IMG/VR virus record: IMGVR_UViG_3300044821_000131
Span: 124,001-188,000 of that record
DNA: 64,000 bases
Direction: 5' to 3' (one strand)
Under the pieces are notes generated by a model. That model had not been told where the DNA came from. It searched no databases and saw only the letters and a list, made by a program, of their open reading frames with translations. How positions within the stretch are numbered: position 1 is the first letter of the stretch; every line of letters begins with the position of its first letter. The translations under genes and the position numbers were made by a program. Shown piece after piece: positions 1 through 64,000 of this stretch.

Positions 1-4
1 GGAA

Positions 5-703
5 GTGAAGTGGGCGCTCATGCTACAGAATCCTGCGTCGTCTATGACTCGATATATGCTGGAGGCGTTGTTGTTAATACCCAGTCAATCGATCGAGGCG
101 GTATCCAGAATATCGGGTATTGATGTCGAGATCATCAACACTTACGAGCAGTTGTTCTTCAACGTTCGGGATCGTCTGAATGATCTGATATACATCAACA
201 AGATTGTGTACCCTGAGACCCGGCATCCGGAGGCCAAGCCGAGTTATTATCTCAATGCTCACCCGGGTCGTCTTATGTTAATCTCGGCCATGCAGCCTGA
301 CGGAGAGAACGTCGAGGCCATTCTCAACATCTACGGCACGCGTACGAATACAGACAAGCTGGCATACGAACTTTTGTCGAAGGCGGTTGAAAATCGTACC
401 CTCTCTGATGCTTATCGGTTGGTATCGTCCGGCGGTGCGAATCAGAGTCACAGTCCGGTATTGAATAGAGCCATGCAACTCTTGGTGGCGGCCAGGTCCA
501 ACCCGATGCTCACGAATGATACGAGCGATGCCATCGCGGGGCTGACGGCATTGGCCTTGAATCCAGGGCAGTCGGCGTTGGCCACGATCAAAGGCATTAC
601 GAACAATGATGCGTATGACGCGGCGTTGGCCCGTCAGACTGTGTCACGACAGGATTGGCTGAAGGTGCAGGAGGTGCAGAAACCCAATCCGTCCCGGAAT
701 TGA
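5..703 (+). CDS. hypothetical protein, probably 5'-truncated by the window edge
   Basis: 232-aa ORF; the frame is open to the window start; co-oriented with the head genes. Confidence 0.6.
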   Translation: MKWALMLQNPASSMTRYMLEALLLIPSQSIEAVSRISGIDVEIINTYEQLFFNVRDRLNDLIYINKIVYPETRHPEAKPSYYLNAHPGRLMLISAMQPDGENVEAILNIYGTRTNTDKLAYELLSKAVENRTLSDAYRLVSSGGANQSHSPVLNRAMQLLVAARSNPMLTNDTSDAIAGLTALALNPGQSALATIKGITNNDAYDAALARQTVSRQDWLKVQEVQKPNPSRN

Positions 704-704
704 C

Positions 705-733
705 TTGTGACGAGTGGCGGATGATTATAAACT
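705..733 (+). promoter_or_regulatory. sigma70-like promoter (leaderless geometry)
   Basis: TTGTGA(705-710)-N17-TAAACT(728-733)-N7-ATG(741). Confidence 0.45.
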
Positions 734-740
734 CACTTTT

Positions 741-2189
741 ATGAGACAGCAATTGATTACCTGGTTGATCGACGAAATCGCACCGGAGATTCGTAAAAAT
801 CGGGATCCCGAAGGCACAATCCTCAAGTTCGCCAACGAAAAGAATTTAGCCCCGGCCTTGGTGCAAAGCCTTGGGCAACTGTTCAACACAGCCAAGACCT
901 TGGCCTTCATGGAGAAGTCCGCCAATCGTGGGGCTTCATTTCCATTACTGGACGTGGACAAGATGGTGGAAAAATATACCGCCGTGCCTCATACGAAGTC
1001 GGCCTCCAAGAATCTGATGGCAGCAACCGAATCAGCGTACGATCACTTCGGCTTCGACACTCCGTCCAAATCCTTGGCTGCCTGTTTCAAGGATGTACCT
1101 GGGTTGAAAATCGAGGATGAGCAGGTGTACAGCGAGGAACCGGTTAAATCGGCCTCGTCTGATACTCGTCAGGCGTTGCGTTCTGAATCTGAGACGCGGC
1201 ATCTGATTGATACTCTAACTCAGGCCAAGGCAGATTTTGAACAGGACGCGCGCGAGTTGCTGATGAAGTCGGCGCAGCAGATCAAACAGGCCGGGCTGAG
1301 TTTCGAAAAGATTGAGCAAGACGCGCTCTGGGTACACGGCGATATAATCAAACCGGCTACGGCGTTGTTGGCGTCTTATTGCTCGGCGGAACACATCAAA
1401 GTGGCCCGGGCACGTGATGCCGGGGAAAATCGTTTGGTTCGGGACAACCTCGATCTCATTAAGAATTTGGAACTGGTGAGTGATTGTTTGTTTAAGATCG
1501 CGGCAACCGATGAGATGATGGCAGCAACCCGCAAGTTGCCAGACAGCGCGAACCCGGTAGACCCCGCTAAAGGCTACAAGTACGAGCGTTCGCCGGATCC
1601 GGAGGAAAGGGTGCGTCCGCTTGATTTACACCAGCCGCCTGACAAACCTCATAAATCCCCAAAAGCTGACCGACCAGAGTCGCGCTCGACTGGTCGATCT
1701 GGAGGACAAAAGAGCGCACCGGCGGCCGAAGACAAGGGCTATTTCGCTCATGTCGGAGGTGCCTTAAATGCTGCGGCCGCACCTTTGACCAACATCCCTA
1801 CTTTCCAGAAGAAGTTCAAAGAGATGCTCGGGCATGGTCGCAATTCGGATCAGCAGCATGTAGATACATCGTTCGAGGATGCAAAGCATCTGGCTGTTTT
1901 ACAGAACTTGTTGACGACAGATGACGTTCTGTCCGAAGCTGATCCGGAAGCTGTCGTAAACATGTACAACACTGTGCGTCGTGCGGCTCCATCTTTGGCT
2001 GGTGACACCAATGTGATGCGAGTGGCGTTGCGCAGTATGATACAGCACGACGGCGTTTCGCCGTTTGACTTGAAAGGTTTTCTTGACACGGAGCAGGCGG
2101 GACAGAAAAATGAATTGAATAGACGCATGTTGAATGATATGGATTATGGCAATGGCAGTGTCGAATCCAAACCGGCAAAACCACAGTAA
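741..2189 (+). CDS. putative internal head protein rich in K-x-A motifs
   Basis: ORF 714..2189 with the ATG at 741 preferred; EKSA, TKSAS, VKSAS, MKSA, FKIAA motifs; upstream of the head cluster. Confidence 0.5.
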   Translation: MRQQLITWLIDEIAPEIRKNRDPEGTILKFANEKNLAPALVQSLGQLFNTAKTLAFMEKSANRGASFPLLDVDKMVEKYTAVPHTKSASKNLMAATESAYDHFGFDTPSKSLAACFKDVPGLKIEDEQVYSEEPVKSASSDTRQALRSESETRHLIDTLTQAKADFEQDARELLMKSAQQIKQAGLSFEKIEQDALWVHGDIIKPATALLASYCSAEHIKVARARDAGENRLVRDNLDLIKNLELVSDCLFKIAATDEMMAATRKLPDSANPVDPAKGYKYERSPDPEERVRPLDLHQPPDKPHKSPKADRPESRSTGRSGGQKSAPAAEDKGYFAHVGGALNAAAAPLTNIPTFQKKFKEMLGHGRNSDQQHVDTSFEDAKHLAVLQNLLTTDDVLSEADPEAVVNMYNTVRRAAPSLAGDTNVMRVALRSMIQHDGVSPFDLKGFLDTEQAGQKNELNRRMLNDMDYGNGSVESKPAKPQ

Positions 2190-2192
2190 ATT

Positions 2193-2492
2193 ATGCCCGA
2201 TGTAATAAAAACCGCAGTGGAAGTTCTAAACGATTTCTTGGCCAAGGCTCCGGAAGCCTGCAATCAACTGTGCGTCTACAAGGTGCCGGCGACGAAAGCG
2301 TTGCTGGATCACCCGACGATTCAGGTGGAAGTGGTTAGTGACACAAAATTCAAAGTAGGATTTTTGGGGCTGCTGAACGGCATTGTGGAGCCGCTTACCG
2401 GAAAACGCGTGGCCGCCATGATTGACAACGACAAGGTTGTTGGATTTGCCGAGTACAAAGTGCCGAAAACTGATAGTCAGCCTGAACCTTAA
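2193..2492 (+). CDS. hypothetical protein
   Basis: 99-aa ORF tightly packed between neighbours, A-rich start context. Confidence 0.7.
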   Translation: MPDVIKTAVEVLNDFLAKAPEACNQLCVYKVPATKALLDHPTIQVEVVSDTKFKVGFLGLLNGIVEPLTGKRVAAMIDNDKVVGFAEYKVPKTDSQPEP

Positions 2493-2493
2493 A

Positions 2494-3117
2494 ATGAAAA
2501 TACGATCTTATATTGACAATAACAACGGGCGCTACCGGGTTCAAATTGAAACATTGGGCTTCACCGCGAACGAAGAAGAGAAACTTTTGGAGTTCGGTGA
2601 ACCGCAGATCGACATCGGCTCGACATTCAATGGATCGGCCTCGCGGCCTGGTGAGAACCCAACCATCGTCACCATCCTGCCTGTCGGAGCGGGCGCCGGG
2701 GCCACTGCTACCGCTACGGTTGACGATACTGGCGCCGTTGTGAGCGTGGTCATTACCAATGCTGGCGGCGGTTATACCAGCGGAGCGACCGCGGTAGTGA
2801 CCGGCGACGGTTCGGCCGCGACGTTGACTGTAACGGTGGATCCAAGTTTGCATACGGTTACGGGCATCGCGGTTAGTGCCGGCGGTTCCGGGTACAATCA
2901 AGTACCACTATCGGTTACATTCTCGTTTCCTCCCACACTGCGGCGCATTCGTGCGGATTTCCCGATCGTGCAGGTGTTTGATCTGAACGATACACCGGAA
3001 GCAGATGTGCGGGCTAAGGTATTTTCCGACACTATTACGTCACGGCTGATCGCGGCCAAGACTGGGCTGCTTTTGATGACCTCGAATTTTGAAGGTGAAA
3101 CTTTGACCACTGTTTAA
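2494..3117 (+). CDS. virion structural protein with two GxGY beta modules
   Basis: ATG at 2494 just after the upstream TAA; ITNAGGGY and VSAGGSGY modules like those in the sheath. Confidence 0.55.
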   Translation: MKIRSYIDNNNGRYRVQIETLGFTANEEEKLLEFGEPQIDIGSTFNGSASRPGENPTIVTILPVGAGAGATATATVDDTGAVVSVVITNAGGGYTSGATAVVTGDGSAATLTVTVDPSLHTVTGIAVSAGGSGYNQVPLSVTFSFPPTLRRIRADFPIVQVFDLNDTPEADVRAKVFSDTITSRLIAAKTGLLLMTSNFEGETLTTV

Positions 3118-3118
3118 A

Positions 3119-4090
3119 ATGTCGCAAGTTCTTAACAATCCACAAGTTCAAGCGGCCACGGCTGGTATCCGCCCGTATTTGATTCCGGCGGCTGTGGGCG
3201 CTGGCATAGGTGGACCACTGATGGCCTACTTCGCGGCTAAGAACCATATCGAAGGCGAGGATCCGAGAATGCGCCGTCATCGAATTCTTCGGAATGCCCT
3301 CTTGGGCTTAACTCTCGGCGGTGCAGCCGGTGGGGGCATCCCGGCGGGTCTGCGTACGATAACGGACCCAGCTCGGGCCATGACTGGGTTTCATCCGATA
3401 GACTCGGCCGCAAATAAAGTCGTACGCAATTGGCTGCCTTCGACAGTTGGTGGTGTTGGCGGCGTGTTGGGGTTGAAACGCCTGGGTCGTAATCGCACGG
3501 AGGCTGCGGACACAATTCATCAAACTCTTGGTTATGAACGTGCGCAGCCTACAGAAGGTGGAAGAGGCTTTCGTCAGCCGTTAAACGAAGTAGAGACTCG
3601 AGACTCATTACTGATGCGCGCCATGGACCCGAAGTCACAGCCTGATGTCATTGGTGGGCTGGCTGCGAAATTGCGACGTGGCGCCGGCAGTGGACCTTGG
3701 CAAGCACGCGAACTTCTCGGTGAGGCCGGCATTCATAATTTCAAACCTATCCACGAGATGCCTTTGTTTACTCCTGAGCAAGGTAGCACTGCGGATTCTT
3801 CGATCGAAGCAATGCGCGGTCTCAAGGCGCATCTTGGTAGTCTCGGGCCAATCAGTCGTTTGATGTCCCGCTTGGTGCCGCATGAATTGCCGGCGATCAA
3901 CGAGGCGGTACAGAATCGGCTCAGTCCTTATCGCGCCGCGGAGTTGTACTCGAAGTACATCAGGCCCAGCGTTTCAAATTCGGTATTGAAGACTGAGGGA
4001 CCACATTGGGGTGTGCCTTGGATTGTTGGAGGTGTCGGTGCCAGCATGCTGGGCGCCAACTATCTTCAAAATAAGTTGGAGGGTAACTGA
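3119..4090 (+). CDS. glycine-zipper hydrophobic protein (possible internal/ejection protein)
   Basis: AAVGAGIGG, LLGLTLGGAAGGG, VGGVGGVLG and VGGVGASMLG segments. Confidence 0.5.
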   Translation: MSQVLNNPQVQAATAGIRPYLIPAAVGAGIGGPLMAYFAAKNHIEGEDPRMRRHRILRNALLGLTLGGAAGGGIPAGLRTITDPARAMTGFHPIDSAANKVVRNWLPSTVGGVGGVLGLKRLGRNRTEAADTIHQTLGYERAQPTEGGRGFRQPLNEVETRDSLLMRAMDPKSQPDVIGGLAAKLRRGAGSGPWQARELLGEAGIHNFKPIHEMPLFTPEQGSTADSSIEAMRGLKAHLGSLGPISRLMSRLVPHELPAINEAVQNRLSPYRAAELYSKYIRPSVSNSVLKTEGPHWGVPWIVGGVGASMLGANYLQNKLEGN

Positions 4091-5587
4091 TTGAATAAAA
4101 TCATCTATACGGGGGACCAAGATCCGCTGCTTGCAGCTTTGGACGGAGTTGTTGCTACGTACTTCGACAATGATCACAGCATCAAGTCGGCGTCATCGAG
4201 TGCATTCTCAAAGAAGCTGATCGCGGATCACATACCGGATGACAAACATTTCGGCGTACATTACGTGGCCCTCGGAGCCAGTGAATACTTTGGTCCAAAT
4301 CGAAACGGGGACTGGTGGAACGAGCCCAGTCTCAAACACGAAGGTGATGATTACGGCATGCACACCTTTGTTAAGCATGGTCATTATTTTCGCGAGCATC
4401 GTAACCGAGATCCGAAGCAAGCTATTGGATCCATTCGCGCTGCGGCTTACAATCCTGAAATGCATCGTGGCGAGTTGATCATCTGGGGAGACAAGGATAA
4501 GGCCGAGAAAGAATATCGAGAGGCCAAGGCCGGAAAGAATCTCGATGGCAGCATGAGTGCCCGTGTAGCGGGGGATGTATGCTCAATTTGCAATCACTTC
4601 GCTTCGAAGAGCAAAGATTATTGCGTACATGCCAAAGAACACATGACGCAGTGGTGGCCGAAGAAATCGAAGTTCGTTTACGTTGATAACGTGAAGCCGA
4701 AGTTTTTTGATTTCAGCGCGGTGGAGAATCGTGCCGACCGCATCGCCAGGCATCTGGAAATTATGTTCCATCCTGATGACATGAAGAAGGCCGCGTCCTA
4801 TAACGGTTTTCTTTTCAGCGACGTCCAAGCGGCACACGCCGGGATAGTGCTGCCAGATTCCTTGCGTGTCGGTTGCTACTCCCCGGATAACCAAGCTTGG
4901 TTGGAGAAGTTGAGTTCCGTTGAGGCTTATATCGGTCACATTCGAACAGACCCGGATACTGTGGCCAAGGACTCGCGTTACGAATTTTTCAAACAGGCCG
5001 CCACTTATGCTTTCGATGAGTCTGAATTTACGGAACAACAACTCGATGCTCTGCGTAAAGTTGAACCGTCGGTCTTGTTCGGCTACTTGGCGAAGCGCGC
5101 CGCCGTTCTTCCATTTCTTCCGTTCTTCGCCTACTCCACCAATCAAACGTTGAAGCTGGCGTCAGAGGACCCTGCGTACAATTACGCCAAGAAGAATCTG
5201 TTGACCACTTTGTTTCAGGATGCAGCTTCGGCGCCAGCGGATGCAGAAATCGAGCAGATGTTCACGCCGGCCTCGTCGATAAAAGTAGCGGCGTGTCCGA
5301 TTGATGACGCGACTGAAAAACTTTTGGAAAAGGTTTGCGCGGACAACACGATTGAAGTTGGTGTTGTCCGAAATAGAATTTTGCAACTGTGCGCGAAAGG
5401 ACAGCCTGTGCAACAGCAGGAAAAGTCGGCCGCGGAATTCACCGTGGATCAAATCAACAAAGCGAAAGTTGTTGCAAAAGCCTATGCTTTCTTTAAGATT
5501 GCCTTCTGTAACGCGGTTGTGGAAAAACGCGGTGAAGAAAGTATTGACGACGCAGCACTTTTACTCATAAACTCTCAACACAATTAA
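4091..5587 (+). CDS. putative prohead (capsid maturation) serine protease
   Basis: NRNGDW, EHRNRD (candidate His), SMSARVAGDVCSIC (candidate Ser plus Zn-like CxxC); located upstream of scaffold and capsid genes; TTG start. Confidence 0.6.
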   Translation: MNKIIYTGDQDPLLAALDGVVATYFDNDHSIKSASSSAFSKKLIADHIPDDKHFGVHYVALGASEYFGPNRNGDWWNEPSLKHEGDDYGMHTFVKHGHYFREHRNRDPKQAIGSIRAAAYNPEMHRGELIIWGDKDKAEKEYREAKAGKNLDGSMSARVAGDVCSICNHFASKSKDYCVHAKEHMTQWWPKKSKFVYVDNVKPKFFDFSAVENRADRIARHLEIMFHPDDMKKAASYNGFLFSDVQAAHAGIVLPDSLRVGCYSPDNQAWLEKLSSVEAYIGHIRTDPDTVAKDSRYEFFKQAATYAFDESEFTEQQLDALRKVEPSVLFGYLAKRAAVLPFLPFFAYSTNQTLKLASEDPAYNYAKKNLLTTLFQDAASAPADAEIEQMFTPASSIKVAACPIDDATEKLLEKVCADNTIEVGVVRNRILQLCAKGQPVQQQEKSAAEFTVDQINKAKVVAKAYAFFKIAFCNAVVEKRGEESIDDAALLLINSQHN

Positions 5588-5594
5588 ATAAATT

Positions 5595-7046
5595 ATGGCC
5601 GTACGAACTTACTCTCAATTGTTGCAGACACTCAATACTCGAGCGGATGCACTCAAACAGGCATCAACCAAATCCGCCGCGGGCGACACCCCGACCGAAA
5701 AAGATCTGCGCGAGAAGGGTACCGTAGAGGTGCCTAAAGATCCGCAGGCCCAGCCGTCCGCGGAACTTCTGCCCGAACGTCCGACAAACACTGAGGTCAC
5801 GCCCGTGCTGTCGGTCGCGCCAGCCAAAGTTGTGGACGGACCGGAAAAACCGGCCAACGCGCTTCTGGCCCAAGCCAAAAAAGTCGCGGGTGCCATCAAC
5901 AGTCTGCGCAACACCAAAGTTGCAGCTCGCGACACTGGTAAAATTTCTCCTGGCCTGGTGAGTGACACCGCGAGTGAAAACAAGAACACCACCGCCCCAA
6001 TCCCCGGATCCACCAGCGATAAGGGTCCTGCCAAAAAGCAGAATCCTGACCCGGTGACGAAGGCCGCCGGCATACCGGAAGTCACGGACGCCACTAACAA
6101 GGGTACCGAACTACCGAAGGGTGATAGCAAAGGCGCGTTGCCTAAACCGGTGGAGAATGAGAACACCACCAAGGTGAACGAACAGAAAGCTCCCGCCGCC
6201 GAAGGTGCCAAAGGCGCTGAAAAGGAAGCCGCATGCGCGTCCGGCTGCACCTGCCCGAAATGCACGGCCAAAATGGCTGCGGCTCTGGAGTTTACACCGG
6301 AATTTCATTACAAGCTGGCCAGTTTGATCTTGGCCACCGATGAAGGTCAACGGTTTGCCCAGCAGATCATTGAGCAGGCCCACGGCGCAGCGGAAGCTGA
6401 AGATATCATCAAGGCTGCGGCCTTCATGGAAGAGGAAAGTGCTCGCCTGCAGGAACTTGAGGCCCAAGGTGCTTTTGCGGCGGAAGAGATGTGGAAAGCC
6501 GCTTCGGAAGAAGAGCGTGTGGCCATTATCAAGTTGGCCAACATTCATGCTTTGGCCAAGGCCGGTTTGAAGACCGACTTTGAGAAGCAGGCTTACGACG
6601 ACGGTGCCGCTGCCGGTGCTGGTATGGCCGACGCTGGTGTTTTGGGTGGTGCCGCTGCTGGTGGGGCTCCTGGTGCGCCTGGTGAAGCTGGTGCCGTTCC
6701 TCCGCCTCCTGGTGCCGAAGCCGGTGCCGCCGGTGCGGATAGCATTTCCGACGAAGACATCGTCGCGGTATTGGAAGAACTCGTGCAGTCCGGAAAAATC
6801 AAGCCGGAAGAGGCACAAGCCATCTTGGAAGCCTTGCAGCAAGGTGGAGGTGGTGAAGCTGGTGCTGACGCGGGTGCGGCTGGTCCCGCTGGTGCAGGTC
6901 CTGCCGGTGCTGATGCTGGTGGCCCTCCGCCGGACGACTCTAACAAATCTCCGGAGGACAAGGAAGCCTCGGCTGTGGTCAAATCCGCGTCGAGCGTTGT
7001 TGACAGCATTATAGCGGCAATGGCCAAGACGGATGCCAAGAAATAA
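5595..7046 (+). CDS. putative capsid scaffolding/core protein
   Basis: low-complexity, A/G/P/E/K-rich, helical acidic core, many K-x-A motifs, between protease and capsid. Confidence 0.55.
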   Translation: MAVRTYSQLLQTLNTRADALKQASTKSAAGDTPTEKDLREKGTVEVPKDPQAQPSAELLPERPTNTEVTPVLSVAPAKVVDGPEKPANALLAQAKKVAGAINSLRNTKVAARDTGKISPGLVSDTASENKNTTAPIPGSTSDKGPAKKQNPDPVTKAAGIPEVTDATNKGTELPKGDSKGALPKPVENENTTKVNEQKAPAAEGAKGAEKEAACASGCTCPKCTAKMAAALEFTPEFHYKLASLILATDEGQRFAQQIIEQAHGAAEAEDIIKAAAFMEEESARLQELEAQGAFAAEEMWKAASEEERVAIIKLANIHALAKAGLKTDFEKQAYDDGAAAGAGMADAGVLGGAAAGGAPGAPGEAGAVPPPPGAEAGAAGADSISDEDIVAVLEELVQSGKIKPEEAQAILEALQQGGGGEAGADAGAAGPAGAGPAGADAGGPPPDDSNKSPEDKEASAVVKSASSVVDSIIAAMAKTDAKK

Positions 7047-7091
7047 TGGCCTTGTCGCAGCGGTCAAGTGATCGCAGTACGGATTGAATCT

Positions 7092-7523
7092 ATGGCAATC
7101 GAAGAGAGAAATTTGATTCCGGTCCTCGATGAAGTTCTGAGCTTCATGGAGGACTCTCTTTCTGAATATTCTCGATCTCAAGCCCAGATTGACCTGCTTC
7201 AAAATAAGATCGCCCAACATGACCGTGTAGTCTTGGAGAAGGTGGCTGAGTTCAAAAAACATGCCTTCGATGGCGATAAGCTCAAAAATACTCTCAACAA
7301 CATGGTACAGATGCGGCTGTTGTCACCTCATGACAGCGCAAAAATTGCAAGCAAGGTCGACAATGATCCAAATGCTATTTTCGAGCTGTTGACAAAGATG
7401 GCTGAGGCTATGATCGCTCCAAGCGAAGGTAGCGAGCTGATAGAGGATAAGGATTTCGTACTGGACGACCCCGATGGTTGGGACGACATGGCAGAAGGCA
7501 AGGCGGTAAGGGTGCGCCCGTAA
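7092..7523 (+). CDS. small helical head-associated protein
   Basis: ORF 7068..7523 with ATG at 7092; EKVA, AKIAS, TKMA motifs. Confidence 0.5.
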   Translation: MAIEERNLIPVLDEVLSFMEDSLSEYSRSQAQIDLLQNKIAQHDRVVLEKVAEFKKHAFDGDKLKNTLNNMVQMRLLSPHDSAKIASKVDNDPNAIFELLTKMAEAMIAPSEGSELIEDKDFVLDDPDGWDDMAEGKAVRVRP

Positions 7524-7530
7524 TTTTTGG

Positions 7531-7558
7531 TTGCATCACGGCTTAGATGCTTTATACT
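7531..7558 (+). promoter_or_regulatory. sigma70-like promoter for the decoration/capsid genes
   Basis: TTGCAT(7531-7536)-N16-TATACT(7553-7558) in the intergenic gap. Confidence 0.45.
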
Positions 7559-7659
7559 TTGTAGGTAATTCAATTTCTCTTGTAGCCAAGTAGGCCAAGA
7601 GAGTCAGAGGTAGTCCGACTGTTTCGGATTACTACAGTAAACACAGTGGAGCAAATTAT

Positions 7660-8241
7660 ATGACCTACGGTACATATTCACGTACGGCACCGCGCGTTAA
7701 CATCCTCAGAGGTTACTGGGGTAACGAGCCGTTCAGCCGCACGTACTCCGCTCCAGTTACCGCTGGTGTAACCATCCTGTCCGGCCAAGTCATCTCTCTG
7801 AGCGCAGGCGCTTGGGTTTTGGGTTGTGCTGCGGGTCTTGAACCGTTTATCGCGTTTCATGACTCGACCGACACGGATGTTCAATCCGCGGGACTACTCC
7901 TCGGGCTCTCATGCGCCGGGCAGTTCGAAATCGAAACCCCATGGTTCGACAATACCGTGGTGTACAACGAAAGCTCGTTCCTCATCGCCGCATCTGGTGG
8001 TTCGTCCACCGCCAACGTGTCGCCGGGAACCGCAGCTCTCGGTGCCATCACCTTGGGTGTTGCCAGCGCCAACGCGGACGTCATCGGCTATGCAGCCGCG
8101 GGCGGTCGCCAGAACGCCACAGCCATCAACAGTCAATCAGGCTTCATCGAAAACTCGGCGGGAGGCGTCTCCAATCCGAATTCGATCTACCTGTTGCGCT
8201 TCAGGACGCAGTGGTTCCCCCACGCGGAATACTCGACCTAA
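7660..8241 (+). CDS. putative head decoration/cement protein
   Basis: 193 aa, beta-rich and small-residue-rich, immediately upstream of the major capsid gene; GGAG before the start. Confidence 0.55.
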   Translation: MTYGTYSRTAPRVNILRGYWGNEPFSRTYSAPVTAGVTILSGQVISLSAGAWVLGCAAGLEPFIAFHDSTDTDVQSAGLLLGLSCAGQFEIETPWFDNTVVYNESSFLIAASGGSSTANVSPGTAALGAITLGVASANADVIGYAAAGGRQNATAINSQSGFIENSAGGVSNPNSIYLLRFRTQWFPHAEYST

Positions 8242-8277
8242 ACCTGACGCTTACCCAAAGAAAGGAAATATACTGTT

Positions 8278-9321
8278 ATGGCTACTGAAAATGCTCAAGT
8301 TGAACCCCAGGTCGAAAACATCCAAGCTTTAAACCGTAAGCTGCTCGACCAGATTACGGAAGCTGATAATGGCGAAGTGAAGCAGGCCTCGGCCGCCGGT
8401 ACGAACATGATTCGTCGGCGTATTCGTGAAGAGGGCTTTGCTCGCAGAATCATCCCTCCGGTTCCCGTCACCAATGATGACCTCGACCGTGTTCTTCAAC
8501 ACGACCGGCCTGTCATCATCGAGGACATGGAACCCCTCTCCAAAGGCGCCAAGACCATCCCGTTTGGCGACAGTGCGGACTCGGAACAATACTATGGCAA
8601 CAAGTTTGCCTGTGTGTTCAATCCGATCACCACGCCGGAGTGGACCAAGGACATCAACGAATTGCGCACCTACCGCATGGACCTTCGCCAAGTCATCACT
8701 GACAACAGCCTGAAGGACATCCAGACGGAAGAGGACGGCAAGTTCATTGCTGGCGTCCAGTCCATCGTCGGTCCCGTGGTTACCAGCGGCGCTCCCGGTG
8801 TGGGTGCTGGTGGTGTCACCCAGAACTTCGAATGCGTGCCGTACAATGTGGCGGCGGGCAATTCGACGGGCACGGGTGCATGGGCCTGGAATCGTGCGGA
8901 TTACGTCAAGGTGTTGTCGGTGCTGGAAAACCAGAACCTGAACAACGGCGTGATTCTGATGAACCGGAAGACGGCCAAACAATTCCTCACGTTCGATCGC
9001 TCCGAAATCGGCGGCGACCTGGCGCAGAGCTTGTTCACGGACGGACTGACGGCGTTGCAGGAAGCGAAGATTTTTGGAGTGAAACATTTGTTCACGATCA
9101 AAAGGAATCTGGTGCCGGACAATACGTTGTTCATCTTCGGCGAACCAGGTTTTTTGGGGAGATTCTACACTCTTTCGGAAATCACGCTTTTTGTCGAAAA
9201 AAAGAAGGACATCTTACGGTCGTCTGCTCGCGAAACCATCTCGGTCACGATCGCCAATGTGTTGGCGGTGGCGCAGGTGACTTTCGTGTCGGCAGTGACC
9301 GCAGGTAACGTCACGCTCTAA
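8278..9321 (+). CDS. major capsid protein (HK97/encapsulin-like)
   Basis: 347 aa; IRRRIREEGFARRIIPP N-terminal motif, IQTEED, ILMN, GEPGFLG; follows protease, scaffold and decoration genes; followed by a terminator. Confidence 0.75.
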   Translation: MATENAQVEPQVENIQALNRKLLDQITEADNGEVKQASAAGTNMIRRRIREEGFARRIIPPVPVTNDDLDRVLQHDRPVIIEDMEPLSKGAKTIPFGDSADSEQYYGNKFACVFNPITTPEWTKDINELRTYRMDLRQVITDNSLKDIQTEEDGKFIAGVQSIVGPVVTSGAPGVGAGGVTQNFECVPYNVAAGNSTGTGAWAWNRADYVKVLSVLENQNLNNGVILMNRKTAKQFLTFDRSEIGGDLAQSLFTDGLTALQEAKIFGVKHLFTIKRNLVPDNTLFIFGEPGFLGRFYTLSEITLFVEKKKDILRSSARETISVTIANVLAVAQVTFVSAVTAGNVTL

Positions 9322-9339
9322 TTTCGACTCTTATCTCAC

Positions 9340-9374
9340 CCGCTCCCGAAGAAATTTGGGAGCGGTTTTTGTTT
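9340..9374 (+). terminator. rho-independent terminator after the capsid gene
   Basis: CCGCTCCC(9340-9347)/GGGAGCGG(9358-9365) stem followed by TTTTTGTTT. Confidence 0.8.
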
Positions 9375-9375
9375 A

Positions 9376-9404
9376 TTGCACCGGTCAAGTCTTTCAACTA
9401 TATT
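9376..9404 (+). promoter_or_regulatory. sigma70-like promoter (leaderless geometry)
   Basis: TTGCAC-N17-TATATT-N6-ATG(9411). Confidence 0.55.
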
Positions 9405-9410
9405 TCTTCA

Positions 9411-10079
9411 ATGAATGAAAATTTCTCTCCCGCTTTCGTCGAAGGCTTTGTCAAATCCTGCTTGGACCAAGGCTTGAACATGCCTCAAACCGAGGCGCTG
9501 TTCCGCCAGCATTCTTTTAACTATCTGTTGTCCTCGCCCAACATCTACAAAGGATTCCAAACCAAACTGGCCAGTTACACCGGACCACTGACAAAATCTG
9601 CGATGTCTCGTTTTCTCACCCCGGCGATCTTGGCCTTGGCCGCGGAGTGTCGGGTCAAGTATGCCAATGATGCGCTCTCGATTAAATTGCGTAAGGAAAC
9701 CGGGCTGCCGGATCCTTCGTGGGAGACGGTTGACCCGGAACTGCAAAAGATTGCAAACAGTTTATCTGGGGCTTTGTCCAGTTACGCAGGCCTTCCAATG
9801 AATCAGAAAATTCTTTTGGCGGCACTGGCTGGATCCGGCGTTGGTGGATTGTCAAGACTAGCGCGTCCTTCGGAGGAAGATCAGATTGAAGGGCGTGGCG
9901 CCATGAGTCGCACGCTCCGTGGAGCTGGTCGTGGGGCAGTGACCGGGGCCGGCGCCGGCGTAGGTTCTGAAGTTGGTGGTTTATCTGGCTTGGAAGCAGC
10001 AGGTTCAAAAGGCGTACTACCTGGTATGTTACTGGGTGCCGGCGCGGGTGGTTATGCTGCGCATCGTTTGACGTCATAA
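9411..10079 (+). CDS. glycine-zipper protein with K-x-A motifs (possible internal head protein)
   Basis: ATG at 9411; C-terminal GxxxG arrays (GSGVGG, GAVTGAGAGVG, GMLLGAGAGG); TKLAS, TKSA, QKIA. Confidence 0.5.
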   Translation: MNENFSPAFVEGFVKSCLDQGLNMPQTEALFRQHSFNYLLSSPNIYKGFQTKLASYTGPLTKSAMSRFLTPAILALAAECRVKYANDALSIKLRKETGLPDPSWETVDPELQKIANSLSGALSSYAGLPMNQKILLAALAGSGVGGLSRLARPSEEDQIEGRGAMSRTLRGAGRGAVTGAGAGVGSEVGGLSGLEAAGSKGVLPGMLLGAGAGGYAAHRLTS

Positions 10080-10080
10080 T

Positions 10081-10536
10081 ATGGGTTTTAACAAAGTCCA
10101 TCAGATACCCGGCCGTGACAAGTACGGGCAGATCGACGTGGAAGATGTGCGTCAATTCATGTTCGACCGCACCATTGAAGACAATCCCCTCGAATTGGAT
10201 CTCGTGTTCGACGACGATGAGATCAACCAAGCCTTCCGATTTGCCGCCATGCGCTACAACGAGACGACTCCGTACGTCGACAAGGTTGATGCCGCACATT
10301 TACCCTATGGAATGTTGTTTTTGAATGGTATTGCTTACGGGCTTTATCTGGCCAAGCTTCAGCAATTGGCCCGGCAGGATATTGAGTACAACTCGGGTAA
10401 TATGACGATTGATGCCTTCAAGCGGCGTCTGGATCATTTGCAGAATTTCGTCAAGCTCTTCAAGGAATCATTCGAACAGATGGCCAAGGATCGCAAGATT
10501 AGCATCAACATTGAAAATGCGTTTCGGAGATTTTAG
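10081..10536 (+). CDS. putative head-tail adaptor (neck) protein
   Basis: 151-aa helical protein downstream of the capsid gene; call based on gene order. Confidence 0.45.
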   Translation: MGFNKVHQIPGRDKYGQIDVEDVRQFMFDRTIEDNPLELDLVFDDDEINQAFRFAAMRYNETTPYVDKVDAAHLPYGMLFLNGIAYGLYLAKLQQLARQDIEYNSGNMTIDAFKRRLDHLQNFVKLFKESFEQMAKDRKISINIENAFRRF

Positions 10537-10538
10537 AT

Positions 10539-11315
10539 ATGGCCGCGCCATTTTTAGACGTAAGTGTCTTGCCGATGTACGGACAACTCCGCGCTAGAAT
10601 CATGTGGCGGCTGCAGATCGGATTTGAGTCCGGACGCGTGTTCGTCTTCGAATCTCCCGACGGGCTTAATAATTGGCGCGAGCTTGGCAATGTGCCAAGC
10701 CGCGAGTCAGAATTTCTGGATGAACATCTTATCGCGCGCGGGCGTTTGGATGAAGCCTATTACCGCGTCGTACTAAGAAACAAGGCCAGGACGTACGAGT
10801 CGGATGTCATCAGCACTTTTGGTAAATTAACCCGGTCTGAATTTGGAATGGCCCGGGTTATAATGATGCACGAGTGGGATACTCTGGTACAGTTTACGGC
10901 GATCAAATTCTTCAAGTTGCGCTCTGATGGAGAACGCTGCGTATTGTGTGTGGACAAAGACACGGGGCAAATGATCGGCACCAGTCTTTGTCCAGTGTGC
11001 TACGGCACTGGCTTCGAGGGTGGATTTTACCCGTCAATCGATTCATTCATGCACATTGGCAACATGAGCACCAAGATTCAGTCGGATAGTCGCGAAGGTG
11101 TTGGCTCCTCGGATATGTCAACCATCAAAGTCCGGACCATGTCGTATCCCTTGATGGAGAAGAACGATCTGATAGTCAATCCTTCTGCCGATAAACGATA
11201 CTTGATTGAATCCATAGACTACGGCATGTTTCACGGCAAGGTGCCAGTCTATGCCGAGATGCAGATTCAATTGCTGCCTCGAAACGACATCCGTTATACA
11301 GTGCCTTTGTCATGA
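10539..11315 (+). CDS. putative head-closure/neck protein with a Zn ribbon
   Basis: CVLC and CPVCYGTGFEGGF motifs; position in the neck module. Confidence 0.5.
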   Translation: MAAPFLDVSVLPMYGQLRARIMWRLQIGFESGRVFVFESPDGLNNWRELGNVPSRESEFLDEHLIARGRLDEAYYRVVLRNKARTYESDVISTFGKLTRSEFGMARVIMMHEWDTLVQFTAIKFFKLRSDGERCVLCVDKDTGQMIGTSLCPVCYGTGFEGGFYPSIDSFMHIGNMSTKIQSDSREGVGSSDMSTIKVRTMSYPLMEKNDLIVNPSADKRYLIESIDYGMFHGKVPVYAEMQIQLLPRNDIRYTVPLS

Positions 11316-11962
11316 CAAACAATTTTGCAATCATTAACGAGATGTCCAAACTGGTACTAACCCCGGTCACCATACGACGCATCTTCTTGCTTCTGACACG
11401 CTTGCACTATTCGGATAATGCCAATTACGGCAAGTTTAAGGAAGTGTTTGCAAATTTTATATGGCACAAGGATGAGAAGCTTCGAAAGTTACAGATCGAT
11501 TACGATTATCATTACGACCCGAAGAATCTCGATCGCCGTCCGGCCATTTTCGTTGGCTTGGATGATATTCGATTTAACAAGGTGGTGATTGGCAATCGTT
11601 CGGGTGATTCTGAAGATAGATCTGGTGAGGAGTTTACCAAGACTGCCAGTACCAATGTAATCATTCGGCACATTGGTAAGACCGCTGACGAGGCGCCGGC
11701 TCTGGCTGATCTTAGCAGCCAGTTTTTTATGGGTATTACTCCGATGATCCATGATTCGCTTCGTGGTAAGATTCTGGAGTATGACGTGATAGGTTTAAAG
11801 TCATCTCGTCCTTTCGAGCGATCGTCGGAGCAAGCGGACCAAAATTTTTGTAGTGACCTGATCATTGCATTGTCCTACAATTCGATCTGGATGACCTCGT
11901 TTGAGAGTCATCGCATTAAAACGATATCGTTTCAAACAAGTCTTGCAGAGCTATCCGCGTAG
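11312..11962 (+). CDS. putative tail terminator/completion protein
   Basis: RPAIFV motif; immediately upstream of the sheath gene. Confidence 0.45.
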   Translation: MTNNFAIINEMSKLVLTPVTIRRIFLLLTRLHYSDNANYGKFKEVFANFIWHKDEKLRKLQIDYDYHYDPKNLDRRPAIFVGLDDIRFNKVVIGNRSGDSEDRSGEEFTKTASTNVIIRHIGKTADEAPALADLSSQFFMGITPMIHDSLRGKILEYDVIGLKSSRPFERSSEQADQNFCSDLIIALSYNSIWMTSFESHRIKTISFQTSLAELSA

Positions 11963-11995
11963 TGATAATCTGCCAGCAACAAATTAAAACATCGT

Positions 11996-14900
11996 ATGAT
12001 TCAAGGCTACATCCGCCCTCAATTGTTGATCCGCGAAGTACTGCAGCAGCTGCCGAATGTTGATGCTCTCAGTCTTCACGCTTTCGTCGTCGGCCCTCAG
12101 TTCGACCTGTTCCGCTACTATGTCCCCGCCGAGCGCGCGAACATGACCGGCGCGGCCTTCGCCTACAACTCGAACACTAATCCCACGGCGCAGCAAATTG
12201 TGCCATTCGAAGGTCTGAAACCGTATCACACCGTCGATTCCAGCTTTGTCAAGTTGTACGCGGAGAATCTGGAAGGCCAGTCTTGGATCGCCGCCAGCCC
12301 GCCCGATGGTGTCAATACCGCAGATCCGAGCAACCCGTTCTCTTTTCGTCTGCCCAGCCTGAGTTCCCCGAACAAGATTCTGGTCACACTGCGTGGAGCC
12401 AATATCACCGTCACTCCCGGCACTGCCACAGCCCCCAATGGTCTGGACAAGCAGATGGCTACGGTGACCGTCAATTATGGTGGCGCCGGCTATCCGGTGA
12501 ACACCACGTTTACTACTCCAGTTCTTAACGCTACATTGGGTTCTGGTGCCGTCGTTCAGTTGACCACGAATGCCAGTGGCGTTGTCACTTCGGGTGTAGC
12601 GATCTCCCCGGGTTTTGGTTATCGCGCGGCAGCTACCTTCGATGTGCCCGGTGCGTCTGCCGGCACGAACGTTGGCACCGACGACGCCACTTTGATCCCG
12701 CAACTGCAAGGTCGTCCAATTCAACCCGGTGATATCTGCTACACCACCGATCCGTTCGGTCACACTATCCGTCGGGTTGTGCAGTCGGTCCAACAGCAGA
12801 ATCAGCCTGCGACGATCGGTGCTGGAAACAACGGTCAATTCGTTGCCGCGGTCACGAATCCTGGTGAGACGGATGCCTTCTCTTTCGCCAATACTTCCGC
12901 CCCGTTCGATTGGAATATCAATTTGGCCAAAACCTCACTGTTGGCAGTCACGGTCACGGCCGCTGGCTCTGGTTATGTCACGGCACCGGTGGTCACGATT
13001 CCGGCTCCCACTGTGGTGAATCCGGTTACCACGGATAACACGAACGCGGGTATTGCACCTTGGGCCGCTGTTCAGGCCGCCGCTACTGCGATTTTGTCCG
13101 GCGCGACTGTCGGTTCTGTGCAGGTCACTGAACCCGGCACCGGTTATTTCACCGGTGGCGTAACGGCAATTACAGTGGGTACCCGGGGAACGAGCGGAAT
13201 GTACTCGGTGGCTAATCCTCCGATTGTTTCGATCGCGGCTCCCAATGACACCGTGAACGGTGTGCAGGCTACGGCCGTTGCGATCATTTCTCCTGGCGGC
13301 GGGTCACTGCCCTTGGCTGGTGAATTGCTGGCTATTGCGGTCATCAATCCTGGCGCTGGGTATTCTGCGCCTCCGACCGTCACCATCAACGGCGGTACGG
13401 CTACCGCCACGGCTACCGTGACTGCGGCTCCGTCGATCACGGTAGCTGGCACAGCCACAGTGGCGCCGGTGATCCAATCGCTGCCTTCCAATTGGAATGG
13501 TCTGGTTCAAGGTTCAACCTACCAAGGCAAGTACGGCGAACGTTATACTTTGACCTGTACTCAATCCGGCACGACCAACGCCTTGTTTCGGGTGCGTTCA
13601 TCCTCTGGTGGATTCACCGCGGACAATGTCGTACCGACTGTGCGTGGTAATTACTTTTACATCACCGACGCCTCGCTTGGCGGTCTGGCAGTTGAATTGA
13701 ATGCCATCGGCGGTCAAGGTCTCAATTTGGGTGATCAATTCAGCTTCGTAGTGCTGGGCAAGTATTTGCCGCTGATCGTTGCTCCGTCAGGCCAAGTTGT
13801 TACCGTTAACATCATTTCGGCGGGTAGTGGTTATTCCGCCGGCAGTTTAACTTTCACTGCGCCGCCGGCAGGTGGTCGCATTGCAGCCGGTAAATATACG
13901 ATCTCTGCTGGTGCTATTGCCACGATCGTGATCACCGATCCCGGTGCAGGATACATTTATCCCCCGGTGGTGACCGCGTCCGTTGGTACCGGTGCCATGC
14001 TTCAAGCCGTAATCGGGACACCGCAGAATAGTTGCGACATCGCTGTCGTAGCCGGGTCTACGTACAATGGTCCGGTGAACAATCGCTACGTGGTTACCGT
14101 GACTCAGGGCGATACCACCGGTGGTCAGAACAGCTTTGCCAATGCTGTTGTGCGTGTTCAAGATACGGCCGGCATTGACGCAATCAAGTCGATCACGGTG
14201 CAGCAAGGCGTGAACTACAATTTGGGATCCTACGGGCTGCAGTTTATTTTCCCGAACAATCAAGTGTCGCCCAGCGGATTGTCGCCTGGCACTACGGCTA
14301 CGGCCACGCTCACACAGGTTGGCGGTGTAATCACTGCCGTAACTGTTACCAACCCGGGTATCGGCTATGTGGTGCCTCCGGTTATCACTATTACTACGAG
14401 CGGCGGCACCAATGCCGTGCTCGAACCTATCCTCAACAACGGCACGATCGAATCAATTCTGGTGATCAGCGGCGGCAGCGGTTACAGCGGCGCCGACACA
14501 TTAGCCGTTGCAGCCCCGACGACCTATCAACAGGGCTTGCGCACCGGTGACACATATTATATTGACGTCACCGCGCCTACTGCCGGTGGTGCTTACAACA
14601 CAGTTTTGCTGAATGGTCCGGCGGTTGACATCACAGGCTGGGCTCCGACCGATGTCTTGGTGAATCTGTTGAATGTCGAATTTCGAGTTCCGTACACCGG
14701 GGCCATCGCGCAACAGCTCGATCCGGCTGACGCTCCGAATCTGGCGTGGACCGTTGGTGCGTCCGGCATCTCGGTCAAGAGTTATCTGAAGATTTACGCA
14801 CCCGACCGCAATGTTGGATATCAGTATCTCGTCTGTCAGAATGCACCTTATGCCCGGCTCTACGCCAGCTGGCGCGGGCTGGTGCCGTCAACCGGCACGT

Positions 14901-16261
14901 TTGCGGCCAACGGCAGTGTTACACGCTATTCGTCCTCGGCCGCGATCATCGCAGCTTTTGGTGCAAACGACATGGATAATCCGGTGTCCTACGCCGCGAA
15001 TATCGCCTTCAATGGTTCGCAAGGAAAATCGATCTTCGTCTCCAGTGTCGCGACCAACGACTTGGCCGGCTATTCTGCGATTCTGCAGCAGGCGTCCCGT
15101 GTTCAAGGCCCATATGCATTGGTGCCAACCACGACTGATCCGGCCATCGTCGCGCTGTTCAAGACGCATGTGGACTCCTGTTCCGAGTACAACATCCGCC
15201 TCTGGCGCCGAGTATACATCGGTACTACGAGCCCGGGTAAATACGCGGTGTATCAGGCCGACAGCAATGGCAACTCGCTGCAGGCACAAGTGCTTACGAA
15301 TGGCACGGGCAATGTGCGAGTGGTGGCGCCGTTGGCAAAATTCATCACGGAAGAAGTGCAGCCTGGTGATCTGTTCCGCACATATTTCGTTCAGGATGTC
15401 TGGGGCAATTCGGCGTATCAAGAATTTCCGATTCTGTCGGTGCTTGAGAACAACGAGTTGATCTTGTCATCCGGTCCCGCTGTTCCGATTTCGCCGGCTA
15501 TACGGTTCGAGATCTGGAGGAGTGACACGAGCAATTCTCAATGTGTATACGTTGGCAACATCTCGGAAGGTCTTGACGACCGCCGCGTCGTTAACGTCTG
15601 GATCGACAATCCCACGGTGCTCAACTCGGCGGGCCAGTACGTTGTGACTCCGATCTGGAATGTCGCCGCGGAAATCGCCGGTTTGCGCTCGGCGCTTTTG
15701 CCGCAGCAGGGTCTCACTTATACTCAATTGCAGTACTCGGTGACGGCGGCGCCCACGATGTACACCAAGTATCTTGATTCTGATCTGGATCTGGCGGCAT
15801 CGAACGGCGTGTTGATCGCCACACAGGAAACAGTGGGCGGACCGGTGTTCATTCGGCACCAGCTCACCACCGATTCGAATGACGGCAGCCTGTATTATGA
15901 GGATTCGGTCGGCACGAATATCGACAACATTGCGTACACGATTAAGACGGTGTTTCAACCGTATATCGGGCAACGCAATGCCACTCCGGCCGTCGTCGAA
16001 GAATTGGATGTGCGGCTGCGAAACATTCTGAATGGATTCAAAGGCCGTCCGGCCAACCTGTCCATCGTTGGCCCGGCTATCATCGACTACAGCAACCTGA
16101 CGGTGCAGATCGATCCGAATTTCCGGGATCGTATCAACGTCCAAGTCACGGTTCAGATCCCGCTGCCTCTGAATGTCATCGATATCACGTTGACCGCAAC
16201 CACAATTCAAGGCGACGTCTCGATCACCACGACGATTTCAACTCCAACCGTCTCAACCTAA
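11996..16261 (+). CDS. contractile tail sheath protein with a large GxGY-repeat insertion
   Basis: N-terminal YIRPQLLIREV; C-terminal sheath-like AAEIAGLRS, NGVLI, IRHQLTT, YIGQRN, QIPLPLNVIDITL; followed by a tube-sized gene. Confidence 0.8.
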   Translation: MIQGYIRPQLLIREVLQQLPNVDALSLHAFVVGPQFDLFRYYVPAERANMTGAAFAYNSNTNPTAQQIVPFEGLKPYHTVDSSFVKLYAENLEGQSWIAASPPDGVNTADPSNPFSFRLPSLSSPNKILVTLRGANITVTPGTATAPNGLDKQMATVTVNYGGAGYPVNTTFTTPVLNATLGSGAVVQLTTNASGVVTSGVAISPGFGYRAAATFDVPGASAGTNVGTDDATLIPQLQGRPIQPGDICYTTDPFGHTIRRVVQSVQQQNQPATIGAGNNGQFVAAVTNPGETDAFSFANTSAPFDWNINLAKTSLLAVTVTAAGSGYVTAPVVTIPAPTVVNPVTTDNTNAGIAPWAAVQAAATAILSGATVGSVQVTEPGTGYFTGGVTAITVGTRGTSGMYSVANPPIVSIAAPNDTVNGVQATAVAIISPGGGSLPLAGELLAIAVINPGAGYSAPPTVTINGGTATATATVTAAPSITVAGTATVAPVIQSLPSNWNGLVQGSTYQGKYGERYTLTCTQSGTTNALFRVRSSSGGFTADNVVPTVRGNYFYITDASLGGLAVELNAIGGQGLNLGDQFSFVVLGKYLPLIVAPSGQVVTVNIISAGSGYSAGSLTFTAPPAGGRIAAGKYTISAGAIATIVITDPGAGYIYPPVVTASVGTGAMLQAVIGTPQNSCDIAVVAGSTYNGPVNNRYVVTVTQGDTTGGQNSFANAVVRVQDTAGIDAIKSITVQQGVNYNLGSYGLQFIFPNNQVSPSGLSPGTTATATLTQVGGVITAVTVTNPGIGYVVPPVITITTSGGTNAVLEPILNNGTIESILVISGGSGYSGADTLAVAAPTTYQQGLRTGDTYYIDVTAPTAGGAYNTVLLNGPAVDITGWAPTDVLVNLLNVEFRVPYTGAIAQQLDPADAPNLAWTVGASGISVKSYLKIYAPDRNVGYQYLVCQNAPYARLYASWRGLVPSTGTFAANGSVTRYSSSAAIIAAFGANDMDNPVSYAANIAFNGSQGKSIFVSSVATNDLAGYSAILQQASRVQGPYALVPTTTDPAIVALFKTHVDSCSEYNIRLWRRVYIGTTSPGKYAVYQADSNGNSLQAQVLTNGTGNVRVVAPLAKFITEEVQPGDLFRTYFVQDVWGNSAYQEFPILSVLENNELILSSGPAVPISPAIRFEIWRSDTSNSQCVYVGNISEGLDDRRVVNVWIDNPTVLNSAGQYVVTPIWNVAAEIAGLRSALLPQQGLTYTQLQYSVTAAPTMYTKYLDSDLDLAASNGVLIATQETVGGPVFIRHQLTTDSNDGSLYYEDSVGTNIDNIAYTIKTVFQPYIGQRNATPAVVEELDVRLRNILNGFKGRPANLSIVGPAIIDYSNLTVQIDPNFRDRINVQVTVQIPLPLNVIDITLTATTIQGDVSITTTISTPTVST

Positions 16262-16268
16262 ACTAATT

Positions 16269-16994
16269 ATGCCCGACATTGATTTCTACGGCTACGAGCG
16301 CGATTACGCGGGAACTTATTTATACTCCAGCGACGTCGCTGCGATCTATTTCGACAACAATGGCGCCGGCACTCCGCAGCGAGCGGGTCTCGTTCAGAAC
16401 GTGTCCGCCAGCTATCAGCACTCGGTGCTGCCCAGGTTCGAAGCCGGCAGCTCCGAGCTGTACTGGGTGACCGGTCAAGCTCAAGGCAGTGTCGGCATGG
16501 GCCGCTTGGTCAGTTACGGCGGATTGCTGTCTGGAATTCAAGTCGGTCAGGGTAGTTCCGATCTCCGCAACGGCATCCTTGGTGGCGTGAACATCAAGAT
16601 CGGCAAACTGGCCGGTCAACTGCGTCAAGTTGCATTGCCGCAGAGTCAGCTGGTTATGACCGGTTGCGTTTTGGAGAGCTATTCCACATCGTTTACTACA
16701 GGCGCCTTGGAGGTGTCCGAAATGACGGCCATTCGAGTGGCCCTGATGAAGAAGGTTGCGGCGGGCGGCAGTTCTGCCTTTGGCGGCGGTTCCGCGCTGA
16801 ACGGCTCCGGTTTCGTTCCGGCTGGTGGTAACACTGGCGTTGGTGCTGGTGGGGGTCTGGGCAGTGCCTTGGCGGCCGCGGCTGAGAATCAGCTTATTGC
16901 ACCGGTGGCGCAAGGCGCTTCGATCTTGGCTAATCAGGTGGCGTCCAATGCCACCGGCATTATCTCTTCGGGTCTGGACGCGATTGGGCTGTAA
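16269..16994 (+). CDS. tail tube protein
   Basis: directly after the sheath; GLVQNVSASYQ..RFEAGS and MTGCVLESYS tube-like pattern; Gly/Ala-rich C-terminal extension. Confidence 0.65.
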   Translation: MPDIDFYGYERDYAGTYLYSSDVAAIYFDNNGAGTPQRAGLVQNVSASYQHSVLPRFEAGSSELYWVTGQAQGSVGMGRLVSYGGLLSGIQVGQGSSDLRNGILGGVNIKIGKLAGQLRQVALPQSQLVMTGCVLESYSTSFTTGALEVSEMTAIRVALMKKVAAGGSSAFGGGSALNGSGFVPAGGNTGVGAGGGLGSALAAAAENQLIAPVAQGASILANQVASNATGIISSGLDAIGL

Positions 16995-17046
16995 CTGGTT
17001 CGTTTTTAGTATTGACGTGACGGCGATTTGAGGCTTTGCTCTTTGC

Positions 17047-19005
17047 ATGCCGGTCGCCGTCAAACTCACTCCAGGTCTATACGAAGGTATAGTCAAAGCC
17101 TACTACCCGCCCAACAACACGATCAAAGTAAAGCTGAAGGCCGACGGTGCCGTTATACCATGCATTTGGGCCGTCGGTGTAGTGTCAGCCATGGTAGGTT
17201 TCAAGACGTCTTACTACCCGCCGATGAAGACCGAGGTGGTTGTTTTCTGGCCTGGCACCAGTCAATTCGGTTGGGTCATCGGATCCAAACCTTCGAACTC
17301 CGTTGACGCTAAACGCCAACGCCGCACCATGACCGGAGATGACGCATACAATTACGCGGCGCAGCAAACTTTTCACGTGCAGAATTCGAACAAGAACGAG
17401 GTATTCGTAGGACACAAACCTCCGGTGGATTTGGCCGAAGGTGAGATCAACATGGAGAATTGGATGGGCGTCGGTCTATCTCTGCTTCGAAATCTTTCCT
17501 CCTTACAAGCCGGAGACTTGGCTCGGATCGAATGTCATCTGCTCGACGACATGGTGCGCATCATCAGTGACACTTTTCGGCATTACACGGCCTTCGGAGA
17601 TTTCAAGGTGTCGAACGATGGCGGCAAGCTCAATGTGATCTGGAATGGCACCAAGAGTGATTTCGAGGCCCTGGGCAACCAGCACGCCACGGATCTGAAA
17701 GCCAAGATGTCCTCCCCGACCAGCATCACCGAGGATTTGAATAGCATCAATCAGATGGATGATGGGCGCTGGAGATTCAGTCAGTTTCTCGGATGGTTGG
17801 GTAACTTCATAAACGTGTTCGTCACCGATCCAGTGAACAGTCTGGGACAGATCGCCGAAGGTCAATTTCGAAGCGGCAAGGCCCGTATCCACATAAATGA
17901 CGACGGTGCTGTGCTGGTACAGTCAGTGACGGATATAGTGTTGGAGAAGGTCGTGCGGATACCGGTTCCGAATCAGTTGCGAAAAGAAGATGATCCGAAA
18001 GGAGATCTGTCAGACGCCGAGTTTCCAAATTCCGAGTATCTGAAAAATTGGACGCCGAGCAACACTAGCAATGTGTTCGAGATGGCCTATCAACTGCGCG
18101 AATACGCACGTTGGTTGAACAACACACACTCATTGTCCCGGTTTTATCAGATGACCCGGGATTGGGAGGTACCATCCGAAGCGCAGACTCCGACTCCCGA
18201 TATCAATAGTGACGAGACTGACAAATTGGCGGTGAATGCAAGGGTATCTTCTGGCTGGCGCATCGCTTATGCCACTATCCGGATATACCGGGACGGTTCG
18301 ATTCAAACGGTGGATGCTTATGGTAACGCCATAACCACCACGGCAACGGGCATTCAGATTTCCACTCCGAAGAGCTTGTTGTTGCAGGCCGGCGCCTCCG
18401 TGAATATCGTGGCGGGCACGGATGTCAACATCTTGGCGCATAATAACGTGGGCATCACTGCAGTAACTTCAGCCATTCGATTGAAGGCACAATCGGCTTT
18501 CATGCTGTGTTGTACCGCTGGAAATTTCGTGTACGAAGCAGCGCTAGATGCTTGGCACAACTTCATTGGCGGCCTGTCGGTAAACAACAACGTACAAATC
18601 TCGCCTGTGGGCATCGTGAATGTCACCACGGGTCTAAATGTGCCGCTCATAAATACTGACATAATAAACACACAGAACTCAGTTATCGTAACGGGGTCTC
18701 CTGCGACCATCGTGACGATTCCAATTCCGGATATATTTCTCTTCCAGACGGCCTATGATTCCGGAAACTTGTATCAGACCTTCACTCAACAGATGCTGGC
18801 TGACGGAGACATTCGATCCAGCGGGCAAGTCTGGCATTTCTCCGACAATGCTGTCGCCGGCAAAGGTTCACCATGGCCTGGTGCTGGTGCACAGGAGTTG
18901 ACGACGAAAGCCGGCGATAAACTAAACAAGCCGTCGAGCAACAAGAAGTTCACATCGACTCCCGCGACGATGACCCAACAAGATCCACAGATGATAACGG
19001 ATTAA
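17047..19005 (+). CDS. putative baseplate central spike (gp5/VgrG/gpV-like)
   Basis: N-terminal OB-fold-like segment (PPMKTEVVV..WVIGS) and C-terminal beta-helix-like repeats (LLLQAGASVNIVAGTDVNILAHNNVGITA). Confidence 0.55.
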   Translation: MPVAVKLTPGLYEGIVKAYYPPNNTIKVKLKADGAVIPCIWAVGVVSAMVGFKTSYYPPMKTEVVVFWPGTSQFGWVIGSKPSNSVDAKRQRRTMTGDDAYNYAAQQTFHVQNSNKNEVFVGHKPPVDLAEGEINMENWMGVGLSLLRNLSSLQAGDLARIECHLLDDMVRIISDTFRHYTAFGDFKVSNDGGKLNVIWNGTKSDFEALGNQHATDLKAKMSSPTSITEDLNSINQMDDGRWRFSQFLGWLGNFINVFVTDPVNSLGQIAEGQFRSGKARIHINDDGAVLVQSVTDIVLEKVVRIPVPNQLRKEDDPKGDLSDAEFPNSEYLKNWTPSNTSNVFEMAYQLREYARWLNNTHSLSRFYQMTRDWEVPSEAQTPTPDINSDETDKLAVNARVSSGWRIAYATIRIYRDGSIQTVDAYGNAITTTATGIQISTPKSLLLQAGASVNIVAGTDVNILAHNNVGITAVTSAIRLKAQSAFMLCCTAGNFVYEAALDAWHNFIGGLSVNNNVQISPVGIVNVTTGLNVPLINTDIINTQNSVIVTGSPATIVTIPIPDIFLFQTAYDSGNLYQTFTQQMLADGDIRSSGQVWHFSDNAVAGKGSPWPGAGAQELTTKAGDKLNKPSSNKKFTSTPATMTQQDPQMITD

Positions 19006-19008
19006 TTT

Positions 19009-19731
19009 ATGCTAAACAAACCTACACCACCGACAAATGTACACACAGCGCCCGGAAGTGCCGGGACTGAAACCCCGACGGTCACGGCGAAGTTCAATCA
19101 AGACGATCCCATACTTCGTCAAAAGGTGGAAGCTTTCGTGCAGGATGCCGGAGGTCGCCCCGCCGATAAAACTCCGGTAGAAGTGAAACCCAATGATGAC
19201 TTCAATCTACCAAATCCGAATGACACGATGCTCACCGAAGCCTTGATCAACACTGAGCAGCAGGATGTCACCGACACCGAGAAGGCTGTCTTCGTAAAGG
19301 CTCTCCTGAACGATGAACCGGTGCGATTCTCGGTCAGCCTGTATGACGGGAAGTTCGTGGTAGATCTTCGGTCACGTTCATTGCACGAACAGCGGCGTAT
19401 ATTCGATGTGCTGGAGAAGGATCATAAGGACAAGCTGGTCGATGTCAACGACATGGCCTACTTCGTTACCCGTCTGCAACAGTACTGTATGGCGATCATG
19501 GTGGAACGTGTGAACGGCAAATCGTTCTCGGAGATTTCGATCCCCAGCAGCATGACCCTCGACGACACCCAAGCTCTACTTCACAAGGCCGTTGCTGCGC
19601 ACGTCGAGGGTGTGCAGGGTATACGGTGGACGTCGTTAAACAATGCGCTGCGAATCTTCGAGGCAAAGTGTGCCAAGATGAACACGGAGGCAGCGAATCA
19701 GGATTTTTGGAAGCCCCGCGGGTCAGGTTAA
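19009..19731 (+). CDS. putative tail assembly chaperone (G-like)
   Basis: upstream of the tape measure gene; ends ..QDFW with a GGATTTT slippery-type site. Confidence 0.5.
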   Translation: MLNKPTPPTNVHTAPGSAGTETPTVTAKFNQDDPILRQKVEAFVQDAGGRPADKTPVEVKPNDDFNLPNPNDTMLTEALINTEQQDVTDTEKAVFVKALLNDEPVRFSVSLYDGKFVVDLRSRSLHEQRRIFDVLEKDHKDKLVDVNDMAYFVTRLQQYCMAIMVERVNGKSFSEISIPSSMTLDDTQALLHKAVAAHVEGVQGIRWTSLNNALRIFEAKCAKMNTEAANQDFWKPRGSG

Positions 19732-20111
19732 TGATTTTGGCGCATCTGCGTGGGCTCTTAAAGCCAGGATACAGTCAGGGTGTGGCCTCCGTAATTCGTG
19801 AAGAGCTGGTCCTACAGGCGCTCTCACAAGAGACGGAAGCGCATAATCTGCTCAGTCAGGCTCAGATGACTTCCAGTATGCTGGCGGCCTACGATCCATC
19901 ACAGCGTCCGAAGATGTTGCGACAGGCTATTGATAATCTACGAATGGGCAGTTCCTTGCTTAGGATGGAGTCCTATGATAAGATCGTCCGGCAAGTTAAA
20001 GCACACAGCGTCGAGGCCAATATAGCCGCGTTTAAGTTGTTGGAACATACGAATGTGTTCGAACTGTTGAAAAAAACTTTAGATAAGGAAACACAGAATG
20101 CCGGCGTTTAA
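19731..20111 (+). CDS. putative tail assembly chaperone, second part (T-like)
   Basis: -1 frame relative to the previous gene and open from 19626; ATG at 19731 overlaps the upstream TAA. Confidence 0.5.
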   Translation: MILAHLRGLLKPGYSQGVASVIREELVLQALSQETEAHNLLSQAQMTSSMLAAYDPSQRPKMLRQAIDNLRMGSSLLRMESYDKIVRQVKAHSVEANIAAFKLLEHTNVFELLKKTLDKETQNAGV

Positions 20112-22905
20112 TACACCGAACCCATACGGAAGTTATTTCAACTTTAACTCCGCCTATGGTGGTGACCCCACGCCCTCACTATGGCGCAATCCCAATTATC
20201 CCAACATGGGTGCCCCCGTATCGCAAGGTGTAGCCTCGGCCATGGGAAGCCCTTCCGGCGGTATAAACCCGACCGAGACAGAGTTCCTCAATACCCGGCG
20301 CCGGGACATTGCCTTCCAATCCTTCATTGACCGCGCCATCAAGGAAGACCCCCGTACCCGTACAATGGGCAATATGCTGCTGGACAGCATTTACGGTAAT
20401 GACACCAGAGCGAAGACCTTGGCCATGGCGCGCGTAGGTGGCGCTGATGCCTATCAAGGCATCATTGGCACCGTGATGAACACGCCGGGTCTGAGCGGTT
20501 ATTTCGGCGGGTCGGCCCGATCGTTGGCTGTTGGTTCGCTTGCAATTGGCACCAGCGGTCTGACCATGAATGGTTACGGTGTGTTTGGTGACAAGTCCAT
20601 GAACCTGCGTTTTGCTGATGAGATGATGCGTCAAGTGAACAGTCGGTTTTACGCGCCCAATGGCAATCCGATACTCTCGATGACGAATGGTCTCAACCGT
20701 GATCAGATGGGTGGTGTAATGGTGCAGGCGGCGTCGCAAGGAGCCTTCACCGGTCTGGACATGGGTATGTTTCAAAAGTTGGATGCCGCCGGACGCACGT
20801 CTAAATTTATTGCCAATGGCAGCACCGTTCAGAAGATCACTGAATTCATGAAGGACACGACCAAGGCTCTTGGTAGCCTGATCGACGTCTATGGCAACAT
20901 CAGTTCGGGCGAGCTCTTACAAAAGGCTCAACAGATCACTGGTCTGGACCTGAGTCGATTGGGAAATGCTAAGCTGATGTCGGAACGCCTGCAACGTTTG
21001 CGTGATATATCTGGATCCACTGGGATCGACGTGCAGTCGGCTTTCGATTTTTCGGCGCGGGCTGTGGATTACGGAACGGCTATCGGACTGCGACCGGAAA
21101 TGGCTGGCTCCATCGGCGGATACGCCACTCGTCAGGGTTGGATGAATTATCGGGCGCGGCAGCTTAATACCAGTGGGTTCTATACGAACACGGTCAGCCC
21201 GATGGAGATGATTCAATCCAGTGTGCGGGATCAGACGGCTATGAGCCAAGATCCTCTCGGAGCCAGGTTCTACGCTTTGCAGATGGCCATAACGAACAGC
21301 GGCATGGACGCGACCAGTGCTGCTAATCTGCGTAATCGTGCTTCAGGCTTCAGTGCGAATGCGGCCGGAGTAAGTGCTTTCGATCAGATGTTCCAATCAA
21401 ACTTCGGTATGTCAGCGCCTGGTCTAATTCGCGCTATGGGTGGAACTGCTGGTTTGCAACAACAATTGAGCCCAAGAGACCAAGAACTGGCAGCTGAAGC
21501 TGGGAATCGTAACCTAATGGCCCGACAAGGTCGGCTGATTGGTTACAATTTGTCTCGTGGGGGCATTATGCCGATGGGCAGCACTCGTGCTCAGATTGCT
21601 GCGATGCATGGATTGGTGACCACCTTTGACGACCAAACGATCTCGAAATTACTCGACAGTGGTAGTTCTGCTGGCGACATCGCTGGCATCGTAGGTAAGA
21701 TACTGGGACCGAATGCCTCTGGGGCTCTGAGCGACATCAACACAATTCGCGGTATGGGTGCTGGTGGGGTATTGGCCTATCACAACACGCGTTCGGCCAT
21801 TCAGGCGAACGAGCTTACGAAAGGATTTCGATCTCAGGAAAGCTGGATCAAGAATGCCTACATGAACATGACGCAGATATCCACGGAGGCACGGGGGCAA
21901 TTGCTTGGGGGTGGGTTCATGGCTGGCATGATGGACAAATATTCCGGCAATGATCCGATGGGTCAATTGATGTGGCTGCAGAAGAATCGTCCTGATGTTG
22001 TGGCCGGGCTTGGCCGAGGTCAGTCGATCAGCATGGATTTTGCCAGTTTCATGAACGCAGACGGTTCGCTTAACATGGGAGCCTGGCAAAACGCCGCTAA
22101 GCAGTGGAGATCAGGTTTAGAACGCACACCGGAAGGCGCGGCGATTTCTCGTCGGTTCAAGCTTAACGGAATTGGCGGGCCAAACAATGCCAGTATACTG
22201 ACCGATTTTTACAACACCGTCCGGGATCCCGGTAAACTGCAAGACTTGATGTCCGGATTTAACATGTACGGGCTTGATAGTGGAAAAGGTGTAGCCTTCG
22301 CACGCTCTTCGGATTTGGCCCAGAAGGGTTTATATGGAGATACTGCCTCTGACATGTTGGCAGTGGCCAACGACCTGAGTCGCGCGGGTGGTTCCGAAAC
22401 AGAGGTGGCTAATTTCAGAATGTACGCTGCGGCATTACAATCCGGAGGATTGATGTTCAGAGTTGGTAAGAACGGGGTTATGTCACGATCAGCTTTCGGT
22501 CGCGCGAGCGCTGACGCTATGGCCACCATGAGCAAGCAGTTCGAGACTTCCGTGATGAGTCATGTGTTGTCGGGCGGAAGCATTAGCAATACAACGCTGG
22601 TACAAATAGCCAAGCACGGTTACGCTGGTCACATGTTATCTGAGTGGCAGGATAAAGAAGACATGTTGAAATCGTTGATTAATATTGATCCCAAGAAGCA
22701 TTGGTGGAATTCTGATCCGAGACAGGATCAGATCAACAGTCTGGAGAAGGCGAAGAATTTGCTGAAGGCTGCTGGCGTGCAATCAGATTCCAAATTGGAC
22801 AATGCAACTGGTGGTGGCAGAATTACCGGTAATTTAACAATTGAAGGAAGAAACGACTTGGTGATGAAACTAAACGCGATCTTGGACGCGCCAACAACTC
22901 AATAA
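20098..22905 (+). CDS. tape measure protein
   Basis: 935 aa, A/G/M/S-rich and helical, after tube, spike and chaperone genes. Confidence 0.6.
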   Translation: MPAFNTPNPYGSYFNFNSAYGGDPTPSLWRNPNYPNMGAPVSQGVASAMGSPSGGINPTETEFLNTRRRDIAFQSFIDRAIKEDPRTRTMGNMLLDSIYGNDTRAKTLAMARVGGADAYQGIIGTVMNTPGLSGYFGGSARSLAVGSLAIGTSGLTMNGYGVFGDKSMNLRFADEMMRQVNSRFYAPNGNPILSMTNGLNRDQMGGVMVQAASQGAFTGLDMGMFQKLDAAGRTSKFIANGSTVQKITEFMKDTTKALGSLIDVYGNISSGELLQKAQQITGLDLSRLGNAKLMSERLQRLRDISGSTGIDVQSAFDFSARAVDYGTAIGLRPEMAGSIGGYATRQGWMNYRARQLNTSGFYTNTVSPMEMIQSSVRDQTAMSQDPLGARFYALQMAITNSGMDATSAANLRNRASGFSANAAGVSAFDQMFQSNFGMSAPGLIRAMGGTAGLQQQLSPRDQELAAEAGNRNLMARQGRLIGYNLSRGGIMPMGSTRAQIAAMHGLVTTFDDQTISKLLDSGSSAGDIAGIVGKILGPNASGALSDINTIRGMGAGGVLAYHNTRSAIQANELTKGFRSQESWIKNAYMNMTQISTEARGQLLGGGFMAGMMDKYSGNDPMGQLMWLQKNRPDVVAGLGRGQSISMDFASFMNADGSLNMGAWQNAAKQWRSGLERTPEGAAISRRFKLNGIGGPNNASILTDFYNTVRDPGKLQDLMSGFNMYGLDSGKGVAFARSSDLAQKGLYGDTASDMLAVANDLSRAGGSETEVANFRMYAAALQSGGLMFRVGKNGVMSRSAFGRASADAMATMSKQFETSVMSHVLSGGSISNTTLVQIAKHGYAGHMLSEWQDKEDMLKSLINIDPKKHWWNSDPRQDQINSLEKAKNLLKAAGVQSDSKLDNATGGGRITGNLTIEGRNDLVMKLNAILDAPTTQ

Positions 22906-22908
22906 TGT

Positions 22909-24573
22909 ATGTCAAGTGCTTACAGCATGCCGGCGCTCTCAGATCTGACTGGAATGTCCACTCAGGACAAAGTTGTCTTGGCCAAGCAGATAAAGGCGGC
23001 GAACGATGCTGCGCCCCCGTTCAGTTCGCAAGCCGATAAGACTGAAAAAGATTTGGATACGGTCTTGGATTCCGATCCGAATGTGGCGAAGCAAGTTTAC
23101 GCCGACACGGCATCTACTCCTTCAGCATCTTCGAATGCCGTACAAATGGCAGCCACCAGCCCGACCCCGGCCAATCTGGATTCAAATCCCAATGCTAGGG
23201 CTTCTGATGATTTCACTGCAGCATCGGACCCTAACGTCGTGCCCCTGGATTATATCACTGGAGACGCCGCGAAACAGGATCAATTAAATGCTATAGTGCA
23301 AGCCAATGCTCCGGTAACCGGACAGATTGATGCCACGATACCCGGAAATTTGAGTCCGCCTCCCGCATCGTCCTCGGCGTTGTTGGGTGTGACTGCACCT
23401 AATGCCAACGATGCTGCCGCAGCTGCCGCGGGTTGGGAGATTCAGCCAGCGCCGAAAGCGCCTCCACCATCGCCTACGACCGGAGTGGCTATCCTTTGTG
23501 CCCGGGGAACCACCATGGTCACGGAGCTGAATTCGAATTCGAATACCCACAACACTGGATATTACGCAATTGAGGAGTGGTCCAGGTATCCGGACACATT
23601 GCGCCAACAGAATACCAACTCGAAGCAGGTACAGAACGCCAATCTATCGAAGAGCATATCGACGCAGGTGAAATTGGCGCCGATACTGATCACGGGTTGT
23701 ACCTTTTCGCACCGTGATGTGATCAGTCAGACGTTGTGTATGAACAACGTAAAGGTACTCTATTCGTTCGGCCAGAATTACGGCGACGTAACCATAGCCG
23801 GTGAAATACTTCTCGGCAACTTCGGTGATTTACTATTGGCTAACAACACGGTCAAAACTTTTGTAGATTTCTTTTGGAAATACCGTGTATCGAACTATTT
23901 GGCACCGGTTACAGTGTCCGCGGTGAACGAGAAATTTCTTACATATCTGGTTGGCATGGATTTCGGTGACATCATTCCCGACGTTCATATCCTGCCGTTT
24001 CTACTACATGGGATTCTTTTGGACGTGTCGAGAAACAAAAAGGCGGTTATTAATCCTCCCAGTGTGGTGCTGTCGACTGCGGATATATTTAACAGTTCGA
24101 TCGCTGCGGCACTGTCCAAGACCACGAGTGTGAACACATCGTTGACGGGTGTGGGAACTACGACGTCGGCAAGCACATCGGCTGCGAACACAACCAATGC
24201 CGCGAATGCTGCTGCAGCACAAATACAGATATTCAATAAGGACAATATACCAAGTACGTTGCCAACTAAGGAAGCCGCGGCGCTACCGTCAGCAGAAGCC
24301 GCGGCTCCGGATACCGGTGCTTGTACGGACCCTGTGGCAATTTGTGCTAAGAATGCTGGCAGTCTTACGCCGACACAGAAATCTTTTCATGATGCCTACG
24401 TTGCCGACCTTAATAAAGGTCTGAAAGATCCTCTGTCTCAAGATCGAGACTTGGCGGACTTGGGCGACGCGGTAACCGACGAGGAATCAACTCGATATAA
24501 AGCTGTGCAAAACGAACGCGCGGTGCAGGCATCCACTATCAACACACAGGCGTCCTTACAGGCACTACAGTGA
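22909..24573 (+). CDS. putative baseplate/tail-tube initiator protein
   Basis: tube-fold-like core (LYSFGQNYGDVTIAGEILLG) with low-complexity termini; follows the tape measure gene. Confidence 0.4.
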   Translation: MSSAYSMPALSDLTGMSTQDKVVLAKQIKAANDAAPPFSSQADKTEKDLDTVLDSDPNVAKQVYADTASTPSASSNAVQMAATSPTPANLDSNPNARASDDFTAASDPNVVPLDYITGDAAKQDQLNAIVQANAPVTGQIDATIPGNLSPPPASSSALLGVTAPNANDAAAAAAGWEIQPAPKAPPPSPTTGVAILCARGTTMVTELNSNSNTHNTGYYAIEEWSRYPDTLRQQNTNSKQVQNANLSKSISTQVKLAPILITGCTFSHRDVISQTLCMNNVKVLYSFGQNYGDVTIAGEILLGNFGDLLLANNTVKTFVDFFWKYRVSNYLAPVTVSAVNEKFLTYLVGMDFGDIIPDVHILPFLLHGILLDVSRNKKAVINPPSVVLSTADIFNSSIAAALSKTTSVNTSLTGVGTTTSASTSAANTTNAANAAAAQIQIFNKDNIPSTLPTKEAAALPSAEAAAPDTGACTDPVAICAKNAGSLTPTQKSFHDAYVADLNKGLKDPLSQDRDLADLGDAVTDEESTRYKAVQNERAVQASTINTQASLQALQ

Positions 24574-24574
24574 T

Positions 24575-25366
24575 ATGATCAACAAATTTTTACATGCGTT
24601 GACGAACCGACAGATAATATCTGGCGATCCAATGTTCGCTAGTGATCCTACCTTCGTGCCGGCGAAGTTGACGTCGAACGACTTGGCCATCAGGTCAGCA
24701 CTGTGTTTGGACTATACAACGTCTGATTACTATCTCCGGGCCTACGTAGCCTTAATGGACACTTATCCGGACATTTTGTCCGCATTGAATGACAAGGTTA
24801 TCAGCTATTCCGTGAAGGATTTCCTGCCACGCGGAGTTCGGATTCAAGGAGCTACACTGTTTAGCAATCCGGGCACCTCTGGATTCTTCTCCGATCTGCG
24901 TCCATTGTCCATGCCTGTAGGTTTATCCTACACGATCGATCTGCCTTCGGTCAGCAACACGATCAATAATTCCATGTGTACGATCAAGCAGGTGGAAACC
25001 GGGATTGTGCGCCAAGCTTCCTGTATTCTCTCGACCGATCCCAATGACACACTGTTGCGCATCGATTGGCCAGACGGCATTCCATTCCAAGGTCCAATGC
25101 GCCTCACTCAACCATGGGTCAGCGGCGCGCACATCTATATCCAGACTGAACCCAGTCGTTTCCCTTATTATGCCGCCGTACAGGGCGTGCGACAACAACC
25201 TTATCTGTCACAGCTGTTGTCGAACTATGGCGTGTTAGAGGCTTTCAAGAACACTCAGGATAGTCGAGACCAGTTGGCTATCGTGCTGTTGGTCGTGGCT
25301 TTGAGCAATCCGGCAGTGTACAAACCGATTAATCCCGGATCGTTTACTCCGATTTCGGCTGGTTGA
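24575..25366 (+). CDS. hypothetical baseplate-region protein
   Basis: 263-aa ORF in a tightly packed operon. Confidence 0.55.
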   Translation: MINKFLHALTNRQIISGDPMFASDPTFVPAKLTSNDLAIRSALCLDYTTSDYYLRAYVALMDTYPDILSALNDKVISYSVKDFLPRGVRIQGATLFSNPGTSGFFSDLRPLSMPVGLSYTIDLPSVSNTINNSMCTIKQVETGIVRQASCILSTDPNDTLLRIDWPDGIPFQGPMRLTQPWVSGAHIYIQTEPSRFPYYAAVQGVRQQPYLSQLLSNYGVLEAFKNTQDSRDQLAIVLLVVALSNPAVYKPINPGSFTPISAG

Positions 25367-25371
25367 CCACC

Positions 25372-27381
25372 ATGAGCAATCCTGTAAACAAAGTCCGCGC
25401 GCCCTCGGTCACGGCAAAGATTGGCGACGTAGTTGTGCCAGTGTTGTCGATCAGCCTGTATCACACTATCAATTCCCTGCCGTACGTCGAATTTGCTGTA
25501 GCATTGGATAACTCTCCGAATGGTAGTGGAATTGCCAGCATCGGTGGTGTCCAGATCGATATCACAAAGATCCGACAGCTGGGCAAGTTGATACAGGAAA
25601 AGATATATAACAACTTTTCGTTGCAGCCTGATGTAGAGATCGTCATCACGGACGATACGTCGACCAATATAAATACGAATACGCTTACGTTCGTGGGCTT
25701 TCTTTGCAACCCTGAATTTCAGGCCGCTGCAGGTGGTCAATTTCAACTGGTCTTCACCGCGCTCCACAGCATGGTTCGCCTGCAAGCCTTCAACGCTCAG
25801 ATATACTACTGGTCGGCATACTACGCCACCAATCAAGATGCTTTTCAGAATGTGTTCGAGGCGTATTTCGGAACCAATTATGTCAAGGACGATAGTATTA
25901 CCAATCGAACTCTGGCAGGTCTGAATGGCTTGATGAAAGATTTCACCTCGATGCGGGAGGCAGTGAACAGCCCGACTGCCGGCGTAACCTTCCAAGCCGA
26001 GAATAATTCTCCGACGTTGTTCGAGCCGGTACAGTGGAATGTCCATGTGTTAAACCAACTGGTGCTGCCCGCCGTAAATCAGGTGTTGAGTGAAAGCTCC
26101 AAACTGACCGAGATCGAGGGTCTGACTTCAGCCAATACGGCGGCATTGTTCTCAGACGCTCCGTTACACCGTACCATATTTGACACATTAACTGGCAGCA
26201 TGAACATGCTCGATGCGTTGACGAATCTGTGTTCTCCGTTCATGTTCCAGATGAACGCCACGTGGAGTGATCATCTGTGGCTGGAGCATCTACAGACCAT
26301 GGAGGTACCACAGAGCATGATTATAGCGCCCACCGAGAGTATATCATTCAATCTGTCGTCGGCCTTCGAGATACCAATCCTACAGGTTATTGTCCGAGGC
26401 CCCGGCAGTAATTTTTACGACGGCATGCCGGTCAGTCAAGGTAGTGATGTGGCACCGGTCTCTCCCTCATTATTAGTTCCCGAAGTACAGGACTCCGTGG
26501 TGTTGTCCGATCAGAGTCTACGTATCCTCGGCCGGTATCCCTCCAGTGTGCCAACGGTGCCGGCAGGCGTAAATTCCGACGTAGCTGAAGCTGTGTCACA
26601 GGCGAGTAACCTGTTGCAGTTGACCATAACGAATTCGACCGGCAATTTTGGCACCCCTACAACGAATTCCATATTGTCCAACAAGCAGTTGGCCCCGATG
26701 CCTGGGCGTTACGTATATATCGATGCACCGTCTTGGATCGCTGCGGATTTCAATCTGCTGACTCCGGATGTGACCGACGCGCTTACTACGGCGACCGATA
26801 TGGCATTGGATTTGGTGGCCGGTCTGCCGTCTGATCAGGATCGTTACGCGGCCATGTCCACCGCGAAGGTGCCGTTCCTGAATTACATGGCTCGTTCCTA
26901 TTTTAATGATCTGTTCCTGAACCGATCCACCGCGCGTGTAACCGTGCCGTTGGTGTTAACCCCGCAAGTTGGACGGACATACTTCTTGAAGGCTACCGGT
27001 CAGGATGCGTCCCTGTATATCGGGTATTTGCAGTCAGTAAAACATACGATCGTGGTGGGAGATCAGGCAATTGCCTCGACCGAGCTAGTATTCACTCACG
27101 TCCAGTCCCGGGATGCTACGTTGACCCCGGTTGTGCTCGGTAACGCATCCTATGGTGTCACGGCGCAACAACTGCTGGATTCTATAAACAACTCGGAGTC
27201 ACGGCTGAATGCCATAGCCGCAAAGGGCACCACCTACAACGTGCTTTCGCCGGATGACTTGGCGCAGATACAATTACAAGCCAACCAGGTGGCCCAAGGT
27301 GTATTGAACACCATAAAGAAAGTTAAGCAATCACCGACGTTTACCAATGTTGCTTCCAAAATCCGTAAATTCCTGCCATAA
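25372..27381 (+). CDS. putative baseplate hub protein
   Basis: about 670 aa; C-terminal GYLQSVKHTI..TELVFTHV hub-like pattern; position in operon. Confidence 0.45.
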   Translation: MSNPVNKVRAPSVTAKIGDVVVPVLSISLYHTINSLPYVEFAVALDNSPNGSGIASIGGVQIDITKIRQLGKLIQEKIYNNFSLQPDVEIVITDDTSTNINTNTLTFVGFLCNPEFQAAAGGQFQLVFTALHSMVRLQAFNAQIYYWSAYYATNQDAFQNVFEAYFGTNYVKDDSITNRTLAGLNGLMKDFTSMREAVNSPTAGVTFQAENNSPTLFEPVQWNVHVLNQLVLPAVNQVLSESSKLTEIEGLTSANTAALFSDAPLHRTIFDTLTGSMNMLDALTNLCSPFMFQMNATWSDHLWLEHLQTMEVPQSMIIAPTESISFNLSSAFEIPILQVIVRGPGSNFYDGMPVSQGSDVAPVSPSLLVPEVQDSVVLSDQSLRILGRYPSSVPTVPAGVNSDVAEAVSQASNLLQLTITNSTGNFGTPTTNSILSNKQLAPMPGRYVYIDAPSWIAADFNLLTPDVTDALTTATDMALDLVAGLPSDQDRYAAMSTAKVPFLNYMARSYFNDLFLNRSTARVTVPLVLTPQVGRTYFLKATGQDASLYIGYLQSVKHTIVVGDQAIASTELVFTHVQSRDATLTPVVLGNASYGVTAQQLLDSINNSESRLNAIAAKGTTYNVLSPDDLAQIQLQANQVAQGVLNTIKKVKQSPTFTNVASKIRKFLP

Positions 27382-27390
27382 TTCAAGCCG

Positions 27391-28092
27391 ATGACCGCAA
27401 CTGACACAGACAGCGCCTACGCAGCCTACAGAGCCAACCCGGCGCCGGATACGTTACACGGTGTCGTCAAGACCTTGGCTCCGACGATCAATTATGCCTT
27501 GGCCTCGGTGAATGCTGTCGATGATCCTCTAGTGCGCAGCAAGGCTCAGATATACGCGGCTCAAGCTGTGGCGAAGTATGATCCGGTTTACGGCGCCAAT
27601 CTGGCTACGCACGTTGGACATCAGCTTCGGCAGTTGACACGTACGGCGCGACAGTCGCGAGCTCCGGTTAAGATTCCGGAACGCGTACAGTTGGATTCCT
27701 TCAAGTTAAGTGAAGCGAAGAAAAGTTTTATGGACGAGTTCGGGCACGAACCAGATATTCTGGAACTGGCGGACCACACCGGAATGCCGGTCAAACATAT
27801 TGAAAAACTCAACCGTTATCAGTTCAGTATTCCGTCGGAAGAAGGCTACGGAGCTGATATCGAACACGAAGGTCCAGACTTTGCTAAGGATGCACTCGAA
27901 TACATTCATCATGACTCTGATCACACCGACCGAAGGATTCTCGAGTTAAAGCTGGGGTATGGAGGTCACGCTCCGCTAAATCCGCAGGAGGTCGGGGCCA
28001 AGTTGAAGCTGACGCCATCACAGCTAAGTCGTCGGTCAATGCGTCTGGCCAAACGTATTCATGAGGTCCAGTCAGCGCTGGAGACACAATAA
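27391..28092 (+). CDS. RNA polymerase sigma-70-family factor
   Basis: region 2 AVAKYDPVYGANLATHV; VKIPER; region 3 FGHEPDILELADHTG; region 4 HTH RRILELKLG..QEVGAKLKLTPSQLSR. Confidence 0.85.
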   Translation: MTATDTDSAYAAYRANPAPDTLHGVVKTLAPTINYALASVNAVDDPLVRSKAQIYAAQAVAKYDPVYGANLATHVGHQLRQLTRTARQSRAPVKIPERVQLDSFKLSEAKKSFMDEFGHEPDILELADHTGMPVKHIEKLNRYQFSIPSEEGYGADIEHEGPDFAKDALEYIHHDSDHTDRRILELKLGYGGHAPLNPQEVGAKLKLTPSQLSRRSMRLAKRIHEVQSALETQ

Positions 28093-28093
28093 C

Positions 28094-28561
28094 ATGATTC
28101 AAACGGCTCAAGTCACGGGCGCCCGGGCGTTGCAGGCTTTGCACACGATCCGACAGTATGTGCAGTCACACGACACCAAGTACTGGACGGCGGAAGAGAT
28201 GGGTAGTCTCGATGCGTCGTCTTTGGGTTCGCTTCTGGATGATATTGATCACCGAGCGGCACAGGAGCTGTCGTCACAGCTGATGCTCGAATTGTCGGAT
28301 CTGTTTTGTCTGATTCGAGACCGGGCCTACGCGAACAGATCTCGACGCTGGTTGTACACCAAGGCGTACAAGACGAAGATTCTGTCGGCTTACGAACTAT
28401 GGGCAGCGTTCGTAAAGGAGAACCGGTCACAAGATCTAAAGAAGAATTTCTTGGATGTGGACCCGCTAGCTTTGGTGAATATCGACTTTGCTACAGCGTT
28501 GACCCTGCCCGAGAATTCAACCAAACTAACGGAAGCGTTGGCCAATTTGAACAAGTCCTGA
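28094..28561 (+). CDS. hypothetical protein
   Basis: ATG at 28094 just after the sigma stop codon. Confidence 0.55.
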   Translation: MIQTAQVTGARALQALHTIRQYVQSHDTKYWTAEEMGSLDASSLGSLLDDIDHRAAQELSSQLMLELSDLFCLIRDRAYANRSRRWLYTKAYKTKILSAYELWAAFVKENRSQDLKKNFLDVDPLALVNIDFATALTLPENSTKLTEALANLNKS

Positions 28562-28562
28562 T

Positions 28563-28967
28563 ATGCGTGGTGTAAAAATAGATTTTACCGGTGCTGCCCC
28601 AGTGTTTGATTTTTCAAACACAGTGCAAGACTTCAACACCACCGTCCAAAACTCCATGGTCAACCTGGCCACACAGATTGGCAGCGATACCCTGTACCCG
28701 GATAAGGGTACCAATCTGTTAATGGATGCCGTACAAGGATTGATGATAAACCAGCAGTGGGCTAACAACTCTGCCAACTTCGCGGCCATCAAGACCATTG
28801 TGTTCAGTCAGAATAATGATCTACCGGGAGATCCGTTTAGTCTGCAGACACTTTCTCTGACGGCGGACGTGTTTAACATTTACAATCTTAATTTCTCGGT
28901 GACCGCCGTGTGCGTGGATGGAACAGTGGTTGGGGCCACGGCAAACATTCAAACACAAAGCTCATGA
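28563..28967 (+). CDS. baseplate wedge protein (gp25/W-like)
   Basis: 134 aa; LATQIGSDTLYPDKGTNL resembles the gp25 T.xG.r...P.fG motif; precedes a J-like gene. Confidence 0.6.
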   Translation: MRGVKIDFTGAAPVFDFSNTVQDFNTTVQNSMVNLATQIGSDTLYPDKGTNLLMDAVQGLMINQQWANNSANFAAIKTIVFSQNNDLPGDPFSLQTLSLTADVFNIYNLNFSVTAVCVDGTVVGATANIQTQSS

Positions 28968-30952
28968 GCAATTTACTCAGCGACTATTTTCCGAATCTGG
29001 ACCAACTATCTTTGACCCAGATCCAAACGATTCGCCAACGCATTGTCGATACCTTGGCATCCGCGTGGCCCCAGTTGGACACCAGGCCTAACTCGGTCGT
29101 CGGCGACCTGCTCGTGACTCCGAAGGCAATAGTCGACGCACAGTCGGAAGCGGCAATGGCCATGTTGTTATCCGATCTGGATATGAGCAACGTGGCGAAA
29201 GGTATAGTCTATAACTCAGATTTCGTGACGGCATTCTTGGCCAATTTCGGTGTGACTCCTCTAAATTCGGTTCCGTCATCCGGGGTGATTGCCCTGACCT
29301 TCAGCACGAACAAAAATTATGTGCTGGATCCGAACGCGCAGATCACCCTCGGATCAAACGTGTTTCAGCTGGATCCAAGCGCTGGAAACCCGGTAGTGAT
29401 CTATAGCAACGATAGTTCGAATACTCAAAATGGAGCTAATCCTTGGGTGCTCACTCAAACTGATGTAAATCAGTATGTGGTATATCTGCCGGTGATTGGT
29501 CCTTCAGGGGCTTCGGTGGGTAACGGGGACGTGGCCACCTATACTTTGACGCAGCCTGAACTTATAAGCATCAGCGCCGCGGGCGATTTCGATTCAGGTT
29601 CGGTAGCGGAGACATTACCGCAAATGGCTGTCCGTGCACAACAGACATTTGCGGCAGCCAGTCTAAATAATCGTAGCGGGGCCATTACGTTTCTGAACCA
29701 GCGGTGGCCGCAGATGCTCGGCAGCGCAGTTACGCTCACTGGCGATCCGGAGATGCTGCGCGCGGGCGTCAATCCGTTGGGCATATCGGACGGGGCGATG
29801 GACGTGTTCGTCAAGTCGCAATCCCAATATGTGTCCGGATCATCGGTCATACAGTTGACCTATGACGCCACCAATGGCGGATGGGTAGGTTCTTTGAATC
29901 TGCCAGTTACTGCCGCGTTCTATTCACCGGCTCAAGGCATATTTCAGACCAGCAATTTTCAAAACTCGAAGAGCCTGAACGTGGTGTATTCCGAATCGAA
30001 GCATCCCAGCGTGGACAGTGTTAGCGTGGCCTTTTCCAAATACGAGAAGCTGGGAATCTTTATCGTTGACACCAGTCCTCAGAACTTTCAACCGTCATCG
30101 GTAAGTGCGATCAATGAAATCGCCGGCACCGGAGTCGAGTTACAGGTAATCGGAGAATATGCCAGTTATTACTTTAACGGAGGTACTTCGCGCTCAGTTA
30201 CACTTCGGCTGGAGTCACAGACGACTTTGAACGGTGCTCCGGCGATAAGCGCGAGTGTGATCGACAGTCTGACTGGAGATACTGGAACGGTATACTTCGT
30301 AGCTAACAGTTCGGTGAATCCAACCGGTGGAACGATTGTTACTGGAACCTACGACTACGATCGACTTCTGCGCGGGCTGCAACTGACGGCGGTATCTCCG
30401 GCGGAGACCTTCAATATTGGTGATTATTTGGGTTCGACTTTCGTTTTCAGTTATACCGGACGCAGCGCTAGTTTTAACGTGAACTATCTGTACGATCCGT
30501 CATTGATTCAAGTCGACAGTGTGCTACAAGATCCAGACAATCATCCGATCGGAGTTGATGTGATTGTGCGGTCTTTCATGCCGTGTTACATTTCGAAGAT
30601 GGTGGTCAATTATCGCATCGGTTATGGCAACACATTGGATGTAGCCACCGCGCAGGCAAACATATTTAACTATATCAATTCGATCGTGCCACCGAATCTT
30701 TATGAAGAGTCGGTTATAGGCCAGATTATGCTGTCGGCTGGAGCCTTGGGTCTGACCAGCGTTTCCATCAATGGCATATACTATCCAAGTCTGGCTAGTA
30801 ATTTCGTGGACAAGTCTGGGAACATAAGTGCTGTAGCGAAATTTCCGACGACCACGTTGCAGGTTCCTGCCAACGACTTGGGTGTAAGTGCAAACAATGT
30901 GACGTATATAATCAATCAAGCTACTATCCAGTTCAATGCCACCGTTGTTTAA
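28964..30952 (+). CDS. baseplate J/gp6-like wedge protein
   Basis: LDTRPNSVVGDLLV, GSVAETLPQMAVRA, GAMDVFVKS patterns; follows the gp25-like gene. Confidence 0.65.
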   Translation: MSNLLSDYFPNLDQLSLTQIQTIRQRIVDTLASAWPQLDTRPNSVVGDLLVTPKAIVDAQSEAAMAMLLSDLDMSNVAKGIVYNSDFVTAFLANFGVTPLNSVPSSGVIALTFSTNKNYVLDPNAQITLGSNVFQLDPSAGNPVVIYSNDSSNTQNGANPWVLTQTDVNQYVVYLPVIGPSGASVGNGDVATYTLTQPELISISAAGDFDSGSVAETLPQMAVRAQQTFAAASLNNRSGAITFLNQRWPQMLGSAVTLTGDPEMLRAGVNPLGISDGAMDVFVKSQSQYVSGSSVIQLTYDATNGGWVGSLNLPVTAAFYSPAQGIFQTSNFQNSKSLNVVYSESKHPSVDSVSVAFSKYEKLGIFIVDTSPQNFQPSSVSAINEIAGTGVELQVIGEYASYYFNGGTSRSVTLRLESQTTLNGAPAISASVIDSLTGDTGTVYFVANSSVNPTGGTIVTGTYDYDRLLRGLQLTAVSPAETFNIGDYLGSTFVFSYTGRSASFNVNYLYDPSLIQVDSVLQDPDNHPIGVDVIVRSFMPCYISKMVVNYRIGYGNTLDVATAQANIFNYINSIVPPNLYEESVIGQIMLSAGALGLTSVSINGIYYPSLASNFVDKSGNISAVAKFPTTTLQVPANDLGVSANNVTYIINQATIQFNATVV

Positions 30953-32663
30953 CATTGATGCCAACTTCTATGGAGAGTTGACGCCTTATCTTGGATCATT
31001 CTGGACGTCCAAGTTCGGACAGCCTGTCCAGGTCAACATCTTGTTGAATCTGGCGCAACTTACTAACCAGAACGGGGCTTTCAGATCTGCCGTGGCGAAT
31101 TTAAACGGAGATCTTGAAACCGCCAAACTGGAGAAGTTCGCAGTTATACCATTCGACCCCGACTCCGTGTCAAAGTCCGGGCAGCTGATCTACGATGACC
31201 CGGACTATGCCAAGTTCTACGAAGCAGGCCAGACCGACATCGAGGCTTACAATGACGACAGTGTACAGTATTTTGTACTGCCGGTTACCACGCATATACC
31301 GAAGGTGTTGCAGACTCCGCAGATTAAATTGTTTCTCGGAATTGATTTTTTTGCGGTAAAGGAAAGATGGTTGTTTTTCCGTCAGGATCCGCGTCTTTTA
31401 TTTCCGGAATCGCAGCTTACGGCTCCGTTGGCTGAGCGTGTGAAATTCAAGCCGATTAATACTTTCCTGCTGCGAGCTGACGTGCGCGAGAATAATCAGT
31501 ATCTCACCCAGTATTACCGGGGTAAACAAACACCTGGTGCTTTTAAATTGGCACTGGCCGCCGTAGCTGGTTTAAAGATCATTCATTACGATCAGAAGCT
31601 CTTGAGTGTGCGAGACTATCTCGGGACCAAAGTTTACACCTTCGAGCAAGAAACGATTCGCGTTGAATACGAGCACACGGAACTAATCGTTGGCCAGGTC
31701 TATTCTGCAGACCAGATCATCGGCGATGGTTTGCAGATCTATTACGATCAGGGCACCGGTGATGCCTGGTGGAAACAGATAGATTGGGGTGCGGGTATTT
31801 CGTTGGATCCGATCCTTAGATCGTTCTCGGGACTGCCATTACTAAATCAGGACACAATCGCTTACGGTGCAGGTAGCGACCTCGGATCAGTGAATGGTAG
31901 CAAGTTGCACGCTCGCATCAAATTGTCCGACGACTTCTACGGAGAAAAGGTATATTGGGATTGGGTCGCAGCACGTGAAACCAATAGTGGTTATTACGTC
32001 AACGGCCTCATTGGGTTGCCGGACGAACCATCAGCGTTTGTACCCCAACAATTTGGACGGAATTACCCGTCCCTGCCGTCACTTGCTGTTACCATTGAGG
32101 ATTGGCTTAACATCACGATCGTTCCGAGCACCGATCTGGACTACGGATTAATCACTGACACGATCACAGAATTCGATGATTACGGTCCACTGGTGGCAAC
32201 CGCTTTGCCCGGTACGAGCACCATACCTATATTCGAGAGCATATCGAACACTTTTGAATTGCTGTTGGCGCAATATGCAGAAGCCAATGCCCTGAATCAG
32301 CAACTGGGGTGGCCTATCGAAGCACCAGACTTACAATCGTTGCCTGATCGACGGATCGTGAACGCGTTGGACTTCTTTTTCCAAGCCGTGTTGCAGAAGA
32401 CCGGCATGGTGATCGTCGTGGATCGGAGTCAGATAAAGAATTTGGCCTTCTTTTACCGGTTCATGCAGCGGGAGATGCTGGCCGGGGTGGTGCCGGTTAT
32501 CCTGAGTCACGGTGACGATTTGGAGATTGAATCTATGGCCGTAGGCACTACAATGATCGTCGACGACCGCGCTGTAAACATAATGCCATCCACTCCGATT
32601 TCGCTGCTGGAGGCCGTGGATTTGACCGCGATTATGACCGATTCGGTTACACTAAATGTATGA
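30936..32663 (+). CDS. putative baseplate wedge protein
   Basis: 575 aa after the J-like gene; call based on gene order. Confidence 0.4.
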   Translation: MPPLFNIDANFYGELTPYLGSFWTSKFGQPVQVNILLNLAQLTNQNGAFRSAVANLNGDLETAKLEKFAVIPFDPDSVSKSGQLIYDDPDYAKFYEAGQTDIEAYNDDSVQYFVLPVTTHIPKVLQTPQIKLFLGIDFFAVKERWLFFRQDPRLLFPESQLTAPLAERVKFKPINTFLLRADVRENNQYLTQYYRGKQTPGAFKLALAAVAGLKIIHYDQKLLSVRDYLGTKVYTFEQETIRVEYEHTELIVGQVYSADQIIGDGLQIYYDQGTGDAWWKQIDWGAGISLDPILRSFSGLPLLNQDTIAYGAGSDLGSVNGSKLHARIKLSDDFYGEKVYWDWVAARETNSGYYVNGLIGLPDEPSAFVPQQFGRNYPSLPSLAVTIEDWLNITIVPSTDLDYGLITDTITEFDDYGPLVATALPGTSTIPIFESISNTFELLLAQYAEANALNQQLGWPIEAPDLQSLPDRRIVNALDFFFQAVLQKTGMVIVVDRSQIKNLAFFYRFMQREMLAGVVPVILSHGDDLEIESMAVGTTMIVDDRAVNIMPSTPISLLEAVDLTAIMTDSVTLNV

Positions 32664-33244
32664 ACAACAACTTTAAGTTTTGGAACGAAGTTCGTATCCG
32701 CGGGCACAACCGTGACGGAACGCCGCGGGAGCAAATCGTTCATAACACGTTAACCTACGCGGCCGCAGATATAATGATCGCGGCGCTGTTGAGGTCTGGA
32801 CCGTCACAAGTGTCGTATCTGTATGCCCAACATGGTGGCTCAACGAACACGGCGCCGATCACACTGCCGAATCCGATGCAGACGGCTACAATAACCAGCT
32901 TTACCCGAACCATAGGGGGTTACGACAACGGAGGGCTATGGATACCCATTCTGGCAGCGCCGGCTGTCGATACGACCGATGCACTTCTGTACGCTGGAAA
33001 CTTGGCCACCTATTTCTTCCGCATCCCAGGCACATTGGCGTCCAATCAGTTTACAGGCAACTTCGTGGCCGGTACTAGCCTGATCTATTCGCTGGGCTTG
33101 GCCGTAGCGAAGAATGCCAATGACCGTTCAACGGACGTAGTCATTTCCGCGCTCGGCAACGGCGCGTTCACACCTTTCGTTATCTCGCCCACGGGTCAGG
33201 AAGCGATCGACTATCCGCTGCAGATCACGATTCCATCTTCTTAA
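32660..33244 (+). CDS. putative tail-fibre attachment/baseplate protein
   Basis: 194 aa; HNTLTYAA N-terminal pattern; position in operon. Confidence 0.4.
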   Translation: MNNNFKFWNEVRIRGHNRDGTPREQIVHNTLTYAAADIMIAALLRSGPSQVSYLYAQHGGSTNTAPITLPNPMQTATITSFTRTIGGYDNGGLWIPILAAPAVDTTDALLYAGNLATYFFRIPGTLASNQFTGNFVAGTSLIYSLGLAVAKNANDRSTDVVISALGNGAFTPFVISPTGQEAIDYPLQITIPSS

Positions 33245-33246
33245 AT

Positions 33247-36200
33247 ATGATACAAGATCTTAGCAAAATAAGACATGTACAGCCGAACGATCCAGTCGAT
33301 GCTGGTGTAACGTCTCAGCCAACCCGGGCGATTGAGTTGCGGCTTCAAGAGTTGGAAGCGCTTGTTTATGGCACAGGCGCGGCCAATCTCAATAATCAGT
33401 TGATCCTGTACAACATGCCGATCAATACCCAATCGCCGAATCAGGTGGGCTTGTACAACACCGTGTTCTACAATCCGAACACGAATCAATATGAGCTGGC
33501 GATTGCCGACGTGACCTTGGTTGCCGGTACATTCACGAATAACCCTTCAGCATTGGCCGTTGGTGTGGTCATTGCCATTAATGGAGGCATGGCTAACATT
33601 TTGATCGGTGGCGCCAATTCTTGGGGTGTGGGCGGGGCCAGAACCGACATGCTGAACGCGCTGATCGTGGAAGGTGCCTCCGGGTATACGCCCGGGGTGG
33701 TGTATTATTTGAGTGCTACGGTCCCTGGCAAGGTGACTCAGTATCCTCCGTCGCTGAAGATTCAAGTACTGGTGGATTCCAATAACAATTTCATCGTCGC
33801 GCCTATCTACGCCACGCCTGACGCGATTCAAAACATTTATTCATTGCCGGTAGGTATGCGACCGGTCGGTTCTGTGCGTACGATCCCGCCGGATCAAGAT
33901 CAATCTATCGTCGTAGGATTCGATGCGCTGGAGCAGTACGACTCAGTGAACAATTTATGGCGCCTGTCTTCCGAAGGAACTGTGGCCGCAATCTCGAACT
34001 TTGGCTATATGGTGGCCGATGCTCGTGTGACCACTGAACCCGCGAATCCAATCTATGTTCGCATCCAAGTGGACGGATCTGGACATCTCAATATCTTCAG
34101 TGCCAACAAATTAGCTGACCTGTATGATGGAGGACCAAACGTATTCAATCAGTTCAAAGGTGTATCGGCGCTGTTGGCTCTATCGTCAGGAAATCAAGGC
34201 ACGGTTCGTTATTATACAGTGGTAGACAATACCAATGTCACACTCGGAACCTTGGCTTTCAAGTTCACCTCGGCCGACATCAGTCTGGTCCGGCACGTGA
34301 TCTTTAAATTTCCGGATCATTTTCAAGGCTGGAAGATGGTCAATGCTCCGATTCCTCCTACCGCCGCCGCCGTCATAAACTCTTCCGGCGTGATCACGAA
34401 CATAAACGTAACCGAAGGAAGTGTCGGATACACCACGCCGCCTACGGTGGTTATTGTTGATGGTTCTGGTCCTGGGTTTGGCGCTACGGCGACCGCGGTG
34501 CTCAACGAGTTTGGAATGATTACCTCGATCACCGTCAACAACGGTGGTTCTGGTTATATCGCGCCGGTTGTGTCTTTCGATTCAAGACTGACAAACGTTC
34601 AGGTGTTAAATGGTGGCAGCGGAGCTACTGCGACGGCCACCGTGATTGGTGGCAGCATAACCAGTGTTACTGTGACCAATGGGGGATCCGGCTACTATGC
34701 CAATCCAACTGTAAGCATTGTCGATCCGTTGGGTGTTGGATTGGGAGCGCAACTCGCTACTGAAGTTTTGAACGGGGCGGTTATCAGTGTCGCGGTCATC
34801 AATGGCGGCTCCGGTTACAATACGTCGCCGCTACCGATCTTGAAGTTGAACAACCCATTCAACAGCAACTACGATCCCGGTATAAACTATGCGGCACCGC
34901 TGTTGAAGTTGGTGGGACAGACGCCGACCACGAATCCCGTACTGGCGCCAAGTTTTTCAGCGGCTGGCATCGTGCGGGTCGATGTGTTGAGCTCGGGAAT
35001 CGGTTATAGTCCGCTCACAACGATTACGATTACTCCGAATTTGAATGGCGCCGTCGTGCATCCAGTCGTGGATTCGGATGGACGAATCATTCGGGTGGAT
35101 GTCCTAAATGCTGGATCGAACTTTTCTGCCACACCCACATTGACGATTGTCAATTATTCCGGGTTCAATGGTAACGGTGCGAGCCTGCAGGCAGTCTTGG
35201 GGTCTTCGTTGCAGAGCGTGGTAATTTCAAACGCTGGCAAAGGTTTGACTGATCCCGCTGCCGTGTTGCTCGGCACTCCGGTACGCGCTATCGAAATCGA
35301 GGCCAGCGGCAGTGGCTACGTGTCGGCGCCGGCCGTTACAATAGATCCGCCGGACACCGCTGGCATTCCTGTGGCAAGTGGTGGCGTTCAGGCGACGGCT
35401 GTGGCGCTCATGGGTGGAACCATTGCCCGGGTGGAGATCACCAATGCCGGCACCGGCTATTCTCAAACGTCACCGCCGGCTATAACTCTGACCGGCACTG
35501 GTGGTACTGGTGCCGCGTTATCATTGTCGGTTGGTGCAGATGGCACTATCTGGGCAGTCGAGGTCTTGAATCCTGGTTCAGGCTACACGGCATTGTCAGC
35601 TACCATCGCGGCACCGATAAGCGGCACGACGGCCACGGTTAACATCTATTTGGAAGGTGCTGGATCAGTTATTGGGTTCACCATCACGAATCCAGGAAAT
35701 GGATACGTTGGGTTGCCCAACGTGGTCATCGCAGCATCGCCGACCCTCGATAATGCTCTGGCGTCGTCCAAGCTGGTTGGTGGTACGGCACAGTTTCAGG
35801 TAACGATGAGTGGCGCGGGTGGAACACGAATTCCGCAGACGTTGACTTTGTCACAGGGTAACAATTTGCAGATATGGGATTACAACGATGATTTTCCGGA
35901 TATCGTTCGTCCTCTCAATGCCTGTTGGTACTACAACATGAACGCAGATCCAAATCTGAAAGCGCTCTACCCGGCCGTACCGATCGACAAAGTTTCGTTC
36001 TTGCTGAATGGCGTGGAACAGAACGTGACTACGTTTAATGAATCTACCCAACTGTTGAGTAATCCGGACGCTGACTTTGCGGTGAGCCGTCGCACATTAT
36101 TGTGGACCACATTCGACACCGACGGATGCCCTTGGGATGCGTCTGTCCAACAGTATGCGAATGACACCGGTGCCTTGGGTCGTGACTGTCAAATACCATT

Positions 36201-36858
36201 GACCGGCCCGGTTGGTCTGAACATTATTTTCTGGAATCTGTGGGACCAGATGTTCAAGTACGAGCCGCAGAGGAATCAGGCTTGGATCGATTTGAACAAA
36301 GCCAGTCGCTTCTATCAGACTGGGCGTGTCGAGAGCTTGGCGGCCCTGTCACCTCTGGTCCTGATCGATACGGTGACTGGTAATTTATCCTCCAACGACG
36401 GTACGCCGATGACAGGACAGTTACTGATCACACTCGATTCGGCGGCGAACTTAACAGGCAAACCAAGCGTTCAAATTAATCTAACGAATCCCGGGGAGAT
36501 TCAACCGATCTACACAAACAATACCGGTCGGCTGGTAGCGATCAGTTCGATTGTCTTGGTCATTGTTTTTCAGAACAATTCTGCGGGTTCTGGAGTTCCG
36601 GATGCTTCGTATTGTGCGAACATCACGATCGGCACCCAAGCCGGCAATTATCGGGACATTGTGGGATCATCGACGGCTGACGTTTATCCTACGCGGCTAT
36701 TTGCCGTGAACCAGGTCAAGGAGGTATTTCCTGACCCAGATCAGCCGGCGCCGTTGATTCAGCCGCATCAGTCGGTATATATTCAGGTTGTTCAGCCTGC
36801 TGGATCTCCGATTACGACGCAACTGGCCGTGGCAAGAATCAAAGGTGCGGTACTTTGA
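33247..36858 (+). CDS. large virion structural/fibre protein with about 12 GxGY modules
   Basis: 1203 aa; YYLSATVPGKVT motif; repeated V(T/L)N.GSGY...P modules. Confidence 0.65.
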   Translation: MIQDLSKIRHVQPNDPVDAGVTSQPTRAIELRLQELEALVYGTGAANLNNQLILYNMPINTQSPNQVGLYNTVFYNPNTNQYELAIADVTLVAGTFTNNPSALAVGVVIAINGGMANILIGGANSWGVGGARTDMLNALIVEGASGYTPGVVYYLSATVPGKVTQYPPSLKIQVLVDSNNNFIVAPIYATPDAIQNIYSLPVGMRPVGSVRTIPPDQDQSIVVGFDALEQYDSVNNLWRLSSEGTVAAISNFGYMVADARVTTEPANPIYVRIQVDGSGHLNIFSANKLADLYDGGPNVFNQFKGVSALLALSSGNQGTVRYYTVVDNTNVTLGTLAFKFTSADISLVRHVIFKFPDHFQGWKMVNAPIPPTAAAVINSSGVITNINVTEGSVGYTTPPTVVIVDGSGPGFGATATAVLNEFGMITSITVNNGGSGYIAPVVSFDSRLTNVQVLNGGSGATATATVIGGSITSVTVTNGGSGYYANPTVSIVDPLGVGLGAQLATEVLNGAVISVAVINGGSGYNTSPLPILKLNNPFNSNYDPGINYAAPLLKLVGQTPTTNPVLAPSFSAAGIVRVDVLSSGIGYSPLTTITITPNLNGAVVHPVVDSDGRIIRVDVLNAGSNFSATPTLTIVNYSGFNGNGASLQAVLGSSLQSVVISNAGKGLTDPAAVLLGTPVRAIEIEASGSGYVSAPAVTIDPPDTAGIPVASGGVQATAVALMGGTIARVEITNAGTGYSQTSPPAITLTGTGGTGAALSLSVGADGTIWAVEVLNPGSGYTALSATIAAPISGTTATVNIYLEGAGSVIGFTITNPGNGYVGLPNVVIAASPTLDNALASSKLVGGTAQFQVTMSGAGGTRIPQTLTLSQGNNLQIWDYNDDFPDIVRPLNACWYYNMNADPNLKALYPAVPIDKVSFLLNGVEQNVTTFNESTQLLSNPDADFAVSRRTLLWTTFDTDGCPWDASVQQYANDTGALGRDCQIPLTGPVGLNIIFWNLWDQMFKYEPQRNQAWIDLNKASRFYQTGRVESLAALSPLVLIDTVTGNLSSNDGTPMTGQLLITLDSAANLTGKPSVQINLTNPGEIQPIYTNNTGRLVAISSIVLVIVFQNNSAGSGVPDASYCANITIGTQAGNYRDIVGSSTADVYPTRLFAVNQVKEVFPDPDQPAPLIQPHQSVYIQVVQPAGSPITTQLAVARIKGAVL

Positions 36859-36860
36859 CC

Positions 36861-37739
36861 ATGCAAGCACAAGTACAATTGACCAGGTTTCAGGCTGATC
36901 CGGGCGCGCTGCCAGGTCAACGTCAGGGCTATCCGATCACCATACAGGCGTCGGGTACGAATATACCGTCGGAGATTTTTGTGTATCGCGTCGGAAAGCT
37001 TGGCGACGCGTTTCCAGGGGATCAGTTCTCTTGTGTTGCCTCTGTGGTTCAACTGGATGAGATACCAGCTATCAAGGCTGTGACACTCACCCGGGAAGTT
37101 CAGATACCGTTCTATCGTACGTCGCAAATGGAGCTTATCTGTCGCACGGCGGCGGAAGCCGATCAAGTGTGGAACATTGTGCAAGAGGATGTGGCCGCGC
37201 TGGTGGCCAATTATGAATTGGCTTACTGTCTCAAAGGGAACGTGACAGCGACGATTTCCAACGGTACGATAAGCACCAGCACAAATGATATGACACCGCC
37301 CACACGCATTCAACTTGAATACCAACCTGCCGGCACCGCCACCTACGTCAGCAGCGTGCAAGGTATTACGTCTCCCGATATCTCGTTGCCTGGATGGTTA
37401 CCCGTGTCTCAGGCTTTCTCGGGCTGGTCCGTGCCTCCCGGAGCTCTTTTCTTTTACAACATAGCACAGGACGCAAATCTGCAATCCATATGGCCACTTC
37501 CGCAACCATATTCAGGACAGGAGCTTTACCGAAATGGTGTTTTGCTTCCGTATGGCATCGTGTACGTTATCGATCAGAACACGATCTGGTGGTTGAATTT
37601 CGATCCCACGACCATACCGAATTATGCGCGGATCGCGGGTCAGGTCGCAGACGGAAATGCACCTTGGCCGACGGATTATGTCAGTCCGGCGAGTCCGGGT
37701 GCTGTGTCATCGCAGATCATTCTGATGGCTTTCGCATGA
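36861..37739 (+). CDS. putative virion structural protein
   Basis: ATG at 36861; C-terminal half resembles the C-terminal part of the preceding protein (FFYNIAQDANLQSIWP vs WYYNMNADPNLKALYP; NGV..; PW). Confidence 0.55.
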   Translation: MQAQVQLTRFQADPGALPGQRQGYPITIQASGTNIPSEIFVYRVGKLGDAFPGDQFSCVASVVQLDEIPAIKAVTLTREVQIPFYRTSQMELICRTAAEADQVWNIVQEDVAALVANYELAYCLKGNVTATISNGTISTSTNDMTPPTRIQLEYQPAGTATYVSSVQGITSPDISLPGWLPVSQAFSGWSVPPGALFFYNIAQDANLQSIWPLPQPYSGQELYRNGVLLPYGIVYVIDQNTIWWLNFDPTTIPNYARIAGQVADGNAPWPTDYVSPASPGAVSSQIILMAFA

Positions 37740-38386
37740 GATACGCAATTCCAGGTTTTCAGACGCCGGATCATCCCAAGCATGACACTCGGGTATTCGC
37801 GAAGGCTGACGGCACGGTACATTTCATGTTCATGGATGATCGTCCGCTGGATGAAAAATTGCCGCCGTTTTTGATTTTCATCAGCATCGAACATGGACGG
37901 GAAATTGAATTGCAGGCGTTCACACAATCCACACGTTTCGTATATCAAAGAAAACACGAGGACCGAGCCAGCAAGTCTTACTGGTTTAAACTTCGCACTG
38001 ATGAGTTGATAATTCTTCCGGGTACCTATCAAGTTCGGTTTGTAGTAAAAGGTGACGAGTGGGTGAAAAAGTCATTGACCGTACGCAATCACCCGGCGTT
38101 GCCTCGCAACCCAAAACCCGGAGTAGGTGTCGGCCATCGCATGGTGTTAAGTTTCGGTGACCCGAAAGTGGTGGTAGTTCAAGGTGACATGCGGCATCAA
38201 GCTGACAACCTGCCGAAGCCTAACAATTTTGCCTACAACATGGGTACTACCTATTTCGGTAGTCCGCCTCCGAATGACTATCAGACGGGCAGTGTGGGTG
38301 ACGCCTATATTCAGATTATTGGAAATGAGTTTATAGCCGAGTGGATAAAGGTTTCAGGTTATGACACAAATACAGGCTGGGAGTAA
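37736..38386 (+). CDS. hypothetical protein
   Basis: ATGA overlap with the upstream gene; C-terminal [24 protein letters not shown] seen in fibre-type proteins. Confidence 0.55.
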
Positions 38387-41300
38387 TGCCGCACATCTAT
38401 CCATCTTCAGAATGGTTTGCAGACCAGTTGCAGTTGCAGACAACCGCTTCCGGCGTTAAACGTGTTTTAGATGTACAGGATGGAGAGCCTGGCCCGACTG
38501 GACCAACCGGTCCTACTGGTCCTGCTGGCGGCCCGACAGGTCCAACTGGTGCCGATTCTACAGTGCCAGGTCCCACGGGACCGACTGGTCCAACTGGATC
38601 TACCGGTCCCACTGGACCGACAGGACCTACAGGACCAACTGGTGCAGCATCTACCGTTGCTGGGCCAACTGGACCTACAGGGGCGCATGGGACAATTAAA
38701 TTTTATGTTACACTTGACCCGGCGTATACTTCAACCGGTCATGCTGGAACAAGCATAGATCAATTTTCGTATGAGGATTTTATAGCATCGGCAAACGCTA
38801 CTGAAAATAATACTTATTTGCTTGCCGGAGAGCGGACCTTAACTGATGCAGATGCTCAGTTCGTTATTAATCCATTTTCTCATATAATTACTGCACAGTA
38901 TCCTTCGACTCCGTGGAGATTAAATTTAACGATATCAACATACAATCCCATAACGGATAGTCCTCTTGAACAGGGGATTATTTTTGCTCCTACTGTGTTG
39001 GTGGGGGTTTTTGCTTTAACTGAAATGTATTTGAGCGCCTTTATTTGTATATTGTGCGACAACATTGACAAGTCAGTAATAATATCCCCGAACATAAATT
39101 TTCAGCCGGGATCACTGTCTTCGTTTTTTCAGTTAGCTGTAACTAATTCAATTATTTCCAGTTCTACCGGCTCTCCGCCTAATGCCTCTTATGGAGGTAT
39201 AACGGCTTCAAATAGTATATTTACTGCGGCCTTTGCTGCTATGTCCGGTCTGATTGATGGCGGGCAAAATACATTCAGTTGGAATGACTCTTCGGTAACT
39301 TATCCCCTTTGGAATGATGGAATTTTAGCTCATTATAATTTATACAGACGCTACGGGGTTGGGTATGTTGGAAGTTGGGCCTGCATAATAGATTCTGGTG
39401 GCGTTGGTCCAACTGGACCTACCGGCCCTACGGGACCGACTGGCGCTTCAGGAGCAGCTTCAACAGTCGCTGGTCCGACTGGACCTACGGGTCCTACAGG
39501 CGCTTCAGGAGCAGCAAGTACGGTTGCTGGCCCTACCGGTCCAACAGGTCCTACAGGCGCATCTGGAGCGGCTAGTACCGTGGCCGGACCGACTGGTCCC
39601 ACCGGACCTACAGGAGCAAGTGGTGCTGCCTCTACTGTTGCTGGACCAACCGGCCCTACGGGACCAACAGGGGCCAGTGGTGCTACTGGCCCGGGATACA
39701 AAGCGACATCGACGTCGTCTCTGGCTGTCGCTACCGGATCTAAGACATTTGTTTCGCAAACTGGGTTAGCGTATTCGGCTGGAGACCGGATGCGCGCTAC
39801 AAGTAGTGGTACGCCTGCCAGTTATATGGAGGGATTGATCTCGTCATATATTACCGGTAGTTTTGTGACGACGGTTGACACGATTGGGGCGACGGGTACG
39901 TTTGCAGATTGGAATATAAATTTATCGGGCAATGTAGGATTGACCGGACCAACCGGCCCAACTGGTCCCACCGGCGTATCCGGCGCAGCGAGTACTGTAG
40001 CGGGACCTACGGGTCCGACTGGGCCGACAGGAGCTACAGGAGCAGCCTCGACTGTAGCAGGCCCTACCGGGCCGACAGGCCCAACAGGTGCGTCAGGAGC
40101 AGCGAGTACTGTGGCGGGTCCGACAGGCCCAACTGGGCCCACAGGTGCGTCAGGAGCAGCCTCGACTGTAGCAGGCCCAACTGGACCTACGGGTCCGACA
40201 GGGGCCAGTGGTGTTGCTTCCACAGTGGCTGGCCCTACCGGGCCGACAGGCCCAACAGGGGCGAGTGGGGCTGCCTCTACGGTCGCGGGTCCGACAGGTC
40301 CGACTGGACCGACAGGAGCAAGTGGAGCCGCGTCAACAGTGGCTGGACCAACTGGTCCTACCGGACCTACCGGTGCGGGTTATAAAGCCACGTCAACATC
40401 GTCACTCGCGGTCGCGACCGGATCCAAGACGTTTGCCTCGCAGACTAACCTTGCATATTCGGCCGGCGATCGGATGCGTGCTACAAGCAGCGGCACACCC
40501 ACCAGCTATATGGAAGGGGTGATCTCATCGTATGGTTCGGGAAATTTTGTGACGACGGTTGACACGATTGGAGCGACCGGTACGTTTGCAGATTGGAATA
40601 TAAATCTGGCTGGTAACGTCGGTTTTACTGGACCAACAGGCCCAACTGGACCAACAGGGGCCAGTGGCGCCGCCTCGACTGTAGCAGGTCCGACTGGACC
40701 TACGGGTCCGACAGGCGCATCCGGTGCAGCAAGCACTGTAGCAGGCCCTACCGGTCCGACAGGCCCAACGGGCGCTTCAGGAGCAGCTTCAACAGTCGCT
40801 GGTCCGACTGGACCTACGGGTCCTACAGGCGCTTCAGGAGCAGCAAGTACGGTTGCTGGCCCTACCGGTCCAACAGGTCCTACAGGGGCCAGTGGTGCTG
40901 CAAGTACCGTGGCTGGTCCAACTGGACCTACGGGTCCGACCGGGGCTAGCGGAGCAACCGGGCCGGGTTATAAAGCCACATCAACTTCGTCGTTAGCAGT
41001 CGCAACCGGGTCCAAGACATTTGCTTCGCAGACGAACCTTGCATATTCAGCTGGAGATCGGATGCGTGCTACAAGTAGCGGCACACCCGCCAGCTATATG
41101 GAAGGGGTGATCTCGTCATACATTACAGGCAGTTTTGTAACGACGGTAGACACGATTGGGGCTACAGGCACGTTTGCAGATTGGAATATAAATTTAGCGG
41201 GCAATGTAGGATTAACCGGACCTACAGGTCCGACTGGACCGACTGGTCCCACCGGCGTATCCGGCGCAGCGAGTACTGTAGCGGGACCTACGGGTCCGAC

Positions 41301-41835
41301 TGGGCCGACAGGAGCTACAGGAGCAGCCTCGACTGTAGCAGGCCCTACCGGGCCGACAGGCCCAACCGGGGCGAGTGGGGCTGCTTCCACCGTGGCTGGA
41401 CCAACTGGACCTACAGGTCCGACAGGCGCGTCAGGAGCAGCGAGTACTGTAGCGGGTCCGACAGGTCCGACAGGCCCAACGGGCGCTTCTGGTGCTGCAA
41501 GTACGGTTGCCGGACCAACCGGCCCTACGGGACCAACAGGTGCTTCTGGTGCTGCTTCAACAGTTGCTGGCCCTACCGGTCCGACAGGCCCAACGGGCGC
41601 TTCTGGTGCTGCAAGTACCGTGGCTGGCCCTACCGGGCCGACAGGTGCGTCAGGAGCAGCGAGTACTGTGGCGGGTCCGACAGGCCCAACTGGGCCGACA
41701 GGTGCGTCAGGAGCAGCAAGTACTGTTGCTGGACCAACTGGTCCTACCGGACCTACCGGTGCAACAGGGCCGACCGGCCCCGGCGGCGGCGCATCTTCAA
41801 ACTCAATGGCATATCCTTGGTTTTTAGACTTATGA
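38386..41835 (+). CDS. collagen-like tail fibre/whisker protein with three 79-aa repeated domains
   Basis: extensive (GPT)n and [19 protein letters not shown] repeats with globular inserts. Confidence 0.85.
39406..41785 (+). repeat. 57-bp (19-aa) interrupted collagen tandem repeat array
   Basis: unit [19 protein letters not shown] repeated many times. Confidence 0.9.
39694..41202 (+). repeat. three 237-bp dispersed repeats (39694-39930, 40378-40614, 40966-41202)
   Basis: each encodes [19 protein letters not shown]...DWNINL.G. Confidence 0.9.
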
Positions 41836-44800
41836 CAATCATACTCGACACAACCTCAAAATACATAGACGTGGTAATGACCGCACCGCCGGCCACGACC
41901 AACCCGTCGTTCTTCTCCAGCTACGCCGACAACAACGGCACGACTTTTACGGAAGGAGGCAACGATGGTGTGCTCAATGGAACTACGCTGGTAACACTGG
42001 TTGCCGCACCGGCATCGAGCACGCGCCGGACGGTAAAGAAGCTTGGAATTTATAATGCTGATACCGCGCCCGTCACAATTACAGTTGCAATAAATGACTC
42101 AGCCACTCGTCGTATTTTTGCCAAGGTTACGCTGCAACAAAATGAAACGTGGTTGGGTGATGTGCAGATGGACGCGAATGGAAACGTGAAGGGGATTGGA
42201 CCTACTGGCCCTACTGGACCAACTGGTCCAACTGGACCAACTGGTCCTACAGGAGGCACGGGTGCAGTTTCAACGGTCGCGGGTCCGACTGGTCCTACTG
42301 GTCCGACAGGTCCCACTGGTGCTGCTAGTACCGTGGCGGGACCTACTGGTCCAACTGGACCTACAGGTCCCACTGGTGCTGCTTCTACTGTTGCGGGTCC
42401 GACTGGTCCTACTGGTCCGACAGGCCCAACTGGAGCAGCAAGTACCGTAGCAGGTCCGACTGGTCCAACCGGACCTACTGGTGCAGCTAGTACCGTAGCC
42501 GGCCCAACTGGTCCGACGGGAGCCACTGGACCTACCGGGCCGACTGGATCAGCCGCAGTCGTAACTGTACAGGTCATTGCCACAGCGGGAAGTACGACCA
42601 CGCTAACATCTGGAAGTCCTTATCAAACAGATTTTACGGGGACGCTTAATCAGACTTGTGTTTTACCGAATGCTACGACTTTATCAGTGGGGCAGCGTTA
42701 CCAAGTAAACAACAATTCTACTGGACTGATTACAGTACAGGTAAATGGTGGAACATTCTTGGCAACCATAGCTACTGGAATGTCATGGCTAGTTACATTG
42801 TTGACCAATGGTACTACTGCTGGTACGTGGGATTTTGATTGGATAGGTAACGTCCAAGGACGCGGGACTCAAAGTATAGCCACTTCCGGTGGGAGCACAC
42901 AATTGACAGCGACGAGTCATAGACAGCTTATCTTAACGGGTACGGCTACGCATACCATAATACTTCCCGATTGTACTACGCTACCTTTCACGGATTGGTC
43001 TTTTGAAATAGACAATCAATCTCCGCTAACCATTGCTGTGCAGTATTTTGGAGGGGCGGCACTAACGCTTATTACGGGCTACGGGCAGTTAATTTTAAGC
43101 TGTAACTCTATCGCCACACAAGCAGGCACTTGGCAATATCAGACGGACCAGCAGATTTCGGCGGATATTCCGCCAACGCCACAGGTTCTCAACGGACTGG
43201 ATGTTTGGGGGCATAGTTGGCTGGAGAATCCTTTAACGTCACCAACATTTTCAAGCTTGGGCACGAATAGTAACGAATTGTTTGGGCGCATATTTGCAAC
43301 ATCGTGTGGTATCCCAGCATCAAGATATATTCAGCACGCCCGTACAGGAGCCATGCTGGTGGGTGGAACTCGGGCCGCGACAACTGGCGGCGGTAATTTT
43401 GCAAAGATGTTGAACGAACTTGTACGTTCAAGGCAAACTCCGCCGTACGTTCGATCAGGAAATGCGCATCTTATTTGTTGGGGCATTAACGACATTGGGA
43501 ATAACACGGCGGCGAATCAGGCCAATCTCAGAGTTAGCGCGCAGAACATCTTAACGGTGCTAATTTCCAAGGCACGTTCGGCAGCGATCTATAACGCCAA
43601 CCCGACGGGAGCAAACCTTGCATTCGGTGCCAACTGGGTGGCCGCAACTGGTGCCAACGATTTTACGTCGGGCTTCGCCCGTCAATGCACGGTGGTAGAT
43701 TCCGCCGGATCGTCTACTATCACGTTTACAATCCCCATCGGCTATCAAGGCGAACCGATTTGTTTCTGCTTGGGCACGCTTTCAGGCGGATCAATCGTGG
43801 TTACTTGGGGCGGTGGTGCTGGTATTACTGGCACCACAACCTTGAGCGGTATTGGTTTGGCAGCAAACGGCGTCATTCTCAAGAGGATCACAACTCTGAC
43901 CAAGGCGAACGCCGGTCAAACCATAACCTGCGCGGTGACGACCATATCCGCTTCGACGGCCTATTTTGACGGGGTATGGATTGAGGCGTTCAAGGCTGTG
44001 CCTATCTTAGTGTGTAACTGTCCTCGCCTGCCGGAGCATTTAATTACTTGGGCGAGCGGAGCAGGCGTCACTACGGGTGTCAACACCAGTTTTACCGACG
44101 CTAACGTGCAATTCTCAAACACGGGCGGTTGGTATGACGTAGGAGCCACCCTAAACGAAACCGATGCGCAAGGCGCGTTTACTGGAGCGACAAATACCAT
44201 CTCATCCGTCACCAATGCAACCACGGTTGTACTGGGTACGAATGCGGCGGCGGCAAAAACAAATATCCAATACACAATCCAACGTCGAATTCGAGGTTAC
44301 TCCTCAAGTCTATATTGGACAACGAATACCAATTTCACCAGCGCGACGAATCTTAGCCATGCGGCGGCGGATACGGACATCACGAATTGGAACTCGATGA
44401 TAGCAACTGTCGTGGCTCAGTTCGACTCAATGGTTCAAGTTGTTGATCTGGATGCGGCTATTGGAGCAGACGCCACCGTGCCTTCAAACGTTTACACATG
44501 GTTCTCCATGGATGGAGGTCATCTCAACGCACTTGGGCACATGCGCTGCGCTCAAGCGGTTATGCTGGCTGCGATTAACTTGATTGCGCCAACAACCGAT
44601 CCGCAACCATTCGCGAACCTTCAAGAGCAGTCTGTTCCGGTTTATGAGCCGGCAGAGTACCGGCGCGTGATTCGTACGGGCCAGATTTACCTGCCTGATG
44701 GAGCAATCCTTGGTCCGGTGGCAAATTTATACACAGCCGTTCTGGGAGATTGTTTTGCATTTCCGTTTTTTGTGACGGAAGCCGCAGAGTTTTGGACAAC

Positions 44801-45263
44801 CGTGTTCATGGATCAGTCAAACGCTGGAACCTCGCAAATGCGTGTAGCGGTATATGATGATGTGGGCGGTGGAAATGGGCCGCTGGGTTACCCTAGTTGC
44901 GTTCTCATCGACACAGGAGTCGTGGCCATGAACGGTTCGGCGTCGGTAACAAATATAGCCCCGGCTGGAATAGCTCGAACGATCTATCCGGGACTGAACT
45001 GGCTGGTAATCAAATGCGACGTGTTGGGTACAGCATCCACGTTTTACACCATGTTCGGCACTTCTCTACAATTACCGGGATGGAACGGAGCACACTTGGG
45101 CACATCCACAAACTTTCTTCAGCCCATAGCCTACAAGGTAACGGGCGTGGCCGCGGGTGCATTTCCGGGCGTGTTCCCGACTGGCGGATTACTTGTTGGT
45201 TGTAACGTGGGCGCAACTGGCCAGTTTGCTCCCGTTGTAGGCGTAACCCGGACTATTCAATAA
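41832..45263 (+). CDS. collagen-like fibre protein with an SGNH/GDSL esterase domain
   Basis: ATG at 41832 (ATGA overlap); GPT block at about 42190-42550; WGHSW (block I), WGIND (block III), [10 protein letters not shown] (block V). Confidence 0.75.
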
Positions 45264-45267
45264 TAAC

Positions 45268-45296
45268 TTGACAGTTCTTACACCATACAATAGAAC
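45268..45296 (+). promoter_or_regulatory. sigma70-like promoter (leaderless geometry)
   Basis: TTGACA(45268)-N17-TAGAAC-N6-ATG(45303). Confidence 0.45.
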
Positions 45297-45302
45297 CAAA
45301 CC

Positions 45303-46010
45303 ATGTCTACGACCAACGATCTTATTCGCACAAAAATGGGTTTTTATGTCCTGCAAAACGATACACATTTATCGCGCTGGATCGAAAATTCAAATCAGTT
45401 GGTGATCCCTTACAACGTGGCGGAGATCGCCAGTTACGCGCACGTTATTCCTGAAGGTGGTGTGGTAATAAACGCTGGTGCCTGTCTGGGAGATCACACC
45501 GCGGCCTATGCCCATATCGTGGGCAGCCAAGGGCATGTATACGCTTTTGAGCCTCGTCCTGATACCTTTGCAGCCCTCGAAAAGAACATGAGCGTGTTCA
45601 AAAACGTACACGTGCTCAATTGTGCACTGTCCGATACCAACGGTACTGTAAATCTAGTGTTGGACCCTAACGTAGGCGCGTCTTACACTACGTCTGCGGA
45701 GGGTGACGTGAAAATAGAGCCAGCAAAGCTGGACGACTTGTTCCTGACTACATTTACACGTTGCGATTTTATCCACTTGGATGCCGAAGGCTATGAACCG
45801 AGGATACTCTTAGGAGCACAAGAGTTGATCCGGAAATTCCGACCGGCATTGGTCCTTGAACTGTGCGACCACCATCTCAAACGCGCGGGATCGTCCGAAA
45901 CAGAGCTTCTAAGCTTACTGAAAAAATGGGGATACATTGTATTCCCGATTCCCGGTCAGGTGTGTCCTGAGCAACGCGACGTTTTGGCGCTTCCGAGGAT
46001 GGCCCAATGA
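45303..46010 (+). CDS. FkbM-family SAM-dependent methyltransferase
   Basis: INAGACLGDHT, VYAFEP, NCALSD, DFIHLDAEGYEPRILLGA..RPALVLE. Confidence 0.9.
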   Translation: MSTTNDLIRTKMGFYVLQNDTHLSRWIENSNQLVIPYNVAEIASYAHVIPEGGVVINAGACLGDHTAAYAHIVGSQGHVYAFEPRPDTFAALEKNMSVFKNVHVLNCALSDTNGTVNLVLDPNVGASYTTSAEGDVKIEPAKLDDLFLTTFTRCDFIHLDAEGYEPRILLGAQELIRKFRPALVLELCDHHLKRAGSSETELLSLLKKWGYIVFPIPGQVCPEQRDVLALPRMAQ

Positions 46011-47107
46011 GACTGCACCTGCTGGCGCTTCCGAATGTTCAGACGACAAAAGCTTATTCGTTGGATGGGTTCTGTGTCGCCACCATACGCTTTGCCAAGA
46101 TGATGAAAGATATTGGTCACACGGTTATCCTCTACGCTTCGGAAGAAAATGAGGCACCGTGTGATGAACTGGTTACTGTGATCACCAAGGCTGAACAGAA
46201 GGCGCTGAGTCGTGGAGAGTATCAATACGAGGCCATGAATGAGAACTACCCGCTGTGGTCCGTGGCAAACCCACGTATCATCGAAGCAATCAGGGAGCGT
46301 AAACAGCCGCGAGATTTGCTTCTCACAATCGGCGGTGCCTCCCAAAAGGTCATAGCCGATGCCCATCCCGACTTGCCCTGTGTTGAATATTCGATCGGAT
46401 ACATTGCAAGTTTCGCGCCTTACCGCATCTACGAGAGCTGCGCCTGGCAACACTGGTCACACGGACAGCAGCAGAATCAGTTCGGAAGATTCTTCGACGA
46501 AGTCATACCCTATTTTTTCGACGAGCAAGAATTTATACCCCGGGTGAACAAGGAGAATTTCACACTGTATGTGGGTCGGCTGACTCAAAATAAAGGACTT
46601 ACCATCGCCTGTCGCGCGGCGAAACTAGCCGGAGTGCCACTGAAGGTTATAGGGCATGGAGATCCTGCCTTGGTGACGGATGGCGCCGAATATCTGGGAG
46701 TCTTGCCAGACGCGGAACGAAACGATTGGATGTCCCGAGCTTCGTCTGTATTGTGCCCTACTCTGTATTTAGAACCCTTCGGCGCGGTCGCAGTTGAGGC
46801 ACAGCTTTCTGGAACTCCGGTAATAAGCACCAACTTTGGTGGCTTCACGGAGACTGTCGAGCATGGCAAGACCGGATTTCGTTGCGCCTATTTGGGGCAG
46901 TTCGCACAGGCTTTAAAAGAGGTGTACAGCTTGGATCCAAACTACATACGACAACGCGCGGTGGAAAAATATTCCATGCACCGATTGAAGTACTCCTACG
47001 AACGTTACTTCGACAAGCTGTCGATGCTCTGGGATAAGGGCTGGGATACCACTTCAGTCAACGTGTCAGATTTCGCACCGTCGCCGATCGGTAGCGCGCA
47101 ACCGTAG
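46007..47107 (+). CDS. GT4-family (GT-B) glycosyltransferase
   Basis: YVGRLTQNKG; EPFGAVAVEAQLSGTPVIST (E-X7-E); ETVEHGKTGF. Confidence 0.9.
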   Translation: MRLHLLALPNVQTTKAYSLDGFCVATIRFAKMMKDIGHTVILYASEENEAPCDELVTVITKAEQKALSRGEYQYEAMNENYPLWSVANPRIIEAIRERKQPRDLLLTIGGASQKVIADAHPDLPCVEYSIGYIASFAPYRIYESCAWQHWSHGQQQNQFGRFFDEVIPYFFDEQEFIPRVNKENFTLYVGRLTQNKGLTIACRAAKLAGVPLKVIGHGDPALVTDGAEYLGVLPDAERNDWMSRASSVLCPTLYLEPFGAVAVEAQLSGTPVISTNFGGFTETVEHGKTGFRCAYLGQFAQALKEVYSLDPNYIRQRAVEKYSMHRLKYSYERYFDKLSMLWDKGWDTTSVNVSDFAPSPIGSAQP

Positions 47108-49545
47108 AACTTTCGTAGCAGTTCGAGCAGGGCCTCTGCATTCATTAGGATCTCCCGGAACTTGTACATTGAAGCAGAAGCGTGCTTTGTCACCAACTCC
47201 TTATGTACGTCTTGGCGCCGATGGCTGGACAGATTGGCGAAACTCAACACCATTGTACCAGAGGTTGTATCCAATTTGAAATGCTTGGGCAGGTCCTCTA
47301 AGGGTATACCGGTCAGCAGGTCACGAAAAACTGGCATGTCATCATCGAAGACCTCAAATTTCTGATATTGAGTAAAGCGCTCGATCAGCCTGCGGCCCTC
47401 AAGGATATAGTCCACCATAACCGAAGCCTGGTCATCCATCATAGGACTTACTCCGCCACTTCCTTCGCGTACCAGTCGCAGCGTGATCTGGGTGTAGATG
47501 TTGTAGGCCACGGTGTAGATTTGATCATACAGTGGCTTGTCGATCTCTACGCTAAACGGTAGTCCTAATTTACTGAGTGCCATGATGTAGCCGGACCGAC
47601 CTTGGCATCCTTCAGGGTCATGGTATAAGCCGAATACGGGATATGCGGCAAACTCGGATGGAACGAGACTTGTCTCTCGGCGTTTATTTGAGTTGAGATC
47701 GAATGGATGCACCTGGCCGAAAGGGAGAAATAACGCACCCAGCAGTTTAAGGCTGTTGTCATTGTTCGCCAACGAGAGCACAGGAAAGGTGCGCTTAAGG
47801 AAAAGTCGAGCGCACATCGAAGCCATCAGGGCCAGAAACGATTTTATCTGGGGCGTCACCAGATCGGTGGAATTGGATTGGGCGAACTTCTGAAATTTAT
47901 AATGATCCTGCAGGAGGCTGAAAAAAGGATGTCCAACACGCAGAGTTTCATCCAAGCCGGAGATCGAAACCTTCCATGTGGGCGTGTTAAAAATACTGCG
48001 ATTCGAAGTCCAGCCGAGATGTTTGAGGCCTAGTGTACTCGCGTAATTTTGACTCTGAAAGTGAGCACTCAAACTCTGCATGATGTAGGTCCTGGCCGAA
48101 GCATCATAGATGATGGGCTGGAATGCACTCTTGCCTTGGGTGTGTACCAACACCGCGGTTCGGAGCGTAGTTAGAAGATTGGCAGCCTTTTCGGCGGATT
48201 TACGATCAAGACAGAAGGGATATTCTGTGCCATCGACCATCATGGTGCCGTAGTGATAAAGATCGCCATTTTCTTGGAACCACACGCTGGAGAACAAGCG
48301 CAGTGTGAAGTTAGAACCGAGCACAGGCTGCGATGTTTTATTCTTTCGGTACACGTACCCGGCGTTGGTCTCTTCCAGTTCGACGTCGGATACGAAAAAC
48401 GTTTTTGGAGTAATCGTGTGTTTTTTGATTTTCTGTACTATATCGTCGCGCCCAAGATCATGCATCCATCCGATGATGCTATCAATAACGACACGGTCGA
48501 AACGAAGATCATCCAGCACCCGACCCACCTTCGGTGTGATATCGTTCTCGATTGCGACGGACGCTTGGAATTCAGAAACGGCAAATTCCAACCAAGTCTT
48601 ACGTTTGGGTTTCTCCGATCCTTGTAGGATATCATGTTCGACCGACACGTGATAATCGACGAAGCCTCCTCTAAAGCGAGCTATCAATGAAAGGTCGTAG
48701 TCATTGCCGGCGATGAACGTGCCGGTGCGTAATTGCATTTGATGCACTTTGCTGGAAACGTTGAAGTGCGGATGCACTACACCGAAATCGAGGTTGCCAT
48801 AATAGACACCTTGCGAGAATAACTTGGCCGACTGTAACGCGTTACCGGTCACTCGTACATCATCAGTGTCTGGGGCGATTGTGTGTAAGCCAAAGAAAGA
48901 ATGACGCGCATGGTTTATATCGACTACGACAGGGCCACCGTCGTTCAGCGGATATATCACCAACCGGGAGAATGTGTGGTAATTGCTGAAGTAGGGTAAG
49001 ACGATGTAAGTATCACAGGGCTGAAATTTTTCACTGGCGCTGTAGGGTGTCAGAAGTCCATTCAGATCAAGACCTTTGGCCACATAAAGAAAACGAGCTA
49101 CATGGGGAGCTCGAATATTTCGCCGCTCCAACCACATCAAAGCTTCCGGATAAAGTGGGGCACGATCGCGAAGGTTGAGATTCAGTTCGTAGAGCTTCAA
49201 GAACTGTGCTCGTTGAGATTCCAGCTGGCTAACGAAGACCACGCGAGAGGTGTCGGGTTGAACGTTTGCAGACGGCTCGACCATGTCCCCATAGCGGCTC
49301 ATAACGTGGTTTACGGCAAGATCATAGCCTCCCATATGAAAAGCCAGAAAATCGAACACATCCCCGGCTACAAACGAACACTTAGGATCTAGGCTGATGA
49401 ACTCATCGCCTACGAGCCAAATACGAGCATCGGCCAAGTGCGGGTGCTGGATATAGCTATAACCCGAGGCGTCCTTGATATTTAGGCCGAGATCGCGTAC
49501 GACCCGGTAAGGTTCGACGGCCTTAAAAATGTCTTGAATACGCAT
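47005..49545 (-). CDS. primase-like/DNA replication protein (divergent)
   Basis: N-terminal GDVFDFL..YDLAVNHV and ALMWLERRNI resemble the DnaG N-terminal region; SNFTLR and LGWT resemble DUF927-type segments; no clear Walker A. Confidence 0.4.
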   Translation of the reverse strand: MRIQDIFKAVEPYRVVRDLGLNIKDASGYSYIQHPHLADARIWLVGDEFISLDPKCSFVAGDVFDFLAFHMGGYDLAVNHVMSRYGDMVEPSANVQPDTSRVVFVSQLESQRAQFLKLYELNLNLRDRAPLYPEALMWLERRNIRAPHVARFLYVAKGLDLNGLLTPYSASEKFQPCDTYIVLPYFSNYHTFSRLVIYPLNDGGPVVVDINHARHSFFGLHTIAPDTDDVRVTGNALQSAKLFSQGVYYGNLDFGVVHPHFNVSSKVHQMQLRTGTFIAGNDYDLSLIARFRGGFVDYHVSVEHDILQGSEKPKRKTWLEFAVSEFQASVAIENDITPKVGRVLDDLRFDRVVIDSIIGWMHDLGRDDIVQKIKKHTITPKTFFVSDVELEETNAGYVYRKNKTSQPVLGSNFTLRLFSSVWFQENGDLYHYGTMMVDGTEYPFCLDRKSAEKAANLLTTLRTAVLVHTQGKSAFQPIIYDASARTYIMQSLSAHFQSQNYASTLGLKHLGWTSNRSIFNTPTWKVSISGLDETLRVGHPFFSLLQDHYKFQKFAQSNSTDLVTPQIKSFLALMASMCARLFLKRTFPVLSLANNDNSLKLLGALFLPFGQVHPFDLNSNKRRETSLVPSEFAAYPVFGLYHDPEGCQGRSGYIMALSKLGLPFSVEIDKPLYDQIYTVAYNIYTQITLRLVREGSGGVSPMMDDQASVMVDYILEGRRLIERFTQYQKFEVFDDDMPVFRDLLTGIPLEDLPKHFKLDTTSGTMVLSFANLSSHRRQDVHKELVTKHASASMYKFREILMNAEALLELLRKFYGCALPIGDGAKSDTLTEVVSQPLSQSIDSLSK

Positions 49546-49561
49546 TGGGGTTTAATATGAT
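49534..49561 (+). promoter_or_regulatory. sigma70-like promoter (leaderless geometry)
   Basis: TTGAAT-N16-TATGAT-N6-ATG(49568). Confidence 0.5.
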
Positions 49562-49567
49562 TGGTAC

Positions 49568-50629
49568 ATGGATTTTGTAAAAGACTGCTCTGGCCGACAT
49601 TTGCTTCGGATCAACAACTTGGTGACCGTACCGGAATACGTCAAACAAGCCTCGATCCCAGACGACGGCCTCGGTGATCTGCCCGAACACTTGTTCGCAG
49701 ATCCTGTCCGTCGTGAGTTTCCCATTGACAGCGCCGGTCATACGTATCTCAGTCAGGCTTACTGTATGTCTGCCGGAATCGATAGCAAGTCAATTCTAGG
49801 AAACATCAAATCGGCCATGTCCCGCTTTCCCGAGGTGCCGGCGGATATCGCAAAACTGGAGGCGGCCATGGATGCCAGCGTCAAATCCAGTTCTGTTGGT
49901 AATCAGCCACAGTTCGCCGTTTACGTCGATTTCGGTGCCGGCAATCCGGACTCTGAAATCGAGTACGTGAAGTCCGGCGGCGTGAAAGGTTTCTATCCCA
50001 TCAATGATGTAGACCAAGTGGTGGATTCTGCCATTCAGATCGGCAACGAGTCGCATCGCATCCCACTGGAACTCTTTGTTGAAGGTTGTCAGGCGATCTA
50101 CAAATCGGCCAAAGATATGGGTTGCACCGAGCAACTACCGAAGACCATTGTTCAATACGGCGTGGAACGCGTGCCGGATTACGAGTTCGTGAAACAACAG
50201 GCTGAGATCCGAGCGCGTGAGACGAATGACCCGATTTACATCGAACTGGCAGCTTCGGCTGAAGACGACACAGAACACGACTCCAATTTGTGGTCCGAAC
50301 TCTGGGGCAAGGCCGATGCGAGTCACGGCGTCAAGTATGCTCGGCACACGTTGAACCCCTATCAGATATTTCATTCCGGCATGCCCAAATCGGCCTTTGA
50401 AGCGGCTATCAATAAATGGACACTCTTGCATGGCGCCGCCATTCCGGTTCCTGCGCTGCAGGCTCTGAAAGAGGACAGCATCAGCCGTGTGATGTCGAAG
50501 GAAGCCGCGGACAAGGTGCAGGAGGTCCTGAACAAGTCAGCCTCAGTTACCGGGGCGGAATTGGCCAACGAGTTGTCAAAGCTCGATAAACCGATCCAGT
50601 TGGCACTGTTGAAACTGGTCGCCCAGTAA
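49568..50629 (+). CDS. putative head-associated protein with K-x-A motifs
   Basis: VKQAS, IKSA, YKSA, PKSA, NKSAS motifs. Confidence 0.45.
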   Translation: MDFVKDCSGRHLLRINNLVTVPEYVKQASIPDDGLGDLPEHLFADPVRREFPIDSAGHTYLSQAYCMSAGIDSKSILGNIKSAMSRFPEVPADIAKLEAAMDASVKSSSVGNQPQFAVYVDFGAGNPDSEIEYVKSGGVKGFYPINDVDQVVDSAIQIGNESHRIPLELFVEGCQAIYKSAKDMGCTEQLPKTIVQYGVERVPDYEFVKQQAEIRARETNDPIYIELAASAEDDTEHDSNLWSELWGKADASHGVKYARHTLNPYQIFHSGMPKSAFEAAINKWTLLHGAAIPVPALQALKEDSISRVMSKEAADKVQEVLNKSASVTGAELANELSKLDKPIQLALLKLVAQ

Positions 50630-50630
50630 A

Positions 50631-51236
50631 ATGGCTGTCAAACCACAGGCGTTGAATCCCAAAGGGGTTTTCCTGGCCCTCACCGATCCGAACACCTTCG
50701 CAACGGTAATCCATATAGTGCTGATTTCCCGTTACGGCGAAGAGATTTACAACGAGGACCCAATAGAACTCTTTCTTCGGCTGGAGGAGGACTTTGGATC
50801 GAAACCCTGTGAAGAGGTCGAGAACAAGATAAATGCCATACTGCTTGCCACCAGTACGGATCTGTTTTACGAGGACCCGCATGCGTTCACGACCATCTGC
50901 CAGACGCTCACAACCGGAGACCCGGGAATTGACATGCTGGACCCGCTTACCTTGCCCGAGGTGATGTGGGGCGTGTACGAAGTAGAGTTGAACCATGGCT
51001 CGGGCAAAATGTCCAAACATGTGGAAAAGGTTATTCAGCAGGTCGTCGAGGAAGAGTCAAACGAGGTGGATCACGAGGCCATGTTGAACGAGGATCCCTA
51101 CGACTACTTGATGCACTTTTTGGAGGACCAGCGGGAAGTTCTGCAACGTCAGATGGAAGCCGTAGGATTGACCGGTACCGACCTGCCGCCAGTACAGACC
51201 TTGGCCGACCCCAAGACCCATCCTGCCCTGCAATAG
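50631..51236 (+). CDS. hypothetical acidic protein
   Basis: 201-aa ORF 1 nt after the previous gene. Confidence 0.65.
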   Translation: MAVKPQALNPKGVFLALTDPNTFATVIHIVLISRYGEEIYNEDPIELFLRLEEDFGSKPCEEVENKINAILLATSTDLFYEDPHAFTTICQTLTTGDPGIDMLDPLTLPEVMWGVYEVELNHGSGKMSKHVEKVIQQVVEEESNEVDHEAMLNEDPYDYLMHFLEDQREVLQRQMEAVGLTGTDLPPVQTLADPKTHPALQ

Positions 51237-51247
51237 AGCGGTATTCT

Positions 51248-51372
51248 GTGTTATAAGTATTTGAACAGGATATGTTTAGATATTGACCTATTTGCCCTAT
51301 TTTAACCTAGGGCAATTGGGTTAGTTCTTTGAGTGCTGCTGTCGGGTACGACTGACGGCAGCACTCAAGGAG
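51248..51372 (+). promoter_or_regulatory. extended -10 promoter with a two-hairpin structured leader
   Basis: TGTTATAAG(51249-51257); hairpins 51285-51322 and 51325-51372. Confidence 0.45.
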
Positions 51373-51448
51373 TTACTTCCTTGTCAACAAACCAACAAAA
51401 CAAAAACAACGGCAACCGCGCGGCCGACAACAGTGCGATAGAAAACCT

Positions 51449-51655
51449 ATGGCTAAAGCTCAACAATCAAAATCGAGTAATCGTGCAACTGGCAAACACA
51501 TAGTGAAGCAGGCGACTTCACCGCACTGGGTTGAACCCTGCAAATTACCCTCGTTAGCCGAAGACCTGTCAACACGGGTTTCGCTGTTCGAGTATGTAGT
51601 CGCCAACGTTCAAAACAGCTGCACATTAACCGGAATAGCAGGGTACAGCGAATAA
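51449..51655 (+). CDS. hypothetical small protein
   Basis: 68-aa ORF with an A-rich start context. Confidence 0.45.
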   Translation: MAKAQQSKSSNRATGKHIVKQATSPHWVEPCKLPSLAEDLSTRVSLFEYVVANVQNSCTLTGIAGYSE

Positions 51656-51661
51656 AATACT

Positions 51662-52267
51662 ATGCGAACAATAACCGCGGTCGTTCCCATTTCCGGAGTT
51701 CCCAAGAATGGGGTGTTCTCAGTCGAAGGCGCGGAGAGACTTAAAAATGGTCTCGTGCATATATTGATTGACGTGGGACCTACTCCGGAAGCTTGGAGAA
51801 CTTGGAAAGTGAATGCCACAGTGTCAATCGCTTCACGGCTCTTGACACTACGTGCACCAGCTACCATCAACGACATACTGTTTGAGATCTGGTCGGACGA
51901 TTTGGTCAAAGCCGACGTCGGCGTCACTATCGAAGTTGAGGACTCAGTTTTCAACAATCTGCAAAAACGGCTGGCCGTTGAAAGCAAAGTGCCAGACTGG
52001 GTGATCGGGTACTTGAATGCGTCCTTTCGTTTCAACGAGAATCCTTTAAGGTTCTTACGCAAGATATTCGGTGGTGTATGGAAGTTCGAACACGGCAAGG
52101 ACCAGGGACACTTCTCGTCGGTGTATTGGAATGATGTGAAAATTTGGTCCGGGCTTACGAACTCGGCCGTCGTTCCGATAACGACGTCTACGATTGAGTC
52201 CGACAAGACCATGCGACGAATCGAATACACCAGCATGGGTCCGACTTTGGTTGATAATAACCGCTGA
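51662..52267 (+). CDS. hypothetical protein
   Basis: 201-aa ORF. Confidence 0.6.
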   Translation: MRTITAVVPISGVPKNGVFSVEGAERLKNGLVHILIDVGPTPEAWRTWKVNATVSIASRLLTLRAPATINDILFEIWSDDLVKADVGVTIEVEDSVFNNLQKRLAVESKVPDWVIGYLNASFRFNENPLRFLRKIFGGVWKFEHGKDQGHFSSVYWNDVKIWSGLTNSAVVPITTSTIESDKTMRRIEYTSMGPTLVDNNR

Positions 52268-52301
52268 CATCGGATCGGACAGTTAAGATCAAACTTACAA
52301 C

Positions 52302-52336
52302 CGGCAGGAGGCTTACAACCTCCTGCCGAACTTTTA
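52302..52336 (+). terminator. putative terminator hairpin
   Basis: perfect 10-bp stem CGGCAGGAGG/CCTCCTGCCG, 7-nt loop, then AACTTTT. Confidence 0.6.
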
Positions 52337-52432
52337 ATTAAATGCCGAGCAGACTGGTTCTGGTTCGGCCGAGCTTCTACGCAAAGAATTTCAAATTTTT
52401 TATCTATTGGGTCTTCCAACTGAAAGGGATAC

Positions 52433-52714
52433 ATGAAGTTGACCAGAAAGCAACTCAACAAAATTCTAAAGCACACAGACATGTTTACAGTCGATGGCAT
52501 AATGCACTTGGCTACATACAAGTACATACCGAAGGACAGTTATGACCGGGCACTTGTAGGATCGCCAATAATGCCAACTCAGCGCTCTCACAACGAGAGC
52601 TTTGCTCTACGGTTATTACTTGACGCGTACGTCGTAGCAGAGAACACACTGGACGTGTGCGGAACTAAAATCAAATTTTTCACATGGCAAGAATTATCAT
52701 TAGCACCAAGTTAA
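52433..52714 (+). CDS. hypothetical small protein
   Basis: 93-aa ORF with AAAGGG upstream. Confidence 0.55.
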   Translation: MKLTRKQLNKILKHTDMFTVDGIMHLATYKYIPKDSYDRALVGSPIMPTQRSHNESFALRLLLDAYVVAENTLDVCGTKIKFFTWQELSLAPS

Positions 52715-53088
52715 AGGCTCGTCGCGCAAGCTTTATGCCGGCAGGAGTGCCGAAGTATGTGCGATGTTATGATAATGGAGGTGAGACATGGGATCGGTAC
52801 ACTGTGGTGTATACGGGGAAATACAGAACGACGCTGCCTGCGCCGCTACGAAGAGACTACGGCCCAAAGCGTTGGTTCCAATATGTCGGCATGTCGGAGT
52901 CCCCCTTTCATCCGCAGGGGTTCGGTCAACACGGGGAAAGCGTCAATCAAATAGACTTGAACAAATGGGGTTTCGCTCCGGCCATCGGTCGCAAGAACCA
53001 TCTCGGCACGAGGATACCGTTTAAGAAGTTGCCCGAAGATTGTAGAAAACTCGTAATACAAGATTACCGAGATATTTGGTCGCTATGA
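52684..53088 (+). CDS. phage hypothetical protein
   Basis: YDNGGETWDRYTVV..PFHPQGFGQHGE..HLG motif set; overlapping-operon arrangement. Confidence 0.7.
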   Translation: MARIIISTKLKARRASFMPAGVPKYVRCYDNGGETWDRYTVVYTGKYRTTLPAPLRRDYGPKRWFQYVGMSESPFHPQGFGQHGESVNQIDLNKWGFAPAIGRKNHLGTRIPFKKLPEDCRKLVIQDYRDIWSL

Positions 53089-53693
53089 AAACGTTCGTTA
53101 ATAAGAAGACTGGAAATCGTTACCCGGAAAGCGGCGTGGTCTCTTGGTTCCATCCAGCTTGGAGTCAAAAATTGAGGGGGGACTCGGCGCAGGTCTCCAG
53201 CAAGGTACGTTGGGAGCATCACATTAAGCCAGGATATCCGGAATGTACGCATGGCTGGAAGACGCTAAAGAAAAAAGAGTGGTCCGAGGAAGACATTCCG
53301 GATTTGGAGGAACCCTTTACAAAAGAACAATGGCTGGCCTATGCTGACAAGTATGGAGACATGTGCGCGATGCAGTTCTTGAATACTTGCGCTTACATGA
53401 AACCACGTGAAGCATTTCGGCTGCGCCATCCACCTAAGAATGAGGAGAAGTGGTACGATCCTGACACAACAGCTTGGTTTAAAAGAATATTTAAACGAGA
53501 ACATAATGATTTTCTGGACGGTTATTTAATGTGGTACGGCAACACGTACAGCCTGGACATACTAAAATTTGAAAATCATCTAGCCAGAGAATTTGGCTAT
53601 CCGATGCACGAAGACGGCAGCATGAAAGACTTTATGATAAAAACATTCGGCGAAGCCGAGACCGACAAATTTGAACTTCTGTTTCTTACATAA
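53085..53693 (+). CDS. hypothetical protein
   Basis: ATGA overlap at 53085. Confidence 0.6.
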   Translation: MKTFVNKKTGNRYPESGVVSWFHPAWSQKLRGDSAQVSSKVRWEHHIKPGYPECTHGWKTLKKKEWSEEDIPDLEEPFTKEQWLAYADKYGDMCAMQFLNTCAYMKPREAFRLRHPPKNEEKWYDPDTTAWFKRIFKREHNDFLDGYLMWYGNTYSLDILKFENHLAREFGYPMHEDGSMKDFMIKTFGEAETDKFELLFLT

Positions 53694-53695
53694 CA

Positions 53696-54082
53696 ATGAG
53701 CCTTAACACTGATGAGATTGAACCGGCGATTCGAGATATGCACTTTAACGGTCCTAGTACCATGCCGGGAGGAATTGACCTGCTGTGTCCCAATTGCACA
53801 TCGGTCAGTTTCGGAGCATTCGAGATATGGTATTCATACAAGACGCCGGTCGCCTTTAGAATAGGTGAGAATTGGAGAGTGGTGTCACAGAACTACTGGA
53901 GTAGTACCACCGGCAGACACTTAACGTTGATTGACGGTGGATCCAAAGAGGCCAAGAAATCCAGGGTGGATGATGCCACGTTCAACCGGCTGTGGAATGA
54001 GCAATTCGGAAAAGTGGTGCCGAAGGGCCAGGTTGTACCAAAGATAGATTCGTTCATGAGCCGAAATTTAGGGCTTGATTAA
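53696..54082 (+). CDS. phage hypothetical protein
   Basis: WYSYKTPVAF..WSSTTGRHL motif. Confidence 0.65.
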   Translation: MSLNTDEIEPAIRDMHFNGPSTMPGGIDLLCPNCTSVSFGAFEIWYSYKTPVAFRIGENWRVVSQNYWSSTTGRHLTLIDGGSKEAKKSRVDDATFNRLWNEQFGKVVPKGQVVPKIDSFMSRNLGLD

Positions 54083-54111
54083 ATGAGAACCAGTCGGCTA
54101 AAGTTCGGCCG

Positions 54112-54345
54112 ATGCAGCCCCGATACCAAGTCAAGTTCATTCAGAACAAAAAGCGCGAGCGCATCTGTATCATCATTCACCGTAACGGCCACGTGGTGCT
54201 GCAATCTGCCAGCGGCTACCGCCGACTCAACAAGGCGGTGCGAAGCGTGAAGCGATTCCTGAATGCCCTGGCTAAAGGGGACTATGTGTTCGATGTAGAA
54301 CGAGTTCCGCTGGGAAGACCGGTTGGAACCAAGAAGAAGCGGTAG
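54112..54345 (+). CDS. YegP/DUF1508-like small basic protein
   Basis: RNGHVVLQSASGYRRLNKAVRSVKRF matches the NG.ii..SegY....a...i pattern. Confidence 0.5.
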   Translation: MQPRYQVKFIQNKKRERICIIIHRNGHVVLQSASGYRRLNKAVRSVKRFLNALAKGDYVFDVERVPLGRPVGTKKKR

Positions 54346-54376
54346 ATCACCTATTTCCTTTAGCCATCAGCCGCGG

Positions 54377-56212
54377 CTATCCTGAATACGCTCCCGGGAG
54401 ATTGTAGTTGAAGTTTCCTCGTAACATCGACTCCAGCCGTAGCTTCATGCTGAGATCACTGAACATCGGCTCGCCAATCATAATCTTGCCAAGCATGTAA
54501 GCGTAGTTGAGGGCCTGCAGCGTGTCGTTCGGACGACTGGCACTAGCGCGATAAATAAACGTGTTAGTGCCAGCGTTCCCCGCCTTCTCACCCGGCGCGC
54601 GATACATGTTGAGACAGTCCGTCAAATACTCCTCAGCGTACTCCCAAGAGAAACAGCGTATACGCTTCTGGCGTATAGCATCGAAGGTGAAAGACAATGA
54701 TTCTGTTTTGTTGAGCGACCATTGATTATAGATGTGCGGTCCTTTTGGTTCAGATATGAGGGCTGTAGCGGGACCGACGTAGTTAAAGATAAGATGTTTC
54801 TCCGGCTGAATAAATTCTCGCAATTTGCTATTGTAGACTGCGCCAACACCGAAATCTGAGGCCAAGGCAAATCCCATGTGCTGCTTCCATTCCCGTATGA
54901 TGGTACCAATGATGTCGTCGTAGTTCATACCGGTAAAGCGACTCATATGCAGAATGTCAAAGAGTCCGTTTGAAGTGATACCAAGTACGACATGTACGGT
55001 CGTACTGATCTTAGTGTGAGACATAGGTTGGTAGTCACTGCCACCCCAGTCACAACCAGACACGATGTATTGATATTTTTTTGCTTGGGCGTTACGCTTG
55101 AGCAGCCCAACGTCCTTACCGAGCGTGCAGATGTCTTGTAGTTGTTGCCGAGTTATTTCACGCTCACCTTCTTCGGTTGGGACACCAAGAATTTCCTGCA
55201 GGAACTTTCGATAATCGCCTTTGTTCTTCCGCTCATAGATCTTGGACCAGCGATAAGGATTCTGGATAACGGACGGTACGATCAACTGAGGAATGTGAAA
55301 GCCATACTTCTTGGCTTCAAACGCCTGCATGTTGGAATGAAGAAATCTACCAGCGCGAACGTTCAGGAGCTTTCCACATTTGGCACAGCAAGGTCCCTCC
55401 GGTTGAATCATGTCCATCACGCCATGTTCCGGGAGTGGAATGTTCTCGTGACCGGACGGGCAGGTCATGACCCATACGCCACCTGAAGACTCTCCGTACT
55501 TCTTCTCAAGAAACGTGTCGGTGGTGAGCGAGGTGCCGGCGTAAAAAGTGATCGGGTATTCCGAGGCCGATTGTACCTGCTCGACTTCGATTTCCAGATC
55601 GGGATCGAAGTCCTGACTTTCATCGAATAAGATTTCATCGGAACTTTTGCCGCGTACATTAGACGCACTACTGAGCACGTAGGCGAGTTCGATCTTCGAT
55701 CCGTTCGCAAATTCTTTCAAGTGAAGATTCTGTCGGAGTTTGTAGTCCGGCTTGTAGTCCAGCTGCGCGCGCACCATTTCTTGTAAACGGTTGGCATAGG
55801 TCTCAAGCTGTTGACTGCGAGGACTGATGTACAGACTGGAGAATCCTGGGAACAGGCGTGTCAATAGGAGTTGACGCGCGGCGAAACTTGTGGATTTACT
55901 GATCTGTCGAGACCCCCGCAACACGGTGAACCCGCCGAGATGAATATTAAAGATTTGAAACGAAAAACCGTAATCACTAAACAGGAGCGGACGGTCTTTC
56001 GGGTAGCGCGGCCAGTAAAAACCGGTTAAGAACACCATGTTGAAATTGCAGAATTTCAAGAAATCCATCAAGGCGTCATTGAACTCCCGGGCGCCGGCAG
56101 CACTTATTTTTGATCGTTCGTAGAGGCCGGACAGTTCATTGCTGCGCGTGACGAGCTGGTGCCGAAACTCACCATCAGTGCGAAGTTTATAATCGAGGTC
56201 GAGATAAGGCAT
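54377..56212 (-). CDS. terminase large subunit
   Basis: RGSRQISKST (Walker A-like), VRGKSSDEILFDESQD (Walker B), AGTS coupling motif, Zn ribbon CPSGH..CAKC, nuclease GCDWGG and PND. Confidence 0.85.
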   Translation of the reverse strand: MPYLDLDYKLRTDGEFRHQLVTRSNELSGLYERSKISAAGAREFNDALMDFLKFCNFNMVFLTGFYWPRYPKDRPLLFSDYGFSFQIFNIHLGGFTVLRGSRQISKSTSFAARQLLLTRLFPGFSSLYISPRSQQLETYANRLQEMVRAQLDYKPDYKLRQNLHLKEFANGSKIELAYVLSSASNVRGKSSDEILFDESQDFDPDLEIEVEQVQSASEYPITFYAGTSLTTDTFLEKKYGESSGGVWVMTCPSGHENIPLPEHGVMDMIQPEGPCCAKCGKLLNVRAGRFLHSNMQAFEAKKYGFHIPQLIVPSVIQNPYRWSKIYERKNKGDYRKFLQEILGVPTEEGEREITRQQLQDICTLGKDVGLLKRNAQAKKYQYIVSGCDWGGSDYQPMSHTKISTTVHVVLGITSNGLFDILHMSRFTGMNYDDIIGTIIREWKQHMGFALASDFGVGAVYNSKLREFIQPEKHLIFNYVGPATALISEPKGPHIYNQWSLNKTESLSFTFDAIRQKRIRCFSWEYAEEYLTDCLNMYRAPGEKAGNAGTNTFIYRASASRPNDTLQALNYAYMLGKIMIGEPMFSDLSMKLRLESMLRGNFNYNLPGAYSG

Positions 56213-56226
56213 TGCCCAAATTTTTG

Positions 56227-56255
56227 TTGATAAATGCGAACCAGCGTGTTAAACA
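56227..56255 (+). promoter_or_regulatory. sigma70-like promoter (leaderless geometry)
   Basis: TTGATA-N17-TAAACA-N6-ATG(56262). Confidence 0.45.
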
Positions 56256-56261
56256 CATCTC

Positions 56262-56795
56262 ATGGCCGATACAGATAATGCGACCCAGTCGCCGACACCG
56301 CAAGTCCAAACTGAGACACCGGCACCCGCCTTACCTGAAACGCCAGACCCCGCCGACCTCCGTCCGCCACCTAAAATAAACATAAGGCTTAGACGCCAAT
56401 GCCCAGTGGAACCTCCGACTAATGTCACAAACGTCGTCGACGAGTCTTTGACCTCAGACGAACTTCATGCCCGTGTCACCATCGAAATTTGGAGTCGAAA
56501 CGAGAAGATCTACAGTGCACCACCCAGAAAATTTGATCATCCATACGGGGCGCGCCAAGACATGAAACAGGTGAGTTACGAAGAATTTCGAGACTGGTTG
56601 AAAGGTGTGGTCAAGACAGCGCAGACGATTTACTACGAATGGTGTGGCAAGGCACCGGTGGTTCCAACACCAGAAGTGAAGCCTCCAGCGGGCGCAGCAC
56701 CACAAGATCAGTATTCACTGAGCGCTATTACCAAGAACCCACCGAATATGTCTGCCGCCGTACCGCCTGTTGTACCAGAAGCCTTACCTAAATAG
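56262..56795 (+). CDS. hypothetical Pro-rich protein
   Basis: 177-aa ORF divergent from the terminase. Confidence 0.6.
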   Translation: MADTDNATQSPTPQVQTETPAPALPETPDPADLRPPPKINIRLRRQCPVEPPTNVTNVVDESLTSDELHARVTIEIWSRNEKIYSAPPRKFDHPYGARQDMKQVSYEEFRDWLKGVVKTAQTIYYEWCGKAPVVPTPEVKPPAGAAPQDQYSLSAITKNPPNMSAAVPPVVPEALPK

Positions 56796-56830
56796 TAGTT
56801 CCGACAAATAATTAACGAGCAAAATAATCA

Positions 56831-57085
56831 ATGAAAGTTTTCGTGACGAAATATGCCTTGACCCAAGGCATCACAGAAGCAGAAGTCGATCGATCGCCCT
56901 TGCATCCGGACATGGTGTGCTCAAGTGCTACAAAAACATGGGATCGGTCTTATTATCACGGCGAGGGTAAAGAATGGCACCAGACGCGCAGTGCCGCGGT
57001 CGAACAGGCCGAGAAGCTTCGACTGAATAAAATCCGCTTGCTGAAACAGCGCATCAAACAATTGGAGACTATGGAATTCAAATGA
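56831..57085 (+). CDS. phage hypothetical protein
   Basis: MKVFVTKYALTQGI start and coiled-coil end. Confidence 0.7.
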   Translation: MKVFVTKYALTQGITEAEVDRSPLHPDMVCSSATKTWDRSYYHGEGKEWHQTRSAAVEQAEKLRLNKIRLLKQRIKQLETMEFK

Positions 57086-57393
57086 CAGGCAAAAAATCTG
57101 ACCGCCGGTACAAAACTGATTACCGCTTCGGTCTAATAGGTTCGCAGCTAGGTCTCTTCTTCACTCTGACACTCGACGGTAAAAAGGATTTTGAGCGTGC
57201 CGTCACCACGGCGCGAGAAATGTTGAGCCAGTATAACGTTGGCAGTCTAAATCTGAGCGACACGTCTATTGGTGTCGGCTCTGGATTCCAACAGGTGGAA
57301 CTTCACATCCACGAGAAAAATGTGAATCATGAACACATAATCGATTCGAAAACTTATGTCGATAAAAGCACCGAACCTCCTGCTGTTCACTGA
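57082..57393 (+). CDS. hypothetical protein
   Basis: ATGA overlap. Confidence 0.6.
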   Translation: MTGKKSDRRYKTDYRFGLIGSQLGLFFTLTLDGKKDFERAVTTAREMLSQYNVGSLNLSDTSIGVGSGFQQVELHIHEKNVNHEHIIDSKTYVDKSTEPPAVH

Positions 57394-57904
57394 CGGCTCA
57401 GGACACGCCGACGGCTTTGGTGGTTACGCCGCCTACGTAAAGACTGCCGACGACCTGGTGAAGCATTTCTGCATGGGTTCATGTTCGGACACGAGCGTCG
57501 ACAGAATGGAGTTCACGGCCTTGATCGAGGGTCTTAGGATGGCCATGGAGATGTGGATGCGATTCCCCGAAGCTTGGGAGAATGCCATGTCTGATAATCC
57601 TGTGCTGCGAAAACCAAGAGTGCTATGGCACAGTGATCGAGAATCACTAGTGCTATCTGTGAAGAATGTGTATGCGCGCGACAATTGTCCTGATCTATGG
57701 GCAGCGTTTGCGCATTTCGAGTCTGTGATGGAGATCGAGGCCAGGCATGTGACGGAGCCATTTACGGACACGGTGTCCGAGTTTGTCGAGGTCGACCTGC
57801 AATCAAGTACTGGACGTGATATGATGAAGAACTACTATCGTCAGACGCCGTTGAGGTGTGACGAGGAGCTACTCAAAAAACGAATTAAGAAAACAAAAAC
57901 ATGA
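57356..57904 (+). CDS. ribonuclease HI-like protein
   Basis: LFTDGS, GGYAA, RMEFTALIEGL, WHSD, N.DLW motifs. Confidence 0.8.
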   Translation: MSIKAPNLLLFTDGSGHADGFGGYAAYVKTADDLVKHFCMGSCSDTSVDRMEFTALIEGLRMAMEMWMRFPEAWENAMSDNPVLRKPRVLWHSDRESLVLSVKNVYARDNCPDLWAAFAHFESVMEIEARHVTEPFTDTVSEFVEVDLQSSTGRDMMKNYYRQTPLRCDEELLKKRIKKTKT

Positions 57905-58197
57905 GAAGAATCGAGTGGAAACTGGTACAGCACCGCCGACCACACCTTGGGTTTGGAGTCCATGTTACGCTACCTAATGGCGGTCAAAGTGACGAAATCG
58001 CATTCGTTTGTTGCCCAGGAAACGAAGAAGCCACGGTGGCGTATGCCAAACTGATCGTCGCGGCGCCGGAGCTGTTGGCGGCGTGCAAGGCGTTGCTGGA
58101 CTGTCCGGCGATGAACTTGGACAACGTGGAGCCGGCAGACTGTGCGGCGTTTAATTGCGCCCAGGCAGTCGTTGCCAAAGTGGAAGGAAAAGTATGA
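57901..58197 (+). CDS. phage hypothetical protein (AxLIxAAPxLL type)
   Basis: YAKLIVAAPELLAAC. Confidence 0.65.
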   Translation: MRRIEWKLVQHRRPHLGFGVHVTLPNGGQSDEIAFVCCPGNEEATVAYAKLIVAAPELLAACKALLDCPAMNLDNVEPADCAAFNCAQAVVAKVEGKV

Positions 58198-58511
58198 GCG
58201 CAAAACACACACCGGGCGATTGGTTGGTGGCCTATAACCGCAACACTGGCCGCGCAAAATTAGAAGTTTTGGGGCGCAATGGCCAGATCTGCGTTGCTGC
58301 TGAATTGGGCGATGGACCTGAAGCTGAAGCGAACGCCAAGCTGATCGCCGCCGCGCCTAAGTTGCTGAAAGCGCTTAATGCTATTATTAAAACTTGCAAT
58401 GCCGGAGTTATCATCCGGTACGAAACCGAAAAACCACAATGGTCCGCGTTGGATCACATAGAGTCGGTTGCTCGCGGCGCCATTGCCAAAGCTGTAGGTG
58501 AAAAACCATGA
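58194..58511 (+). CDS. phage hypothetical protein (AxLIxAAPxLL type)
   Basis: KHTPGDW..EANAKLIAAAPKLL. Confidence 0.7.
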   Translation: MSAKHTPGDWLVAYNRNTGRAKLEVLGRNGQICVAAELGDGPEAEANAKLIAAAPKLLKALNAIIKTCNAGVIIRYETEKPQWSALDHIESVARGAIAKAVGEKP

Positions 58512-58741
58512 GTCCAAAAGACATCAAGGTTGGAAAAACCTATTACAATCGCGGACAGGGCAAAACCACACGCACCGTCTTGGAAATAGCAGACAAACAC
58601 CGGCCAGAATATTGGTACGGAGAAAGGGCTCCTACCGACCCGGGAGTGTTGTATAAGCAAGGATCTCGTGAGCGAACCTTGTACCTATCCAGCTTTGCTA
58701 AATGGGCCGGAGGAGTATCATCGGAGGTAGTGACGTCATGA
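58508..58741 (+). CDS. hypothetical small protein
   Basis: DIKVGKTY motif; ATGA overlaps. Confidence 0.65.
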   Translation: MSPKDIKVGKTYYNRGQGKTTRTVLEIADKHRPEYWYGERAPTDPGVLYKQGSRERTLYLSSFAKWAGGVSSEVVTS

Positions 58742-58992
58742 GACCTAACTGTAGTTGCCCGGTAACCCATGACGGAGTGAACCCGGATTCAAGATACACG
58801 ATTAGCCCAGAGTCTTGTGGGTTTGTTGTGCGATTCAATGGGAGGCAGATAGGCGAGTCCAAGTTTTATGCTTCGGCCGCCATACTGGCGATCGGTCACA
58901 ATTCGGCCCGCAAAGGAAATAACATAATCGTTGAAAAATCTCGACAAGCACAACTCACTCAACAGATGGGTTGTGGAAAGGAGACTATATGA
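58738..58992 (+). CDS. hypothetical small protein
   Basis: ATGA overlap; GGAGG upstream. Confidence 0.55.
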   Translation: MRPNCSCPVTHDGVNPDSRYTISPESCGFVVRFNGRQIGESKFYASAAILAIGHNSARKGNNIIVEKSRQAQLTQQMGCGKETI

Positions 58993-59237
58993 CTGAATTA
59001 ACCACCCGCATCGGTGAATTACTGCCCAATCTGGACGCGATGGATATTGATGACATGCCAGTGATGCGGCAGGAGTTGATCGTGTTGTCGGTCGGCATCC
59101 GCGCTCTGGCCAGCTATGCCGAGGCGAAGCAAGAAGCGATGGTTTATCGGCTGGCTGGCAACATCGACTTGGCCCAGCGTATCGAAACCCACTGCGAATC
59201 ACTCTATCACAAACTGCCCGATTGGGCGAAATGGTAA
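58989..59237 (+). CDS. hypothetical small protein
   Basis: AAGGAG upstream of ATG 58989; ends LPDWAKW. Confidence 0.65.
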   Translation: MTELTTRIGELLPNLDAMDIDDMPVMRQELIVLSVGIRALASYAEAKQEAMVYRLAGNIDLAQRIETHCESLYHKLPDWAKW

Positions 59238-59246
59238 GCACAAGAT

Positions 59247-59537
59247 ATGAAACAAATAGAGGCTACACCAGACCGTCCGTTTTTCAGTGTAGGATACCAG
59301 TACGCTCGTAATCCAAGCACGGTTTATTCTTTCAACAGTTACTTTGAAGTTACCGGGGATAAGCGTCGAGCCACGATGTCTGGAACCGACGATGCAGCCT
59401 TGGCCAAGCGGTGCGCTGATTATTGCGTAACGCAACCCGGTGTGAAATTCGCTTGGGTACATAAAACAGAGGATTGCTACAACCACAAAGAAGTCTACAA
59501 GACTGAGCGACAGAATGAGTTCAACGCAACAACCTGA
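59247..59537 (+). CDS. hypothetical small protein
   Basis: 96-aa ORF in operon. Confidence 0.55.
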   Translation: MKQIEATPDRPFFSVGYQYARNPSTVYSFNSYFEVTGDKRRATMSGTDDAALAKRCADYCVTQPGVKFAWVHKTEDCYNHKEVYKTERQNEFNATT

Positions 59538-59967
59538 ATGGAAATTAGTGGCGCAGCTCGGCGATGTTAATCCAATCGAGCACGGTGGTTACTTCGTGTT
59601 CGAAGATCTGACCGGCGTCTATGCACCAGAAGGTGAAACGGTGCGACGCACATTTGAAGACAAATTTGAGATACATAGGTTCATACTAGAGCCCTGTACC
59701 TATATTAACGGAGTGCTGTCTGATAATAAATATCATCCGGAGACCCCGGTTTGGTTCGCTGACTCAATAGGCGCTGTTTCAAGTTGGGCCGGCGTGGTAC
59801 CGGTTGAATTTATAGCCGCGCTAACCGGAGACAACATAGTGGATAAAGCCAGGGCTTGGTATGATGTTGGGTCGTACTTTGGTTTTTTCGAATTGGACTC
59901 ATATCCCCTCATCATGAGCCGGGAGGAAGTGGAGGCTCGTTACGCGAAGGCAAAATATAATCTCTAG
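59515..59967 (+). CDS. phage hypothetical protein
   Basis: LGDVNPIEHGG..ELDSYP motifs. Confidence 0.65.
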   Translation: MSSTQQPEWKLVAQLGDVNPIEHGGYFVFEDLTGVYAPEGETVRRTFEDKFEIHRFILEPCTYINGVLSDNKYHPETPVWFADSIGAVSSWAGVVPVEFIAALTGDNIVDKARAWYDVGSYFGFFELDSYPLIMSREEVEARYAKAKYNL

Positions 59968-60061
59968 TCCGAACGGTCAGATTCTCACAGATTGGCAGCG
60001 GCTGGAATATTTACATTGGCGAACGCAAATTGATTATTGCAACAATCAACATAAATCTGAC

Positions 60062-60283
60062 ATGAAGCTAAATGCTAAAGTTGTAGCGACGTCCATTCTT
60101 TCTCAGCGATGGACAAAATCAACGGAAGCCAAACCCACGAAAGACAAGGCTTTTACCGTAGCGATCTTCGGCACGGGTATAGGTATTCGTCCGTGTAACG
60201 CGATCGGACGTACTGGTACAGAAGCGCATCAGGTGGCTCAACATATTATTGATCTGCACAATGACAATTTAACGCATGAATGA
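60062..60283 (+). CDS. hypothetical small protein
   Basis: 73-aa ORF. Confidence 0.5.
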   Translation: MKLNAKVVATSILSQRWTKSTEAKPTKDKAFTVAIFGTGIGIRPCNAIGRTGTEAHQVAQHIIDLHNDNLTHE

Positions 60284-60587
60284 CAAAGACTTGGCCGAAG
60301 TTTTAAGACTGAAAGCGGTAGTTGAATTTGAAACCCCGATCGACGGACCTTGGAACGGCGGACGTAAATCCGTGTTCGAATTCAAACCGAAAGTTGATCC
60401 CACCAAAGGCAAACCAGCCATCCGTTGGGGAAGTTTCGGGGCGAATTATTGGTTCTCGCTTAATCAAGGTAAAAACCTAAAATCCCATTTGACCGGGGTT
60501 CGCCGAAAACTTCGAGGCGCTCCGAAACGAAGAATTGAATTTCAGACAATGACACCAGATGAAATCTATGCCGTCCGATACTGCTAA
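60276..60587 (+). CDS. hypothetical small protein
   Basis: 103-aa ORF overlapping its neighbours. Confidence 0.55.
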   Translation: MNDKDLAEVLRLKAVVEFETPIDGPWNGGRKSVFEFKPKVDPTKGKPAIRWGSFGANYWFSLNQGKNLKSHLTGVRRKLRGAPKRRIEFQTMTPDEIYAVRYC

Positions 60588-60768
60588 ACAAAACGACACA
60601 GCCAAGGCCAGGATATTCTGGCCCGATGGCAGGATTGAACACTTCGACGATCAGCAAATGGCTTATCGTCTTTACATCGGCCTTCCACCTAAATTTCGTT
60701 GCGCCTTTCGAGGCAAGCACGACGCGCGTCCGGTGCACCCGGGTGACATGGTGGCTGGAGTTCCGTGA
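60559..60768 (+). CDS. hypothetical small protein
   Basis: 69-aa ORF. Confidence 0.5.
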   Translation: MKSMPSDTAKQNDTAKARIFWPDGRIEHFDDQQMAYRLYIGLPPKFRCAFRGKHDARPVHPGDMVAGVP

Positions 60769-60780
60769 AACTTTACAAAT

Positions 60781-61065
60781 ATGACTAGACAAGAATCGAC
60801 GGCCGTCCAGACACTAAGTTTACCGGAATCTTGGCCTAATATATTCGCAGATGGTCGTGAAGTAAGGAAGTTTTCGAAACCGTGCTGGTACATATTAGCC
60901 GGCGAGTTTGGAGCTTTCGTGGCCAAATCCAAGTGCGGAAAATTTGAAGCCATTGCCGAACCAAGAGATTCAGGATGGCAATTCTGGCTAGTGCGTACCA
61001 TCGATGGCGAGACCATACAGGAACTATTTTTGTCATCGACCATACCATATAAGCAACGACTTTGA
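60781..61065 (+). CDS. hypothetical small protein
   Basis: 94-aa ORF. Confidence 0.5.
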   Translation: MTRQESTAVQTLSLPESWPNIFADGREVRKFSKPCWYILAGEFGAFVAKSKCGKFEAIAEPRDSGWQFWLVRTIDGETIQELFLSSTIPYKQRL

Positions 61066-61080
61066 AGCAAAGACCTAAAA

Positions 61081-61362
61081 ATGAATATGGAACAAAAACA
61101 CTTTGAAAAACCTAGTCAGCTAACGGAACTCGTCCTACGCCTTGAGCGTATCGCCAAGAAAAATCGCGATGAGTTCTGTTATAATATTGAAGTCGAGCCG
61201 AAATTAAGCGGTCGCCTTCAGTATCGTTTTGTATGTAACGAGAAGGCCGAAGATCATGGCTTCGTGGGTGGAGAAGGCGACACCTTGGAAGCCGCGGTAG
61301 AGGCGGCGACGGCAGAGATCGAAGAAGCTTGTGAAATTTGGGGCTATAAGCCAGTACAATAA
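61081..61362 (+). CDS. hypothetical small acidic protein
   Basis: 93-aa ORF; GEGDTLEAAVEAA resembles a HicB-like N-terminal motif. Confidence 0.55.
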   Translation: MNMEQKHFEKPSQLTELVLRLERIAKKNRDEFCYNIEVEPKLSGRLQYRFVCNEKAEDHGFVGGEGDTLEAAVEAATAEIEEACEIWGYKPVQ

Positions 61363-61365
61363 TGT

Positions 61366-63399
61366 ATGAACATTGCCACACTTTATTCCGCTATGGTCGA
61401 CCGAATTAACCTGCTCGACCACGCTTACTGGGTGCAGAACGAACCTTTAGTCAGCGACCAGCAGTATGACCGAGAAATGCAGTCACTTATAGCGTTCGAA
61501 AAGGATCACCCCGATCTCGTATCTGTCAGAAGCCCGACCCAAAGAATTGGTGGCGGACTAGCATCTGGTTTCGTGTCCCGACCCCACGTGTTGCCTTGCC
61601 TGTCGCTGGATAACGTATTCAAGCCGTCCGATCTGGAACAAAAGATATTGGGCTGGCACACAGAATTGGGAATACGCGAAGATATTAAGATGCAGTGCAT
61701 TGTCGAGCCGAAGATCGACGGCCTGTCTCTGGATCTCAAATATAAGCACGGGGATCTGGTGCAAGCATTAACCCGAGGCAATGGCACCGAAGGTGATGAC
61801 GTCACTACGAATGCCAAGACCATCCACAGTATACCGTTTTATGTGCCAGGATTCGGTAAGGACTCGGACATCCATGTTCGTGGAGAGGTGTTCCTGACTT
61901 TCGAGGATTTCAAATTGATTAACGAGCGCCAAGAAACTTTGGGACGCGAGAAGTTCGCGAATCCAAGAAACGCCGCGTCAGGTTCGATGAAACTACTGGA
62001 TTCGTTCGAAGTAGCTCAGCGGCGGCTCAGCTTTATGCCGTATCACGTGTTGAACGGGTGCCATACATTAGTGCCCGTATATCAGGATGAGCTGCATGGA
62101 TGGTTCAAAGACATGGGATTCAAGGCAGTGCCTTGGTTCAAGGTCGGAGACAACGTTGAAGATGTAGTGGACTGGGTAATGAAGTTTGAAGCACTACGGC
62201 CTACGATGACCTTCCCGGTTGACGGGGCAGTCATCAAACTGAACTATCGTCCTTGTTGGGACCAATTAACCAATTCGACCCGTGCTGTGCGATGGGGCTA
62301 TGCCTACAAGTATGCACCTTCGGAAGTTGAAACCGTGTTGAATTCCATAACCGTTCAGGTAGGACGTACCGGGGCGTTGGCGCCAGTGGCTGAATTGGAA
62401 CCTGTGGAGATCGATGGCAGCGTCATTGGTCGGGCGTCGTTACATAACTTCGATGAGATCGACAGGCTGGACGTTCGTGTGGGCGATACAGTTGTTATAG
62501 CGAAACAGGGGGAGATTATTCCTAATGTTGTTCGGGTGGTAAAAGCGAAGCGTAACAAAAACTGTACAGTTTTTGTTCCACCAGAAGCCTGTCCAATTTG
62601 TCAGTCCCCAGTTGAGAAAAAGACACTCAGTGACGGCAAGACACAAAGCGTGGCTATTTATTGCAACAATAAACAATGTCCGGCGATTCGCATCGGATCA
62701 ATTATACACTGGGCGGCCAAGGCTCAGATGGACATTGAGGGCTTAGGAGAATCGTCCGCAGAGAGCCTCTTCAATCTGTTGCACGTCGACAGCATTGACA
62801 AGCTATATGAGCTGACCGTCAAGAGTCTTCGTGGAGTATCTGGCAATGTCTTCGGCGCCAAGGAGGCTGAGAACCTCTACAACGCGATCCAGGCCAGCAA
62901 GGACCGAGGCATGGAAGCAGTACTGGCGGGATTGGGAATCGATCACATTGGTAACACGTTGGCCCGAAAGCTTGCTCTTCGCTACGAGGACCTGTGGGCC
63001 TTTTTGAATACCGATACTCCGGAATTGCAGAAGCAGGTAGGACCTGTAGTTTTGAAATCGCTTGAAGACAATGACGAGTGGATACGCATTATGGTAATGA
63101 AACTTGAGAAACACGGTGTCAATTTAAAATCGAAAACGTTTAACCCTGCGGCGGCTTCTGGAGCGTTGGCCGGAAAATCGATATGCTTTACCGGAACATT
63201 AAGCATGGATCGCGATGAGGCGGCACGACTGGCAGAAGCGAAAGGAGCCAAGGTGGTCAACAGTATAAGCAAGAAACTGTCTTATTTGGTAGTGGGTGAC
63301 AGCGCTGGCTCCAAGTTGGACAAGGCCAAGGCTTTGGGAACGGTACAGATCATTGGAGAAGAAGACTTCTTGAAACTAATAGGCAAAACGGATGAGTAA
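61366..63399 (+). CDS. ligA: NAD-dependent DNA ligase
   Basis: EPKIDG adenylation motif, TRGNGTEGDDVT, FANPRNAASGS, VDGAVIK, QVGRTG, Cys4 Zn finger, HhH, BRCT (FTGTL..GSKLDKA). Confidence 0.97.
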   Translation: MNIATLYSAMVDRINLLDHAYWVQNEPLVSDQQYDREMQSLIAFEKDHPDLVSVRSPTQRIGGGLASGFVSRPHVLPCLSLDNVFKPSDLEQKILGWHTELGIREDIKMQCIVEPKIDGLSLDLKYKHGDLVQALTRGNGTEGDDVTTNAKTIHSIPFYVPGFGKDSDIHVRGEVFLTFEDFKLINERQETLGREKFANPRNAASGSMKLLDSFEVAQRRLSFMPYHVLNGCHTLVPVYQDELHGWFKDMGFKAVPWFKVGDNVEDVVDWVMKFEALRPTMTFPVDGAVIKLNYRPCWDQLTNSTRAVRWGYAYKYAPSEVETVLNSITVQVGRTGALAPVAELEPVEIDGSVIGRASLHNFDEIDRLDVRVGDTVVIAKQGEIIPNVVRVVKAKRNKNCTVFVPPEACPICQSPVEKKTLSDGKTQSVAIYCNNKQCPAIRIGSIIHWAAKAQMDIEGLGESSAESLFNLLHVDSIDKLYELTVKSLRGVSGNVFGAKEAENLYNAIQASKDRGMEAVLAGLGIDHIGNTLARKLALRYEDLWAFLNTDTPELQKQVGPVVLKSLEDNDEWIRIMVMKLEKHGVNLKSKTFNPAAASGALAGKSICFTGTLSMDRDEAARLAEAKGAKVVNSISKKLSYLVVGDSAGSKLDKAKALGTVQIIGEEDFLKLIGKTDE

Positions 63400-63883
63400 G
63401 AAACCAACCATTACTTCGGTGATAGATCCATTGTGTGAATGCGACAATTGTGGGCATCGCTGTGGTTGTAGCAAGCTGGCTCAAATTCACAATCTGTTGG
63501 ATCGACTCGACGTGGGTGGGGAGATGCCGGCAGGTGATTGTCCCAAGTGCGGATGTTTCAGTTATTTGGTCAAGCCAGAGGTTGTTGTTAGCTTCACACG
63601 TCAAGCTGGAGAAGATATTAAAAAACTTGATGGCTGCGTTACCCACTATACCAAAGATCTTCGTGGTCTCTTGGAAGAACAGCTGGTAAAGGAGATCAAT
63701 AAAAATCCTATCTTGGCACGAATGAACAAGATGCCGAGATGCTCCAGCGCAATCGATAGATTTGGTACCTACAAAACGACGGTGGTGTTCGAAACGGACT
63801 TAGATTGGATCACCATGCAGCAAGTGCTGCAGTGGACTTATGACACATTTGGCATGACCGGGTCGTTTGAAAAATATGAGTGA
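63392..63883 (+). CDS. hypothetical Zn-finger protein
   Basis: CDNCG and PAGDCPKCG. Confidence 0.6.
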   Translation: MSKKPTITSVIDPLCECDNCGHRCGCSKLAQIHNLLDRLDVGGEMPAGDCPKCGCFSYLVKPEVVVSFTRQAGEDIKKLDGCVTHYTKDLRGLLEEQLVKEINKNPILARMNKMPRCSSAIDRFGTYKTTVVFETDLDWITMQQVLQWTYDTFGMTGSFEKYE

Positions 63884-64000
63884 CAGACCTCACATTGAAC
63901 CCAATATGAAGATTAAACTAGGATGGGTGTCCGATAGTCATCTGGGCTATTCGCAGTACGGGTCGTCGAAACGTAGACGTGACTTCGCGTTGGGGCTGAA
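63876..64000 (+). CDS. SbcD/Mre11-type metallophosphoesterase nuclease, N-terminus (truncated by the window end)
   Basis: my translation MSDRPHIEPNMKIKLGWVSDSHLGYSQYGSSKRRRDF contains the SDxHLG motif I; not in the ORF track. Confidence 0.75.
   Translation, partial: MSDRPHIEPNMKIKLGWVSDSHLGYSQYGSSKRRRDFALGL

What the first reader, a model, noticed from the sequence alone, without database searches (positions are those of the whole stretch)
705..56264. Promoters positioned for leaderless transcripts at operon starts
Seen: a TTG-type -35 hexamer lies 34-37 nt before the ATG, with a -10-like hexamer ending 6-8 nt before it, at ATG 741 (TTGTGA/TAAACT), 9411 (TTGCAC/TATATT), 17047 (TTGACG/weak TTTGCT), 27391 (TTCCAA/CATAAT), 45303 (TTGACA/TAGAAC), 49568 (TTGAAT/TATGAT), 54112 (TTGATT/TAAAGT) and 56262 (TTGATA/TAAACA). 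None has a Shine-Dalgarno sequence. Most other genes are translationally coupled or have A-rich, SD-less starts. Inference: transcription begins at or next to the AUG, so the phage relies on leaderless or SD-independent initiation. This would constrain the host lineage and might help translation after host shut-off.
Basis: partly seen in the sequence, partly recalled or inferred. Interest (0 to 1): 0.6.

Follow-up and report, generated by a model that had tools for sequence, protein, structure and literature searches.

The report
Promoters abutting start codons in phage
In this 204-kb peat phage about sixteen genes carry a bacterial-type promoter placed so that the RNA should begin at the start codon itself, a known way of expressing genes (leaderless mRNA) that is real and conserved here but has not been shown by RNA data.

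Summary
The pattern is not chance. In the whole 204,257-bp genome, sigma-70-type matches are no more numerous than in shuffles. Their position is strongly biased: the -10 hexamer ends 6-8 nt before an ATG that opens a long ORF (Poisson P about 1e-6; odds ratio 12.6, P = 6e-9).

The arrangement is kept in relatives whose intergenic DNA no longer aligns, for ATG 49568 (6 of 7 lineages), 54112 and 27391. Sites 741, 9411 and 45303 score well, but no relatives could be found to test them. Sites 17047 and 56262 are weak.

Shine-Dalgarno motifs are not used anywhere in the genome. The best reading is sigma-70-family promoters that give leaderless mRNAs at about 16-20 operon heads. These include the phage's own sigma gene and the operons holding its RNA polymerase subunit genes. 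No RNA data exist, so the transcription start sites are inferred.

Leaderless genes of this design are known in Deinococcus-Thermus, Actinobacteria and Thermus phage phiYS40, so this is a new member of a known kind. The host is unknown. The signature fits Verrucomicrobiota best, but weakly.

The parts
705..743 (+). Promoter-like element abutting ATG 741 (482-aa protein): TTGTGA, 17 nt, TAAACT, 7 nt, ATG
   Evidence: score 9.9. The upstream gene ends at 703. No Shine-Dalgarno. Conservation could not be tested: no near relative was found.
9340..9365 (+). Intrinsic-terminator-like hairpin (11-bp stem and T run) after the major-head-protein-like gene, 10 nt before the -35 of the next promoter
   Evidence: PHROG major head protein hit for 8278-9321. 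Marks an operon boundary.
9376..9413 (+). Promoter-like element abutting ATG 9411 (222-aa protein): TTGCAC, 17 nt, TATATT, 6 nt, ATG
   Evidence: score 9.9. Preceded by the terminator. No relatives found.
17012..17049 (+). Doubtful site before ATG 17047 (652-aa DUF2345/spike-like protein): TTGACG, 17 nt, TTTGCT, 6 nt, ATG
   Evidence: score 5.7. The -10 lacks the A at position 2, and GAGG lies 13 nt upstream. In relative L195 (68% aa identity) TTGACG is identical and the second hexamer is TTTTCT. The -35 is conserved; the -10 is not canonical.
27354..27393 (+). Promoter-like element abutting ATG 27391 of the phage sigma-factor gene: TTCCAA, 17 nt, CATAAT, 8 nt, ATG
   Evidence: Weak in the window (6.6), but the arrangement recurs in relatives: L191 scores 11.6, L192 8.4 and L193 7.5. 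It is roughly kept in L196 and L197 and absent in L198. The start lies 9 residues before a conserved Tyr in all four near lineages.
27391..28092 (+). Phage-encoded sigma-70-family factor (233 aa)
   Evidence: Pfam Sigma70_r3. A profile of 31 homologs matches RpoD/SigA regions 2-4 in solved structures (E = 5e-11). Weak NCBIfam RpoD/SigA matches, all far below the curated cut-offs. 69 homologs on contigs up to 224 kb.
45268..45305 (+). Promoter-like element abutting ATG 45303 (FkbM methyltransferase): TTGACA, 17 nt, TAGAAC, 6 nt, ATG
   Evidence: score 9.1. The -10 lacks the final T. The gene has no ortholog in the relatives fetched.
49534..49570 (+). Best-supported site: TTGAAT, 16 nt, TATGAT, 6 nt, ATG 49568 (353-aa protein starting MDF)
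   Evidence: Score 10.7. Six of seven lineages (44-73% aa identity) score 7.8-13.7, with the -10 ending 6-8 nt before the same conserved ATG, although the spacer DNA does not align (Fisher combined P = 1e-9). Also listed by the built-in scan.
47005..49545 (-). Divergent 846-aa gene whose ATG lies only 22 nt from ATG 49568; the -35 of the + promoter lies inside its first codons
   Evidence: The spacing is 16-24 nt in L186-L190 and 40 nt in L185. Its own leaderless-type match in the window (TTTACA/CATATT, 8.0) is not conserved.
54075..54114 (+). Promoter-like element abutting ATG 54112 (77-aa protein): TTGATT, 18 nt, TAAAGT, 7 nt, ATG
   Evidence: Score 10.0. The ortholog in the Logan contig (47% aa identity) has TTGACA, 16 nt, TAGAGT, 7 nt, ATG and scores 13.0.
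56227..56264 (+). Weak site before ATG 56262 (177-aa protein, divergent from terminase): TTGATA, 17 nt, TAAACA, 6 nt, ATG
   Evidence: Score 5.8. Relatives score 1.8 and 2.4; only the TTG is kept. Equivocal.
54377..56212 (-). Large terminase gene, divergent from 56262; no leaderless-type promoter
   Evidence: Pfam Terminase_6N at 21.8 bits, just under the 22-bit cut-off. Promoter scores are -1.2 in the window, -6.2 and 5.0 in relatives. The start codons of the divergent pair are 49 nt apart here and 9-12 nt apart in relatives.
30900..30938 (+). Matrix hit before ATG 30936 (575-aa gene inside an operon), judged chance
   Evidence: Score 8.4 in the window; 1.7, 1.0 and -8.0 in relatives.
61331..61368 (+). 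Matrix hit before ATG 61366 (NAD-dependent DNA ligase), judged chance
   Evidence: Score 9.5 with a 5-nt gap in the window; 0.6 in the relative. LigA domains.

Best explanation
About 16-20 transcription units of this phage begin with a sigma-70-family promoter (TTGnnn, 16-18 nt, TAnnnT). Its -10 hexamer ends 6-8 nt before the ATG, so RNA polymerase should start at, or within 1-2 nt of, the A of the start codon. The resulting mRNA has no leader and no Shine-Dalgarno sequence.

Such an mRNA would be translated by direct binding of the ribosome and initiator tRNA to the 5'-terminal AUG. Downstream genes in each operon would be translated by coupling or by Shine-Dalgarno-independent initiation on A-rich, G-poor starts.

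In the window this holds well for ATG 49568, 54112 and 27391, and probably for 741, 9411 and 45303. It is doubtful for 17047 and 56262.

The promoters are most simply read by the host primary-sigma holoenzyme. The same design precedes the phage's own sigma gene and the genes just upstream of its RNA polymerase beta and beta' genes, which fits a host-polymerase-first cascade.

Shown: motif geometry, positional enrichment, ATG specificity, conservation, start-codon positions, absence of Shine-Dalgarno use. Inferred: that the sites are active promoters, the start site, the translation mode, and which polymerase or sigma acts.
For: - Geometry at all eight sites.
- Genome-wide peak of the -10 to ATG distance at 6-8 nt on the coding strand only.
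- First ATGs of ORFs against other ATGs: 14/347 against 11/3310 at score 9 or more (OR 12.6, P = 6e-9).
- The bipartite nature: TTG at 16-18 nt, 21% against 6.8%.
- Hits at score 9 or more before 1.3% of ATG but only 0.1-0.4% of GTG, TTG, CTG and ATC (ATA reached 1.1%).
- Conservation with diverged spacers at 49568, 54112 and 27391. In L185, where the intergenic spacer is 40 nt instead of 16-24, the promoter stays with the + gene's ATG.
- N-termini conserved from residue 1.
- A terminator directly upstream of the 9411 promoter.
- No Shine-Dalgarno peak.
- Further sites outside the window at genome positions 26925, 29913, 43441, 44995, 65953, 79831, 92156 and 115868.
- Positions 92156 and 115868 head the stretches that hold RNA polymerase beta and beta' C-terminal genes.
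- Published basis: TANNNT about 12 bp before the start marks leaderless genes (PMC3160421); the same design in Deinococcus-Thermus (PMC12340547).
Against: - There are no RNA data. The only runs that hold the phage are DNA.
- The total number of sigma-70-like matches in the window is not above shuffles, so single sites without conservation could be chance. Three matrix hits (30936, 61366, 49545 on the - strand) were not conserved.
- Two reader sites have defective -10 hexamers.
- More distant relatives do not show the arrangement: G1 (34% GC), G2 (44% GC) and L198.
- 5' ends of the candidate mRNAs are not less structured than those of other genes.
- The phage has its own sigma and polymerase subunits, so the reading enzyme is uncertain.
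- My gene calls are home-made and imperfect.
Confidence: 0.65

Rival explanations
1. The same promoters and leaderless design, but read by the phage's own sigma-70-family factor, either with host core or with the phage-encoded split beta/beta' polymerase, rather than by the host primary sigma. The phage would then carry a private transcription system that still uses sigma-70-like -35/-10 signals.
For: The window encodes a conserved sigma (27391-28092) whose profile matches RpoD/SigA regions 2-4 best. Only one copy each of the beta (Rpb2_6) and beta' (Rpb1_2, Rpb1_5) domains was detected by Pfam. The motif precedes both early-type small genes and genes in the structural block.
Against: The sigma and polymerase genes themselves sit behind such promoters, so something must read them first. 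Studied phage multisubunit polymerases (phiKZ, AR9; from memory) use quite different, sigma-independent promoters. The specificity of this sigma cannot be read from its sequence.
Confidence: 0.2
2. The promoters are real, but the transcripts carry short leaders or translation begins at a later codon. The genes would then be short-leadered rather than leaderless.
For: The -10 to ATG distances vary from 6 to 8 nt, and reach 9 nt in L196. Start-site choice varies among polymerases. 17047 has GAGG 13 nt upstream.
Against: The mode of 6 nt is the canonical distance with a purine at +1. N-termini are conserved from residue 1. There is no Shine-Dalgarno or alternative start nearby. The -10 hexamer often supplies an in-frame stop 9 nt upstream.
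Confidence: 0.08
3. The TAnnnT element is not a promoter but an A/U-rich ribosome-recruiting element on long polycistronic mRNAs in a system without Shine-Dalgarno.
For: All gene starts in this genome are A/T-rich and G-poor upstream. Many starts share a WWTT-ATG-A context.
Against: It co-occurs with TTG at 16-18 nt. There is a terminator just upstream at 9411. At 49568 the neighbouring gene is divergent, so there is no upstream transcript on that strand. The element is bipartite and not simply A/U-rich.
Confidence: 0.04
4. Chance matches in AT-richer intergenic DNA.
For: The overall count of sigma-70-like matches equals the shuffles. Some hits are not conserved.
Against: Positional statistics and conservation across diverged relatives.
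Confidence: 0.03

Closest known systems
Leaderless genes of Deinococcus-Thermus and Actinobacteria (-10 box adjacent to the ORF; PMC3160421, PMC12340547)
   Same: TAnnnT starts about 12 nt before the start codon. The start is AUG, there is no Shine-Dalgarno, and the sites lie at operon heads.
   Different: Here it occurs in a phage genome that uses no Shine-Dalgarno at all, even for internal genes, whereas those phyla use it on leadered genes. A clear -35 TTG is present. The host is unknown and probably from neither phylum.
Thermus thermophilus phage phiYS40 (Sevostyanova et al. 2007, as summarised in PMC3594737)
   Same: A large lytic phage whose transcripts are largely leaderless and made by host-type promoters.
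   Different: In phiYS40 the leaderless class is the middle and late genes, and it was mapped experimentally, with changes in IF2 and IF3 levels. Here nothing is mapped, the sites span early-type and structural regions, and the phage has its own sigma and polymerase subunits.
Lambda cI mRNA from the PRM promoter (bioRxiv 10.1101/2023.09.02.556006)
   Same: A sigma-70 promoter starts transcription on the A of the AUG. It is divergent from a neighbouring promoter.
   Different: That is one regulatory gene in a phage that otherwise uses Shine-Dalgarno; here it is a genome-wide design.
phiKZ-like jumbo phages with split multisubunit RNA polymerases (from memory)
   Same: A genome above 200 kb with split beta and beta' genes.
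   Different: Only one copy each of the beta and beta' domains was detected here, not two. A sigma-70-family factor is present. The promoters look like sigma-70 promoters, not phiKZ-type ones. Chimallin and PhuZ were not looked for.
Shine-Dalgarno-scarce bacteria (Bacteroidota, some Verrucomicrobia; PMC10783764)
   Same: No Shine-Dalgarno enrichment, and A-rich starts.
   Different: The Bacteroidota promoter type (TTTG / TAnnTTTG, from memory) is not seen at these sites (by eye on the sequences). Sampled Verrucomicrobia genomes do show the same TAnnnT peak at -12 to -15.

Membership tests
sigma-70-type bipartite promoter | -35 hexamer resembling TTGACA | tested here: met
   TTG at 7 of 8 reader sites and TTC at 27391. 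TTG enriched 34-37 nt before non-coupled ATGs (26 against 11 expected).
sigma-70-type bipartite promoter | Spacer of 17 +/- 1 nt | tested here: met
   16, 17 or 18 nt at all eight sites and in the relatives.
sigma-70-type bipartite promoter | -10 hexamer TAnnnT (A at position 2, T at position 6) | tested here: inconclusive
   Met at 741, 9411, 49568 and 54112. A2 and T6 are kept but T1 is lost at 27391. T6 is lost at 45303 and 56262. A2 is lost at 17047.
sigma-70-type bipartite promoter | Binding and initiation by a sigma-70-family holoenzyme | not testable with these tools
   Needs in vitro transcription or ChIP.
leaderless mRNA gene | Transcription start on or within a few nt of the start codon | not testable with these tools
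   No RNA run holds the phage. Contigs cannot show 5' ends.
leaderless mRNA gene | -10 box ending 6-8 nt before the start codon, more often than chance | tested here: met
leaderless mRNA gene | AUG start codon rather than GUG or UUG | tested here: met
   Hits before 1.3% of ATG against 0.4% of GTG or TTG opening ORFs of 100 aa or more. One distant ortholog (L197) has GTG.
leaderless mRNA gene | No Shine-Dalgarno and a correctly placed start codon | tested here: met
   No core 5-10 nt upstream. N-termini conserved from residue 1 for 49568, 27391 and 54112.
leaderless mRNA gene | Unstructured 5' end | tested here: inconclusive
   Folding energy of the first 30-50 nt does not differ from other genes. 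All are weakly structured.
phiKZ-like (two-polymerase) jumbo phages | Two sets of split beta/beta' genes | tested here: not met
   One Rpb2_6 place, one gene with Rpb1_2 and one with Rpb1_5. Very divergent copies could escape Pfam.

The most novel reading that the evidence does not exclude
A clade of peat and soil jumbo phages carries a single split multisubunit RNA polymerase together with its own sigma-70-family factor. It runs a private sigma-dependent transcription system on sigma-70-like promoters fused to start codons. The host would be a Shine-Dalgarno-scarce lineage, possibly Verrucomicrobiota, in which leaderless translation has not been described. This would be the first sigma-dependent phage multisubunit polymerase and the first sign of leaderless expression in that phylum and its phages.
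Probability: 0.15. Interest if true: 0.7.

Novelty: new member of a known kind. Interest (0 to 1): 0.45.

Why it matters
Practically, start codons and operon heads in this phage clade can be called from the promoter itself, where gene finders that rely on Shine-Dalgarno will misplace starts. My own caller and the database caller did so at 741, 9411 and the L185 ortholog.

Biologically, the translation and transcription signature narrows the host of an uncultured 204-kb phage to lineages that are Shine-Dalgarno-scarce and tolerate leaderless mRNAs. It also shows that the phage's own sigma and polymerase genes sit behind host-type promoters.

The conserved 16-24 nt between divergent start codons shows that the + gene's promoter overlaps the other gene's coding sequence. 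Overlapping divergent promoters are therefore likely, though the - gene's promoter was not found. The architecture would be easy to test in vitro.

Tried and rejected
- Close relatives in cultured phages: none by megablast.
- IMG/VR single-protein scans: blank for the 353-aa, 482-aa, 222-aa and sigma proteins.
- The Logan contig could not be reached through the genome search. Two contigs had no DNA on hand.
- Distant relatives G1 (171 kb, 34% GC) and G2 (44% GC) show no 6-8 nt peak. Their orthologous starts lack the arrangement, so it is a property of the nearer clade only.
- Leaderless-type matches at 30936, 61366 and on the - strand at 49545 were rejected as not conserved. The terminase has none.
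- Alternative genetic codes do not open the low-scoring stretches.
- 5' mRNA structure: no difference from other genes.
- Phage-encoded IF3, S1 and bS21: none found.
- Host by tmRNA similarity: only the universal 3' tRNA-like end matched the candidate genomes.
- Host by LigA: the first genome scan was blank. The profile scan gave 36-42% identity. Most hits were from the Planctomycetes-Verrucomicrobia-Chlamydiae (PVC) group, and the single best was Candidatus Acidoferrum. This is suggestive only, and the query profile itself held PVC sequences.
- Word enrichment in intergenic DNA found no second promoter motif. It found only a coding 18-nt repeat and the start context TTATGA.

Full report
**What the window is**

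The window is bases 124,001-188,000 of a 204,257-bp IMG/VR virus record with 61-bp direct terminal repeats and 51% GC. Nearly all genes lie on the + strand. No cultured phage is close to it.

The window holds head, tail and baseplate genes. It also holds:
- a terminase on the - strand at 54377-56212;
- an NAD-dependent DNA ligase at 61366-63399;
- a sigma-70-family protein at 27391-28092.

Elsewhere the genome encodes one detectable copy each of three split RNA polymerase parts:
- the beta C-terminal part at 92605-94524;
- the beta' N-terminal part at 105718-107766;
- the beta' C-terminal part at 117096-118940.

The only sequencing runs that hold the phage are DNA, from peat (the likely source) and from rhizosphere.

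**Check of the observation**

All eight sites have the stated hexamers. The -35 starts 34-37 nt before the ATG, the spacer is 16-18 nt, and the -10 ends 6-8 nt before the ATG. With a sigma-70 weight matrix they score as follows.

| ATG | Score |
|---|---|
| 741 | 9.9 |
| 9411 | 9.9 |
| 17047 | 5.7 |
| 27391 | 6.6 |
| 45303 | 9.1 |
| 49568 | 10.7 |
| 54112 | 10.0 |
| 56262 | 5.8 |

None has a Shine-Dalgarno core at 5-10 nt. Site 17047 has GAGG 13 nt upstream.

**Is it more than chance?**

The plain number of sigma-70-like matches is not above shuffles: 13 against 14.1 +/- 3.6, and 28 against 20.3 +/- 3.9. What is non-random is where they sit.

- Across the genome, without using any gene calls, + strand matches scoring 9 or more are followed by an ATG after exactly 6 nt in 13 cases and after 7 nt in 6. 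Other distances give about 2.3 each, and the - strand gives 1 and 1 (Poisson P about 1e-6).
- First ATGs of ORFs of 60 aa or more carry such a match in 14 of 347 cases, against 11 of 3310 other ATGs (odds ratio 12.6, P = 6e-9). The TAA or TAG inside some -10 hexamers helps to define a 'first ATG', so this test is slightly circular. The histogram is not.
- Around 260 gene first-ATGs the profile has 8, 4 and 2 hits at 6, 7 and 8 nt, against 0.27 per position from -40 to +110 (P about 3e-13).
- TTG lies 16-18 nt upstream of 21% of ATG-proximal TAnnnT hexamers, against 6.8% of all others (P = 9e-5). The placement favours ATG (1.3%) over GTG, TTG, CTG and ATC (0.1-0.4%); ATA reached 1.1%.

The same design occurs outside the window at genome positions 26925, 29913, 43441, 44995, 65953, 79831, 92156 and 115868, among others.

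**Conservation**

Homolog searches and contig look-ups gave relatives with 42-74% protein identity.

*ATG 49568.* The protein N-terminus (Met-Asp-Phe, then a conserved run) is kept from residue 1 in all seven lineages, which fixes the start codon. Six of the seven have a TTGnnn, 16-17 nt, TAnnnT element scoring 7.8-13.7 that ends 6-8 nt before that ATG. The seventh has a defective -10. The intervening DNA is not alignable. In L185 the intergenic spacer is 40 nt rather than 16-24, and the promoter moved with the + gene's ATG.

*ATG 54112.* Its ortholog has a near-consensus promoter at the same distance, scoring 13.0.

*ATG 27391 (sigma gene).* It is weak in the window but shows the arrangement in three near relatives, scoring 11.6, 8.4 and 7.5. 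It is approximate in two further ones and absent in a GC-rich one.

*Not conserved.* Matrix hits at 30936, 61366 and on the - strand at 49545 are not conserved. 56262 is equivocal. At 17047 the TTGACG is identical in a 68%-identical relative, but the second hexamer lacks the key A in both.

*Untested.* 741, 9411 and 45303 could not be tested for lack of relatives. 9411 is preceded by a strong terminator-like hairpin at 9340-9365.

**Translation signals**

Shine-Dalgarno cores are not enriched before gene starts: 12% against 9% at random positions. G is depleted and A enriched upstream. There is no motif-to-ATG distance peak. 151 of 260 first ATGs lie less than 12 nt from the previous gene's end.

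**Mechanism**

A -10 hexamer ending 6-7 nt before the ATG puts the canonical start site on the A of the ATG, which is also a preferred initiating purine (established promoter knowledge). Published surveys take TANNNT about 12 bp before the start codon as the mark of bacterial leaderless genes (PMC3160421). The same design has been described as common in Deinococcus-Thermus (PMC12340547).

I therefore read these sites as promoters that give leaderless mRNAs at operon heads. This is inference, because there are no 5'-end data.

Host primary-sigma holoenzyme is the simplest reader. The design precedes the sigma gene, the gene at genome position 92156 just before the beta gene, and the gene at 115868 before the beta' C-terminal gene. 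This fits host polymerase acting first. The phage sigma is nearest to RpoD/SigA regions 2-4, so it could read similar signals. That rival cannot be excluded.

**Divergent pairs**

The 846-aa - strand gene and the 49568 gene have start codons 16-24 nt apart in six lineages, counting the window. The gene calls of two contigs without DNA on hand give 18 and 0 nt. Terminase and its + strand neighbour are 9-12 nt apart in two relatives. The + promoter's -35 lies inside the first codons of the - strand gene. The - strand genes show no conserved leaderless-type promoter, and how they are transcribed is unexplained.

**Host lineage**

LigA has 36-42% identity to bacterial ligases. Most of the best 80 hits are Verrucomicrobiota, Kiritimatiellia or Planctomycetota, and the single best is Candidatus Acidoferrum.

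I applied the same annotation-light analysis to stretches of candidate genomes.

| Genome sampled | Shine-Dalgarno peak | TAnnnT near -12 |
|---|---|---|
| Planctomycetota genome | strong | none |
| Five Verrucomicrobiota genomes | poor | small counts in the four short samples |
| 600 kb of one Verrucomicrobiae genome | weak | 48 hits at -15 to -11 against about 15 expected; 14 full promoter matches against about 1.5 |
| Acidobacteriota sample | weak | inconclusive |

The Verrucomicrobiae genome also shares the high A at +4. Literature lists some Verrucomicrobia among Shine-Dalgarno-scarce organisms (PMC10783764). This makes Verrucomicrobiota the best guess, at perhaps even odds. It is not a demonstration.

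**Comparison with what is known**

Leaderless expression in phages is known for lambda cI and, on a genomic scale, for Thermus phage phiYS40 (PMC3594737). The present case is a new member of that kind. Its particulars are a jumbo phage from peat, no Shine-Dalgarno use at all, a clear -35, its own sigma and one polymerase set, and conservation across a metagenomic clade. It is not phiKZ-like by the two-polymerase criterion.

**Limits**

- Gene calls came from a home-made caller with some wrong starts.
- Relatives are related by descent, so the combined P values overstate independence.
- The weight matrix uses E. coli-like frequencies from memory.
- The host analysis rests on a few genomes chosen through LigA.

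Noticed in passing
G000 54572-54991 (L018:11572-11991), outside the window: A full-length tmRNA gene (Rfam RF00023, 103 bits; aragorn tag ARYTGGSSPARPSLG). A tRNA-Met lies at G000 85142-85218.
   Followed up: partly
G000 92605-94524, 105718-107766, 117096-118940; window 27391-28092: Only one copy each of the split RNA polymerase parts was detected (beta Rpb2_6; beta' N-terminal part fused to a NUDIX domain; beta' C-terminal part). There is also a sigma-70-family factor conserved on more than 60 metagenome contigs up to 224 kb. This is an unusual combination for a jumbo phage.
   Followed up: partly
window 49543-49570 and 56210-56264; L185-L190: Divergent gene pairs have start codons only 16-24 nt apart (846-aa gene and 353-aa gene) or 9-12 nt apart (terminase and its neighbour, in relatives). 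The - strand genes have no recognisable promoter; theirs must lie inside the + gene.
   Followed up: partly
G000 2714-3304, 39263-39787, 47221-47901, 51452-51886, 78902-79693, 204023-204257 running into 2-379: A family of at least six paralogous small genes built of 18-nt tandem units, encoding hexapeptide repeats of the left-handed beta-helix type. One spans the terminal repeat.
   Followed up: no
whole genome, mostly 2-110 kb: Gene starts share a context WWTT-ATG-A. T is at -1 in 51% of starts and A at +4 in about 50%. TTATGA occurs 20 times near intergenic regions against 5 expected. Its meaning (translation context or another promoter class) is unknown.
   Followed up: partly
L186 16847-20047; L188 18376-20951: In relatives the terminase gene is interrupted. 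One carries an intein-splicing domain (1066 aa against 611 aa here). Another has a LAGLIDADG endonuclease gene beside a truncated match.
   Followed up: no
G000 8217-12044 and 43441-44985: A 1275-aa family-A DNA polymerase carries an N-terminal uracil-DNA-glycosylase-superfamily domain. A 514-aa protein has a 2'-5' RNA ligase domain and a weaker Acb1-like hit (below its cut-off); it sits behind one of the strongest leaderless-type promoters.
   Followed up: no
window 52302-52328: A strong terminator-like hairpin (10-bp stem, 8 G-C pairs) lies between small genes.
   Followed up: no

What the first reader, a model, noticed from the sequence alone, without database searches (positions are those of the whole stretch)
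741..10079. K-x-A(S/A) motif recurring across head proteins: candidate prohead-protease cleavage code
Seen: TKSAS, VKSAS, MKSA, FKIAA (741 gene); IKSAS, KKAAS, FKQAA, LKLAS, IKVAA, EKSAA (protease); LKQAS, TKSAA, TKVAA, EKEAA, AKMAA, YKLAS, WKAAS, DKEAS, VKSAS (scaffold); EKVA, AKIAS, TKMA (7092 gene); VKQAS at residues 34-38 of the capsid protein; TKLAS, TKSA (9411 gene). By eye the motif is sparse in sheath, baseplate and fibre proteins. Established: T4 and phiKZ head proteases cut many head proteins at a short motif ending in Glu. Inference: this protease cuts after K-x-A, removing about 37 residues from the capsid protein, processing its own termini and fragmenting the scaffold.
Basis: partly seen in the sequence, partly recalled or inferred. 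Interest (0 to 1): 0.7.

Follow-up and report, generated by a model that had tools for sequence, protein, structure and literature searches.

The report
Predicted head-protease cleavage motif K-x-A
The head-assembly proteins of this 204-kb phage and its many uncultured relatives are loaded with a short Lys-x-Ala motif at conserved domain edges, which is most likely the cutting signal of the phage's own head protease; this is a new specificity for a known kind of enzyme, but it is predicted only and not yet shown at the bench.

Summary
All 25 listed instances are present.

- **Enrichment in this genome.** The head block has 31 K-x-A-[SA] against 5.8 expected (z 9.9). The tail block has 3 against 5.7, and the rest of the genome 30 against 30.5.
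- **Specificity.** K.A is the top-ranked of about 1,600 gapped dipeptide patterns. KA, K..A, R.A and A.K are not enriched. The same scan on T4 head genes recovers T4's known I/L-x-E motif.
- **The enzyme.** The protease gene (4091-5587) has the T4 gp21 / herpesvirus assemblin fold, with invariant H103 and S154.
- **Conservation.** The motif is shared by Salmonella phage Arash, Vibrio phage D69 and about 59 distinct IMG/VR loci.
- **Conserved positions.** The motif sits on both sides of the protease catalytic domain, about 24 residues from the scaffold N-terminus, about 22 residues from the scaffold C-terminus, and at the N-terminal edge of the capsid protein's HK97 fold.

Best reading: a prohead-protease cleavage code with core K-x-A, probably cut after Ala. 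P1' is S or A here and also E, G, N or Q in relatives. It resembles the herpesvirus Ala|Ser sites and their release-site/maturation-site layout.

No cleavage has been measured. The scissile bond is inferred by analogy. I rate it a new variant of a known kind.

The parts
714..2189 (+). It has 11 K-x-A, of which 3 are K-x-A-[SA] (residues 95, 145, 261). Candidate core/scaffold-like substrate.
   Evidence: The equivalent gene in Arash (gp220, a virion protein) has 7 sites and the one in Vibrio phage D69 has 4.
4091..5587 (+). Prohead protease, 498 aa. The catalytic domain is about residues 40-230 (nt 4208-4780). It is followed by a helical C-terminal extension of about 260 residues.
   Evidence: AF2 model has pLDDT above 90 for residues 40-230. 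VIA-align matches: T4 gp21 (5jbl) Z 10.4, VZV protease Z 9.7, HCMV 7.4, KSHV 5.0. K.A is 396 against 140 expected outside the catalytic domain and 43 against 54 inside it, over 55 homologues.
4391..4405 (+). REHRN, containing the invariant His103 (candidate catalytic His).
   Evidence: Invariant in 55/55 and 102/102. It lies within 4 positions of T4 His85 in a weak hhalign alignment.
4541..4564 (+).
   Evidence: Invariant in 55/55 and 102/102. It aligns with T4 gp21 Ser140. Inteins in relatives are inserted right after this motif.
4184..4195 (+). KSAS, protease residues 32-35. Predicted N-terminal self-processing site.
   Evidence: K32 in 55/55 and A34 in 54/55, with L/M/F two places before the Lys in 49/55. 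K.A is kept in 100/101 wider relatives. It lies in a linker with pLDDT below 50, residues 17-35.
4784..4798 (+). KKAAS, protease residues 232-236. Predicted release site at the C-terminal end of the catalytic domain.
   Evidence: The family consensus is L-x-K-V-A-[S/G/N], 8-10 residues after the invariant PAD block. K is kept in 45/55 and A in 44/55, and the site in 99/101. It borders the disordered segment 234-249.
5423..5434 (+). KSAA, protease residues 445-448. Predicted C-terminal processing site.
   Evidence: K in 42/55 and A in 48/55. It lies in the segment 437-448, which has pLDDT below 50.
5595..7046 (+). Scaffold candidate, 483 aa. Its ten K-x-A-[SA] sites would cut it into pieces of 5-155 residues.
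   Evidence: 10 against 2.1 expected. The role is assigned from its position between protease and capsid gene. Only one sequence homologue was found among the loci.
5655..5666 (+). KQAS, scaffold residues 21-24. First scaffold site.
   Evidence: In 56 related loci the first site of the gene after the protease lies at a median of 24 residues from the N-terminus.
6981..6992 (+). KSAS, scaffold residues 463-466. Last scaffold site, leaving an 18-residue C-terminal peptide (analogous to the herpesvirus maturation site).
   Evidence: In 56 related loci the last site lies at a median of 22.5 residues from the C-terminus, and most values are 13-28.
7068..7523 (+).
   Evidence: (p 0.0005).
8278..9321 (+). 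Major capsid protein, 347 aa, HK97 fold.
   Evidence: Foldseek matches HK97 with E 2e-9 and probability 1.00. VIA Z is 15-16. tblastn hits the Arash 'major capsid protein'.
8377..8391 (+). VKQAS, capsid protein residues 34-38. Predicted cut after Ala37, giving a mature N-terminus SAAGTN.
   Evidence: K-x-A is kept at the aligned place in most of 50 related capsid proteins. HK97 prohead II residues 119-121 align to model residues 34-37, and encapsulin residues 5-7 to model residues 28-31. It is the top-scoring site in the genome with the family matrix.
9369..10079 (+). A weak candidate substrate.
   Evidence: (p 0.035).
49568..50629 (+). Unlinked 353-aa protein with K-x-A-[SA] at residues 26, 311 and 323 (3 against 0.4 expected). 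Candidate packaged protein with a short N-terminal propeptide.
   Evidence: It has no homologue in cultured phages. Speculative.

Best explanation
K-x-A is the recognition core of the phage's own prohead serine protease (window 4091-5587). The enzyme has the T4 gp21/herpesvirus-assemblin fold.

Proposed sequence of events inside the assembled prohead:
- The protease frees its catalytic domain by cutting at K32-S-A|S and at K233-A-A|S.
- It trims its own C-terminal extension.
- It chops the scaffold (5595-7046) and other core proteins into small pieces.
- It detaches an 18-residue C-terminal scaffold peptide.
- It removes residues 1-37 of the capsid protein.

The scissile bond is most likely Ala|P1', where P1' is S or A here and also E, G, N or Q in relatives.

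Shown here:
- the enrichment of the motif, its specificity and its positional conservation;
- the protease fold and its conserved Ser and His.

Inferred:
- that the sites are cut;
- that this protease cuts them;
- which bond is cut.
For: 1. **Enrichment.** It is confined to the head-assembly genes (31 against 5.8, z 9.9; tail 3 against 5.7). It is exact in spacing and residue identity.
2. **Positive control.** The same blind scan on T4 head genes ranks the experimentally known I.E first and L.E sixth. The T4 motif is stated in PMC9026906.
3. **Family-wide signal.**
   - Over 1,242 proteins of 59 distinct related loci, K.AS is the most enriched of all a.bc patterns (573 against 128, z 39).
   - 101 wider protease homologues carry 1,293 K.A against 371 expected.
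4. **Shape of the logo.** Information runs from P5 (L/M/I/F 67%), P4 (E/V), P3 K and P1 A to P1' (S, E, A) and stops there. This is what a protease subsite footprint looks like.
5. **Position.**
   - Sites flank the catalytic domain in nearly all homologues. In the AF2 model they fall in linkers with pLDDT below 50.
   - The first and last scaffold sites lie at medians of 24 and 22.5 residues from the two ends in 56 loci.
   - The capsid-protein site is conserved at the N-terminal edge of the HK97 fold.
6. **Enzyme.** Z 10.4 to T4 gp21 and 9.7 to VZV protease. H103 and S154 are invariant. S154 aligns with T4 Ser140.
7. **Bond.** All characterised enzymes of this fold read P3-x-P1:
   - T4 L/I-x-E and phiKZ S/A-x-E;
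   - SPN3US A-x-E, with Ser preferred at P1';
   - HCMV protease substrates ...Asn-Ala-Ser-Ser... and ...Asn-Ala-ACC, that is P1 Ala.
8. **Avoidance.** K.A is under-represented in the mature part of 49 capsid proteins (24 against 67 expected). This is weak evidence, because other patterns deviate as much.
Against: - No experimental cleavage data exist for this phage or any relative. The Arash virion proteomics paper and its supplement give no peptide-level or N-terminal data and do not mention a protease.
- The co-folding test of the protease domain with the capsid N-terminal peptide gave no answer: 0.50 against 0.44 for a control.
- In the AF2 monomer the capsid-protein site sits at the start of a helix (residues 32-52), not in a loop.
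- Flank preferences in this genome are weak, so a family matrix separates head sites from other K.A sites only poorly.
- A few related capsid proteins lack K-x-A at the aligned place.
- The portal candidate has seven sites, including internal ones. Cutting all of them would seem destructive, so not every motif can be a used site.
- The third catalytic residue is unresolved.
Confidence: 0.72

Rival explanations
1. The sites are cut by this protease, but at a different bond in or beside the motif. Examples are after Lys (as HK97 cuts Lys|Ser) or after the P1' residue. In that case the mature capsid protein would not start at SAAGTN.
For: The bond is inferred only from analogy and from the shape of the logo. 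Lys is the single most constrained residue. The HK97 cut after Lys103 is from my own recollection and was not checked here.
Against: - Conservation continues two residues past the Lys to an equally invariant Ala, then a biased next residue, and then stops.
- All characterised enzymes of this fold place the invariant residue two places after the first specific one, at P1.
Confidence: 0.12
2. K-x-A, with its upstream hydrophobic residue, is an uncleaved docking or targeting motif. It would let core proteins, protease and capsid protein bind a common partner during prohead assembly.
For: - P5 hydrophobic and P1 Ala lie four residues apart, on one face if the segment is helical.
- The capsid-protein site is modelled as helical.
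- Many copies per protein would suit multivalent binding.
Against: - A binding motif gives no reason for sites to bracket the protease catalytic domain in disordered linkers.
- It gives no reason for sites to sit 13-28 residues from scaffold ends.
- It gives no reason for the motif to be avoided in the mature capsid protein.
- The parallel with known cleavage layouts in T4, phiKZ and herpesviruses is close.
Confidence: 0.1
3. The sites are cleavage sites, but for another enzyme: a host protease or a second phage protease.
For: Staphylococcal phage 80alpha uses a host protease for capsid and scaffold processing (my own recollection, not checked here).
Against: - The motif tracks this protease family across 59 loci from very different environments, and in phage G's gp19 and portal.
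- The most conserved sites are in the protease itself.
Confidence: 0.04
4. The pattern is a chance or compositional artefact of Ala/Lys/Glu-rich helical proteins or of internal repeats.
For: The scaffold is Ala-rich. Arash and D69 scaffolds contain repeated units carrying the motif.
Against: - Composition-preserving shuffles never reach the observed count.
- Neighbouring spacings and R.A are not enriched.
- Sites are positionally conserved in otherwise divergent sequence.
Confidence: 0.01

Closest known systems
T4 gp21 prohead protease and its L/I-x-E code (also phiKZ gp175 S/A-x-E and SPN3US gp245 A-x-E)
   Same: - Same protease fold (5jbl Z 10.4).
- The catalytic Ser aligns.
- A three-residue P3-x-P1 code is scattered through the scaffold, core proteins, the protease itself and the capsid protein N-terminus.
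- The scaffold is cut into many pieces.
- The known motif is detectable by the same enrichment scan.
- SPN3US also prefers Ser at P1'.
   Different: - P1 is Ala, not Glu, and P3 is Lys, not L/I or S/A/G. [LI].E and [SAG].E are at expectation here.
- There is no Pfam or PHROG sequence match to the T4 family.
- The protease carries a C-terminal extension of about 260 residues and a Cys3-His cluster.
Herpesvirus assemblin (protease of the UL26 / UL80 type) with release (R) and maturation (M) sites
   Same: - Same fold (VZV Z 9.7, HCMV 7.4, KSHV 5.0).
- P1 Ala and frequent P1' Ser.
- One site at the end of the catalytic domain releases it from a C-terminal extension, and another lies about 20-25 residues from the scaffold C-terminus.
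   Different: - P3 is Lys instead of a bulky hydrophobic residue. [VLI].A is not enriched.
- The scaffold is a separate downstream gene, not a nested in-frame one.
- There are many more sites per protein.
- The Ser-His-His triad is not established, because His180 is lost together with the Cys cluster in about 12-20% of relatives.
Salmonella phage Arash (OQ632216) and Vibrio phages D69/D181/D148 head modules
   Same: - Nearest cultured relatives: capsid protein 27-29% identical, protease 35-37% over the catalytic domain.
- Same gene order.
- Same motif load: for example Arash gp220 has 7 sites, gp223 has 6 and gp225 has 5; the D69 scaffold has 10.
   Different: - Their capsid-protein site is K-E-A-G.
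- They show a stronger L/M-E-K-x-A context.
- Arash is described as an orphan phage. Its paper mentions no protease or cleavage, and its gp222 is annotated only as 'structural protein'.
HK97 gp4/gp5 maturation
   Same: HK97-fold capsid protein, with removal of an N-terminal segment by a phage protease of the same broad fold class.
   Different: - Only about 37 residues would be removed here, and a separate scaffold exists. HK97 instead has a delta domain of about 100 residues.
- The predicted new N-terminus aligns about 15 residues inside HK97's mature N-arm.

Membership tests
Assemblin-fold prohead serine proteases (T4 gp21 / herpesvirus protease superfamily) | Three-dimensional fold of the catalytic domain | tested here: met
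   The top four of 48,161 chains are T4 gp21 (Z 10.4, 127 residues, rmsd 2.6), VZV (9.7), HCMV (7.4) and KSHV (5.0) proteases. Unrelated folds follow at Z 5 or less. The model has pLDDT above 90 over residues 40-230.
Assemblin-fold prohead serine proteases (T4 gp21 / herpesvirus protease superfamily) | Conserved catalytic Ser and His | tested here: met
   H103 and S154 are invariant in 55/55 and 102/102. S154 aligns to T4 Ser140 and H103 lies within 4 positions of T4 His85, in a low-probability hhalign. Geometry in the model could not be inspected.
Assemblin-fold prohead serine proteases (T4 gp21 / herpesvirus protease superfamily) | Third triad residue (His in herpesviruses) | tested here: inconclusive
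   H180 lies 26 residues after the Ser, similar to the spacing I recall for HCMV. It belongs to a C-x2-C-x10-C-x-H cluster that is replaced as a block in about 12-20% of relatives.
Assemblin-fold prohead serine proteases (T4 gp21 / herpesvirus protease superfamily) | Sequence-profile membership in the curated families of T4 gp21 or assemblin | tested here: not met
   There are no Pfam hits at E 0.01. The only PHROG hit is phrog_2774 'unknown function'. A PDB profile search finds no protease. It is therefore a separate sequence family within the fold class.
Assemblin-fold prohead serine proteases (T4 gp21 / herpesvirus protease superfamily) | Gene sits in the head module between the portal-side genes and the scaffold and capsid genes | tested here: met
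   The gene order is seen and is conserved in Arash, D69 and the IMG/VR loci.
Assemblin-fold prohead serine proteases (T4 gp21 / herpesvirus protease superfamily) | Proteolytic activity on head proteins and on itself | not testable with these tools
   This needs virion N-terminomics or co-expression assays.
Glu-P1 cleavage code of T4 / phiKZ type | Motif ends in Glu (L/I-x-E or S/A/G-x-E) and is enriched in head proteins | tested here: not met
   In the head block [LI].E is 39 against 34.6 and [SAG].E is 70 against 66.8. K.A is 69 against 29.5.
Herpesvirus-type cleavage code (hydrophobic-x-Ala|Ser) | P1 Ala and P1' Ser | tested here: met
   This holds at the level of motif statistics only. Ala is invariant by definition of the motif and conserved at anchor sites (54/55, 44/55, 48/55). 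Ser is the most enriched next residue (4-fold). The bond itself was not measured.
Herpesvirus-type cleavage code (hydrophobic-x-Ala|Ser) | Bulky hydrophobic residue at P3 | tested here: not met
   P3 is Lys. [VLI].A is 87 against 91 expected.
Herpesvirus-type cleavage code (hydrophobic-x-Ala|Ser) | Release site after the protease domain, and maturation site about 25 residues from the scaffold C-terminus | tested here: met
   The post-domain site is kept in 45/55 and 99/101 homologues. The last scaffold site is at a median of 22.5 residues from the C-terminus in 56 loci. The herpesvirus layout is described in PMC4498786.
Herpesvirus-type cleavage code (hydrophobic-x-Ala|Ser) | Scaffold encoded in frame within the 3' part of the protease gene | not tested
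   The scaffold candidate is a separate gene (5595-7046). I noticed no Met in protease residues 237-390 when reading the translation. Internal initiation was not examined.

The most novel reading that the evidence does not exclude
A large, almost wholly uncultured clade of tailed phages has about 2,459 protease clusters at 50% identity. It includes jumbo phages with their own multisubunit RNA polymerase. The clade would use an assemblin-fold protease that keeps the herpesvirus-like Ala|Ser scissile bond and the release-site/maturation-site layout, but reads Lys at P3.

If so:
- Ala-Ser cutting and the R/M logic are either ancestral to the phage-herpesvirus protease lineage or have arisen twice.
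- K-x-A can be used as a sequence-only label to predict which unlinked genes encode head-packaged (possibly ejected) proteins in these phages.
Probability: 0.3. Interest if true: 0.7.

Novelty: new variant of a known kind. Interest (0 to 1): 0.55.

Why it matters
Prohead-protease cleavage codes have been worked out for very few phage lineages: the T4-like and phiKZ-like ones, both ending in Glu. In those lineages the codes made it possible to define propeptides, internal and ejected proteins, and the maturation pathway.

A second, different code would matter in three ways:
- It would give immediate, testable annotations for the head proteins of Salmonella phage Arash, the oyster Vibrio phages and hundreds of metagenomic phages whose head genes are all 'hypothetical'.
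- It would show how specificity drifts within the assemblin fold, here Lys at P3 and Ala at P1.
- It would supply a phage example with the herpesvirus-type Ala|Ser bond and R/M-site layout.

It is a prediction only. The concept itself is established, which limits the surprise.

Tried and rejected
- **Sequence searches that found nothing.**
  - Megablast of the head region against cultured phages gave no match.
  - A single-protein scan of IMG/VR found no relatives. An alignment query was needed.
  - Pfam gave nothing for ten head proteins.
  - A PDB profile search by sequence found no protease.
  - tblastn of the two unlinked motif-rich proteins against cultured phages gave no match.
- **Foldseek on the full-length protease model.** It gave only weak hits, though herpesvirus proteases were among them. 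VIA-align was needed to see the fold.
- **Co-folding.** Protease domain with the capsid N-terminal peptide gave 'no answer', so I do not use it either way.
- **Family position matrix.** I built it to predict further substrates in this genome. The top two sites are the capsid and release sites, but discrimination is otherwise poor, so I make no substrate list from it.
- **Depletion in the mature capsid protein.** K.A is depleted there, but other patterns deviate as much because the sequences are related. I treat this as weak.
- **Arash paper and supplement.** They hold no peptide-level data.
- **Literature searches.**
  - Searches for a K-X-A prohead motif or any similar report found nothing.
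  - I could not retrieve a paper that states the herpesvirus consensus outright. I rely on the HCMV substrate sequences in PMC13486704 and on my own knowledge.
- **Portal candidate.** The ESM Atlas look-up was uninformative. Its portal role rests on position and size only.
- **hhalign to T4 gp21.** It has low probability (2.3%). I use it only for the Ser alignment, which agrees with the structural match.

Full report
**Where the window lies.** The window is bases 124,001-188,000 of a 204,257-bp IMG/VR virus contig with direct terminal repeats, rated complete. Nearly all genes are on the + strand. The finding covers the head-assembly module.

**Checking the observation.** Two more were missed: AKRAA in the protease and IKAAA in the scaffold. 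I called genes over the whole genome and compared motif counts with shuffles that keep each protein's composition.

| Block | Proteins | Residues | Observed K-x-A-[SA] | Shuffle mean |
|---|---|---|---|---|
| Head | 12 | 4,096 | 31 | 5.8 (z 9.9; 0 of 300 shuffles reach it) |
| Tail/baseplate | 24 | 12,200 | 3 | 5.7 |
| Rest of genome | 237 | not counted here | 30 | 30.5 |

- The genome-wide excess of 64 against 42 sits in a handful of proteins.
  - These are the protease (8 against 0.9), the scaffold (10 against 2.1) and the 714 gene (3 against 0.8).
  - The 724-aa gene just upstream of the window has 7 against 0.7.
  - Two unlinked genes also stand out.
- A blind scan of about 1,600 dipeptide patterns with gaps 0-3 puts K.A first in the head block (z 7.3; the next pattern has z 3.7).
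- KA, K..A, K...A, R.A and A.K are not enriched. The signal is therefore not a by-product of Ala/Lys-rich helices.
- As a check on the method, the same scan on the T4 head genes ranks I.E first and L.E sixth. That is the experimentally established gp21 motif (PMC9026906).

**The proteins.**
- **Capsid protein.** The 347-aa protein at 8278-9321 has the HK97 fold. It matches the annotated capsid protein of Salmonella phage Arash.
- **Protease.**
  - The 498-aa protein at 4091-5587 has no Pfam match.
  - Its AF2 model has a confident domain at residues 40-230.
  - The best structural matches among 48,161 chains are T4 gp21 (Z 10.4) and the proteases of VZV, HCMV and KSHV. Unrelated folds score lower.
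- **Catalytic residues.**
  - H103 and S154 are invariant in 55 IMG/VR homologues and in 101 wider ones.
  - S154 aligns with T4 Ser140 in a weak profile alignment.
  - The third catalytic residue is open. H180 has herpesvirus-like spacing but belongs to a Cys3-His cluster that is lost as a block in some relatives.
- **Scaffold.** This role for 5595-7046 rests on gene position and composition only.
- **Portal candidate.** The 724-aa upstream protein is homologous to Arash virion protein gp218. Nothing confirms that it is the portal.

**Relatives.** No close DNA relative exists among cultured phages.
- By protein, the nearest are the 'orphan' Salmonella phage Arash and three oyster Vibrio phages. 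More distant are phage G gp19 and cluster C mycobacteriophages.
- An alignment query fetched 80 IMG/VR loci, 59 of them distinct.
- A full-library search found 2,459 clusters at 50% identity with E up to 0.001.
- The motif load is present throughout.
  - Every locus has 2-4 times the expected count, concentrated in the genes around the protease.
  - Over all 1,242 proteins of the distinct loci, K.AS is the most enriched of all 8,000 a.bc patterns (573 against 128). K.AE and K.AA follow, and EK.A stands at 695 against 141.
- The pooled logo of 1,166 sites reads: P5 L/M/I/F (67%), P4 E or V, P3 K, P2 any, P1 A, P1' S, E or A. Nothing is constrained beyond that.
- The larger phages, including this one and Arash, favour S/A at P1'. 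A group of roughly 50-60-kb contigs favours E.
- In this genome the flanks are weaker, and N, G, Q and E also follow the Ala.

**Positional evidence.** This is the strongest support.
- **Protease.**
  - The Lys of the N-terminal site is invariant (55/55) and its Ala is kept in 54/55. The surrounding segment is otherwise unconserved and modelled as disordered.
  - A second site, consensus L-x-K-V-A-[S/G/N], follows the last conserved block of the catalytic domain by 8-10 residues (K 45/55, A 44/55).
  - A third site lies near the C-terminus (K 42/55, A 48/55).
  - In the 101 wider homologues the first two sites are kept in 100 and 99.
  - K.A is 396 against 140 outside the catalytic domain and 43 against 54 inside it.
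- **Scaffold.** In the gene after the protease in 56 loci, the first site lies at a median of 24 residues from the N-terminus. The last lies at a median of 22.5 residues from the C-terminus. Here the values are 23 and 18 residues.
- **Capsid protein.** K-x-A is kept at the same N-terminal place in most of 50 homologues. It lies at the N-terminal edge of what aligns to HK97 prohead II and to encapsulins.

**How it most likely works.**
- All characterised enzymes of this fold recognise P3-x-P1 and cut after P1.
  - T4 reads L/I-x-E and phiKZ reads S/A-x-E.
  - SPN3US reads A-x-E, with Val at P4 and Ser at P1'.
  - HCMV protease is assayed on ...Asn-Ala-Ser-Ser... and ...Asn-Ala-ACC substrates, so its P1 is Ala.
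- By analogy, and because the logo ends one residue after the Ala, I place the cut between Ala and the next residue.
- The layout mirrors the herpesvirus R and M sites described in PMC4498786. One site releases the catalytic domain from a C-terminal extension. Another lies about 20 residues from the scaffold C-terminus.
- The general herpesvirus consensus (V/L/I)-x-A|S is from my own knowledge.

**Weak points.**
- Nothing has been measured.
- The Arash proteomics paper gives no peptide-level data and does not mention a protease.
- Co-folding gave no answer.
- The capsid-protein site is modelled as helical.
- Some relatives lack the capsid-protein site.
- The portal candidate carries internal sites that can hardly all be used.
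- A family matrix does not cleanly pick substrates in this genome.

**Novelty.** I found no report of a Lys-x-Ala code for any prohead protease. The nearest cultured phage is described without any protease annotation. The kind of system is well known. The specificity, the breadth of the clade and the herpesvirus-like bond and site layout are new. I rate it a new variant of a known kind, interest 0.55, with confidence 0.72 that K-x-A is the protease's cleavage signal. My confidence that the cut is exactly after the Ala is lower.

Noticed in passing
Relatives of window 4091-5587 (proteins P0002, P0009, P0026, P0030, P0085 and about 30 others): About a quarter of the 150 best protease homologues are 700-930 aa, because inteins of about 400 residues are inserted. 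There are at least four different insertion points inside conserved motifs. Examples are directly after the catalytic S-M-S (the intein starts CFPAGT), at the first or second Cys of the CxxC, and before NRNGD. C-terminal junctions read HN|C or HN|S. The window's own gene has no intein.
   Followed up: partly
window 4580-4633 (protease residues 164-180): A C-x2-C-x10-C-x-H cluster lies inside the protease catalytic domain and is probably a zinc site. It is conserved in about 80-88% of relatives and replaced as a block in the others (C to S/D, C to T/S, C to E/D, H to D/Y). T4 gp21 has no obvious counterpart.
   Followed up: partly
L086:7096-8940 (genome 117096-118940, upstream of the window): A 614-aa protein matches phage RNA polymerase beta-subunit families (phrog_25354 at 1e-45, phrog_3015). 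Arash has the same gene next to its head module and packs RNA polymerase subunits in virions. This phage therefore probably has a phiKZ-like multisubunit RNA polymerase.
   Followed up: partly
L086:11561-13735 (genome 121561-123735, just upstream of the window): The 724-aa portal candidate is a homologue of Arash gp218. It carries 7 K-x-A-[SA], five of them clustered in a variable insertion (residues 145-245) that is even larger and richer in sites in the nearest relative, L004. No profile or fold evidence confirms that it is a portal.
   Followed up: partly
L087:856-2181 (genome 27856-29181) and window 49568-50629; also window 47005-49545 (minus strand): These are unlinked proteins with motif excess. 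The first has 5 against 0.7 and the second 3 against 0.4, with a site at residues 26-29. The 846-aa minus-strand protein has sites at residues 24 and 787. They could be head-packaged proteins with short propeptides. None of the first two has a homologue in cultured phages.
   Followed up: partly
window 38386-41835 and 41832-45263: Two adjacent proteins of about 1,145 aa carry long collagen-like Gly-x-y repeats (G.TG 115 and 29 times; P.GP 70 and 18 times). They are presumably fibres. The listed ORF 41181-45263 overlaps the first gene, and its real start is probably the ATG at 41832.
   Followed up: no
window 11996-16261, 33247-36858 and 2494-3117: Repeated domains marked by G-[AGS]-G-Y occur in the 1,421-aa and 1,203-aa proteins. 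The same domain type is in the small head-module protein 2494-3117, which matches PHROGs annotated as baseplate wedge subunit or head closure.
   Followed up: no
window 6234-6275 (scaffold residues about 214-227): A Cys cluster (C-x3-C-x-C-x2-C) sits between two motif sites in the scaffold candidate. This is unusual for a scaffold protein.
   Followed up: no
window 2193-2492 / 2422-3117: The mechanical ORF 2422-3117 (TTG start) overlaps the preceding gene by 70 nt. The ATG at 2494 is the more likely start.
   Followed up: no
L084 (Bacillus phage G, NC_023719, genes 14 and 19): Phage G's distant protease homologue gp19 also has K-x-A-[SA] before and after its catalytic domain (residues 43, 248, 274). 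Its portal has them near both ends (18, 55, 625). Its capsid protein has R-V-A at the aligned place. The code may reach beyond the Arash-like clade. Cluster C mycobacteriophage Cali shows no clear enrichment.
   Followed up: partly

Follow-up and report, generated by a model that had tools for sequence, protein, structure and literature searches.

A candidate cassette for decorating collagen-like tail fibres with a methylated sugar in a phage from a peat metagenome

The C. difficile glycosyltransferase SgtA O-glycosylates the threonines of Gly-Pro-Thr (GPT) repeats in vitro with UDP-GlcNAc, a common host donor, and its gene adjoins the GPT-rich collagen-like gene bclA3, an arrangement like that of the phage locus described here (PMC7157674). 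However, SgtA has a GT-A fold and a TPR domain, is an inverting enzyme (beta-O-GlcNAc) and serves the bacterial spore surface (exosporium) rather than a virion, whereas the phage glycosyltransferase (GT) belongs to the GT4 family, with a GT-B fold, an EX7E motif and no TPR domain. Because the two enzymes differ in fold and mechanism, the systems are analogous, not homologous. In Bacillus anthracis, the GPT-rich region of BclA bears O-linked rhamnose-anthrose oligosaccharides, anthrose being a methylated sugar (PMC9614988; PMC8968730). The BclA enzymes and sugars have no shown relation to the phage system, and no deoxy-sugar or anthrose-type biosynthesis genes were found in the phage genome.

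Among viruses, mycobacteriophages Che8 and Rita encode GTs that covalently glycosylate their own capsid proteins (Freeman et al. 2023, as summarised in PMC11256854). In that summary the targets are the major capsid proteins, with no collagen repeats, and the GTs are encoded close to the right genome end, away from the target gene, whereas the GT of the present phage lies near the fibre genes. Mimivirus encodes a collagen-like protein, L71, and a glycosylating enzyme, L230 (PMC9614988). In this eukaryotic giant virus L230 hydroxylates lysine and glucosylates the resulting hydroxylysine, while in the phage threonine is the likely acceptor. In the cuticle collagen of Riftia pachyptila, galactosyl-threonine at the Y position stabilises the helix, replacing hydroxyproline (Mann 1996 and Bann 2000, as reported in PMC10141479). 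This animal extracellular collagen has no sequence relation to the phage system; its glycosylated Gly-x-Thr, as reported there, provides a physical rationale for the benefit proposed below. Decoration with methylated sugars has not yet been described for phage fibres.

The locus lies in a 64,000-nucleotide stretch (the window) of a complete 204,257 bp phage genome from a peat metagenome (Table 1). A preliminary description of the window had noted more than a hundred GPT triplets in two adjacent fibre genes, with an FkbM methyltransferase and GT4 pair starting 39 bp further on; we counted 128 triplets (103 + 25), and the gap was measured at 45264-45302. The fib1 stop and fib2 start share an ATGA overlap, and the two enzyme genes overlap by 4 bp. 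The distance from fib2 to the GT gene is 744 bp, with the methyltransferase gene in between, and that from fib1 is 4.1 kb. The pair had also been said to close the structural region, in agreement with the next gene (47005-49545), which lies on the minus strand and covers 103 bp of the non-conserved GT tail, so that the long plus-strand structural run stops there. The large terminase gene is located farther along (54377-56212, minus strand).

Table 1. Features of the fibre and enzyme genes, in window coordinates.
Feature	Coordinates	Strand	Details
fib1	38386..41835	+	1149 aa; collagen-like tail-fibre protein; 103 GPT triplets
fib1 collagen block 1	38482..38697	+	aa 33-104
fib1 collagen block 2	39397..39696	+	aa 338-437; 19-aa units (15 residues followed by STVA)
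fib1 collagen block 3	39928..40380	+	aa 515-665
fib1 collagen block 4	40612..40968	+	aa 743-861
fib1 collagen block 5	41200..41793	+	aa 939-1136
fib2	41832..45263	+	1143 aa; second fibre protein; 25 GPT triplets
fib2 collagen block	42198..42554	+	aa 123-241; sole collagen block of fib2
fib2 SGNH-esterase-like region (tentative)	43209..44531	+	motifs GHSW aa 460, GINDIG aa 551, DGGHLN aa 894, from translation
FkbM-family SAM-dependent methyltransferase	45303..46010	+	235 aa
GT4 (GT-B fold) glycosyltransferase	46007..47107	+	366 aa
GT donor-binding motif GRLtqnKG	46574..46597	+	G190, R191, K196, G197 family-invariant
GT EX7E motif	46772..46798	+	E256...E264, both invariant; signature of retaining GT4 enzymes

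Across the complete genome, fib1 and fib2 are the only collagen-like genes, and the window GT and methyltransferase are the sole Glycos_transf_1 and FkbM genes. By chance, the single GT4 gene would fall 1 kb or less from the fibre pair with a probability of ~1%, and the four-gene arrangement exceeds chance expectation. Promoter and terminator scans gave matches at chance level only, and so lend no support to co-transcription of the enzyme genes with the fibre genes. The reported absence of nucleotide-sugar genes from the window holds genome-wide for PF01370 and PF00483; the window is also without a hydroxylase. Outside the window, at a distance of 80 kb, a second glyco cluster encodes a GT2, an acyltransferase and a second methyltransferase.

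The fib1 protein matched the Pfam Collagen family (1.7e-32) and many PHROG tail-fibre families (best 5.8e-99), and globular modules of ~75 aa lie between its five collagen blocks. The collagen runs are interrupted: a 19-aa unit of five triplets plus STVA, encoded by 57-bp repeats, is present in 24 copies that are 97.9% identical as protein, 72.9% as DNA and 30% at third-codon positions. Conservation of the peptide with scrambled codons indicates that the repeats have been selected as peptide, with no recent slippage. Outside the collagen blocks, Ser and Thr make up 30% of fib1. The Pfam Collagen score of fib2 equals the cut-off value exactly, its C-terminal half is globular, and its N-terminal 120 aa are common to GT-linked collagen proteins of two other loci (L021 and L022). 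A mechanically called fib2 start at TTG 41181 was rejected in favour of the start at 41832. The tentative esterase-like region of fib2 has a weak GDSL_2 match (E 0.08) as its sole database support, and a PDB sequence search of this region gave no match.

The GT matched PF00534 (4.2e-17) and phrog_3408 (7.7e-57), and its AlphaFold model (pLDDT 90) is that of a small, soluble GT-B enzyme lacking any membrane segment. By Foldseek and PDB profile searches, the closest solved relatives are the UDP-glucose alpha-glucosyltransferases tll1591 and BGluT (PDB 7fg9, 8x3q, 5zer and 9v0l; profile E 7e-35 and 1e-26, TM 0.73-0.79), at only 20-22% identity. Like the phage enzyme they are compact retaining GT-B proteins, and their use of UDP-glucose makes this the likeliest donor. 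However, tll1591 acts on sucrose/alpha-glucan and BGluT on tetrahydrobiopterin, neither in a collagen context; that these relatives modify small molecules or sugars, not proteins, counts against a fibre substrate. GtfA-GtfB (PDB 4pqg) is a GT4-type GT-B enzyme that carries out cytoplasmic O-GlcNAc transfer to Ser/Thr of a repetitive extended adhesin, but it is a distant match (rank 45 among the fold matches, 11% identity), is far larger, carries an inserted domain and requires its GtfB partner. A methylmannose-polysaccharide mannosyltransferase was also among the fold matches.

GT homologues were clustered at 80% identity, giving 36 clusters. A Gly-x-Thr collagen ORF abutted the GT in 5/5 of the first loci and lay within 600 bp of it in 25/36 clusters (19 upstream and 4 downstream on the same strand, 2 convergent). 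Five further clusters, including that of the window, had a collagen ORF within 3 kb and two had one at 3-4.7 kb; all four clusters without such an ORF were at contig edges, with upstream flanks shorter than 1.8 kb. Collagen ORF density was 0.60 per kb near the GT compared to 0.0088 per kb beyond 3 kb, a ~70-fold difference (Poisson P ~5e-37, a value that overstates independence because the loci are related by descent and cassette transfer). When the comparison was restricted to loci flanked on each side by at least 3 kb, collagen linkage tracked similarity to the GT profile: an ORF was present within 3 kb in 51/53 loci at 420 bits or more, in 11/18 at 330-420 bits and in 0/10 below 250 bits, the last class serving as an internal negative control. 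In the tree, the window GT falls within a clade that has 100% support; of its 24 rows, 21 are collagen-linked, two are at contig edges and one has its collagen gene at 4.7 kb.

Among 46 dereplicated GT loci, no non-collagen neighbour family recurred in more than six, and the partner proteins are mosaic in their non-collagen domains, which form eight similarity components, none of them universal. The collagen repeat is thus the sole constant partner of the GT. In these partners threonine occupied a median of 66% of Y positions, a figure slightly inflated by the Thr-at-Y fraction of at least 0.3 required for ORF calling, and 1% of X positions; bacterial collagen-like proteins have Thr at 32-48% of Y positions (PMC8968730). 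The linkage was seen in phages, among them the cultured Synechococcus phages S-CBWM1 and S-CAM7, and also in bacterial chromosomal MAG loci, in one of which (L328) an SgtA-like GT2-TPR protein and a GT4-methyltransferase fusion accompany a collagen gene. At another locus (L004) the GT lies near DnaB and endonuclease VII, yet a collagen ORF adjoins it, and in L432 a UDP-glucose dehydrogenase gene adjoins the family member.

The methyltransferase matched PF05050 (4.1e-20), phrog_8156 (1.5e-29) and TIGR01444 (9.5e-23), and retains the family-invariant residues G59, A60, G63, D64, H65 and E83. A collagen gene was found in 0/80 IMG/VR phage FkbM loci, and among the GT loci FkbM was adjacent in the window only and fused in L015 only, where the GT-FkbM fusion adjoins a collagen gene. 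Linkage of FkbM to collagen is therefore not general. The preliminary description had proposed a methylated glycan, to be checked by co-occurrence of both enzymes with GPT-collagen genes; the GT bore this out strongly and FkbM did not. The methylation half of the proposal is retained because GT-methyltransferase fusions recur and because the nearest FkbM homologues lie in a collagen and GT cluster. Among the best 150 GT family representatives, 34 of the 60 multi-domain members carry a methyltransferase domain, and the fusion partners cover at least three methyltransferase families (FkbM, Methyltransf_24/CmcI-like and class-I 23/25-type); RfbT matches also occur among them. The nearest FkbM homologues (L166 and L167, 54-57% identity) share a cluster with a 65-GPT collagen gene, an orthologous GT, a GT2, a GT4 and a second methyltransferase (Methyltransf_24). 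Further homologues have regulators as neighbours (L168 and the P0140 contig), and L092-type loci pair FkbM with a divergent GT and have no collagen gene.

Since relatives of the GT almost always have a collagen gene as neighbour and frequently form fusions with methyltransferases, the most likely product is a methylated sugar on the fibres. Comparative genomics leads us to favour, with moderate confidence, a model in which these four genes make up a cassette for modifying the virion fibres, by O-glycosylation followed by sugar methylation. From the gene content, enzyme folds and motifs, GT-collagen synteny and GT-methyltransferase fusions, we infer that late in infection the soluble GT4 would use a nucleotide sugar from the host as donor and transfer a hexose, probably alpha-linked, onto the threonine hydroxyl at exposed Y positions within the Gly-x-Thr repeats of fib1 and fib2. 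The FkbM enzyme would then O-methylate the attached sugar with SAM, and the glycan may be lengthened or modified further by the distant GT2, acyltransferase and second methyltransferase. Such a coat would probably serve to stabilise and hydrate a hydroxyproline-free triple helix, to change the fibre surface, or both; the preliminary description had suggested that, besides stabilising the helix, it could shield the virion or mimic the host surface.

GTs in phage fibre regions are usually read as acting on the host surface (PMC7029224; PMC10202952). Here the GT and methyltransferase would modify O-antigen, capsule or S-layer glycan to block superinfection or mask a receptor, and their position would reflect a hypervariable host-recognition region shared with the fibres. 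The RfbT matches, the second glyco cluster and the esterase for host glycan that fib2 may carry are all consistent with such a role. FkbM and Methyltransf_24/RfbT-like enzymes methylate O-antigen sugars. However, host-surface modification predicts linkage to receptor-binding genes generally, not to Gly-x-Thr collagen specifically, and the collagen-linked close homologues are spread across unrelated phage backbones and chromosomal loci with no other neighbour conserved. Moreover, known phage seroconversion systems are typically membrane-bound, unlike the modelled GT. Overall, we regard a host-surface substrate as unlikely.

Virion proteins could also be glycosylated away from the GPT triplets, either at Ser/Thr-rich non-collagen modules or on other structural proteins. 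The Ser+Thr content of fib1 outside its blocks would suit this, as would the proximity of the window GT to the triplet-poor fib2 and the capsid-borne glycans summarised for mycobacteriophages (PMC11256854). We nevertheless judge it distinctly unlikely, the non-collagen domains of the partners being so varied that Gly-x-Thr runs are their common denominator.

It appears improbable that the enzymes are cargo that leaves the fibres untouched, their product being a glycosylated small molecule or a methylated oligo- or polysaccharide, free or lipid-linked (methylmannose-polysaccharide-like and sucroglucan-like products would be examples). The substrates of the solved relatives, the mannosyltransferase fold match, the divergent FkbM and GT pair without a collagen gene and the dehydrogenase in L432 all point in this direction, but the tight, orientation-independent collagen adjacency, and its loss outside the clade, would be left unexplained. 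Glucosylation of phage DNA to evade restriction, in the style of T-even phages and a generic assumption for phage GTs (PMC10202952; PMC9614988), is very improbable, as no gene of the thymidylate-synthase/dCMP-hydroxymethylase family is present in the complete genome, the GT ends a tail-fibre module and its linkage is with collagen genes rather than with nucleotide metabolism (even near DnaB in L004), and its closest relatives are sugar or small-molecule GT4 enzymes.

In the converse direction, this GT was found in 0/65 evaluable loci from a random scan for (GPT)5 genes. Most phage GPT-collagen genes are thus without this GT, indicating that modification is not needed for such fibres generally. 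Within the GT family, P4H-like 2OG-Fe(II) oxygenases accompany the GT and collagen pair in S-CAM7, L041 and L064.

Two adjacent collagen-like tail-fibre genes (fib1 and fib2), an FkbM-type methyltransferase gene and a GT4 glycosyltransferase (GT) gene close a long plus-strand run of structural genes in a complete phage genome (204,257 bp with direct terminal repeats; the window corresponds to bases 124001-188000). This arrangement had been reported in a preliminary description, and its coordinates, Gly-Pro-Thr (GPT) triplets, 39-bp gap between fib2 and the methyltransferase gene and overlap of the two enzyme genes were all present. Across the whole genome fib1 and fib2 are the only collagen-like genes, the GT is the only Glycos_transf_1 member and the methyltransferase is the only FkbM member. 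The overlap between the GT gene and the convergent ORF falls within a low-confidence, non-conserved C-terminal tail of the GT. Promoter and terminator scans gave results at chance level and were uninformative on operon structure or on co-transcription of fibres and enzymes. The stretch was present in full in a peat metagenome run, and the phage lacks a close sequenced relative. Blastn of 43500-49600 found no counterpart among 50,697 phage records, the large terminase shared no more than 25.6% identity with any phage record, and a PHROG family was missing for most of the large proteins, with almost none of the large structural proteins giving a match.

Features of the phage and of homologue loci (L002 to L433) used for comparison; coordinates without a record or locus name are those of the window
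Feature	Location	Strand	Remarks
Giant protein	11996-16261		repeats common to baseplate-wedge/virion structural families
Giant protein	33247-36858		repeats common to baseplate-wedge/virion structural families
fib1	38386-41835	+	1149 aa, 103 GPT triplets
fib1 repeat array	39397-41793		24 copies of the 19-aa unit
fib2	41832-45263	+	1143 aa, 25 GPT triplets; start overlaps fib1 stop (ATGA)
fib2 esterase-like motifs	43209-44531		fib2 aa 460-900
FkbM methyltransferase	45303-46010	+	
GT4 glycosyltransferase	46007-47107	+	4-bp overlap with FkbM gene
Convergent ORF		-	846 aa; 3' end overlaps GT 3' end by 103 bp (47005-47107)
Large terminase	54377-56212	-	
Second glyco cluster	G000:C1 ~78.9-90.7 kb (L289 903-12689)		whole phage genome record; ~80 kb upstream, outside the window
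FkbM with divergent GT	L092 9719-12789		
GT2-TPR-GT2, collagen, GT4 fusion	L328 3570-9758		chromosomal
P4H-like oxygenase	L002 9978-10574		S-CAM7
P4H-like oxygenase	L064 5190-5846		one example
~107-aa protein	L003 9466-9789		between collagen gene and GT
~107-aa protein	L166 3975-4298		between collagen gene and GT
~107-aa protein homologue	L022 11457-11777		within 4 kb of GT
Dehydrogenase and GT-family member	L432 125-2712		
Collagen ORF and GT (P0178)	L433 2-2804		

The fib1 product contains five collagen blocks with globular modules of ~75 aa between them, and the fib2 product has a single collagen block, its C-terminal part being large and globular. In fib1, 489 aa lie in Gly-X-Y runs, compared with 87 aa in fib2, and the Pfam Collagen scores are 111 bits and 27.2 bits, respectively, the latter equal to the cut-off. 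Both proteins matched PHROG tail-fibre and tail families (best values 5.8e-99 for fib1 and 2.3e-27 for fib2), largely via the collagen part. The counterpart in the cultured Synechococcus phage S-CBWM1 is annotated as a tail fiber protein, and the upstream giant-protein neighbour (33247-36858) matches baseplate-wedge and virion structural families. By family homology and by their place in the tail module, fib1 and fib2 are predicted to encode tail fibres.

Most of the fib1 collagen is made of a 19-aa unit consisting of five triplets and a four-residue break, STVA. The repeat copies are 97.9% identical as peptide and 72.9% identical as DNA, and their third-codon positions are 30% identical and essentially randomised. 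Because the peptide is kept while third codon positions are randomised, the exact repeat sequence, threonine included, must be under strong purifying selection and the repeats do not stem from recent slippage; the scrambled codons may also guard the array from recombinational collapse. Most Gly-X-Y runs are just five triplets long and interrupted by STVA, so a continuous triple helix is not assured. In the globular part of fib2, the spacing of the motifs GHSW, GINDIG and DGGHLN resembles that of blocks I, II and V in SGNH/GDSL esterases. Database support for this region consisted of a sub-threshold Lipase_GDSL_2 match (E 0.08), and a PDB sequence search for an enzymatic domain in fib2 gave no match; the motifs tentatively suggest that the fibre carries a deacetylase for a host glycan.

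The GT was assigned to the GT4/Glycos_transf_1 enzymes by Pfam scores (PF00534, 62.6 bits against a cut-off of 26.4; PF13692, 60.3 bits against 27), by predicted fold and by motifs. Its AlphaFold model (pLDDT 90, pTM 0.87) is a compact two-Rossmann-domain GT-B fold with at least 500 GT-B matches in the PDB (best TM 0.73-0.79). The EX7E pair E256/E264 and residues G190, R191, K196 and G197 (GRL..KG) are invariant in alignments of 19 and 24 sequences; the Gly-Arg...Lys-Gly motif is diphosphate-binding. By profile and fold the nearest solved proteins are the cyanobacterial UDP-glucose alpha-glucosyltransferases tll1591 and BGluT, followed by BshA, MshA and the methylmannose-polysaccharide mannosyltransferase, with the protein O-GlcNAc transferase GtfA lower in the list. 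The UDP-Glc-dependent relatives support a soluble enzyme, probably retaining and UDP-hexose-dependent. The fold does not reveal its acceptor.

The preliminary description had proposed that the two enzymes coat the Thr-rich fibres with a methylated glycan, and co-occurrence of the GT with GPT-collagen genes, a test that it had named, was borne out among the closer GT homologues. A back-translation scan of IMG/VR with the single GT protein gave no match, and an alignment-based profile was needed. In each of the first five loci inspected, which include the Synechococcus phages S-CBWM1 (collagen fibre gp121, GT gp122) and S-CAM7 (gp014/gp015, GT gp016), a Gly-x-Thr collagen ORF directly adjoins the GT gene. 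Eighty IMG/VR loci were then fetched with the GT profile and dereplicated to 36 clusters at 80% GT identity. By a mechanical rule, a stop-to-stop ORF counted as collagen if its runs of at least five triplets covered at least 45 aa and Thr took up at least 0.3 of the Y positions. A Thr-rich collagen ORF was found within 600 bp in 25 of the 36 clusters (19 upstream on the same strand, four downstream on the same strand and two convergent) and within 3 kb in five more, among them the window, where 744 bp separate the end of fib2 from the GT gene downstream. Two clusters had the nearest such ORF at 3-4.7 kb, and the four with none each had less than 1.8 kb of upstream sequence. Collagen ORF density was 0.60/kb beside the GT versus 0.0088/kb beyond 3 kb (Poisson P ~5e-37, a value that overstates independence since the loci are related and not phylogenetically independent).

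The more closely a GT matched the profile, the more often a collagen ORF lay nearby. In the pooled set of all loci flanked by at least 3 kb on each side, a collagen ORF lay within 3 kb in 51/53 loci scoring at least 420 bits, in 11/18 scoring 330-420 bits and in 0/10 scoring below 250 bits. In a tree of 76 dereplicated sequences the window GT fell in a clade of 24 rows with 100% support, 21 of them collagen-linked, two at contig edges and one having a collagen gene at a distance of 4.7 kb. Apart from the collagen ORF, the neighbourhoods bear no relation to one another (DnaB/endonuclease VII, RNA polymerase subunits, tail genes), and when the remaining neighbours within 4 kb were clustered, each family was confined to at most 6 of the 46 dereplicated loci. 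Outside their collagen part, the partner proteins are mosaics of domains, none of them present throughout. The feature they share is the repeat itself, in which Thr occupies a median of 66% of Y and 1% of X positions (in ORFs called with Thr at Y of at least 0.3) and X is variably Pro or Ala; published averages for Thr at Y are 32% in all bacteria and 48% in Gram-positive bacteria (PMC8968730).

The converse relationship was not observed. A (GPT)5 DNA pattern retrieved 120 IMG/VR loci, and this GT was present in 0/65 of those in which 1.5 kb or more of sequence follows the collagen gene, so the proposition that every GPT-collagen phage gene has this GT was rejected. The GT appears to imply a collagen partner, while most of these GPT-collagen fibres lack it. 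Collagen runs were absent from the GT proteins themselves in 65 long representatives. In library entry P0178 the apparent 177-aa 'N-terminal extension' is a gene-calling artefact, and a 582-aa collagen ORF in another frame (L433) ends just before the true GT start. Some other long 'fusions' in the protein library can be artefacts of the same kind.

The family is large, with 911 homologues by word-indexed search and 1,238 representatives at E<=1e-30 by exhaustive search of a 50%-identity library. A profile scan of 185,579 species genomes placed it in MAGs of Saccharibacteria, Acidimicrobiaceae, Rhizobiales/Kaistia, Oscillospiraceae, Anaerolineae and Acidobacteriota. Some of these matches lie on contigs of hundreds of kilobases to megabases, again with Gly-x-Thr collagen ORFs near; weak matches in Lentisphaerae and Planctomycetes had no collagen ORFs near them. 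More than 15 homologues (38-44% identity) were found in Candidatus Saccharibacteria/Saccharimonadales MAGs (L291-L312), several with large Gly-x-Thr collagen ORFs 1-3 kb upstream and some on contigs of 260-490 kb; these ORFs could be either prophage genes or cellular surface-protein genes.

The window methyltransferase belongs by its scores to the FkbM SAM-dependent methyltransferases (PF05050, 73.1 bits against a cut-off of 22.7; TIGR01444, 81.2 bits against 37.7), and it has the glycine-rich SAM-binding loop, NAGACLGDH (aa 57-65), and the acidic residue that follows strand 2, in AFEP (aa 81-84). Residues G59, A60, G63, D64, H65 and E83 are invariant in 26 homologues, and the family profile matches the PDB entry 2py6, also an FkbM protein (E 1.3e-9). 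At the family level the expected linkage of FkbM to collagen genes did not hold: a Thr-rich collagen ORF was present in 0/80 IMG/VR loci with FkbM homologues (27-45% identity). Some close FkbM homologues adjoin Cro-like regulators, and nine of the 80 loci (L092-L094, L100-L103, L108 and L109) pair FkbM with a divergent, long-branch GT and have no collagen gene; in L092 a sigma-70 region-4/HTH protein lies between the two. A metagenome scan with the FkbM profile returned distant relatives alone (at most 41% identity), mostly on short contigs.

Methylation is linked to the GT family by three further kinds of evidence. In L015 a collagen ORF is followed directly by a GT-FkbM fusion, with 58% identity for the GT and 37% for the FkbM domain. 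The closest FkbM homologues (L166 and L167; 54-57% identity) sit in one plus-strand cluster comprising a 990-aa collagen gene (65 GPT), an orthologous GT (60% identity), FkbM, a Methyltransf_24/CmcI-like enzyme, two GT2 and a second GT4, immediately preceding tail genes. Among the best 150 GT-family representatives, 60 are multi-domain proteins in which the partner segment spans 120 aa or more; a methyltransferase domain is carried by 34/60 (FkbM, Methyltransf_24 or class-I 23/25-type), and other members carry a GT2 domain. Collagen, GT and methyltransferase also occur together in L073 and L328, and probably in L322 and L331. Recruitment of methyltransferases from several unrelated families to one GT argues that the substrate of methylation is the GT product, hence a sugar hydroxyl. 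By context, namely the fusions and the adjacency to the GT, the window FkbM is a candidate sugar-hydroxyl O-methyltransferase.

Glycosylation of threonine in GPT repeats has a precedent in Clostridioides difficile, where SgtA puts O-GlcNAc on Thr of the BclA3 repeats and its gene adjoins bclA3 (PMC7157674). BclA oligosaccharides include a methylated sugar and Mimivirus glycosylates its collagen-like protein (both PMC9614988); galactosyl-threonine stabilises the hydroxyproline-poor collagen of Riftia (as cited in PMC10141479) and mycobacteriophage-encoded GTs glycosylate the phages' own capsid proteins (as cited in PMC11256854). The phage case differs from these precedents in its enzyme (GT-B/GT4, not GT-A with TPR), its target (phage tail fibres) and its distribution (a large clade across phages and bacteria). 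SgtA combines GT-A with TPR, whereas the window GT is GT-B and has no TPR, making the two functional analogues at most. The chromosomal locus L328, on a 4.68-Mb contig of an Acidobacteriota MAG, encodes a GT2-TPR-GT2 protein that recalls SgtA, here in a bacterium and alongside the GT4 family, with a 568-aa Gly-x-Thr collagen gene and a GT4-Methyltransf_25 fusion. A literature survey of partial coverage turned up no paper that connects the GT family with collagen-like proteins of phages, and an earlier description may exist.

Taken together, these results make it probable that the GT acts on collagen-like proteins. In the best-supported model, which we favour by a little, the GT would O-glycosylate Thr of the Gly-x-Thr repeats in the adjacent fibre proteins and FkbM would methylate the sugar already on the fibre Thr. 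GTs in fibre regions have been taken as DNA or O-antigen modifiers (PMC7029224, PMC10202952), and action of GT and FkbM on the host surface, which that habit of annotation would suggest, seems unlikely given neighbourhoods that have little besides collagen in common. Virion glycosylation at non-collagen sites is distinctly unlikely beside partner proteins whose other domains are mosaic. Synthesis of a free or lipid-linked methylated glycan would suit the FkbM and GT pairs that occur with no collagen gene, all with divergent GTs, and we regard it as improbable for the window pair. Phage DNA modification can be set aside as highly improbable: the complete record has no gene of the thymidylate-synthase/dCMP-hydroxymethylase family (PF00303; control genomes were positive), so a T4-style DNA glucosylation route is not evident, and GT synteny is with collagen genes.

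The complete record also has no gene of the NAD-epimerase/dehydratase or nucleotidyl-transferase families, which extends to the whole genome the earlier observation that the window holds no nucleotide-sugar genes; sugar donors must therefore come from the host. A second glyco cluster encodes a hexapeptide (LpxD/NeuD-like) sugar acyltransferase, two GT2, a weak NodZ-like protein, a GT2_4 protein and a Methyltransf_24/rhamnosyl-O-methyltransferase-like protein. This enzyme set resembles the contiguous L166/L167 cluster and, speculatively, may extend the same fibre glycan.

More tentatively, and with somewhat less confidence than doubt, the large GT4 clade, annotated so far as cell-wall, AMG, DNA-modifying or O-antigen-modifying, could be a dedicated 'collagen threonine glycosyltransferase' that with interchangeable methyltransferases produces (methyl)glycosyl-threonine collagen in phage fibres and some bacterial surface proteins. 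For one large GT family this offers a specific, testable alternative to the routine DNA or O-antigen reading, namely modification of the neighbouring collagen-like fibre. If correct, it would be a microbial counterpart of the Riftia route to a stable triple helix without hydroxyproline, and tail fibres would join a very short list of glycosylated phage virion parts. The GT would then serve as a genetic marker telling glycosylated from naked fibres among the Gly-x-Thr fibres that are so common in phages, with a bearing on host range and receptor recognition, environmental stability, antigenicity and immune recognition, and the pair would offer a simple way, needing just two enzymes, to make recombinant collagens that are glycosylated and free of hydroxyproline. 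Since cultured carriers exist (Synechococcus phages S-CBWM1, S-CAM7 and ACG-2014f), the question is directly answerable.

Several further genes accompany the family. Paralogues of a PF13640 P4H-like 2OG-Fe(II) oxygenase, 11 copies in all, adjoin the GT and collagen pair in the three loci S-CAM7 (L002), L041 and L064, which hints that some fibres of this type are also hydroxylated. A conserved ~107-aa protein with no Pfam family lies between collagen gene and GT in L003 and L166, with homologues no more than 4 kb from the GT in L014, L018, L021 and L022; it may be a fibre chaperone or a GT adaptor. In L432 a UDP-glucose/GDP-mannose dehydrogenase gene lies immediately 5' of a 619-aa GT-family member, hinting at a uronic-acid donor in some lineages.
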